DNA from: Nonlabens ponticola
GTDB taxonomy: Bacteria > Bacteroidota > Bacteroidia > Flavobacteriales > Flavobacteriaceae
Reading direction: 5' to 3'
Assembly: GCF_003966335.1 (NCBI RefSeq)
Contig: NZ_CP034549.1
Location: 840,001-872,000 of the forward strand
DNA: 32,000 nucleotides
Part shown: in pieces, positions 1 to 32,000 of the stretch
Layout of the letters: every line of letters starts with the position of its first letter
Position numbering within the stretch: the first letter of the stretch is position 1
The notes under the pieces: generated by a model
Databases searched by the model: none
What the model was told of the DNA's origin: nothing
Seen by the model: only the letters and a program-made list of their open reading frames with translations
Translations under genes and position numbers: made by a program

Positions 1-1320
1 ATCTTCACGGGCTTCCTCTCTGGTCTTTCCGTTCATGAGCGCCTCAGTCTGCGCGATAAAGTTTGCGATGAGTTTATTATGGTGATCAGGTTGTTGGTAT
101 TTTGCTTTCGCGAAAGCTATAAAATGAGCCGGTATCAACTTTGTTCCCTGATGTATCAATTGGAAAAAAGCATGTTGCGAGTTGGTTCCTGGTTCACCCC
201 AAACAATGTTGCCTGTTTCATAATTTATAGGAATACCATCACGAGAAATGCTCTTACCATTACTCTCCATTATAGCTTGTTGCAAGTAGGCCGGTAATTC
301 CTTTAAGTACTGGGTGTAAGGTATGATGGCCTCGCTCTGGGCTTTAAAGAAATTGTTATACCAGATGGTGAGTAGTGCCAGTTGCACCGGTATATTATCG
401 CGGAATTCCGCATCTTTAAAATGCTCATCCATGGCATGTGCGCCATTCAATAAATGCTGGAAATTGCTGGTGCCAACGCCCAACGCGACAGACATTCCTA
501 CTGTGCTCCACAAGGAGAAACGGCCGCCTACCCAATCAAACATCGGGAAAATATTGTCCTGTGCCACGCCAAATTCTACCGCACGATCCACATTACTGCT
601 CACGGCGATAAAATGCTTGCCTACTGCATCTTCATTCACTTGTTCTTTAAACCAGTTGCGTATTGTAGTAGCATTAGTCAACGTTTCCTGCGTGCCAAAA
701 GATTTTGAAACAATCACAAACAGCGTTGTTGCTGGATCGATTTTTTTAAGGGTTTCCATCACGTGGTCACCTTCTACATTTGACACAAAGTGCAGTTTAA
801 GATCGTTGTGATATGCCTCAAGTGCCTGGTATATCATCACGGGTCCTAGATCGCTGCCTCCTATACCTATATTGACAATAGTGTCAAACTTTTCACCATT
901 GGCAGCGGTTATTTCACCTGTAAGTACTTGATCTACATAAGTGAACATTTTCTCACGACTGGCTTGTGCGTCTTTTACATAAGACTTAATGTTAGAATCT
1001 GCCTTTTCCAATGGCGTGCGCAATGCGGTATGCAGCACTTCACGACCTTCAGTCGAATTAATTTTTTCTCCATCAAAATATGATTGGATAGCCTCATCGA
1101 GCTTGCACTCATTTGCAAGGTCAATCAGTACCTCACGCGTAGCTGGCGTGATGAGGTTTTTAGAAAGATCTACATAAAAATCCTCAAACTCAATGGTAAA
1201 TTCCTGAGCTCTATCGGGACTATTTTTAAAGGCTTCTTTTAGATCAAACTTCTTAAGATTGTCATAGTGCGCCTTTAGGCTGTTCCATGCGTTGGTGGTA
1301 GTTGGGTCTATATTTTTCAT
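1..1320 (-). CDS. pgi: Glucose-6-phosphate isomerase, partial (C-terminus beyond the window edge)
   Basis: It is absent from the ORF track because it runs off the window. I checked all 440 minus-strand codons from ATG 1320-1318 down to position 1 and found no stop. Translation starts MKNIDPTTTNAWNSLKAHYD, contains NIGIGGSDLGP (about 850-880) and ends FIAQTEALMNGKTREEARED at the edge. There is an ATGA overlap with the stop of the upstream gene. Confidence 0.9.
   Translation of the reverse strand, partial: MKNIDPTTTNAWNSLKAHYDNLKKFDLKEAFKNSPDRAQEFTIEFEDFYVDLSKNLITPATREVLIDLANECKLDEAIQSYFDGEKINSTEGREVLHTALRTPLEKADSNIKSYVKDAQASREKMFTYVDQVLTGEITAANGEKFDTIVNIGIGGSDLGPVMIYQALEAYHNDLKLHFVSNVEGDHVMETLKKIDPATTLFVIVSKSFGTQETLTNATTIRNWFKEQVNEDAVGKHFIAVSSNVDRAVEFGVAQDNIFPMFDWVGGRFSLWSTVGMSVALGVGTSNFQHLLNGAHAMDEHFKDAEFRDNIPVQLALLTIWYNNFFKAQSEAIIPYTQYLKELPAYLQQAIMESNGKSISRDGIPINYETGNIVWGEPGTNSQHAFFQLIHQGTKLIPAHFIAFAKAKYQQPDHHNKLIANFIAQTEALMNGKTREEARED
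104..117. repeat. Palindrome family copy 1 (core GCTTTCGCGAAAGC), inside pgi
   Basis: Exact 14-nt core. It is read on the minus strand as I-A-F-A-K-A-K-Y. Confidence 0.95.
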
Positions 1321-2549
1321 AAAGTTGCTGCGCCGGTTTGATAAGGCACCTCGTCTATTTCTTCCTTGAGAGGCATGATAAAGTTCTGGTAGTCTGCCAT
1401 TTTTGCTTGTGGTAATGGCTCTGCACTTGGTAAATTTTGTTTGTAGGGATCTACCTGCTTTCCATTGACCCAAAACCTGTAGCATACATGTGGTCCAGTA
1501 GCGAGTCCTGTGCTACCTACAGTTCCTATCACTTGACCCTGATCCACACGTTGACCAACACTTACTTTTCTTTTAGTCATGTGCAGATACTGCGTTTCAT
1601 AAGTGCCGTTGTGTCTAATTTTTACATAATTACCGTTACCGCGAGTGTAACCAGACTTTGTCACTATTCCATTTGCCGTGGCAACAATTGGCGTTCCATA
1701 GCCAGCAGCATAGTCAGTACCCTTATGTGCTTTCCATCTTTTTTGTACTGGGTGAAATCTGCGTTTTGTATATCTACTAGAGATGCGCGTGTAGTTCACA
1801 GGCGCTTTCAAGAAAAAGTTGCGCAGTGTGGCGCCTTCTTCATTATAATATTCATGAACGGCCTCAGTAGAATCTACTACATAATCAAATGCATAATAGG
1901 GCTTGTTGCCAGTTTCAAAAACAGCAACCTCAATCCTGTCAATACCTGCATAAATGCTGTCATTGATGTAGCGTTCTTGAAAGATCATCTTGAAACGATC
2001 GCCTTTTTGTAATTTAAAGAAGTCGATAGTCCATTTATATATGTCTGAGAGTTCATAGATCGCACTCATGCCCAGACCTTGATCTTCCATGGCTTCAGAT
2101 AGAGTAGTTTCTATGGTTCCAGCGGCAATCCTGCGTGAGTAGGTGATAGGATGTTTGTCCTGTGTCGCTTCAAGGTTCTCGTTAAGCGTCAACTTTACAT
2201 AATCCATACGGCTAGGCTCATAGATAAAAGCCTCTGGTGTGTGGACACTGTCCTTGCGTTTTAAAATTTTGAAAGGTTTTCCTGCCTGGATCTTACGCAA
2301 ATCATAAATCTCATTGAGCTCTACGGCTGCTTGATAGGCGCTTTGACCTTCTACTAGGTGTGGTGCAATGAGGTCATTAAAGGTATCACCGCTTTGCACG
2401 GTGTCCTCGACAATTTCATAATTATTCAAGTCATAACCGTACTGCATTACCGGTATTACTGGTTTGACCTCGGCGATTTGAACTTCTTGTTTCTCATCGC
2501 AGGAAGCTAGCACAAGCAAACTGCATACGGCAATTAAAAATCTATTCAT
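1317..2549 (-). CDS. M23 family metallopeptidase, lipoprotein
   Basis: Lipobox-like N-terminus MNRFLIAVCSLLVLASC. The C-terminal M23 signature is HKGTDYAA ... GNYVKIRH ... YLHM ... GSTGLATGPHVCYRF. Confidence 0.85.
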   Translation of the reverse strand: MNRFLIAVCSLLVLASCDEKQEVQIAEVKPVIPVMQYGYDLNNYEIVEDTVQSGDTFNDLIAPHLVEGQSAYQAAVELNEIYDLRKIQAGKPFKILKRKDSVHTPEAFIYEPSRMDYVKLTLNENLEATQDKHPITYSRRIAAGTIETTLSEAMEDQGLGMSAIYELSDIYKWTIDFFKLQKGDRFKMIFQERYINDSIYAGIDRIEVAVFETGNKPYYAFDYVVDSTEAVHEYYNEEGATLRNFFLKAPVNYTRISSRYTKRRFHPVQKRWKAHKGTDYAAGYGTPIVATANGIVTKSGYTRGNGNYVKIRHNGTYETQYLHMTKRKVSVGQRVDQGQVIGTVGSTGLATGPHVCYRFWVNGKQVDPYKQNLPSAEPLPQAKMADYQNFIMPLKEEIDEVPYQTGAATL

Positions 2550-2552
2550 TCT

Positions 2553-3524
2553 TTAATCTGTATTATAAATGTGTTCTACCCATTGCTTGCCCCAATCCTC
2601 TTTTTCTTGATCGCTCCACAAACCAGGGAAAAAGGACACTCGCTGAAAATGCGGTGGTAGGAATTCCTTCCAGTTGGTACCACCAGTAGCTTCAACAGCT
2701 TTTCCTTCCTTGCGCAAATATCTGTGTGCCGCGCCCATGTGCATCAATAACCAGTTGATATTGACATTTTGATCCATTGCGCGCAGTGCATCCTTGAGCG
2801 GCTGTGTTTGCTCACTTTCTGGCAACGATAAGTAACGCTGGTACAGGTTACTATGTTGTACTTGATGTGCGATTCTCAAGAATCTAGGCGTGTACCTTTT
2901 TTCAAATTGCTTCAGTGTGAGCGTTTTCTCGCCAGTAGTCTTGTCAATACCGCCTTTTTTCCAGTAAATATGGTTGTATAAAGTTGGGATGTCTGTGGTT
3001 GTTCCGCTTTCGCGAAAGCGTAATCTATCCTGATAATTAACAAGATTGATGACATCTGTATTATAGAATTCAATCATGCGGAATTGTGCACTCTGGAAAC
3101 CACTGGCTGGCAACAACGACATACGGAATTTCAAGAATTGATCACGTTCCATGCCCTTGATCATCACCTCAAAACTGTTGATGAGCATGGTAAAATACCT
3201 GTTGATGCGCGTCACTTTCTCAGTAAAGAAGCTTGCGGTGAGGTGTTCCTCTTCAATAATTTGTAGCTGCTCGTGGATGGCTAGCTTGAAGTAAAGCTCT
3301 GTGATTTGATGATAACCTATGAAGATCATCTCATCTGGAAATGGCGTGGATGGCACCTGTAAACTGAGTAAGGTGTCTAGCCTGATGTAATCCCAATAGG
3401 TGATGTACTGGTCATAGAGCAGTCCATCGAGGTAGGAAAGCATGTCCTGTCCAGAGTTCTTAAACTTTTTCTCTAGAAGTTTGATGCGTTGAGCAATTTC
3501 AGGAGTAATCTGGTCGTCTGCCAT
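2553..3524 (-). CDS. kynA: Tryptophan 2,3-dioxygenase
   Basis: 323 aa. The N-terminal LSYLDGLLYDQYITYWDYIRLDTLLSLQ and the helical heme-dioxygenase pattern are typical of bacterial TDO. It is clustered with hppD and hmgA. Confidence 0.8.
   Translation of the reverse strand: MADDQITPEIAQRIKLLEKKFKNSGQDMLSYLDGLLYDQYITYWDYIRLDTLLSLQVPSTPFPDEMIFIGYHQITELYFKLAIHEQLQIIEEEHLTASFFTEKVTRINRYFTMLINSFEVMIKGMERDQFLKFRMSLLPASGFQSAQFRMIEFYNTDVINLVNYQDRLRFRESGTTTDIPTLYNHIYWKKGGIDKTTGEKTLTLKQFEKRYTPRFLRIAHQVQHSNLYQRYLSLPESEQTQPLKDALRAMDQNVNINWLLMHMGAAHRYLRKEGKAVEATGGTNWKEFLPPHFQRVSFFPGLWSDQEKEDWGKQWVEHIYNTD
3005..3024. repeat. Palindrome family copy 2, inside kynA
   Basis: CGCTTTCGCGAAAGCGTAAT. It is read on the minus strand as R-L-R-F-R-E-S-G. 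Confidence 0.95.
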
Positions 3525-3544
3525 GTAGTGATTTAAACGCTTTG

Positions 3545-3552
3545 CAAAAGTA
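3545..3552 (-). promoter_or_regulatory. Candidate Bacteroidota -7 box TACTTTTG upstream of kynA
   Basis: The minus strand reads TACTTTTG (consensus TAnnTTTG), 21 nt upstream of ATG 3524. Confidence 0.35.
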
Positions 3553-3583
3553 ATGAACCACAGCCAACTGCCTTTATTTTAAT

Positions 3584-3619
3584 CAAAAAATGCTGCCGAT
3601 TTTTAAGTCAGCAGCATTA
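3584..3619 (-). terminator. Candidate intrinsic terminator after the DUF3108 gene
   Basis: 8-bp stem AATGCTGC/GCAGCATT (3589-3596 / 3611-3618) with a 14-nt loop, followed on the minus strand by a T run. Confidence 0.4.
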
Positions 3620-3622
3620 TGA

Positions 3623-4414
3623 TTATTCCACAATTTTCATGAATTGATGCGAGAGTCCTTTGAAGGCATCAAGATCTGCAGTGAGTGATCCTACCGCAAG
3701 TTTTGCCTTGATCCTGAGCGGTATTTTATTCTTGTCATCGCTTATCCATACCGACAAACTTTCTTCTTCTTCAAACACACGACCTGATTGCACATACGGT
3801 CTAAATTCCAATGCATTGATCTTACCGAATTTAGTTTTAATCACCTCACGCTTCAAGAACTTCATTTTAAAGTCATAGTTCTCCTGATCAAAAAACATAG
3901 GGAGAATAAATTCATCACCTGGATTGAGATTATCAGTATCTACTGTGTTGCGCAAATGATAAAAGGCACTGACCATATCCTGAGTCCCAGGTTTGATAGC
4001 TTCCGTACTTACCTTTTTGCGCTTTTTATTATTGATAGTAGCTGTGAGTGCCTCGTGGTCAAAGTCGATCACAATATCCTTAGTATGACCGCCTTCATCG
4101 ATATCTCTTATAAAGCGGTACGGTGCTCCGGTCTCTTTATCTATATAGGTCTCATATTTATCATCAACCTCAAAAAAGAGATCCAGCAACCCAGTGGATT
4201 TACCACGACCTTTAATGTGGTATACTGGTTTGCCCTTATATCGGGCATTTGTAACATTAAGTGTTGCATAGCTGGCGTTGAACATCCCATAATGTATACG
4301 GAATTTGAACCACTCACCAGTATCAAATGCCTTGATAGGATCTGAATCATGCGGTGGTGTGAAACCAACTGTGGTTACCATTACAGCCGCTAATAAGAGT
4401 ATAAGTTTTTTCAT
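3623..4414 (-). CDS. DUF3108-like secreted protein
   Basis: The ORF track starts at TTG 4453. ATG 4414 gives the signal-like N-terminus MKKLILLLAAVMVTTVGF. The body (FKFRIHYGMFNASYATL ... LSVWISDDKNKIPLRIKAKL) resembles the DUF3108 family as I recall it. Confidence 0.65.
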   Translation of the reverse strand: MKKLILLLAAVMVTTVGFTPPHDSDPIKAFDTGEWFKFRIHYGMFNASYATLNVTNARYKGKPVYHIKGRGKSTGLLDLFFEVDDKYETYIDKETGAPYRFIRDIDEGGHTKDIVIDFDHEALTATINNKKRKKVSTEAIKPGTQDMVSAFYHLRNTVDTDNLNPGDEFILPMFFDQENYDFKMKFLKREVIKTKFGKINALEFRPYVQSGRVFEEEESLSVWISDDKNKIPLRIKAKLAVGSLTADLDAFKGLSHQFMKIVE

Positions 4415-4474
4415 AGGTAGCTTTTTGACCGTTTGCTCGCGGTTACTACTCAAATTACAAGATCTGTTCCAAAT

Positions 4475-5638
4475 TTACAATGTGCCGCGCAAAGCTTGTT
4501 CTCGCTCTATTGCTTCAAACAATGCCTTGAAATTACCTACCCCAAACGACTGTGCACCCTTGCGTTGAATTACTTCAAAAAACATGGTAGGTCGATCTAC
4601 GATAGTTTTGGTAAAAAGCTGTAATAGATAGCCTTCTTCATCGCGATCTATAAGAATACCATGTTTCTTGAGCACTTCTACATCTTCATCAATCTCACCA
4701 ACTCGCTCTAGTAGATCATCATAATATTCATCGGGCACGTATAAAAATTCTACACCGCGATCACGCATAGCACTTACAGTTGCCACAATATCATCTGTAG
4801 CGACTGCGATGTGCTGCACGCCTGGCCCATTGTAAAAATCAAGGTATTCCTCAATTTGTGATTTCTTCTTTCCTTTGGCCGGCTCGTTGATTGGGAACTT
4901 CACACGGCCGTTACCGTTACTCATCACTTTACTCATGAGTGCGGTATAATCTGTACTAATATCATCATCTGCAAAGGAGATGATTTGTGCAAAGCCCATA
5001 ACTTCACCATAGAATTTACACCAGGTATTCATCTCGTCCCAACCCACGTTACCTACCATGTGGTCGATGAACTTGAGACCTACTGGCTCTGGATTGTAGT
5101 GTGATTCCCATTTTTTATAACCAGGTAGGAATGTGCCTTGGTAATTTTTGCGTTCTACAAATAAATGAACGGTCTCACCGTATGTATAAATACCAGAAGT
5201 TACCACGCTGCCGTGCTCATCTTCACTTTTGGTAGGTTCTTGATAGGCTTTTGCGCCACGTTTGGTGGTTTCCTTAAAGGCACTTGTTGCATCATCTACC
5301 CATAACGCTACAATCTTGACGGCATCGCCATGCTCGTCGATGTGTCTATTTATTTCACCACCTTTTTGCAATGGCGATGTAAGTACCAGCGTGATTTTAT
5401 CCTGTTTCAACACATAAGAAACCCGATCCTTTAAGCCAGTTTCTAGCCCAGCATAAGCATGCGATTGAAAACCAAAAGCAGTCTTATAAAAGTGCGCTGC
5501 TTGTTTGGCATTTCCTACATACAATTCCACGTGGTCGGTGCCTAGTAGCGGTAGAAAATCCTCAGCTTCCTTGAATAACTTCTTAAGCGAGTACTCTGTG
5601 TTTTTAAGATCTTTGAGTTTTTTTATTTCTGCAGGCAT
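4475..5638 (-). CDS. hppD: 4-hydroxyphenylpyruvate dioxygenase
   Basis: 387 aa with a two-domain VOC fold. Motifs include HVELYVGNAKQAAHFY, FIDHMVGNV, GPGVQHIAVATDDI and the C-terminal FFEVIQRKG...GNFKALFEAIEREQ. Confidence 0.92.
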   Translation of the reverse strand: MPAEIKKLKDLKNTEYSLKKLFKEAEDFLPLLGTDHVELYVGNAKQAAHFYKTAFGFQSHAYAGLETGLKDRVSYVLKQDKITLVLTSPLQKGGEINRHIDEHGDAVKIVALWVDDATSAFKETTKRGAKAYQEPTKSEDEHGSVVTSGIYTYGETVHLFVERKNYQGTFLPGYKKWESHYNPEPVGLKFIDHMVGNVGWDEMNTWCKFYGEVMGFAQIISFADDDISTDYTALMSKVMSNGNGRVKFPINEPAKGKKKSQIEEYLDFYNGPGVQHIAVATDDIVATVSAMRDRGVEFLYVPDEYYDDLLERVGEIDEDVEVLKKHGILIDRDEEGYLLQLFTKTIVDRPTMFFEVIQRKGAQSFGVGNFKALFEAIEREQALRGTL

Positions 5639-5739
5639 GATGTCTTTATTTAAAAGATGAATGTGGATGAACGATCAAGTAATGAAAGAATCACCACATA
5701 GCTCTTGTTTGAAATAATGTAAATGCGCGCATGTAATGC

Positions 5740-6234
5740 TTATTGAATGCTGTCTAATTCTCGTGATTCTACATTCTCAATAACGGTATCGTTGGTGCCT
5801 TCATACTTCCATTCATCTACCTCGCTGGCAGAATCACTCTCATAGTCATACATATCGTCTGTGTCTTCAAAATCATCGACTTGAGAATCAAACTCGCCTG
5901 ATTCCAGTCGCTCTAGGAAATTATCGACATTAAATAAGTTTGCTCCTTCAAATATCAATCCTATAAACAAAAGAACGGCCACAATAATGGTACAGATCAT
6001 ATTGATGATTAGTCCTGTTTTTACATTAGAATAAGATTTTGCCGTGTATGCACCAGGATTCTGGTTGTAGGCTTTCTTGCTTTTTGCAGCCCATATCCAT
6101 CCTATACTTGTCAAGATAAGAATAGGTATGGCTAGTAAAGAGCAACAACAGCCTGTAAGTATAACCACAATACCTATGATTCCTATGACGAGCGCTCCAG
6201 GATCTGCGGATAATTTTTCTTTTATTTCGTTCAC
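5740..6234 (-). CDS. Small integral membrane protein with a CCC motif and an acidic C-terminal tail
   Basis: GTG start (no in-frame ATG nearby). Two or three hydrophobic segments, GIIGIVVILTGCCCSLLAIPILIL, and a C-terminal Asp/Glu-rich tail. Function unknown. Confidence 0.5.
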   Translation of the reverse strand: MNEIKEKLSADPGALVIGIIGIVVILTGCCCSLLAIPILILTSIGWIWAAKSKKAYNQNPGAYTAKSYSNVKTGLIINMICTIIVAVLLFIGLIFEGANLFNVDNFLERLESGEFDSQVDDFEDTDDMYDYESDSASEVDEWKYEGTNDTVIENVESRELDSIQ

Positions 6235-6256
6235 GTTTTTCGGTTGTTTTTAAATT

Positions 6257-6308
6257 TCTCTATTCTCTATTCTCTATTCTCTATTCTCTATTCTCTATTC
6301 TCTATTCT
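6257..6308. repeat. Heptanucleotide tandem repeat (TCTCTAT)x7.4, ATAGAGA on the coding strand
   Basis: Seven perfect head-to-tail units lie at 6257-6305, followed by a partial unit. The array fills almost the whole hmgA to CCC-gene spacer, and the hmgA stop codon (6302-6304) lies inside the array. Confidence 0.95.
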
Positions 6309-7459
6309 AGCCAACTCTTGTGATAGGAATCGTCTGCTATTTCTAGACCTTCTTTAGTCACTTTGAGTGGTTTAAAAGTATCTACCATTACGGCCAGTTC
6401 TTCGGTTTCAGTTTGTCCTATGCTACGTTCTACAGCTCCTGGATGAGGACCGTGAGGTATTCCTGCAGGATGTAGCGATATATGTCCAGCCTTGATGTCG
6501 TTACGGCTCATAAAGTCACCATCTACATAATACAAGACTTCATCACTATCGATGTTGCTGTGATTGTACGGTGCTGGTATGCTATCTGGATGATAGTCAT
6601 ACTTGCGCGGTACAAAACTACATACTACAAAAGCATCAGTCTCAAAGGTTTGATGTACCGGTGGTGGCTGGTGTATGCGACCAGTGATAGGTTCAAAATC
6701 GTGGATAGAAAATGCATACGGGTAATTATACCCATCATATCCAACCACGTCAAATGGATGCGAGGCATAAACCATTTCAAAAATCTCGTCCTGTTTCTTA
6801 ATCTTGATAAGGAACTCACCTTTTTCATCATGAGTATCTAGTGACTCTGGCCTGCGCAGGTCACGCTCACAAAATGGTGAGTGTTCCAGCAGTTGACCAA
6901 ACCAGTTGCGGTAGCGCTTGGGCGTGTAGATAGGTTTGCGACTTTCAACAATAAAAAGTCTGTTGACAGCGGTATCAAATTCTATTTGATAGATGATACC
7001 TCGAGGTATCAACAGGTAATCACCGTACTTGAATTCCAGATTACCTAGATGTGTGCGCAATACGCCACTACCTTTGTGTACAAACAATAACTCATCACTA
7101 TCAGAATTTTTATACCAGTAACCGGTCAGTGACTCTTGCGGCGATGCAAGGATAATATTGACATCTGCATTTGTGAGGACTGTCTTGCGGCTATCCAAGT
7201 AATCGGGTTGCGGCTTGATTTGAAAGCCCTTGAGCCGGTAACTTTTAATATGGTTTTCCAGCGCGATCTCTGGCTTTACAGAGTAACTGTTACGTATTTC
7301 CTTGACCATCGTTGGTCGGTGCTCATGATAGCTGTTGGTGTACATGCCATCAAATCCTATCGTGCCAAACAATTGCTCGTGATACAGCGAGCCATCTGGT
7401 TTTCTAAAAACCGTATGACGCTTGTGCGGTATCTTTCCTAGCTTGTGGTAAAAAGGCAT
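6302..7459 (-). CDS. hmgA: Homogentisate 1,2-dioxygenase
   Basis: 385 aa of the short bacterial HGD type, starting MPFYHKLGKIPHKRHTVFRKPDGSLYHEQLFG, with a cupin core. It is clustered with hppD. Confidence 0.88.
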   Translation of the reverse strand: MPFYHKLGKIPHKRHTVFRKPDGSLYHEQLFGTIGFDGMYTNSYHEHRPTMVKEIRNSYSVKPEIALENHIKSYRLKGFQIKPQPDYLDSRKTVLTNADVNIILASPQESLTGYWYKNSDSDELLFVHKGSGVLRTHLGNLEFKYGDYLLIPRGIIYQIEFDTAVNRLFIVESRKPIYTPKRYRNWFGQLLEHSPFCERDLRRPESLDTHDEKGEFLIKIKKQDEIFEMVYASHPFDVVGYDGYNYPYAFSIHDFEPITGRIHQPPPVHQTFETDAFVVCSFVPRKYDYHPDSIPAPYNHSNIDSDEVLYYVDGDFMSRNDIKAGHISLHPAGIPHGPHPGAVERSIGQTETEELAVMVDTFKPLKVTKEGLEIADDSYHKSWLE

Positions 7460-7567
7460 GATTGCTATTTATATTCGTAAATTTCGTGAATTCTCTAGAC
7501 CATTCCATGCAATAGGCTAATTTATTGATGCGGTGTCTATAAAAATGACGTGAAATTTTTTGGCATG

Positions 7568-7589
7568 TTACGCTTTCGCGAAAGCGTAA
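7568..7589. repeat. Palindrome family copy 3, the complete 22-nt form, intergenic
   Basis: TTACGCTTTCGCGAAAGCGTAA is a perfect palindrome. It begins 12 nt downstream of the patatin-like gene stop and lies upstream of hmgA. Confidence 0.97.
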
Positions 7590-7600
7590 TCCCAAAAAAT

Positions 7601-9838
7601 TTAAAACGCAAATCCCAGTTTTACATAGAATTCACCATCATCCTGCTGTGGGCTAAAGCTATATTTGAGTTCAATAGGACCAAGAAATGTATCAAGTCCA
7701 TATCCCAAAGCAAATCCAGAATAACGAGCCTTGCTGAACCAATCGTCCTGTTCAAAGAGATCGTCGTCAACGCTGGCGAAATTTGCACTAAAAATGACAT
7801 GGTTCTTACTGAATATCTCATAATCAATTTCAAACAGACTGCGTATCATGGTATTGCCGCCCAACGCTATAAAATCATATCCATAAAATGGTATGATATT
7901 ATTGATGCGTCTTGCGCCATAACCACCTAGGAAAAAATCTAGCGCGCTGGTGTCTGGATTACCTATGGCGATACCCACATGAGCTTCTCCTCGCAGGCTC
8001 AAATTACCAAATGATCTCGCGTGCCCGACCTTTAACTGAGCGATACTATATTCATTGTAATCATCTCGCTGTTCATCGTTATAGACATAGAGGTGAAAAT
8101 CACCATCAACTTCCCAGCCGCTGGATGGAAAAAAAGCATTGTCATAAGTGTCCAGCAGCAGCTTACCGTACAGACTACCGGTAAGACTGCTCTCTATATC
8201 TGTGCGACCTACGTCGGGATCGTTAGTAAGTAAAGTATTGGTGAAAACGTCCAGCGATTTGAGCTCAAGTCCTGTCTGCACATTGAATCCTCGATCCAGG
8301 CGTGTTTGCAAATAAACCTGCTGTGTCCAGTCGCTGTATTCTACATCCAGGCGATTGACGCCTAGTGGTTCTTGACCGGTAGTTTCCTCGGCAAAGCTGG
8401 CTGGTATATCCTTTTCAAATTGCACAAACTCGCTGTGCAATCCTATAGACCAATAGTTGCCCTTATCGATATAGTAATCAAAGTTGTAACGCAGGTTGTC
8501 GCCCAGTATCACATCTGCAGATATGATGTCATTATTAAACAAGATATTCTTGCGAGTAAGGTTGACAAGAGCGGCACTGCGCAGTAACTCGTCATAGTGC
8601 AGGCCCAAACGCAAGTAGTTGCGCACGGTACTTTCCTCTACCGTGATGGATAGTTCGCGGCGACCATCGTCTTCTAGGATCTCATAATTGATCTTGGTAA
8701 AGTTGTTTGTGGCCTGCAAATTATTGACGCCATTCCTTATGTCTTCATAACTAACAAGTCCTGGCGCATTGATCTTGAATTTACCTAGAATATAAGCGCG
8801 TGTGTAGCGCATGTTGCCATTTACATAGATGTGGTCTAGATAAAAACTGTCTGCTTGATCCACTTTTAATTTGGGCTTGCGATATCCAGGCGTGGCCACT
8901 TGCTTTAGGGCGTCCATTTTCTTTCTGGTGGCGATAACACCTTCATTGATTATTTTCCTACCATCGTCAAACGATATGACCGAGAATTTTGTGATGTCTG
9001 GAGTGATGTAAATATCTGTTTTGGGAGCTTTGACCTTCATGGCGTCAATCGTACGGAAGTTATTGATCTGCGCCAGGATTCCTGTTGCGCTCTCTAGCTC
9101 CTTGCGATCCTTGAGATCATCTTGAACGTCAACGCCTATGATGATGTCCATACCTTTGGCTCGTAGCTTCTCTACAGGATAATTGTCTGTCACGCCACCA
9201 TCTGTAAGTAGGCGATCACCTATTTGTACTGGTGCAAATAAGGATGGCAAGGCACCACTGGCATTAACTGCACGAGGCAAATAACCACTATCCAGTACTA
9301 CTTCTTCACCTGTGGTAATGTCTGTAGCCACGCAAAAAAACGGTATGGGCAATTTTTCAAAATCCTCTACATCACTTACATGTATCAATAATTGTGAGAG
9401 TAGGTTATAAACATTTTGACCTTTGCTCAAGGAACTGGGCAACCGCAATTGAAAATCCTCAAAAGGTAGTGTCAAGGCATACCGCTCATTCTCGCGCCGT
9501 TCATACAGTGTGGTCGCGCCACGCGGTATTTGATCAGAAATGATGTTCTCAAACTTGGTAATCTTGAAGACAGAATCAATTTGCTCGCCTGTGTAGCCGG
9601 CCGCATAAATCGATCCTATGATCGCGCCCATGCTCGTGCCAGCGATGTAATCCACCTTGATTCCTAGAGAGTCGATAACCTTGAGCGTTCCTATATGTGC
9701 GAGACCTTTAGCGCCGCCACCAGATAGCACGAGACCTATTTTAGGTGATTTTTTATCCTGAGTTTGTTGCGCTGTCAGGTATTCCGCTTTCGCGAAAGCT
9801 AAAACCAATAACAACCCAATAACACTATTCCTGCTCAC
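7601..9838 (-). CDS. Patatin-like phospholipase fused to an Omp85-type beta-barrel (PlpD-like, type Vd architecture)
   Basis: GTG start with a signal-like N-terminus. Patatin motifs are GGGAKG, GTSMG (GxSxG) and TDGGV (catalytic Asp). The long C-terminal half is rich in alternating beta-strand pattern and ends KLGFAF with a terminal aromatic residue. Confidence 0.8.
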   Translation of the reverse strand: MSRNSVIGLLLVLAFAKAEYLTAQQTQDKKSPKIGLVLSGGGAKGLAHIGTLKVIDSLGIKVDYIAGTSMGAIIGSIYAAGYTGEQIDSVFKITKFENIISDQIPRGATTLYERRENERYALTLPFEDFQLRLPSSLSKGQNVYNLLSQLLIHVSDVEDFEKLPIPFFCVATDITTGEEVVLDSGYLPRAVNASGALPSLFAPVQIGDRLLTDGGVTDNYPVEKLRAKGMDIIIGVDVQDDLKDRKELESATGILAQINNFRTIDAMKVKAPKTDIYITPDITKFSVISFDDGRKIINEGVIATRKKMDALKQVATPGYRKPKLKVDQADSFYLDHIYVNGNMRYTRAYILGKFKINAPGLVSYEDIRNGVNNLQATNNFTKINYEILEDDGRRELSITVEESTVRNYLRLGLHYDELLRSAALVNLTRKNILFNNDIISADVILGDNLRYNFDYYIDKGNYWSIGLHSEFVQFEKDIPASFAEETTGQEPLGVNRLDVEYSDWTQQVYLQTRLDRGFNVQTGLELKSLDVFTNTLLTNDPDVGRTDIESSLTGSLYGKLLLDTYDNAFFPSSGWEVDGDFHLYVYNDEQRDDYNEYSIAQLKVGHARSFGNLSLRGEAHVGIAIGNPDTSALDFFLGGYGARRINNIIPFYGYDFIALGGNTMIRSLFEIDYEIFSKNHVIFSANFASVDDDLFEQDDWFSKARYSGFALGYGLDTFLGPIELKYSFSPQQDDGEFYVKLGFAF
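9786..9802. repeat. Palindrome family copy 4, inside the patatin-like gene signal peptide
   Basis: Exact core plus a TAA arm. It is read on the minus strand as L-A-F-A-K-A-E-Y. Confidence 0.95.
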
Positions 9839-11624
9839 CGCTATAATAATCGATTATTTTTCTTGCCTTGCTCAATCCTACAACGCCAATAAGTTCTTTT
9901 TCTGTTGCTTCCTTGACTCTTTTTACAGATCTAAAATGCTGCAACAAACTCACGACGGTTTTACCACCTATTCCTGGGATCACGTCCAGCTCTGTCTCGA
10001 TGGCCTGCTTGCTGCGCTTGTTCCTATGATGATTGATGCCAAAACGGTGCGCCTCGTTCCTCATATGCTGGATTACCTTGAGCGACTCAGACCGTTTGTC
10101 CAGATATAAAGGTACAGGATCGTTGGGATAGAATAGTTCTTCCAGCCTCTTGGCGATACCAATTATTGGAATCGTGCCACGCAATCCTAGTCGTTCCAGC
10201 GCCTTGACGCCGCTGGACAATTGTCCTTTACCACCATCCACAATGACCAATTGTGGTAATGGCTGGTCTTCTTCTTGCAGTCTGCGATAGCGCCTATAAA
10301 CAACTTCTTCCATGCTGGCAAAATCATCTGGACCGTCCACGGTCTTAATGTTGAAGTGACGATATTCACTCTTGCTGGGTTTACCATTCTTGAAAACCAC
10401 ACAAGCCGCAACCGGATTGGTACCCTGAATGTTGGAGTTGTCAAAACATTCCATATGTCTAGGTTCCTCGTCCAGTCTCAAGTCGGCTTTCATCTGGATC
10501 ATCAATCTATTGACGTGACGATCTGGATCTACGATCTTGATTGTTTTGAACTGCTCTTGTCTAAAGAATTTTGCATTGCGCTCTGATAACTCGACGACAC
10601 GTTTTTTATCACCTAGCTTAGGTACGGTTACCTTGATTTCCTCACCTAGATCTAGTGGAAATTGCGTGTAAATCTCACGAGATTGAGAGTCAAATCTAGT
10701 GCGCAGTTCAACGATGGCTAGTTTGAGTAATTCTTTATCGCTCTCATCCAGCTGCTTTTTAAGTTCCATGGTGTGCGATCTGGTGATGGAACCGTGATTG
10801 ATCTGCAAATAATTTACATAACCAGCTGCCTCGTCACTAACAATCGTGAAAATATCCACGTTTGAAATGTTGGGATTGACAATGGTTGATTTTGTCTGGT
10901 AACGCGTCAAGATATCCAGCTTGTCCTTGATGCGTTGGGCATCCTCAAACTCCATATTTGCAGCATGTTCCTGCATGAGCGTATTAAAATGCTTGACGGC
11001 TTCTTTAAAATCACCTTTTACAATACCGCGCAGGGCGTCAATATTGTTATTGTAAGAGGTCTCGTTTTGTAATCCTGTGCATGGGCCTTTACAGTTACCT
11101 ATGTGGTATTCAAGGCATAGTTTATACTTGCCAGCCTGTATCTTTTCTTCTTGTAAATCATAATTACAAGTGCGTATGGGATAAAGAGATTTTACCAACT
11201 CTAGCAAAGTCCTAACGGTACGAACGCTGGTGTACGGTCCATAATATTCGCTACCATCCTTAATCATTTTACGCGTCAGGAAAACGCGTGGGAACCGCTC
11301 ATTCTTAATACACAACCATGGATAGGTCTTGTCATCGCGCAGCATAATGTTATACTTGGGCGACCTGGATTTTATCAGGCTGTTTTCCAGCAGCAGTGCA
11401 TCGGTTTCGGTTTGTACCACGATGTGCTCGATACGCACGATCTTCTTGACCATGGTCGATATGCGATAGCTATCGTGATTTTTGGTAAAGTAGGATGAGA
11501 CGCGTTTTTTGATCTTTTTGGCCTTACCCACATAGAGCAATCGATCTGTCTTGTCATAATACAGATACACTCCTGGCGATAAGGGCAGCGTCTTGATTTG
11601 TACCTCTAGTGGCGGTAATTCCAT
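9825..11624 (-). CDS. uvrC: Excinuclease ABC subunit C
   Basis: The ORF-track start 11684 is a TTG extension that runs through a palindrome copy. ATG 11624 gives MELPPLEVQIKTLPLSPGVYLYYDKTDRLLYVGKAKKIKKRVSSYF (GIY-YIG). There is a UvrBC-like region and a C-terminal HhH (GIGGKTVVSLLQHF). Confidence 0.92.
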   Translation of the reverse strand: MELPPLEVQIKTLPLSPGVYLYYDKTDRLLYVGKAKKIKKRVSSYFTKNHDSYRISTMVKKIVRIEHIVVQTETDALLLENSLIKSRSPKYNIMLRDDKTYPWLCIKNERFPRVFLTRKMIKDGSEYYGPYTSVRTVRTLLELVKSLYPIRTCNYDLQEEKIQAGKYKLCLEYHIGNCKGPCTGLQNETSYNNNIDALRGIVKGDFKEAVKHFNTLMQEHAANMEFEDAQRIKDKLDILTRYQTKSTIVNPNISNVDIFTIVSDEAAGYVNYLQINHGSITRSHTMELKKQLDESDKELLKLAIVELRTRFDSQSREIYTQFPLDLGEEIKVTVPKLGDKKRVVELSERNAKFFRQEQFKTIKIVDPDRHVNRLMIQMKADLRLDEEPRHMECFDNSNIQGTNPVAACVVFKNGKPSKSEYRHFNIKTVDGPDDFASMEEVVYRRYRRLQEEDQPLPQLVIVDGGKGQLSSGVKALERLGLRGTIPIIGIAKRLEELFYPNDPVPLYLDKRSESLKVIQHMRNEAHRFGINHHRNKRSKQAIETELDVIPGIGGKTVVSLLQHFRSVKRVKEATEKELIGVVGLSKARKIIDYYSGEQE

Positions 11625-11631
11625 AGCACAG

Positions 11632-11639
11632 TAAAGGTA
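11632..11639 (-). promoter_or_regulatory. Weak -7 box candidate TACCTTTA upstream of uvrC
   Basis: Near match to TAnnTTTG on the minus strand, 8 nt upstream of ATG 11624. Palindrome copy 5 lies 18 nt further upstream. Confidence 0.2.
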
Positions 11640-11656
11640 GGATTTATGATGAGTTT

Positions 11657-11675
11657 GCTTTCGCGAAAGCGTAAT
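11657..11675. repeat. Palindrome family copy 5, intergenic (uvrC/trx divergent region)
   Basis: GCTTTCGCGAAAGCGTAAT. Confidence 0.95.
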
Positions 11676-11863
11676 AAAAAACAATCAACTGCAATTAAAT
11701 AGCTATGATCGTTGTTCCAACCACTTACTATGATTGATCTTGAAAATATTCTCATAGTCCTGTAATAGCGATGTTTTCCTGAGTGTTCTGCAATCCTATT
11801 TCCTAAAGAAATATTATAACTGCTTTGAAAAAGTGATGGTTTTGTAACTTGAAAATAAAAGCG

Positions 11864-12160
11864 ATGGCAAAATTTAGCGAAATCATCAACGATCAAGTTC
11901 CAGTACTTGTTGATTTTTATGCGACCTGGTGTGGTCCTTGTCAAACCATGATGCCGGTATTAGAACAACTCAAAGACGATCTTAAGGATGGCATCAAGAT
12001 CATCAAAGTTGATGTGGACAAGAATAAAGCACTCGCTACTAAGTTTGCCGTGCGTGGTGTTCCTGCTTTCATGATTTTTAAAAATGGTAAGCAAGTATGG
12101 CGCGGCGCTGGTGTGCAACCCTTACATTCACTCAAAGCTGAAATAGTAAAATATGCGTGA
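11864..12160 (+). CDS. trxA: Thioredoxin
   Basis: The track start 11849 is TTG. ATG 11864 gives MAKFSEIINDQVPVLVDFYATWCGPCQ with the WCGPC active site. Confidence 0.88.
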   Translation: MAKFSEIINDQVPVLVDFYATWCGPCQTMMPVLEQLKDDLKDGIKIIKVDVDKNKALATKFAVRGVPAFMIFKNGKQVWRGAGVQPLHSLKAEIVKYA

Positions 12161-12524
12161 TATGAATGGTAAGAGAAATGTATTAGGTGAGCAATTAATA
12201 GGCTGTTGTACTGATCCCATGACAGGATTCTATAGAGACGGTTATTGCCGCACCTCAAATGCGGATACTGGAACCCATGTAGTTTGTGCTGTGATGACTA
12301 ATGAGTTTCTAGAATTCACAAAATCCAAAGGCAATGATTTATCCACGCCTATACCACAGTTCAATTTTCCAGGTTTGAAAGCTGGCGATAAATGGTGTTT
12401 ATGTATATCTAGATGGCTGGAAGCAGAAAAGGCTGGTTGTGCACCCTATGTTGATCTCAAAGCGACCGATCAAAAAGCATTGGAATACACCAACATCAAT
12501 GTGCTTAAAACCTATGCAGAATGA
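12153..12524 (+). CDS. DUF2237 family Cys-rich protein
   Basis: NVLGEQLIGCCTDPMTGFYRDGYCRT...GTHVVCAVMTNEFLEFTKSKGNDLSTP...GDKWCLCISRWLEA matches my recollection of DUF2237. It has an 8-nt overlap with trx. Confidence 0.7.
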   Translation: MRDMNGKRNVLGEQLIGCCTDPMTGFYRDGYCRTSNADTGTHVVCAVMTNEFLEFTKSKGNDLSTPIPQFNFPGLKAGDKWCLCISRWLEAEKAGCAPYVDLKATDQKALEYTNINVLKTYAE

Positions 12525-13021
12525 GCCGTGGTTTTGTCAAAGAAGGCGATCAAGAAGAACCAGTCGTTATTCCTAAAAGAGCTATTTTACCTGATGGCAC
12601 CATCAACTATGTCACGCAGCGCGGTTATGAATTGCTACAGGAAGAATTGGGAGCATTAGAAAACGAGCTAGGCACAATTGATCACGAGAATGAAACAGAT
12701 AGACGCAGAGCCAACACGCTTATTCACGGTAAAATAAAATTGCTCAAAGAACGTATCGCAAGTGCCAGAAAGCTAAATGTCAATGCAGAAAAGAAAAACG
12801 AGGTACGTTTTGGCGCTGTTGTAACCTTCAAAAACCTTACAAATAACTCGACCCAAATGGTCAGTATCGTAGGCGTCGATGAGGCAGACGTTGCTCAAGG
12901 TAAAATATCATTTACTACACCAATCGCTAAAGCACTTACCGGATCGCAAGTAGGTGAGGTAATCGATTTCAAGCTAGGTAGTGAAGTTAGAAAGCTCAAA
13001 ATTTTAAATATTGATTACTAG
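12521..13021 (+). CDS. GreA/GreB family protein (Gre-like C-terminal domain)
   Basis: 166 aa with an N-terminal coiled-coil-like segment (YELLQEELGALENEL) and a C-terminal FKBP-like Gre domain (RFGAVVTF...ISFTTPIAKALTGSQVGEV). It has an ATGA overlap with the upstream gene. Confidence 0.65.
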   Translation: MSRGFVKEGDQEEPVVIPKRAILPDGTINYVTQRGYELLQEELGALENELGTIDHENETDRRRANTLIHGKIKLLKERIASARKLNVNAEKKNEVRFGAVVTFKNLTNNSTQMVSIVGVDEADVAQGKISFTTPIAKALTGSQVGEVIDFKLGSEVRKLKILNIDY

Positions 13022-13069
13022 GCAAATCAATTGAATCTTGAGATTTAGAACTTAGAACCAAGGAATTTT

Positions 13070-13534
13070 CTAGTGCCAGTGATCCTTTTTAAGATTAGTT
13101 GCTGCAATAATCACATCCATTCTACTTATTTGACCTATGAGCTTTCCTTGCTCAGTAACTGGAAACCTGCGGTGACCAGACTTTAAAAACCTACCAGCAG
13201 CATCAAAAATATCGGCCTCGGCATCAATTGTGGCTACTTCTTTGCTCATATAATCTGATACGGTACGATCGCCCACTGGCAAATTATGATACCTGCTATC
13301 ACCTATCACTTGCATGAGATCTGTGTCACTAATGATTCCTACCAGATTGTCTTGATCATCGACCACAGGACCACCAGTAATGCGTTGCTTTAGTAGCGTC
13401 TCCATCACAGCATTAATGTTTTGGTCGGGTTTGAAAGTGATGAGTTTGCGCTTCATATAATCTTTAACCCTTATAGCTTCTCTTGTATCTGTTTTTTGCT
13501 CGGACCTGCGGCCCATAAAACTTTTAATTCCCAT
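13070..13534 (-). CDS. CBS domain pair protein
   Basis: 154 aa with two CBS-like repeats (ITGGPVVDDQDNLVGIISDTDL ; HRRFPVTEQGKLIGQISRMDV). Confidence 0.8.
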   Translation of the reverse strand: MGIKSFMGRRSEQKTDTREAIRVKDYMKRKLITFKPDQNINAVMETLLKQRITGGPVVDDQDNLVGIISDTDLMQVIGDSRYHNLPVGDRTVSDYMSKEVATIDAEADIFDAAGRFLKSGHRRFPVTEQGKLIGQISRMDVIIAATNLKKDHWH

Positions 13535-13697
13535 AACGATTTTTTTAATTGATCAGACCTTTAAGTTACAAATTTTTAAAGTATTAGTTAAATCGGTTAT
13601 GTATGTTGAAAGAATCAACTCTCCAATTGATTATGACCCCTATGATTCTAACTTCAGATATTATTTAGAATGATTTTCAATACAGATGGCTGGCGCG

Positions 13698-13705
13698 TAT
13701 CTTTG
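13698..13705 (+). promoter_or_regulatory. Candidate -7 box TATCTTTG upstream of mrp
   Basis: Exact TAnnTTTG, 18 nt upstream of ATG 13724. Confidence 0.35.
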
Positions 13706-13723
13706 TGTTAATCAGTTTGACTT

Positions 13724-14866
13724 ATGAAAATAGAGAAGAAAGAAGTTCTCAAAGCCCTAGAAACTATATCAGTTCCAGGTGAAGGACAGAATATGGTAGA
13801 GAGTGGTGCGGTAAAGAATGTGTTGGTTTTTGGTGATGAGGTAATTGTTGACATTACCATAAATAATCCCAGCTTACAGGCCAAAAAGAAGACAGAAGTT
13901 TCTATACTCCAAGCCATTCATAAAGAAGTACATCAAAAGGCTCAAGTAAAAGTAAATTTAAAGGTTGAGGCACCAGTAAAAGAAAACAATGCTCCCGAAA
14001 TCAAGGGAAAACCTATTCCTGGAATCGATAATATCATCGCGGTAGCTTCTGGAAAAGGTGGTGTCGGTAAATCAACAGTAACAGCAAACCTGGCAGTAAC
14101 ACTTGCAGAAATGGGATTCAAAGTAGGCTTGCTAGATGCAGATATTTATGGACCATCTGCAACCATTATGTTTGACGTGGTCAATGAACGACCACTTTCA
14201 GTAACCGTAGATGGTAAGTCAAAAATGAAGCCCGTAGAAAGCTACGGCGTGAAGGTCTTGTCCATAGGATTCTTCACAAAATTAGATCAAGCCGTCGTTT
14301 GGCGTGGTCCTATGGCTAGCAAAGCACTCAATCAAATGATTTTTGACGCAGATTGGGGTGAGCTTGATTTCCTATTAGTAGATCTACCACCAGGAACTGG
14401 TGATATCCATTTGAGTATCATGCAAGCATTGCCACTAACGGGTGCCGTAGTAGTAAGTACACCACAAACCGTTGCACTAGCAGATGCTCGCAAGGGCGTT
14501 GCCATGTTCCAGCAGGAAAGTATTAATGTTCCCGTGCTAGGTGTTATTGAAAATATGTCCTATTTCACGCCACCAGAATTGCCTGATAACAAATACCACA
14601 TCTTTGGTAAGGACGGTGCCCGCAATCTTGCGGAGGATTTGGGCATTCCGTTTTTGGGTGAATTACCGCTGGTACAATCTATACGTGAAGCTGGTGATGT
14701 AGGTAGACCTGCTGCGTTGCAAGAAAATACGCCGGTCTCAAATAGTTTTGTTGATATTACTAGAAACGTAGTTACAGAAACGGTAAGAAGAAACGAAAAC
14801 ATCGCACCAACCGAAGCTGTCAAAATCACAACAATGGCAGGTTGTAGTCCAGCAAAAAAGTCATGA
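13724..14866 (+). CDS. mrp: Mrp/NBP35 (ApbC) iron-sulfur cluster carrier ATPase
   Basis: N-terminal DUF59-like segment, deviant Walker A SGKGGVGKST, and DLPPGTGD. Confidence 0.9.
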   Translation: MKIEKKEVLKALETISVPGEGQNMVESGAVKNVLVFGDEVIVDITINNPSLQAKKKTEVSILQAIHKEVHQKAQVKVNLKVEAPVKENNAPEIKGKPIPGIDNIIAVASGKGGVGKSTVTANLAVTLAEMGFKVGLLDADIYGPSATIMFDVVNERPLSVTVDGKSKMKPVESYGVKVLSIGFFTKLDQAVVWRGPMASKALNQMIFDADWGELDFLLVDLPPGTGDIHLSIMQALPLTGAVVVSTPQTVALADARKGVAMFQQESINVPVLGVIENMSYFTPPELPDNKYHIFGKDGARNLAEDLGIPFLGELPLVQSIREAGDVGRPAALQENTPVSNSFVDITRNVVTETVRRNENIAPTEAVKITTMAGCSPAKKS

Positions 14867-15147
14867 TGAAAGGCGAGAAACTTAAACAAGCCGTAGAAGC
14901 TGGACTAGAAGAGATCAGACCATTTTTGCAACGTGATGGTGGCGACATTGAATTAGTCTCCATTGATCAAGAAAAGTTCGTCAAAGTACGATTGCTAGGC
15001 ACCTGTGTAGGATGTCATGTTAATCAAATGACCCTTAAATCTGGAGTGGAATTGACCATCAAGAAACACGCGCCACAAATAGAATCTGTGGTTGATGTCT
15101 CTAACATGACAGAGAAAGAAGATTATCGAGATCAATTAGATTCCTAA
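14863..15147 (+). CDS. NifU-like (Nfu C-terminal domain) protein
   Basis: 94 aa with IRPFLQRDGGDIELV and GTCVGCH (CxxC). It has an ATGA overlap with mrp. Confidence 0.8.
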   Translation: MMKGEKLKQAVEAGLEEIRPFLQRDGGDIELVSIDQEKFVKVRLLGTCVGCHVNQMTLKSGVELTIKKHAPQIESVVDVSNMTEKEDYRDQLDS

Positions 15148-15899
15148 TTCAGGCTCTCAAGAATACCATCAAATAATTGATAACGGCTATCAAGACTAGC
15201 ATTGCTCACTTTGATGGCCTCATCCCATTTTTCTTCATCATCACCGCACAGCATACTTACCATACGATGCGCCATCGGTCCATGCTCATCGCCGTCTAGT
15301 TCAATATGACGATCAAAGTAATACTTGATTTTTGATAAATCCATGTTTATGGATTGATGATCTAGACCCTTGATTATTTTAGTAAACATGTCTGGAATAA
15401 GGTCCTCACGACCGTAAGTAAATGCTGCCGCAATCTCGTGTGGCTTTCCACCTTCAATAATATCAAATGTGTTGATCAAGAATTGCGCAATATGCGGTTC
15501 TAGGGATGCTGCTCCCGATTTTACTGACTTTATGCTGTTAAAGGAATGGATAATCTTTTCAATAGCCGTGGTCTCAATTCCTGCGGCTTGCATGGCATCC
15601 AGATACATCTCATAATGGCTATTGCGATGACCGTCGATGTCAAGATCGGTTTCCTCTGCAAGGACAATCTCATTGATTAGATATCTCAATTGTGGATCGC
15701 CTACCGGTTGCCAGGGCACGCTGGTGCAAGTCAATTCTTGTTGCAAGGCCTTGAGTAGAGACATGAAATCCCACACGGCGTACACATGGGATTGCATGAA
15801 TGTATGTAAATGCTCAACGGTTTTTATAGAGGTGTAGAGTGGATGGTTGAGTAACCGCTTTCGCGAAAGCGTAATCCTATCATTCAACAGCGATTGCAT
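15144..15899 (-). CDS. DUF3050 family (heme-oxygenase-like fold) protein
   Basis: HVYAVWDFMSLLKALQ and the overall helical pattern match my recollection of DUF3050. I prefer ATG 15899 (MQSLLNDRI...) over the track start 15947, but this is uncertain. Confidence 0.6.
   Translation of the reverse strand: MQSLLNDRITLSRKRLLNHPLYTSIKTVEHLHTFMQSHVYAVWDFMSLLKALQQELTCTSVPWQPVGDPQLRYLINEIVLAEETDLDIDGHRNSHYEMYLDAMQAAGIETTAIEKIIHSFNSIKSVKSGAASLEPHIAQFLINTFDIIEGGKPHEIAAAFTYGREDLIPDMFTKIIKGLDHQSINMDLSKIKYYFDRHIELDGDEHGPMAHRMVSMLCGDDEEKWDEAIKVSNASLDSRYQLFDGILESLN
15856..15875. repeat. Palindrome family copy 6, inside the DUF3050 gene
   Basis: CGCTTTCGCGAAAGCGTAAT. It is read on the minus strand as I-T-L-S-R-K-R-L. 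Confidence 0.95.
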
Positions 15900-16265
15900 A
15901 GACTTTTTTACAAAAATAATGGCTACCTGCAAGATGTAAGTAGCCATTCAATGAATTATGAGAAATTTAAAAGGTGTAACCCACTTTAAAAATGAGCTGC
16001 GCAGCTAGATTATTGTTTTCGAAATCATAGCCTCGTGATATTTATCGGGTGAGATCTTTTTCTACTTAAATGTTAGAGCTATGTCAATCGATCTGGTAGA
16101 TAGTTTCATCAACAGGATCACGCTAATTTTGATCTCACGCCTCATATTGTCCACGGATAGTTTGAAATAACATCATAGCTATCATGGCGAGTAATATTGT
16201 TCTATTATAGTTGATCTTTAACAGACAGTCACTCAAAGTATAGCGATAACGAGATGATGCGTCAA

Positions 16266-16799
16266 TTAAAGAGTAAAACCTATCTGCACACCTATATATA
16301 AGCTTACATCTGAATCCTCTAAGTCATAAGATGGTCCTGCCTCAAAAGTAAAGTTCAAAAAATCCTGATAGGTTCTTTGCAATCCATAAGTGGCAGAAAG
16401 CACGGTCTGATCGTCTACTCGAGAAATATCTCCTTCTACGCCTATCACCTGGGTGAGATTAAGGCCAATAAAGTTACCACTGTTGTATTGAATGTTTCTG
16501 CCTTTCTCCAGCCTTCTATTGAAATTGGTATAGTATCTTCCTGAACCTTCTAGGATTAAGGGAAACAAAAAATCAGACTCCGTTTCATTATTGATTTCTT
16601 CTACGGTGATGGACAGTCCAACTCCTACGTTAGCGAGTAGCGAGAAGTTCTCTGTTATATCATGTTCGACTTCGGCACTAGGTGTGAGAACATTAAGTCT
16701 AAAAATCGTCTCATCTGCATAATCTAGTTTGTTTTGATCTTGCGAGAGTCCAGTTGATGTAGCTAGGAGTAGCAAAACTAGAGCGTAAACGTGTTTCAT
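16266..16799 (-). CDS. Hypothetical secreted protein, possibly a small outer-membrane beta-barrel
   Basis: Signal peptide MKHVYALVLLLLATSTGLSQ. Alternating hydrophobic pattern and Gly/aromatic-rich strands. No family recognised. Confidence 0.5.
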   Translation of the reverse strand: MKHVYALVLLLLATSTGLSQDQNKLDYADETIFRLNVLTPSAEVEHDITENFSLLANVGVGLSITVEEINNETESDFLFPLILEGSGRYYTNFNRRLEKGRNIQYNSGNFIGLNLTQVIGVEGDISRVDDQTVLSATYGLQRTYQDFLNFTFEAGPSYDLEDSDVSLYIGVQIGFTL

Positions 16800-16834
16800 A
16801 AAATGTGTGTCATTGAAAGTATGTGTTGATTGAA

Positions 16835-17356
16835 TTATTGTCGCACCAATGTATAAGTTCCTTGTGCTTGAAAGCTGTAGTCGTCCTCAATGTCATTAAT
16901 CTCAAAGAGTAAATCAAATCCTTCACTGGAAAAATTGTCAATCGTGGTGATTGCACCATCATTTTCAGAAAGTATTAGTGAATTCCCGTCTAAAGAATAT
17001 CTACCATCTAGATCTAGCGTATTTGTCTCTACCTCTGTATATTCAAAGCCTTCATCTTTATAATCAGTAGTAGTGGTAAAGCTTCCAGTAGTCGACACGC
17101 GACCGTTATCAGTAAAAGTAAAAGTCACATTATTAAAGTCACTACCTACTTGTGTAAAAGTCTCTGTCCTGGTCATTCCATCAAAAGTATCAGTTTCTGA
17201 TCCGCTAGTATTGACAGCAATAACATCATAGGTTCCCACAAAATTAGCCATGGTCAATTCATTAGGATCTGTTGTACCGTTATCATCATCTTCCTCAGTG
17301 CACGAGAATAGAAATAAAGACATAATGGCAAAACTTAACAGGGTAATCTTTTTCAT
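16835..17356 (-). CDS. Hypothetical lipoprotein (lipocalin-like size, Thr/Asp rich)
   Basis: Lipobox MKKITLLSFAIMSLFLFSC followed by an acidic linker. It lies 35 nt upstream of the next gene, so they are probably co-transcribed. Confidence 0.55.
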   Translation of the reverse strand: MKKITLLSFAIMSLFLFSCTEEDDDNGTTDPNELTMANFVGTYDVIAVNTSGSETDTFDGMTRTETFTQVGSDFNNVTFTFTDNGRVSTTGSFTTTTDYKDEGFEYTEVETNTLDLDGRYSLDGNSLILSENDGAITTIDNFSSEGFDLLFEINDIEDDYSFQAQGTYTLVRQ

Positions 17357-17459
17357 AGGGTATAATTTAAATGGAGATTTCTATCCAATTTTATGATCAC
17401 GGTAGATCTAACGAATTTAGATGAGACTATTGGAGATGTAAGAATTTATTTAAGCTGAA

Positions 17460-18638
17460 TCATACAAACGCATTCTCGCCTGTAATATCTAGTCCAGTAA
17501 TCAGCAAGTGGATATCGTGTGTTCCTTCATAGGTGATCACGCTCTCTAGGTTCATGCTATGACGCATGATACTGTATTCTCCAGTTATTCCCATGCCGCC
17601 TAGAATCTGGCGTGCCTCGCGTGCGATATTGATGGCGATTTCTACATTATTACGTTTAGCCATGGAGATTTGTGCACTGGTAGCGCGACCTTCTTCACGC
17701 AATACGCCTAGTCGCCATGCAAGCAATTGAGCTTTTGTGATTTCAGTAATCATCTCTGCCAGTTTCTTTTGTTGCAACTGGAATCCCGCAATCGGTTTGC
17801 CAAATTGTTTGCGCTGTTTTGCATATCTCAATGCTGTATCATAACAATCCATGGCAGCACCTATCGCGCCCCATGCAATCCCAAATCGTGCGGAATCCAG
17901 GCAGCTCAGCGGTGCGCCCAATCCAGATCTACCAGGTAGAATGTTGCTTTTAGGGATTTTTACATCCTGAAAAATGAGTTCACCAGTCGCGCTTGCTCTC
18001 AAGGACCATTTGTTGTGAGTCTCTGGTGTGGTAAATCCTTCCATACCACGTTCTACTATTACACCGTGTATGCGGTCGTTTTCATCCTTGGCCCAGACAA
18101 CTGCCACATCACAAAACGGACTATTAGAGATCCATAATTTGGCGCCATTTAATATGATGTGATCGCCATCTTTTTTGAATCTGGTAATCATGCCGCCAGG
18201 ATTTGATCCATGATCAGGTTCAGTCAAACCAAAGGATCCCATAAACTCACCACTGGCAAGCTTAGGCAAGAATTTTTTCTTCTGTTCCTCGGTACCGTAT
18301 TTCCAGATGGGATACATCACCAGCGAGGATTGTACTGATGCCGTTGACCGCACACCGCTATCGCCACGCTCTAGTTCCTGCATGATCAAGCCGTAGGAAA
18401 TTTGGTCTAATCCTGCACCACCATATTCTTCTGGAATGTAAGGGCCAAAACCACCTATCGACGCTAGTCCAGGAATGATACTTTTAGGAAAAGTCGCTGA
18501 TTGTGCGGCCTCTTCAATGATAGGCGACACGTCACGCTTGACCCACGATCTTGCTGCATCGCGTATCATCTTGTGTTCTTCACTCAACAAATCATCTAGC
18601 TGATAATAATCTGGCGCCTCAAACAGGTCTGGTTTCAT
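17460..18638 (-). CDS. gcdH: Acyl-CoA dehydrogenase, glutaryl-CoA dehydrogenase-like
   Basis: The track start 18644 is TTG. ATG 18638 gives MKPDLFEAPDYYQLDDLLSEEHKMIRDAARSW. ACAD motifs appear throughout, and the C-terminus is YEGTHDIHLLITGLDITG. Confidence 0.82.
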   Translation of the reverse strand: MKPDLFEAPDYYQLDDLLSEEHKMIRDAARSWVKRDVSPIIEEAAQSATFPKSIIPGLASIGGFGPYIPEEYGGAGLDQISYGLIMQELERGDSGVRSTASVQSSLVMYPIWKYGTEEQKKKFLPKLASGEFMGSFGLTEPDHGSNPGGMITRFKKDGDHIILNGAKLWISNSPFCDVAVVWAKDENDRIHGVIVERGMEGFTTPETHNKWSLRASATGELIFQDVKIPKSNILPGRSGLGAPLSCLDSARFGIAWGAIGAAMDCYDTALRYAKQRKQFGKPIAGFQLQQKKLAEMITEITKAQLLAWRLGVLREEGRATSAQISMAKRNNVEIAINIAREARQILGGMGITGEYSIMRHSMNLESVITYEGTHDIHLLITGLDITGENAFV

Positions 18639-18735
18639 AATCAAGAATTAGGATTGCAAAATACCCATTTATCAATAATCGATGTTGTATTCTGCACTTT
18701 TAATAATGGTCGCGATTATGGCGACGACCTTGTAC

Positions 18736-19470
18736 TTACATGTTGAGATAAAAATCACGAGTTAATTGAATGTAGTCCTCAGTATAATCGTGACGTCCTT
18801 TCTCTATGGTTAAATGATTGATTGTTATTTCGCTTTCCTGCCTCGCCGGCAGGCAGGCGCGAAAGCTAACTTCTAACAAGCATCTTTTTACCTCACTCGA
18901 TTCTGCACCTCGCACGTACATCTTACGCTTTGTGTAAAGCTGAAAATGATTTGCGATTTTAACGAACTCCTCTTCTCTATCTGCTGGAATAATACAAGCA
19001 AACCTTCCATTGCTAGCAAGTAATTTGTAAACTCCATAGATCAGTTCTTCAAAAGGTAGCGCATTATCAAATCTGGCTTGCTGTCTAGCTTGGTCCATTC
19101 CTGTATCAACTGTAGCAGCTTGAAAAAACGGTGGATTGCTGATGATCAAATCATAACGATCATCTACTTCTTCATAAAATTCTTGAAACGACGCGTGGTA
19201 GCAGTACAGTCGATCTGCCCAAATGCTGTTTTCAAAATTTGAGGTACATTGTTCAAAGGCTTCGGTATCCAGCTCTACTGCATCAATCTGTGCATGGTGA
19301 TTGCGTTGCGCCATCATCAAACTAATCAACCCAGTACCAGCACCTATATCCAGTATAGAGTTTGCCTCGTTAGCATTTACCCATGCACCTAAAAGGACAC
19401 CATCGGTACCTACTTTTTGTGCGCAGCGATCCTGCTCGATGGTAAATTGTTTGAACTTGAAAGTGGACAT
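18736..19470 (-). CDS. tRNA (adenine-N6)-methyltransferase, YfiC/TrmN6-like
   Basis: FKFKQFTIEQDRCAQKVGTDGVLLGAW, SAM motif ILDIGAGTGLISLM, and the catalytic NPPF. Confidence 0.82.
   Translation of the reverse strand: MSTFKFKQFTIEQDRCAQKVGTDGVLLGAWVNANEANSILDIGAGTGLISLMMAQRNHHAQIDAVELDTEAFEQCTSNFENSIWADRLYCYHASFQEFYEEVDDRYDLIISNPPFFQAATVDTGMDQARQQARFDNALPFEELIYGVYKLLASNGRFACIIPADREEEFVKIANHFQLYTKRKMYVRGAESSEVKRCLLEVSFRACLPARQESEITINHLTIEKGRHDYTEDYIQLTRDFYLNM
18831..18869. repeat. Palindrome family copy 7, a composite: the core is split by a 21-nt GC-rich nested palindrome
   Basis: CGCTTTC + CTGCCTCGCCGGCAGGCAGGC (18838-18858) + GCGAAAGCTAA. It is read on the minus strand as S-F-R-[A-C-L-P-A-R-Q]-E-S. 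Confidence 0.9.
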
Positions 19471-19472
19471 GG

Positions 19473-20000
19473 TTATGACAGATAAAGATCTATCAAACCG
19501 TCCGGTGTATTGACCTCAATTACTTTATTCTCTCGATCTACTTTATTGATAAATTCATCATTGATTGGTATCAATACCTCATCACCATTATTGTCAATCT
19601 CGAACAAAGCCTGTGATGTGGTGTCGTTAACGCCTGTTATAGTGCCTACCTCACCATAATTTTCATCAATAATGGTAAAGCCAATGATCTCGTGAAAGTA
19701 AAACTTGTCGCCATCTAGGGCTGGTAATGCAGTAAGCGGTAGGTACAACTCGCGCTTCATCATACTGTCGGCCGCTGGCTCATCATCTATGTCCTCAAAC
19801 TTGACGCGCAGCAGCATAGATTTATGCAACTGGCTGCGTTCAACAAAAAATGGAACCAAATCTTTACCTATCTCGATAAAGACTGATTCCATTTCTAGAA
19901 AAAGTTCTGGCTCGTCTGTGTCTAGTTTGACAAGCAGCTCACCTTTAAAACTAAATTTATTGACAATTGTACCTACGTAAAAACAATCTTCCTTACGCAT
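19473..20000 (-). CDS. rimM: Ribosome maturation factor RimM
   Basis: 175 aa with a PRC-barrel-like C-terminus. It has the conserved position between rpsP and the tRNA methyltransferase gene. Confidence 0.85.
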   Translation of the reverse strand: MRKEDCFYVGTIVNKFSFKGELLVKLDTDEPELFLEMESVFIEIGKDLVPFFVERSQLHKSMLLRVKFEDIDDEPAADSMMKRELYLPLTALPALDGDKFYFHEIIGFTIIDENYGEVGTITGVNDTTSQALFEIDNNGDEVLIPINDEFINKVDRENKVIEVNTPDGLIDLYLS

Positions 20001-20013
20001 GGTTCAATATGAT

Positions 20014-20526
20014 TTACTCTTCTTCGCTTGATGCGTCAGTAGCTGCATCTTGAGCAGCTGGCTCTTCTACAGCAGGCTCTGGAGTATTTGCAGCGATACG
20101 TGCTTCATTTACTGCTTTCTCAGCTTCAAGAGCTTTGGCAGCTTCTTTCTCTTCGGCAGCTTGCAGTCCAGATGCTTTGTCAGCAATCTTTCCTTCTTTT
20201 TCACTTACCCAAGAATTGAATTTTTCTTCCATTTGCTCTTCAGTAAATGCTCCTTTTTTCACACCACCTTTAAGGTGTCTTTTAAGCATCACACCTTTGT
20301 AGCTCAAGATTCCTCTTGCAGTGTCAGTAGGTTGTGCACCGTTTTCTAACCACTTTACAGATCCATCAACGTCTAGGTTGATAGTTGCTGGGTTTGTATT
20401 AGGGTTGTAAGTTCCTAGTTTCTCTAGGTATTTACCATCTCTCTTTGAGCGAGAGTCTGCAGCGACGATCCAGTAAAATGGTTTTCCTTTTTTACCGTGT
20501 CTTTGAAGTCTGATTTTTACAGGCAT
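20014..20526 (-). CDS. rpsP: 30S ribosomal protein S16 with an Ala/Glu-rich C-terminal extension
   Basis: [42 protein letters not shown] is canonical S16. An extra low-complexity tail of about 80 aa follows. Confidence 0.92.
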
Positions 20527-20573
20527 AACATTAAATTTGTGGGTTCCCGACCCTGATTATTAATTTGAGGTTG

Positions 20574-20581
20574 CAAAAGTA
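20574..20581 (-). promoter_or_regulatory. Candidate -7 box TACTTTTG upstream of rpsP
   Basis: Exact TAnnTTTG on the minus strand, about 48 nt upstream of ATG 20526. Confidence 0.4.
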
Positions 20582-20621
20582 TCATTATTTTAATTATCAA
20601 CAAGGTGTCTTTTTAAATAAT

Positions 20622-20629
20622 TACTTTTG
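20622..20629 (+). promoter_or_regulatory. Candidate -7 box TACTTTTG upstream of the lipoprotein gene
   Basis: Exact TAnnTTTG, 20 nt upstream of ATG 20650. Confidence 0.35.
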
Positions 20630-20649
20630 GCTCTTAAAATTCTAACTGC

Positions 20650-21465
20650 ATGACTTTCAAAAAAGTACTCCTTATTATGCTTGCCACGATAGCCTTTTAT
20701 TCTTGTGAGGATAACTTGGACGTGGACAACAAGCCAGCGATACAGGCATTGCGCAATAACGAGTTCTTTGATGCTAGAGAGATGAGTGCCACCACTAATA
20801 GTGATGGTACCGTGACTATTGTTGGTCAAAGCGTACAGGATCGATTGGAAATAAATATCTCTTCATCAAATCCCAGTATCTATGTACTGGGACAAGGAAG
20901 TCCTAATGAGGCAAAATATACCGTTAACAACAGTATAGTTTTTTCAACTCGTACAGGAGACAGCAACGGTGTCGTTGAGGTTGAGCCTAGTCTTGAGGAC
21001 GGCACTATCTCGGGAACTTTTAACTTTATAAGCTTTTTGCCTAATGCTACAGACACGTTGGTTATGCGTCGTGGTGTGTTCTATCAGGTGCCATTCGGTT
21101 CTCAGGTTGGATCTAGTGTAGTTAACAATTTATCCGCAAGAATTGCTGGCGAGAACTTTAGACCTACTAGTGTGAACCCGCAAAATAATAATGACCTTGT
21201 AACCGTCACAGCAACAGGTAGTACGCGACAAGTGGTATTGAGTTTTCCTGATAACATTGCCGTAGGATCCTATGATATCAATGGAGATGGAGATATCGCC
21301 GCAGCGCTAGTAGTAGATGGCAACCAGAATGCCGCAGTGTCAGGTAGGCTAGAGGTAACATCAGTAAATAGGGTCAACGGCCAGGTGAGCGGTACATTTG
21401 AGTTCCTTACAGAGCCGCCAACGAGCATCAATGTCACCAACGGTACTTTTACCGTTACCCTATAA
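20650..21465 (+). CDS. Hypothetical lipoprotein with two tandem homologous domains
   Basis: Lipobox MLATIAFYSC. The two halves end in similar motifs (DGTISGTFNFISF ; NGQVSGTFEFLTE). It may belong to the DUF6252 family, but that is recollection only. Confidence 0.55.
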   Translation: MTFKKVLLIMLATIAFYSCEDNLDVDNKPAIQALRNNEFFDAREMSATTNSDGTVTIVGQSVQDRLEINISSSNPSIYVLGQGSPNEAKYTVNNSIVFSTRTGDSNGVVEVEPSLEDGTISGTFNFISFLPNATDTLVMRRGVFYQVPFGSQVGSSVVNNLSARIAGENFRPTSVNPQNNNDLVTVTATGSTRQVVLSFPDNIAVGSYDINGDGDIAAALVVDGNQNAAVSGRLEVTSVNRVNGQVSGTFEFLTEPPTSINVTNGTFTVTL

Positions 21466-21900
21466 TTTAAGGTACATAAATTTACCGCTGTAATCGATGA
21501 CAGCCTTGCTCGCTACCAGGAAATCTGCGCCCAGCAGTCCTTGAATAGAACGCATGCCTTCGGCCTTGAGTGCGGTGTTGATAAAGGTCATGTCCATGGA
21601 GAGTAGCGTGGTATCCTCATCATTCCAATCGCCTAATTCCAGCATGTTGTTATGAGAGATTCTAGGACGCAGCGAGCCACTTGCGGTCCCTATTTCTTTA
21701 CCCATAAACTCTGTCGTGAGGTCAAAATCCTTGTATAACGCTTGATCGACGCATGTTGCACTCGCGCCAGTGTCAATAATAAACCTGCCTTGATGTCCAT
21801 TTATGCTTGCTTTGGTCACGATATGACCACTCTTTTTGGATAGGCGTATGCGATGTTGCACATAGCCTTTATCAAGTAACAGTTTTTTTAAAGAGGTCAT
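21460..21900 (-). CDS. Retropepsin-like (clan AA) aspartic protease, single domain
   Basis: 146 aa. RFIIDTGASATCVD carries the D-T-G-A catalytic motif. The size fits a monomer that must dimerise. Confidence 0.65.
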   Translation of the reverse strand: MTSLKKLLLDKGYVQHRIRLSKKSGHIVTKASINGHQGRFIIDTGASATCVDQALYKDFDLTTEFMGKEIGTASGSLRPRISHNNMLELGDWNDEDTTLLSMDMTFINTALKAEGMRSIQGLLGADFLVASKAVIDYSGKFMYLKL

Positions 21901-21913
21901 GTGACTTTTGAGA

Positions 21914-21932
21914 ATTACGCTTTCGCGAAAGC
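21914..21932. repeat. Palindrome family copy 8, intergenic (protease/tatD divergent region)
   Basis: ATTACGCTTTCGCGAAAGC. Confidence 0.95.
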
Positions 21933-21939
21933 AAAATTA
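21932..21939 (-). promoter_or_regulatory. Candidate -7 box TAATTTTG upstream of the protease gene, abutting palindrome copy 8
   Basis: Exact TAnnTTTG on the minus strand. Its last G is the first base of the palindrome core. It lies 31 nt upstream of ATG 21900. Confidence 0.3.
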
Positions 21940-22006
21940 TAACAACCCAATCTAACAAGGCACTATTTTATAAACACTACATGATGTGGTTGACAAGTGA
22001 GCCGAA

Positions 22007-22014
22007 TATCTTTG
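22007..22014 (+). promoter_or_regulatory. Candidate -7 box TATCTTTG upstream of tatD
   Basis: Exact TAnnTTTG only 4 nt before ATG 22019, which implies a leaderless or very short-leader mRNA. Confidence 0.3.
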
Positions 22015-22018
22015 CACC

Positions 22019-22789
22019 ATGATATTGACAGATACACACACGCATTTATATAGCGAGCAATTTGACGAGGATAAACAGGAAATGATTCAGCGTGCGATGG
22101 ATCGAGGCGTACAGCGTTTTTTCCTACCAGCAATTGATGCGAGTTATACAGATAGTATGCGTGAATTGAAAAAGGCTTTTCCCGAGAATTTTTTCCTCAT
22201 GAGCGGTTTGCATCCTACACATGTGAAAGATGAGGATATGAATGAGCAATTAGACCATGTCTATGCCCAACTGCAAACTGGTGATTATGTAGCGGTAGGT
22301 GAGATAGGCATTGATTTATATTGGGATAAAAGCACGCTGGATGTACAGGTAGCAGCTTTCAAGAAACAGATAGAATGGTCACTTGAGTTTGAGTTACCCA
22401 TAGTAATTCACTGTCGTGATGCATTTGATGAGGTGTTTGATGTGCTGGAACAATACAAGAACACAAAATTGCACGGTATTTTTCACTGTTTTACAGGAAC
22501 TCAAGAGCAAGCACAGCAAGCGATAGGTTATAATATGAAATTGGGAATAGGTGGCGTAGTAACTTTTAAAAATGGTAAGATTGATAAGTTTTTAGAAGAA
22601 GTGCCGATCGAGCATATTGTACTAGAGACTGATGCACCTTACTTATCACCTACACCGCACCGCGGCAAACGCAACGAGAGTGCTTATCTTAAAATTGTGG
22701 CTCAAAAGGTGGCTGACATCTATGGTTTAAGCCTTGAAGAAACAGCGCGCGTTACCACCTTAAATTCTCGTGAAGTCTTCGGTTGCTAG
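22019..22789 (+). CDS. TatD family metal-dependent hydrolase/DNase
   Basis: MILTDTHTHLYS (HxH), GEIGIDLYW, VIHCRDA, HCFTG and LETDAPYL. Confidence 0.88.
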   Translation: MILTDTHTHLYSEQFDEDKQEMIQRAMDRGVQRFFLPAIDASYTDSMRELKKAFPENFFLMSGLHPTHVKDEDMNEQLDHVYAQLQTGDYVAVGEIGIDLYWDKSTLDVQVAAFKKQIEWSLEFELPIVIHCRDAFDEVFDVLEQYKNTKLHGIFHCFTGTQEQAQQAIGYNMKLGIGGVVTFKNGKIDKFLEEVPIEHIVLETDAPYLSPTPHRGKRNESAYLKIVAQKVADIYGLSLEETARVTTLNSREVFGC

Positions 22790-23961
22790 ATGATGGTTTG
22801 CTTACTTTTGAAGACACTGTAAAATCCCCTAGTTTGTCTTCTTACAACGATATTAGATTCTTTAATGATCCAGAAGTGATTGTCGCGCTCAAGAGTGCCG
22901 TGCGTCACCCGATGATTAAGGAATTGTTCAAATACACTTTTCCTGATAAAGATCAAGAAGAGATCAAAAAGATCGTGTTGAAGTGCGAGAGTATTGATGA
23001 TTTTCAGCGTGAAGTCATTAGCAAAACGGTAGAGCGTATTCTTGAAGACACGTCGGCTGGATTGACGACGAGCGGTTTTGATGATCTTGACTCTAACACA
23101 TCCTATTTATACATCTCCAATCATAGGGATATAGTTTTGGATACCTGTTTGCTCAATTACAAGTTGTTTGAATATGACTTGATACGCACGGCAAATGCCA
23201 TCGGCGATAACCTTGTGACTAGACCATTTGTAAATGCATTGAGTAAATTGACGCGCAATTTTACCGTCAAGCGCGGTGGCACACCTCGAGAGACGCTAGT
23301 AAGTAGTAAAAAGCTGAGTCAATACATCGAGAAATTATTGAAAGAAGATAAGCGCAGTGTCTGGATCGCGCAGCGACAAGGAAGAACTAAAGATGGTAAT
23401 GATCTTACTGAACAAGGCGTGCTCAAAATGATCGCGCTAGCTGCTGGCAAACGGCCGGTTGCTGATTACTTGAACAGCTTGCGCATTATTCCTGTATCGA
23501 TTTCCTATGAATATGATCCTACAGATTTGCTCAAGGTGCCAGAATTGCTTGCCAAACAAGCTGATGAGGAATACATCAAATCAGAAAATGAGGATTTCAA
23601 CTCCATACTTAAAGGTGCGCTGGGTCAAAAGAAACATATCCATATCCATGCTGGCAAGCCGCTAGATATAAAGGATACTGGTGAGCCAACTAACGCATTG
23701 CTTCAAGATGTGGTGGACCACTTAGACACCACTATCCAGAAAAATTACCATTTGTGGCCTACCAATTACATCGCGCACGATTTGTTGAATGATGCCAAAG
23801 AACACCGTACACATTACACAGATAAAGACCTAGCTCAATTTGAACGCAGGTTGCGACTGCGCGTTGATGTGAGTGACAAGGATGCTGTCAACAGTTATTT
23901 ATCAATGTACGCACGACCAGTCACTAATAAACTATTTATAGAACAGCCGCATGAAGCCTAG
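22783..23961 (+). CDS. PlsC-like acyltransferase family protein
   Basis: The SNHRDIVLDT block resembles the acyltransferase H(x)nD motif. The start is uncertain: only TTG codons (22783, 22798) precede the conserved N-terminal region. Confidence 0.55.
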   Translation: MLDDGLLTFEDTVKSPSLSSYNDIRFFNDPEVIVALKSAVRHPMIKELFKYTFPDKDQEEIKKIVLKCESIDDFQREVISKTVERILEDTSAGLTTSGFDDLDSNTSYLYISNHRDIVLDTCLLNYKLFEYDLIRTANAIGDNLVTRPFVNALSKLTRNFTVKRGGTPRETLVSSKKLSQYIEKLLKEDKRSVWIAQRQGRTKDGNDLTEQGVLKMIALAAGKRPVADYLNSLRIIPVSISYEYDPTDLLKVPELLAKQADEEYIKSENEDFNSILKGALGQKKHIHIHAGKPLDIKDTGEPTNALLQDVVDHLDTTIQKNYHLWPTNYIAHDLLNDAKEHRTHYTDKDLAQFERRLRLRVDVSDKDAVNSYLSMYARPVTNKLFIEQPHEA

Positions 23962-25024
23962 GATTTTACTCATCTATACCGGAGGTACGATAGGTATGAT
24001 CAAGGATCCAGAAACGCAGGCGCTCAAATCTTTCAATTTTGATGAGTTGCTGTTGCATATTCCAGAGATCAAATTGCTGGATTGTGAGATAAGTACGACC
24101 TCGTTCAAGCAACCTATCGATTCGTCAGACATGAACATTCATCACTGGCGCCACATAGGCGATGTGATCCATGATGCATACGATGATTATGAGGGTTTTG
24201 TGGTATTGCACGGTAGCGATACGATGTCCTATACGGGTAGTGCGCTTAGTTTCATGTTTGAAAACCTTACCAAGCCCATCATTTTCACAGGTTCCCAATT
24301 ACCTATTGGTGACTTGAGGACAGATGCCAAAGAAAATTTGATCACCAGCCTGCAGCTCGCTATCCAGCAAGAGCGTGGCAAGCCAGTGATTCAAGAAGTC
24401 TGCATTTATTTTGAATATCAATTATATCGAGCCAACCGCACGGTCAAGGCAAATGCTGAGCATTTTGAGGCTTTCAAGTCGCCCAACTATCCGCCGCTTG
24501 CGATAAGTGGTGTGATGCTCAATATTGATAAGTCATTGTTGTGGCAAGGTGATTATGATTATTTAGCTTTCGCGAAAGCTGACAAACCCAAAACACCTAA
24601 ACAAAAAGAAAGGATGTTCTACCGTCCAGAATTTGTGGACAAAGTAGTGGTACTCAAAATATTCCCTGGAATAACGCAAGCTGTGGTAAGTGCCATTTGC
24701 AACATAGAAGGCATCAAGGGAATCATTCTTGAATCCTATGGCAGTGGCAACGCGCCAACTGAGGATTGGTTCCTAAATACAATTGTGAGCGCTATAAAAA
24801 AAGGAATTAAAGTAGTGAATGTTACCCAATGTCATGGCGGTAGCGTGATGATGGGTAAGTATGAGACCAGTGTACAGTTGTTGTCTATGGGCGTCATATC
24901 AGGCAAGGATATCACCACCGAGGCTGCGCTTGCCAAAATGATGTATCTACTTAATTATGCGACAGATAAAGAGACATTCTCTAGCTATTTTACCAAGTCC
25001 TTGAGAGGTGAGCTTACCGAATAG
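23951..25024 (+). CDS. ansA: L-asparaginase, type I (cytoplasmic)
   Basis: LLIYTGGTIGM (catalytic Thr), VVLHGSDTMSYT and ILESYGSGNAP. Confidence 0.88.
   Translation: MKPRILLIYTGGTIGMIKDPETQALKSFNFDELLLHIPEIKLLDCEISTTSFKQPIDSSDMNIHHWRHIGDVIHDAYDDYEGFVVLHGSDTMSYTGSALSFMFENLTKPIIFTGSQLPIGDLRTDAKENLITSLQLAIQQERGKPVIQEVCIYFEYQLYRANRTVKANAEHFEAFKSPNYPPLAISGVMLNIDKSLLWQGDYDYLAFAKADKPKTPKQKERMFYRPEFVDKVVVLKIFPGITQAVVSAICNIEGIKGIILESYGSGNAPTEDWFLNTIVSAIKKGIKVVNVTQCHGGSVMMGKYETSVQLLSMGVISGKDITTEAALAKMMYLLNYATDKETFSSYFTKSLRGELTE
24563..24580. repeat. Palindrome family copy 9, inside ansA
   Basis: TTAGCTTTCGCGAAAGCT. It is read on the plus strand as L-A-F-A-K-A-D. Confidence 0.95.
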
Positions 25025-25071
25025 GATATTGCTTGCTCAACAGTTTATAAAATTGTAATCTTGCACCATCT

Positions 25072-25156
25072 AGTGAGGTGGCCGAGCGGTCGAAGGCGCA
25101 CGCCTGGAAAGCGTGTAAACGGCAACGTTTCGAGGGTTCGAATCCCTTCCTCACTG
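25072..25156 (+). tRNA. tRNA-Ser (anticodon GGA)
   Basis: Hand-folded cloverleaf. Acceptor AGTGAGG/CCTCACT. D arm GCC...GGC. Anticodon stem CACGC/GCGTG with loop CTGGAAA. Long variable arm AAACG-GCA-CGTTT. T arm GAGGG-TTCGAAT-CCCTT. CCA is not encoded. Confidence 0.9.
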
Positions 25157-25165
25157 CAACGTGAT

Positions 25166-25206
25166 AAATCCCAATTCTTAGTTTAGAATCGGGATTTTTT
25201 GTTTTT
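25166..25206 (+). terminator. Intrinsic terminator after tRNA-Ser
   Basis: 11-bp stem ATCCCAATTCT/AGAATCGGGAT with one mismatch and a 6-nt loop, followed by TTTTTTGTTTTT. Confidence 0.75.
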
Positions 25207-25362
25207 GGTTGCAATTGGGAGTTGAGGATGCCTCAGGAAAAATCTTTGTTTTATTACAAGTATTATTCTGATATCTGAAAATTATTTCCAATGAAATAGC
25301 TTGTCAAGATCTGGAAATGGGCAATTAATTGCTTCTATAGGTTTAATGTTTAGGGTGATTTT

Positions 25363-25383
25363 GTTTTCGCGAAAGCGTAATTA
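25363..25383. repeat. Palindrome family copy 10 (one core mismatch), intergenic downstream of tRNA-Ser
   Basis: GtTTTCGCGAAAGCGTAATTA. Confidence 0.85.
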
Positions 25384-25572
25384 CAACGATCCATACCTCT
25401 ATATGATACGTATGTAAACGATAGAAAGATATTCATTAGGCGTTACTAAAGTCAGGCCTCGCTCATAAGGGTAAAATAATTCAATACCTAATGCTTAATA
25501 ATTCGGTTTGTAAGGAAGAAATTATATATTTAGCCCTTTGTTAGAAAATTACATAAATCAATAAATTTTAAA

Positions 25573-26355
25573 ATGAAACGATCACTTTCAATTTTGTTCA
25601 TGGCAGTCGTTATGGTATTAGGTATGTCAACTACTGCGACGGCAACTACAACAACTACAACCGCTGCGGTTACTACTATGGTAACAACGCAGGATGAGCC
25701 AGCTACTACAGAGAATGTAAGCTTTCACCAGGAACTCAAGAAGAGATTCATTGAAGGTGGCCCAATCTTTATGTCTATCGTACTGGTTTGTTTGATTCTA
25801 GGTCTTGCAATCGCTATTGAACGCATTATTTATTTGAACCTATCCACTACGAATTCAAAGAAGCTAGCTGCTGATGTTGAGGAAGCATTGAAATCTGGTG
25901 GTATCGAGGCTGCTAAGGATGTGTGTCGCAACACAAAAGGTCCTGTTGCTTCTATCTACTATCAAGGTCTTGACAGAGCCGATGAGAGTGTTGAGGCTGC
26001 TGAGAAAGCTGTCGTGGCTTACGGTGGTGTTCAAATGGGACAACTTGAAAAGAACGTATCATGGGTATCCTTGTTTATTGCTCTTGCACCTATGCTTGGG
26101 TTTATGGGTACGGTAATAGGTATGATCAAGTCATTTGATAGTATTGCCGAGGCTGGTACTATGGAGCCTGCACTTGTTGCAACAGGTATCAAGGTAGCAC
26201 TTCTTACAACCGTATTTGGTCTTATCGTAGCGATCATCCTTCAAATCTTTTACAACTATATCGTTGCAAAGATTGATAGTATCGTGAACGACATGGAAGA
26301 TGCTTCTATTACTCTTATCGACATCCTTGTAGACTACAAGAACGGTAAGCTGTAA
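25573..26355 (+). CDS. exbB: MotA/TolQ/ExbB proton channel protein
   Basis: Signal-like N-terminus, then a Thr-rich segment, and three TM segments with the conserved LAPMLGFMGTVIGMI...ALLTTVFGL core. Confidence 0.88.
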   Translation: MKRSLSILFMAVVMVLGMSTTATATTTTTTAAVTTMVTTQDEPATTENVSFHQELKKRFIEGGPIFMSIVLVCLILGLAIAIERIIYLNLSTTNSKKLAADVEEALKSGGIEAAKDVCRNTKGPVASIYYQGLDRADESVEAAEKAVVAYGGVQMGQLEKNVSWVSLFIALAPMLGFMGTVIGMIKSFDSIAEAGTMEPALVATGIKVALLTTVFGLIVAIILQIFYNYIVAKIDSIVNDMEDASITLIDILVDYKNGKL

Positions 26356-26380
26356 GTAACCCTTTAATTTATAACTCATT

Positions 26381-26845
26381 ATGCTTTTACATAAAGTTTT
26401 AAAATATCTATCGCTAGTCTTATGTCTAGTAGCGGCAGGTTTCTTTATTTACACCTTGAGTGTAGGTGATGAGCCTATCCAGATGGACGATACTGGTAGC
26501 GTTCAAAACGCGACCATCGCACCTATGATGTACATTGCTTACATCACTATGGCAATTATTCTTTTAGTAGTATTATTCTTTGTTTTTGTTAATCTATTCA
26601 GTAGTCCCGAGGCTCTTAAAAAGTCGCTATTATCAGTTGGTATACTTGTTGCGATAATTGCTATTGCATACTTTGTTTTTGCAACGGGTGATGATGTGAG
26701 CAACTACACGCTTGCAGATGGTGAGACACTATCCGCTGGAGAATCAAAGGCAATAGGAGCGGCCATATGGACGTTCTATATAATAGCAATCCTTGCCGTA
26801 GGATCCATCCTATTTGCTGGGGCTACTAAATTGATAAAAAGATAA
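26381..26845 (+). CDS. Hypothetical 4-TM membrane protein inside the exb operon
   Basis: Four clear hydrophobic segments. It lies 25 nt after exbB and 3 nt before exbD. No family recognised. Confidence 0.6.
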   Translation: MLLHKVLKYLSLVLCLVAAGFFIYTLSVGDEPIQMDDTGSVQNATIAPMMYIAYITMAIILLVVLFFVFVNLFSSPEALKKSLLSVGILVAIIAIAYFVFATGDDVSNYTLADGETLSAGESKAIGAAIWTFYIIAILAVGSILFAGATKLIKR

Positions 26846-26848
26846 ATT

Positions 26849-27472
26849 ATGGCTAGAAGATCTGCACCCGAAGTAAATGCTGGATCTATGGCAGATATAG
26901 CATTTCTGCTATTGATATTTTTCCTGGTAACTACAACTATTGAAGTTGATAGTGGTATTCCTAGTAAGTTGCCACCACCGCTTCCAGATAACGTAGAGCC
27001 ACCTAAGATCAAGCAAAAGAACATTTTTCAGGTTCTTGTGAATCAGAATAATCAACTGCTTGTTGAGGATGATGTAATGGAAGTAAAGGATTTGACCGAA
27101 GCTGCTGTTGCATTCCTAGACAATGGTGGTGGTGAAGGTCGTGATGCATGTGCCTACTGTCAAGGTGATCGTGATCCAGAAAGCTCAGACAATCCTAAGA
27201 AAGCCGTAATTTCTCTAGTAAATGATAGGCAAGCTACCTATGCGATGTACACGACCGTTTTCAACGAGTTGGTAAAAGCATACACCACCTTGCGTAATCG
27301 TGAGTCTAGTCGTCGTTATAACGAGACCTATGAGTCTATGTATATGCGTTATAAGGAATGGCCAGAAACAGAAAAGGAAACTCCAGAATACGAGAAGCTA
27401 CAAGAACAGATTGATGAGATACAGGAATTGTATCCTCGTAACCTGTCTGAAGCAGAACCTCAAAATATTTAA
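26849..27472 (+). CDS. exbD: ExbD/TolR family protein (long form)
   Basis: N-terminus NAGSMADIAFLLLIFFLVTT is typical of ExbD. It carries extra Cys-containing and acidic C-terminal segments. Confidence 0.82.
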   Translation: MARRSAPEVNAGSMADIAFLLLIFFLVTTTIEVDSGIPSKLPPPLPDNVEPPKIKQKNIFQVLVNQNNQLLVEDDVMEVKDLTEAAVAFLDNGGGEGRDACAYCQGDRDPESSDNPKKAVISLVNDRQATYAMYTTVFNELVKAYTTLRNRESSRRYNETYESMYMRYKEWPETEKETPEYEKLQEQIDEIQELYPRNLSEAEPQNI

Positions 27473-27475
27473 TCA

Positions 27476-27964
27476 ATGTCAAAGTTTAAAAAGCAAAAGA
27501 GCGGCGATTTACCAGCTATTTCTACAGCGTCTTTACCAGATATTGTATTTATGCTTCTGTTCTTTTTCATGGTTGCTACCGTGATGAGAGAAGATGAATT
27601 GCAGATTGAGAATAACTTGCCTTTAGCAAATCAAGTTGAAAAACTTGCCGCTAAAAACAAGCTAGTTTACATCTACATAGGGAAGCCTAGCGCACAGTAT
27701 CAAGCGAGATATGGTACTAATGATGTCATCCAGTTGGGTGATAAAATATCAACTGTTAGCGAGGTACAGACTTATGTGAACACGCGCAGGAACGACATGC
27801 CAGAAGATATACAAGACGAGATGATGGTATCTCTTAAGGTAGATCGCAATTCTAAGGTAGGTCAACTTACTGATGTCAAGCAGGAACTGCGTGATGCGAT
27901 GGCTCTTAAGATTAACTATACGGCAAAACAAGGTGACCCAATGCGCAACGTGCGTAACAGGTAA
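27476..27964 (+). CDS. exbD: ExbD/TolR family protein
   Basis: N-terminus STASLPDIVFMLLFFFMVAT and a periplasmic domain. Confidence 0.82.
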   Translation: MSKFKKQKSGDLPAISTASLPDIVFMLLFFFMVATVMREDELQIENNLPLANQVEKLAAKNKLVYIYIGKPSAQYQARYGTNDVIQLGDKISTVSEVQTYVNTRRNDMPEDIQDEMMVSLKVDRNSKVGQLTDVKQELRDAMALKINYTAKQGDPMRNVRNR

Positions 27965-27990
27965 AACCTGACAATTTATAATTTACAGGA

Positions 27991-28017
27991 ACCACCTCAA
28001 GTTGAGGTGGTTTTTTA
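27991..28017 (+). terminator. Intrinsic terminator after the exb operon
   Basis: CCACCTCAA-G-TTGAGGTGG hairpin followed by TTTTTT. Confidence 0.8.
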
Positions 28018-28050
28018 TTGTTATCTATCTAGATCAACTATCTTTATTTT

Positions 28051-28770
28051 ATGAAAAAGGCGCTCCTTAGCTTTTTGTTTTTACTCACTTGTTTTCTATC
28101 GCATGCACAGCCGCCTAACCTGCCACGCGATGAGAATGCTATACCTGATGTGGTGGATAGCTTATATAGAGAAGATCAGTTTTATATAGGACTGTCCTTC
28201 AATCTTATAAATAATGAACCTGACGATTTTTCCCAAAATGGTTTCTCTGGTGGTCTTCATGTAGGGTTTATACGTGACATGCCTATTAATAAGCGTCGCA
28301 ACGTTGCTATAGGTTTAGGCTTGGGTCTTTCTACTAATACGTATAACTCCAACCTGTTTATAGGCGAAGTTGCTGGTGAGCAATCTGTTTTTTCTATTCT
28401 TGACGAGAGCGAGATCGATTTTAATACAAATCGTTTCAATACCAATCTGGTAGAAGTTCCCATACAGTTGCGCTGGCGCACGAGTACGCCTACCACTTTC
28501 AATTTTTGGCGTATCTATTCTGGTATAAAGCTAGGATACATTTACTACTTCAAATCCTCGTATAGATCCGATACGCAACGATTCACGCAAACGCGCGTTG
28601 ATGAGCTCAATAGAATACGTTATGCCGCCACTTTATCAGTTGGTAATGGTAGTTTCAATGCTTTTGTACACTATAATCTCAACACCTTGTTTAACGATAG
28701 CGCCAGGATTGATGGAGCGGCAATTAATTTGCAGCCTATCAAGTTTGGGATAGAGTTCTACTTACTCTAG
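28051..28770 (+). CDS. Outer-membrane beta-barrel protein, PorT family-like
   Basis: Signal peptide MKKALLSFLFLLTCFLSHA, alternating beta-strand pattern and C-terminal KFGIEFYLL. The size and pattern resemble PorT/porin family proteins of Bacteroidota. Confidence 0.55.
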   Translation: MKKALLSFLFLLTCFLSHAQPPNLPRDENAIPDVVDSLYREDQFYIGLSFNLINNEPDDFSQNGFSGGLHVGFIRDMPINKRRNVAIGLGLGLSTNTYNSNLFIGEVAGEQSVFSILDESEIDFNTNRFNTNLVEVPIQLRWRTSTPTTFNFWRIYSGIKLGYIYYFKSSYRSDTQRFTQTRVDELNRIRYAATLSVGNGSFNAFVHYNLNTLFNDSARIDGAAINLQPIKFGIEFYLL

Positions 28771-29372
28771 TAGATATAATAGATCGACACGATAACTTGT
28801 GGTATAATCCCTAAAGCTGTTCCTATTGCAAGTTCATAGCCATCGTGAGCCTTCATGGATAATCTTGAAGTGGCGGTTAATCCTGCTATAAGAATTAGTG
28901 ACGTGATCAAATAAATTAAATTGAGTTCCAGTACGATTGCTAGCATAATGATAAAAGTTGTGGCACCAGCTACAGCCATCATGTGTAAACTACACTTGAA
29001 GTGAACGATACCTAGTACAAGCGCGGCTACGCTGCTCATTAGAATCCCTACATAAAAATAATAGAGAGCGAAATCTGTATCGTCGTCAAGAATTCCTTTA
29101 AGTAAAAAGATGATGAGAATACAGTAAACCACTAAAGGTATAAGCCTATCTTTTACATTAGGCAAGTGAATACTATCCACCTTTTTCAAGATTTTTAGAG
29201 CAGTGTAAGCAAGCAATGGCAGTACCATTGTAACCACTACAATCATATACATTTTAAAGTCCAGCGACGGCTCTTGATTTATACCTTGATAACTCAAGTA
29301 CCATATGGACACCGCAGCAGGCACAAAAAGCGGGTTCACAACATAGCTCCACGCTTTTAGAAACCACTTCAT
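28767..29372 (-). CDS. Polytopic membrane protein, weak PAP2-like C-terminal motif
   Basis: About 6 TM segments. SRLSMKAHDGYE loosely resembles the PAP2 SRxxxxxHxxxD motif. The assignment is tentative. Confidence 0.45.
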   Translation of the reverse strand: MKWFLKAWSYVVNPLFVPAAVSIWYLSYQGINQEPSLDFKMYMIVVVTMVLPLLAYTALKILKKVDSIHLPNVKDRLIPLVVYCILIIFLLKGILDDDTDFALYYFYVGILMSSVAALVLGIVHFKCSLHMMAVAGATTFIIMLAIVLELNLIYLITSLILIAGLTATSRLSMKAHDGYELAIGTALGIIPQVIVSIYYIY

Positions 29373-29375
29373 AGG

Positions 29376-30824
29376 CTATATTTCCTTACGTAGTCTAGCT
29401 ACTGGTATGTCTAGCTGCTCACGATACTTGGCAACTGTACGTCGTGCGATGGGATAACCTTTTTCTTTGAGGATTTCGGCTAGCTTCTGGTCAGTGAGTG
29501 GTTTTTTCTTGCTTTCCTCACTGATGACTGTCTCAAGAATCTTCTTGATCTCTCGCGTAGATACCTCTTCTCCATCAGTATTTGTCATGGATTCAGAAAA
29601 GAATTCTTTGATCAATTTAGTACCGTAAGGTGTGTCAACATATTTTGAATTTGCTACACGTGATACGGTAGAAACATCCATATGGATCTCGTCTGCAATA
29701 TCCTTGAGAATCATGGGTCTCAAGTTGCGTTCATCTCCTGTTAGGAAATATTCTTTTTGATAGTTCATGATGGATGACATGGTCATAAACAATGTCTCTT
29801 GGCGCTGTTTGATGGCTTCTATGAACCATTTGGCACCATCAAGCTTTTGCTTGATGAACATCACCGCATCTTTTTGCGATTTGGTTTTTTCCTTGGCTTC
29901 CTTGTAGCCTTTCAGCATGTTGGAATAGTCACGAGACACGTGCAACTGTGGTGTGTTGCGACCATTAAGTGTTAATTCTAGCTCACCATCTTTTATACGT
30001 ATAGCAAAATCTGGAACCACTTGCTCCACAATGCGTGTGCTGCCGCCAGCATAGGAGCTACCAGGCTTAGGGTTTAAGTGGCTTATCTCATCAATGGCAT
30101 CGCGCAATTGAATCTCGTCAATGTTATACTTTGCGAGTAACTTCTTGTAATGCTTCTTGCTAAATGCATCAAAGGATTCACTCACCATCTTCAAGGCAAG
30201 ATCTGTTGTTGGATTGTTACGCTTTCGCGAAAGCTGAATCACTAAACACTCCTTCAAATCTCTAGCGCCTACACCAGCTGGATCCAGATCGTGCACGACT
30301 TTAAGAACGCGCTCCACGGTCTCAACATCAGTATAGATGTTCATGGTGAAGGCAAGATCATCTGTAATATCCTCGAGCGATCGTCGTATGTAACCACTAC
30401 TGTCGATACTGCCCACAAGAAACTCTGCGATGGCACGATCGTTATCACTCAACCTGCGCGTGTTTAATTGATCTTTAAGCGTTTGGGTAAAGGATTTGCC
30501 GGATGCATACGGTATGCTGGTTTCCTCATCGTCCGCGCTGTAATTATTGGCTCTGGTGCGATATTCTGGTATCTCATCGTCACTCAGGTAGTCATCGACA
30601 TTGATTTCAGGCTCTGGTGCCTCGTCATAATCATTCTCGTTTGAGAACTCGTCATACTCATCATCACTTTTTTCCTTGCCGTTATCCAGCGCTGGATTTT
30701 CCTCAAGCTCTGACTTAACGCGCTGTTCAAAAGCCTGTGTAGGCAGCTGTATCAACTTCATGAGTTGTATTTGCTGCGGCGATAGCTTTTGACTGAGCTT
30801 GAAATTTAAGGACTGTTTAAGCAT
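29376..30824 (-). CDS. rpoN: RNA polymerase sigma-54 factor
   Basis: N-terminal Gln/Leu-rich region, an acidic region, and the C-terminal RpoN box ARRTVAKYREQL. Confidence 0.92.
   Translation of the reverse strand: MLKQSLNFKLSQKLSPQQIQLMKLIQLPTQAFEQRVKSELEENPALDNGKEKSDDEYDEFSNENDYDEAPEPEINVDDYLSDDEIPEYRTRANNYSADDEETSIPYASGKSFTQTLKDQLNTRRLSDNDRAIAEFLVGSIDSSGYIRRSLEDITDDLAFTMNIYTDVETVERVLKVVHDLDPAGVGARDLKECLVIQLSRKRNNPTTDLALKMVSESFDAFSKKHYKKLLAKYNIDEIQLRDAIDEISHLNPKPGSSYAGGSTRIVEQVVPDFAIRIKDGELELTLNGRNTPQLHVSRDYSNMLKGYKEAKEKTKSQKDAVMFIKQKLDGAKWFIEAIKQRQETLFMTMSSIMNYQKEYFLTGDERNLRPMILKDIADEIHMDVSTVSRVANSKYVDTPYGTKLIKEFFSESMTNTDGEEVSTREIKKILETVISEESKKKPLTDQKLAEILKEKGYPIARRTVAKYREQLDIPVARLRKEI
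30217..30234. repeat. Palindrome family copy 11, inside rpoN
   Basis: TTACGCTTTCGCGAAAGC. It is read on the minus strand as Q-L-S-R-K-R-N. Confidence 0.95.
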
Positions 30825-30949
30825 GTTGGTTTACTTGGACTGCTAAAAATAGAGAAAGCGATCAGGAATTAGGGTAACGAAATTATAAATTAATCCTTTC
30901 AGCTTTTTTTCTACCATCATGATATGAATTCGTTGAAATTTTATTTTTA

Positions 30950-30983
30950 CCAAAAAGCCCAATCGCTTGAGATTGGGCTTTTG
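30950..30983 (-). terminator. Intrinsic terminator after asnS
   Basis: Stem AAAGCCCAATC/GATTGGGCTTT with a 6-nt loop. On the minus strand it is followed by TTTTTGG. Confidence 0.75.
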
Positions 30984-31011
30984 TTATTTAAGACGTGACA
31001 GTAACCAGCTT

Positions 31012-32000
31012 TTAAAAAGCCGCATTACCAGGTGTGCGAGGATAAGGAATTACATCTCGTACATTGCCCATGCCTGTAACAAACATCACTAGACGCTCAA
31101 ATCCTAGTCCAAAACCGCTGTGCGTCACACTACCAAATTTGCGCATTTCCAGATACCACCATAGTTCTTCTTCTGGGATGCCCATGGTATCCATTTTTTG
31201 CTTGAGCACATCATAACGTTCCTCACGCTGTGATCCACCTACAATCTCACCAATTCCTGGGAACAAGATGTCCATCGCTCGCACGGTCTCGCGACCTTCG
31301 TTATCCTTATCATTAAGCCGCATGTAAAATGCCTTGATTTTAGCAGGATAATCAAACAGAATTACAGGGCATTTAAAGTGCTTCTCTACTAGAAAACGTT
31401 CATGTTCTGATTGTAGATCTGCGCCCCATTCTTCAATCAGGTATTGGAATTTCTTCTTTTTGTTAGGCTTCGAGTTTTTGAGAATGTCAATCGCCTCAGT
31501 ATAACTCACACGCTTAAAGTTGTTCTTAAGAACGAACTCCAGTTTTTCCTTGAGTGGCATCGGGCTACGCTCTGCTTGCGGCTTTGACTTCTCTTCTTGT
31601 GTGAGTCTGTTTTCTAAAAAGTCAATATCATCAGCACAGTTCTCCATGACATACTGGATCACATCCTTGATAAAATCCTCAGCAAGATCCATGTTGTCCT
31701 GCAGGTCATTAAAGGCCACCTCGGGCTCAATCATCCAGAATTCTGCTAGGTGGCGTGAGGTGTTTGAATTCTCTGCCCTAAAAGTTGGACCAAAGGTGTA
31801 CACCTGACCCAAGCCCATCGCATATGTTTCGGCTTCCAGTTGCCCAGAAACTGTGAGATTAGATTCCTTACCAAAAAAATCCTTCTTATAATCAATAGCG
31901 CCATCATCAGTAAGCGGTGGATTTTTAGGATCCAGCGTCGAGATACGGAACATCTCGCCAGCGCCTTCTGCATCGCTACCAGTAATGATTGGCGTGTGCG
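31012..32000 (-). CDS. asnS: Asparagine--tRNA ligase, partial (N-terminus beyond the window edge)
   Basis: Class II aaRS motifs are present ([21 protein letters not shown] ; [15 protein letters not shown]). The frame stays open upstream of the track Met through 32000 (…[16 protein letters not shown]). Confidence 0.9.

Follow-up and report, generated by a model that had tools for sequence, protein, structure and literature searches.

An iterated perfect palindrome specific to the Nonlabens/Dokdonia clade of Flavobacteriaceae, probably a self-DNA recognition sequence

The closest described counterparts of the sequence reported here are the DNA uptake sequences (USS and DUS) and HIP1. Uptake sequences are under-represented in coding DNA, show a reading-frame bias, are lacking from genes without homologues, and have been modelled as products of molecular drive (PMC2817400). 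The USS consists of a core with informative flanks, and a second USS nearby gives no extra uptake (PMC7811141); a significantly even spacing of USS is attributed to Karlin in PMC1939737. HIP1 is described as conserved, quasi-periodic and linked to transformation in 10.64898/2026.06.24.733823.

In the present study, a dispersed palindrome was analysed in a 32,000-nt stretch of Nonlabens ponticola DNA (the window). The initial annotation had described a genuine repeat family, and the counts bear this out: nine exact copies of GCTTTCGCGAAAGC, one copy with a single mismatch and one copy interrupted by a 21-nt insert were found, against a mean of 0.13 matches at ≤2 mismatches in dinucleotide shuffles of the window, of which 0/100 reached 10 matches. 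Genes contain seven of the copies and intergenic DNA the other four, with gene assignments that agree with the earlier ones, and the full 22-mer claimed at 7568-7589 is present. The copies are given below, where L121, L122 and L123 are comparison sequences and L122 is from Nonlabens sp. Hel1_33_55.

104..117, minus strand, pgi: exact 14-mer encoding AFAKA within HFIAFAKAKYQQPDHH; E. coli Pgi is presumably of the same length at this position (FIAPAITHNPLSDHH), hence no indel.
3006..3019, tryptophan 2,3-dioxygenase gene: exact 14-mer encoding (R)FRES, with right flank GTAA.
7568..7589, intergenic: full 22-mer TTACGCTTTCGCGAAAGCGTAA (exact core from 7572), following the patatin stop by 16 nt and preceding the homogentisate dioxygenase start by 113 nt; orthologue at L122:20794.
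9786..9799, signal peptide of a patatin/Omp85 protein: exact 14-mer (..LLVLAFAKAEY..); motif at the same position in L122 (18578).
11657..11670, divergent thioredoxin/uvrC intergenic region: exact 14-mer, 33 nt upstream of the uvrC ATG (11624); no motif at this locus in L121 and L122.
15857..15870, near the 5' end of the DUF3050 gene: exact 14-mer encoding TLSRKR, common to L122.
18832..18866, tRNA/MTS methyltransferase gene: split copy reading GCTTTC[CTGCCTCGCCGGCAGGCAGGC]GCGAAAGC, with a unique in-frame 21-nt GC-rich hairpin (+7 aa) at its centre; three other Nonlabens species have the intact palindrome at the same codons (RFRES).
21919..21932, divergent Asp-protease/TatD intergenic region: exact 14-mer that L121, L122 and L123 also have at the orthologous locus, within unalignable flanks.
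24566..24579, length-hypervariable inter-domain linker of asparaginase: exact 14-mer encoding AFAKA; the linker of L122 also bears a copy.
25363..25376, between tRNA-Ser and exbB: one-mismatch copy GTTTTCGCGAAAGC; L121 (2104) and L122 (1064) have exact copies at the orthologous position.
30221..30234, core-binding domain of rpoN: exact 14-mer encoding LSRK(R).

The centre of one copy was also found to have been hit by two independent insertions. The palindrome is perfect over 14-16 bp, with CGCTTTCGCGAAAGCG as its commonest form and ATTAC-core-GTAAT as its optimum, and all of the 8-mers GCGAAAGC and GCTTTCGC in the window are part of the family. A scan with the 22-mer found matches in at least 120 stretches of 8 kb; among the matches listed, all were from Nonlabens, Dokdonia or uncultured Flavobacteriaceae, plus one Croceitalea stretch, and they were dispersed along the chromosomes (from 0.57 to 2.98 Mb in Dokdonia sp. 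R86516). The 1.055 Mb of motif-bearing DNA contained 287 exact cores, where base composition predicts about 0.002, and the average frequency is about one copy per 3 kb in Nonlabens and Dokdonia genomes; the excess over composition and the occurrence beyond the window are thus established. Copies are also present in (pro)phage structural modules. In Croceibacter and Marixanthomonas, the syntenic 21-kb loci gave zero copies with up to 2 mismatches allowed, and no iterated palindrome of another kind. In other words, the motif is lineage-specific, belonging to the Nonlabens/Dokdonia clade of Flavobacteriaceae, and no description of it in Bacteroidota was found in the literature consulted.

Coding copies replace existing codons without indels. 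Among 47 deduplicated pairs in which one homologue had the motif and the other lacked it, 74% showed no gap within 8 aa, pgi, rpoN, dnaE and DUF3050 being among the gap-free cases. Replacements of equal length include TLSRKR in DUF3050 (SDNRKR, QPLQDK or KPYRDT in relatives), TLSRKH in DnaE (KLAKAH or ELAKKH), ALSRKRS in an acyltransferase (DLDSNTS), QLSRKRNN in RpoN (QLDRKTET(K) in Dokdonia), and EFRFRESEL in the tRNA methyltransferase (EFSFQKNNP in Marixanthomonas). These copies arose by point substitution, not insertion. An earlier analogy with Rickettsia palindromic elements fails on this point, since those are in-frame insertions, whereas the copies described herein replace codons without any insertion. 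The copies occupy permissive, poorly conserved protein segments, with an amino-acid identity of 43% beside the motif versus 62% elsewhere in the same alignments. The density is 0.107 per kb in coding DNA and 0.30-0.63 per kb in intergenic DNA, the extremes of the latter being convergent (0.30, the lowest intergenic class) and divergent (0.63) regions. More than half of an unbiased set of copies are in genes, at variable distances from the starts. All three reading frames are used (55:23:16), as is intergenic DNA, and sister genera lack the motif at the same codons, so that a conserved peptide is not the cause. No terminator-like call was obtained for any copy tested, including that at 7568..7589, and Bacteroidetes -7 boxes (TAnnTTTG) show a bump 56-85 nt from the core.

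The positions of the copies are maintained. Between N. ponticola and Hel1_33_55, 6-7/8 sites are common to both, whereas identity at four-fold degenerate sites has fallen to 32-42%, which means saturation; the probability that 14 neutral sites stay unchanged is <1e-5. Copies at 0, 1 and 2 mismatches number 287, 25 and 26, respectively, in the motif-bearing DNA. The copies also avoid one another below about 1.5-2 kb, resulting in a quasi-regular spacing of about 3 kb: 15 pairs less than 1.5 kb apart were observed versus 66.4 +/- 6.7 under random placement (0/5000 simulations as low), and in L122 all seven intervals range from 2.2 to 3.7 kb (CV 0.18, P ~1e-4). Around the core, symmetry reaches -1 and -3 to -5, and a symmetric, C-depleted and G/T-rich signal covers about 13-19 further bases in the 5' direction on each strand. 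Its strand asymmetry shows as a shortage of C on the 5' side and of G on the 3' side, with T at -4, -7, -10 and -13 in coding and intergenic copies alike. The initial annotation had recorded neither this extended asymmetric signal nor the regular spacing and the conserved positions. The folding energy of real copies was -8.08 kcal/mol versus -7.88 kcal/mol for left/right chimeras, and flank covariation between the arms was weak. Since the half-sites vary almost independently, recognition of the duplex by a dimer fits better than a selected long hairpin.

Herein, we propose, tentatively, that the motif is an iterated, non-mobile recognition sequence belonging to the USS/DUS/HIP1 class, maintained by selection or drive, with a presumed role in uptake or recombination; it is probably a tag of self DNA read by a putative dimeric protein. 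New copies would arise by point substitution, or at most by very short-patch conversion, where the local sequence tolerates them, as in intergenic DNA, signal peptides, linkers and poorly conserved protein segments, and strong selection, or else biased fixation, would then keep them exact. A further copy would be favoured only if none lay within about 2 kb, giving the quasi-regular array of about 3 kb. A dimeric sequence-specific protein would bind the duplex palindrome and mark the DNA as self for uptake, homologous recombination or both, and fragments or alleles with a good site would be preferentially taken up or recombined, with spread and upkeep as in USS, DUS and HIP1. Positional conservation, the cliff between exact and near-exact copies, permissive placement, even spacing and lineage restriction are evolutionary signatures that fit an uptake or recognition signal or a binding or methylation site, both candidate roles in the initial annotation; of the analogies named there, DNA uptake sequences are the closest. 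The 3-nt T periodicity and the G/T-versus-A/C asymmetry of the flanks are left unexplained by a dimer on duplex DNA, the copies in (pro)phage structural modules are compatible with an uptake model and its rivals alike, and no partner gene, such as a receptor or methylase, was identified.

The strongest of the alternatives, which we consider possible but the less likely reading, is an array of high-affinity chromosomal sites for a putative lineage-specific DNA-binding protein (a nucleoid organiser, Noc/ParB-like spreader, loop anchor, roadblock or global regulator), each site being under direct purifying selection because the cell would need one per few kb. The perfect dyad with nearly independent half-sites, the very sharp mismatch cliff, the orthologous positions kept despite saturation, the regular spacing with its exclusion zone, the density peak in promoter-containing intergenic DNA and the bump of -7 boxes are all in its favour. 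However, hundreds of sites per genome with 14-16 invariant bp are unlike known nucleoid or regulator regulons, parS, NBS, matS and SBS comprising tens of degenerate sites; the half-site spacing is TTTC-N2-GAAA, as against TTTC-N4-GAAA in parS and NBS; and the genic majority with its variable start distances, the copies in phage structural genes and the failure to find a candidate protein also argue against it. Action on single strands is a more doubtful explanation. Here GCGAAAGC, which forms the 3' half of the core on either strand after a G/T-rich 5' flank, would fold into a mini-hairpin wherever DNA becomes single-stranded (resected breaks, the lagging-strand template, incoming transforming strands), and would serve as a priming signal or stall 3' exonucleases or a helicase-nuclease as a bidirectional Chi-like signal, so that a 3' tail rich in G/T and suited to RecA would remain. 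The overlap is always in one order (GCTTTCGCGAAAGC 287 times, GCGAAAGCTTTCGC 0 times), the strand asymmetry and 3-nt period of the flanks are natural for RecA-type ssDNA binders but would be odd for a protein reading one face of B-DNA, and the density of about one per 3-4 kb resembles that of Chi in E. coli. Yet the argument is one of sequence resemblance, the Chi sites known so far have 5-8 nt and no palindromic symmetry, the 14-mer folds at only -2.1 kcal/mol with ViennaRNA DNA parameters (which omit the special mini-hairpin), and the symmetry at -1 and -3 to -5 is superfluous for a mini-hairpin but needed by a dimeric duplex binder. The mini-hairpin d(GCGAAAGC) itself is extraordinarily stable (Tm 76.5 C), nuclease-resistant and found at phage ssDNA priming origins (PMC13037366).

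A methyltransferase site, as the TCGCGA and CGCG in the core might suggest, or very-short-patch-type repair turning near-matches exact, appears improbable. HIP1 offers a precedent, being recognised by two methylases with a methylation-dependent effect on transformation according to 10.64898/2026.06.24.733823 and 10.1101/2024.09.10.611283. A reading of this kind has sometimes been proposed for HIP1; the excess of exact copies could reflect active correction, and resident (pro)phage DNA carries the motif as well. Outside the motif, however, TCGCGA occurs 127 times versus 120 expected, neither avoided nor enriched, with no restriction/modification footprint visible; a repair system correcting any of 14-16 positions is, to our knowledge, unprecedented, and biased repair leaves the exclusion zone of about 2 kb unexplained. 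A self-inserting miniature element of the MITE, REP/REPIN-RAYT, Ssn-associated hairpin repeat or Rickettsia palindromic element type, a miniature mobile palindrome having been raised in the initial annotation as well, is very improbable. The copies are numerous, palindromic and scattered, certain presence/absence differences in intergenic DNA show up in alignments as gaps of about 13-14 nt, though in regions whose divergence is too great for interpretation, and the two insertions at one copy's centre might be read in the same way. Nevertheless, coding copies take over homologous codons with unchanged length, target duplications are lacking, no transposase is nearby, copies keep apart instead of clustering, close pairs have no recurrent gene between them, arm covariation is at most weak, and positions are stable across species. 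A mobile palindrome is thus largely refuted by substitution without length change, repulsion and weak arm covariation. The only GIY-YIG domain in the window was that of UvrC. As noted earlier, the family is neither a CRISPR array nor a classical extragenic REP.

The recognition sequence proposed here differs from the known systems in several respects. Uptake-like spread and upkeep of HIP1 in cyanobacteria is itself a recent proposal. Known USS and DUS are non-palindromic and 9-12 nt long, whereas the present motif is a perfect palindrome of 14-16 nt; they often form inverted pairs in terminators, whereas here convergent intergenic density is the lowest and terminator-like copies were not seen. 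The ratio of exact to one-mismatch copies is also much less steep for USS than the approximately 6-11 to 1 of this motif, which suggests that individual sites are more tightly constrained than is usual under uptake drive alone.

A search of the window with the 14-nt core GCTTTCGCGAAAGC recovered nine exact copies, in agreement in number and position with the initial annotation, together with the one-mismatch copy at 25363, the split copy at 18832-18866, in which the reported 21-nt insert is present, and the complete 22-mer, read as TTACGCTTTCGCGAAAGCGTAA at 7568-7589. Dinucleotide-preserving shuffles of the window gave a mean of 0.13 matches, with none of 100 reaching ten, and all occurrences of the octamers GCGAAAGC and GCTTTCGC in the window are part of the palindrome family. 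The gene assignments made earlier agreed with Pfam: seven of the 11 copies are coding (pgi, tryptophan 2,3-dioxygenase, a patatin/Omp85 protein, DUF3050, an MTS-type tRNA methyltransferase, asparaginase and rpoN) and four are intergenic, and the uvrC-proximal copy lies 33 nt upstream of the true uvrC start. The copies are 0.8-4.9 kb apart across genes, compared with repeats of 25-40 bp and spacers of 25-70 bp in CRISPR arrays, consistent with the earlier statement that this is not such an array. No family among the Rfam 15 covariance models covers the motif in the window at the gathering threshold, and the sole Rfam matches in the window are two ordinary features:

20530-20564, minus strand: S16-Flavobacteria ribosomal leader, just upstream of rpsP (39.7 bits against a gathering score of 35.7)
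25072-25157, plus strand: tRNA-Ser(GGA)

The insert of the split copy (18838-18858) is a unique GC-rich hairpin, CCTGCCTGCCGGCGAGGCAGG in gene orientation, located exactly at the palindrome centre and in frame in the tRNA methyltransferase, to which seven residues (ACLPARQ) are added; a second copy of this hairpin was absent from all fetched DNA. An independent 42-nt insertion was observed at the same methyltransferase site in Dokdonia sinensis (about 9790-9832 of locus L125). These two independent inserts at one site suggest that the palindrome centre is prone to insertion.

The possibility, raised in the initial annotation, that the motif is confined to the window does not hold, because cores were observed at the syntenic loci of Nonlabens and Dokdonia when the 21-kb region around the glutaryl-CoA dehydrogenase gene was compared in six relatives. 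The dehydrogenase encoded in the window matches the N. ponticola enzyme at 100% identity; for RpoN, an M23 peptidase and a porin-like protein of the window, no exact record was found.

Cores at the 21-kb loci syntenic with the window
N. antarcticus (L121): 3 exact cores
Nonlabens sp. Hel1_33_55 (L122): 8 exact cores
N. tegetincola-like (L123): 5 exact cores
Dokdonia sinensis (L125): 5 exact cores and 5 near-copies
Croceibacter (L124): 0 cores, even allowing two mismatches
Marixanthomonas (L126): 0 cores, even allowing two mismatches

The presence of cores in the Nonlabens and Dokdonia loci and their absence from those of Croceibacter and Marixanthomonas indicate that the motif is specific to a clade, rather than to the window or a single genome. 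No other iterated palindromes were found at the syntenic locus of Croceibacter and Marixanthomonas. The k-mer table of the D. sinensis locus also revealed a tandem repeat, in which a 12-mer such as GACTACCGACTA occurs about 11 times. When one genome per species was scanned with the 22-mer, matches being returned as 8-kb blocks, at least 120 stretches were obtained, against a chance expectation for any 22-mer in the scanned collection of about 0.03 by our own arithmetic; the matches listed belong to Nonlabens, Dokdonia, uncultured Flavobacteriaceae MAGs and one Croceitalea stretch, and among them those of Dokdonia sp. R86516 are spread along the chromosome from 0.57 to 2.98 Mb. One block, from Nonlabens ulvanivorans (L066:7568-7589), has the 22-mer at coordinates equal to those in the window, which is pure coincidence, the two sequences being unrelated (28% positional identity). 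The blocks hold 257 cores in 938 kb, a biased sample in that each block holds the 22-mer, which was corrected for where relevant. Exact, one-mismatch and two-mismatch copies number 287, 25 and 26 in 1.055 Mb, where base composition alone predicts about 0.002, 0.08 and 1.7; thus, the compositional expectation against which the claim had initially been set is far exceeded. About 125 of the 287 exact copies entered the sample by way of the search (ascertained copies), and without them the ratio of exact to one-mismatch copies is still about 6:1.

Cores have also been observed in viral DNA. In IMG/VR, 40 stretches contain the 16-mer, and most of the contigs with several copies have a low GC content. 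For example, contig 3300039191_000376 (L156:2014-14143), with its tape-measure, portal, major-head and protease genes, has cores at intervals of 4.5-5 kb, and this contig and three further fetched loci (L134, L143 and L144) represent genuine phage structural modules with cores, partly intragenic as AFAKA or LSRK, two of the peptides encoded by the core. No 16/17-mer match was obtained among the cultured phages of INPHARED, which is weak evidence because bare 14-mers are invisible to BLAST.

After removal of the ascertained copies, 94 of the 164 unbiased copies (57%) are coding, 66 are intergenic and 4 lie on gene edges, where the genes of the blocks are greedy longest-ORF calls with approximate start codons.

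Density of copies by region
Coding: 0.107 copies per kb
Convergent spacers: 0.30 copies per kb
Co-directional spacers: 0.48 copies per kb
Divergent spacers: 0.63 copies per kb

All three reading frames are used, with 55 copies encoding AFAKA, 23 FRES and 16 LSRK. This use of three frames, the intergenic copies and the absence of the motif at the corresponding Croceibacter and Marixanthomonas codons exclude the artefact of conserved peptide sequence against which the initial annotation had cautioned. A fixed-distance promoter element was rejected, since distances to the start codon range widely, most being 14-315 nt and a few exceeding 800, and the sequence TAnnTTTG shows only a weak bump 56-85 nt from the core. 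An intrinsic terminator was also rejected: none of the eight copies scanned (7000-26000) was called terminator-like, and convergent spacers have the lowest intergenic density. The copy at 7572 is flanked as T-run, hairpin, A-run.

The copies avoid each other below 1.5-2 kb. In the 120 blocks, 15 pairs less than 1.5 kb apart were observed, compared with 66.4 +/- 6.7 under random placement, and none of 5000 simulations gave a value this low. Seven consecutive intervals in Nonlabens sp. Hel1_33_55 are each 2.2-3.7 kb (CV 0.18, P about 1e-4), and the intervals in the window have a CV of 0.42 (P about 0.002); as the two loci are orthologues, neither of these statistics is independent of the other, and the 120-block analysis is independent of both. 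L030 (4036-6124) departs from this rule, with three cores within 2.1 kb, the densest cluster seen. Two of the three are intragenic, in a 503-aa Eco57I-family N6-methylase and in a neighbouring ORF of 200 aa without a Pfam match; this gene pair was rejected as a partner gene because it is present only once among all fetched loci. No recurrent gene, as a partner candidate, was found between closely spaced copies.

The role of a miniature mobile palindrome, proposed in the initial annotation, is contradicted, because in protein and DNA alignments of orthologues the length is kept and pre-existing codons are replaced.

Protein segments of equal length with and without the motif
DUF3050: RItlsrkrLL with the motif; RISDNRKRLL, KIQPLQDKLQ and RIKPYRDTLL without
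DnaE (Dokdonia): LItlsrkhNIKL with the motif; LIKLAKAHDIKI and LVELAKKHEVKL without
RpoN: IQLSRKRNNPT with the motif; LQLDRKTETKA without, in Dokdonia
Acyltransferase: FSALSRKRSYLY with the motif; FDDLDSNTSYLY in relatives without
tRNA methyltransferase: EFRFRESELITTY with the motif, in N. antarcticus; EFSFQKNNPSLEK without, in Marixanthomonas

In the methyltransferase DNA of the last pair, 11 of 18 bases are already common by our own count. Pgi in the window reads FIAFAKAKYQQPDHH, and the E. coli protein, with FIAPAITHNPLSDHH at this position, is unchanged in length. An insertion of the MITE or Rickettsia palindromic element (RPE) type was therefore rejected from the equal lengths at pgi, rpoN, dnaE, DUF3050, the acyltransferase and the methyltransferase. 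Among 47 deduplicated homologue pairs with the motif in one member only, 74% have no gap within 8 residues of the motif, and amino-acid identity is 43% in the segments flanking the motif compared with 62% elsewhere in the same alignments, indicating that permissive segments are where the motif settles. These include linkers of hypervariable length, such as those in the asparaginase and the methyltransferase tail, and the motif occupies, or promotes, indel-prone protein regions. The host segments at 24500-24640 (asparaginase linker) and 18736-18900 (methyltransferase tail) differ strongly in length, by up to about 15 residues, among Nonlabens species. A long hairpin or cruciform element was likewise rejected: real copies (-8.08 kcal/mol) fold no better than left/right chimeras (-7.88 kcal/mol) and covariation between the two flanks is marginal, so that no long hairpin is under selection. 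Both results, like the lack of a recurrent gene between close copies, also count against a mobile element.

The motif is actively maintained. Orthologous positions are kept although the flanks are unalignable, and six to seven of eight sites are common to N. ponticola and Nonlabens sp. Hel1_33_55. When the dehydrogenase of N. ponticola is compared with that of its relatives, identity at four-fold degenerate sites is only 32-42%, which means saturation, and the probability of 14 neutral bases staying unchanged is P < 1e-5.

Motif positions retained among species
TatD/Asp-protease spacer: orthologous copy in four species
Methyltransferase codons: orthologous copy in four Nonlabens species, degenerate in Dokdonia
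Patatin signal peptide: position common to more than one species
Spacer after the patatin gene: position common to more than one species
Spacer upstream of exbB: position common to more than one species
DUF3050 N-terminus: position common to more than one species

The signal extends beyond the core. In 328 arms free of ascertainment, with positions counted outward from the core, C is found at -1 in 83% of arms, T at -3 in 72% and A at -5 in 49%, position -4 being T or G; from -4 to -19, C falls to 2-11% where the background is 19%, both G and T are enriched, and T peaks at every third base (-4, -7, -10 and -13). Since the signal is symmetric, each strand is poor in G and rich in A and C on its 3' side, and the informative footprint is about 40 bp. 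This pattern is alike in coding and intergenic copies and therefore is not a codon effect; neither codons nor hairpin pairing explain the 3-nt period and the keto/amino asymmetry. Because of this flank composition, the motif tends to lie after hydrophobic and before hydrophilic residues, e.g. at the ends of signal peptides. Within the core, the order of overlap is fixed, with 287 copies in the observed order and none in the alternative, GCGAAAGCTTTCGC.

Taken together, clade-specific hyper-abundance, permissive substitution, frame bias with intergenic enrichment, informative flanks, positional stability and even spacing constitute the evolutionary signature described for uptake sequences (PMC2817400; PMC7811141; PMC1939737) and for HIP1 (10.64898/2026.06.24.733823). 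This signature is not that of REP, MITE, RPE or Ssn-associated repeats (PMC11893778). On the basis of this match, the motif is classed with uptake sequences and HIP1, and in the leading working model a dimeric protein would recognise the duplex as a sign of "self" when DNA is taken up or recombined. Herein, we tentatively propose, as a possibility rather than an expectation, that the motif might be the first genome-wide "self" signal to be found in Bacteroidota: a palindrome whose footprint spans about 40 bp and which is retained quasi-regularly, once per 3 kb or so, acting through a mechanism not yet described. Such a signal could be read as duplex by a dimeric uptake or recombination receptor, or it could operate as a bidirectional, Chi-like, nuclease-stopping GCGAAAGC mini-hairpin followed by a RecA-friendly, G/T-rich 3' tail. 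Our literature search found no description of the 14-mer or of such a motif in Nonlabens or Dokdonia, and natural competence in these genera was not found documented.

Other readings have to be weighed against the "self" signal. That the copies are binding sites used in situ on the chromosome is rather unlikely. The motif and the parS and NBS sites have in common a TTTC...GAAA dyad architecture; parS and NBS number tens of sites with a 4-bp centre, the centre of the motif is 2-bp, and none among Chi, parS, NBS and matS is known to be 14-16 bp long and invariant at hundreds of positions. Improbable to a greater degree is a mini-hairpin in single-stranded DNA with a Chi-like function. The motif resembles Chi in its density, about 1 per 3-4 kb, and in its G/T-rich context; Chi itself is a short, oriented site recognised in single-stranded DNA. 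Each strand of the core has the octamer GCGAAAGC as its 3' half, and as a DNA mini-hairpin this octamer is extraordinarily stable and nuclease-resistant (PMC13037366). An origin driven by methylation or repair would be very improbable; outside the motif, TCGCGA shows no footprint of restriction or modification, with 127 sites observed and 120 expected.

Iterated signal sequences are rare and informative: USS/DUS revealed self-specific DNA uptake and Chi revealed the control of RecBCD, and HIP1 is still under explanation after 30 years. The information content of an invariant 14-16 bp palindrome is far above that of chance or of a typical regulator site, and in two genera this palindrome is retained at orthologous sites numbering in the hundreds, with near ruler-like spacing. 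Invariance, orthologous retention and spacing imply a dedicated recognition machinery, new to science, in widespread marine bacteria. If the proposal is true, natural transformation has gone unrecognised, or a new recombination-control system exists, in abundant marine Flavobacteriaceae. The motif offers a handle on the question of self-preferring transformability, or of a new system of recombination or chromosome organisation, in marine Flavobacteriia, with the 22-mer as bait and with sister genera that have or lack the motif as material for phylogenetic profiling. In addition, donor DNA that includes the motif may make for better genetic tools in these bacteria; the motif also provides a sharp taxonomic marker for the binning of metagenomic contigs, and could assign phages to Nonlabens or Dokdonia hosts.

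Among known systems, REP/BIME, REPIN-RAYT and NTS/SRM repeats are, like the motif, dispersed palindromic repeats in hundreds of copies, and NTS/SRM repeats modulate transformation (PMC11893778). However, these elements are extragenic, imperfect, oriented hairpins, often clustered or flanking a nuclease or transposase gene, whereas the motif is coding in 57% of unbiased copies (94/164, and 7/11 in the window), arises by substitution and shows mutual repulsion without a recurrent gene between close pairs, in support of the initial view that it is not a classical extragenic REP. NTS/SRM repeats of the Ssn type are 20-50 nt long and flank the gene of a small single-domain GIY-YIG nuclease. The motif is symmetric and without an orienting flank, and UvrC accounts for the one GIY-YIG domain of the window. 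RPE are also palindromic repeats inside conserved ORFs. An RPE insertion measures about 100-150 bp and adds residues in frame, and the likeness to them suggested initially is not upheld, since the motif usually adds no length.

HIP1 (GCGATCGC) and the motif are both palindromic, hyper-abundant, coding and non-coding, evolutionarily conserved and quasi-periodic. HIP1 is much denser, is a different sequence of 8 bp, occurs phylum-wide in cyanobacteria and has the cognate methyltransferases DmtA/DmtC, whereas the motif is not GCGATCGC and occurs only in two genera and allied MAGs. Long unexplained, the role of HIP1 is now suspected to be tied to transformation (10.64898/2026.06.24.733823).

USS/DUS and the motif are short, exact and present in hundreds or more copies per genome (PMC2817400; PMC7811141; PMC1939737). 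Both are common to related genera and missing from neighbouring ones, lie in and between genes with intergenic enrichment and reading-frame bias, originate by substitution at poorly conserved protein positions, comprise a core with weaker informative flanks, and are spaced more evenly than random. They differ in that USS/DUS are oriented, non-palindromic 9-12-mers, often in inverted pairs acting as terminators, a use not seen for the motif, which is perfectly palindromic over 14-16 bp; the density of the motif is about 3 times lower, and its flanks are G/T-rich with a 3-nt period rather than AT-tracts in helical phase. The cliff between exact and near-exact copies is less steep for USS than for the motif. 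Despite these differences, DNA uptake sequences, named in the initial annotation among the closest analogies, are indeed the nearest one, having the evolutionary signature in common with the motif.
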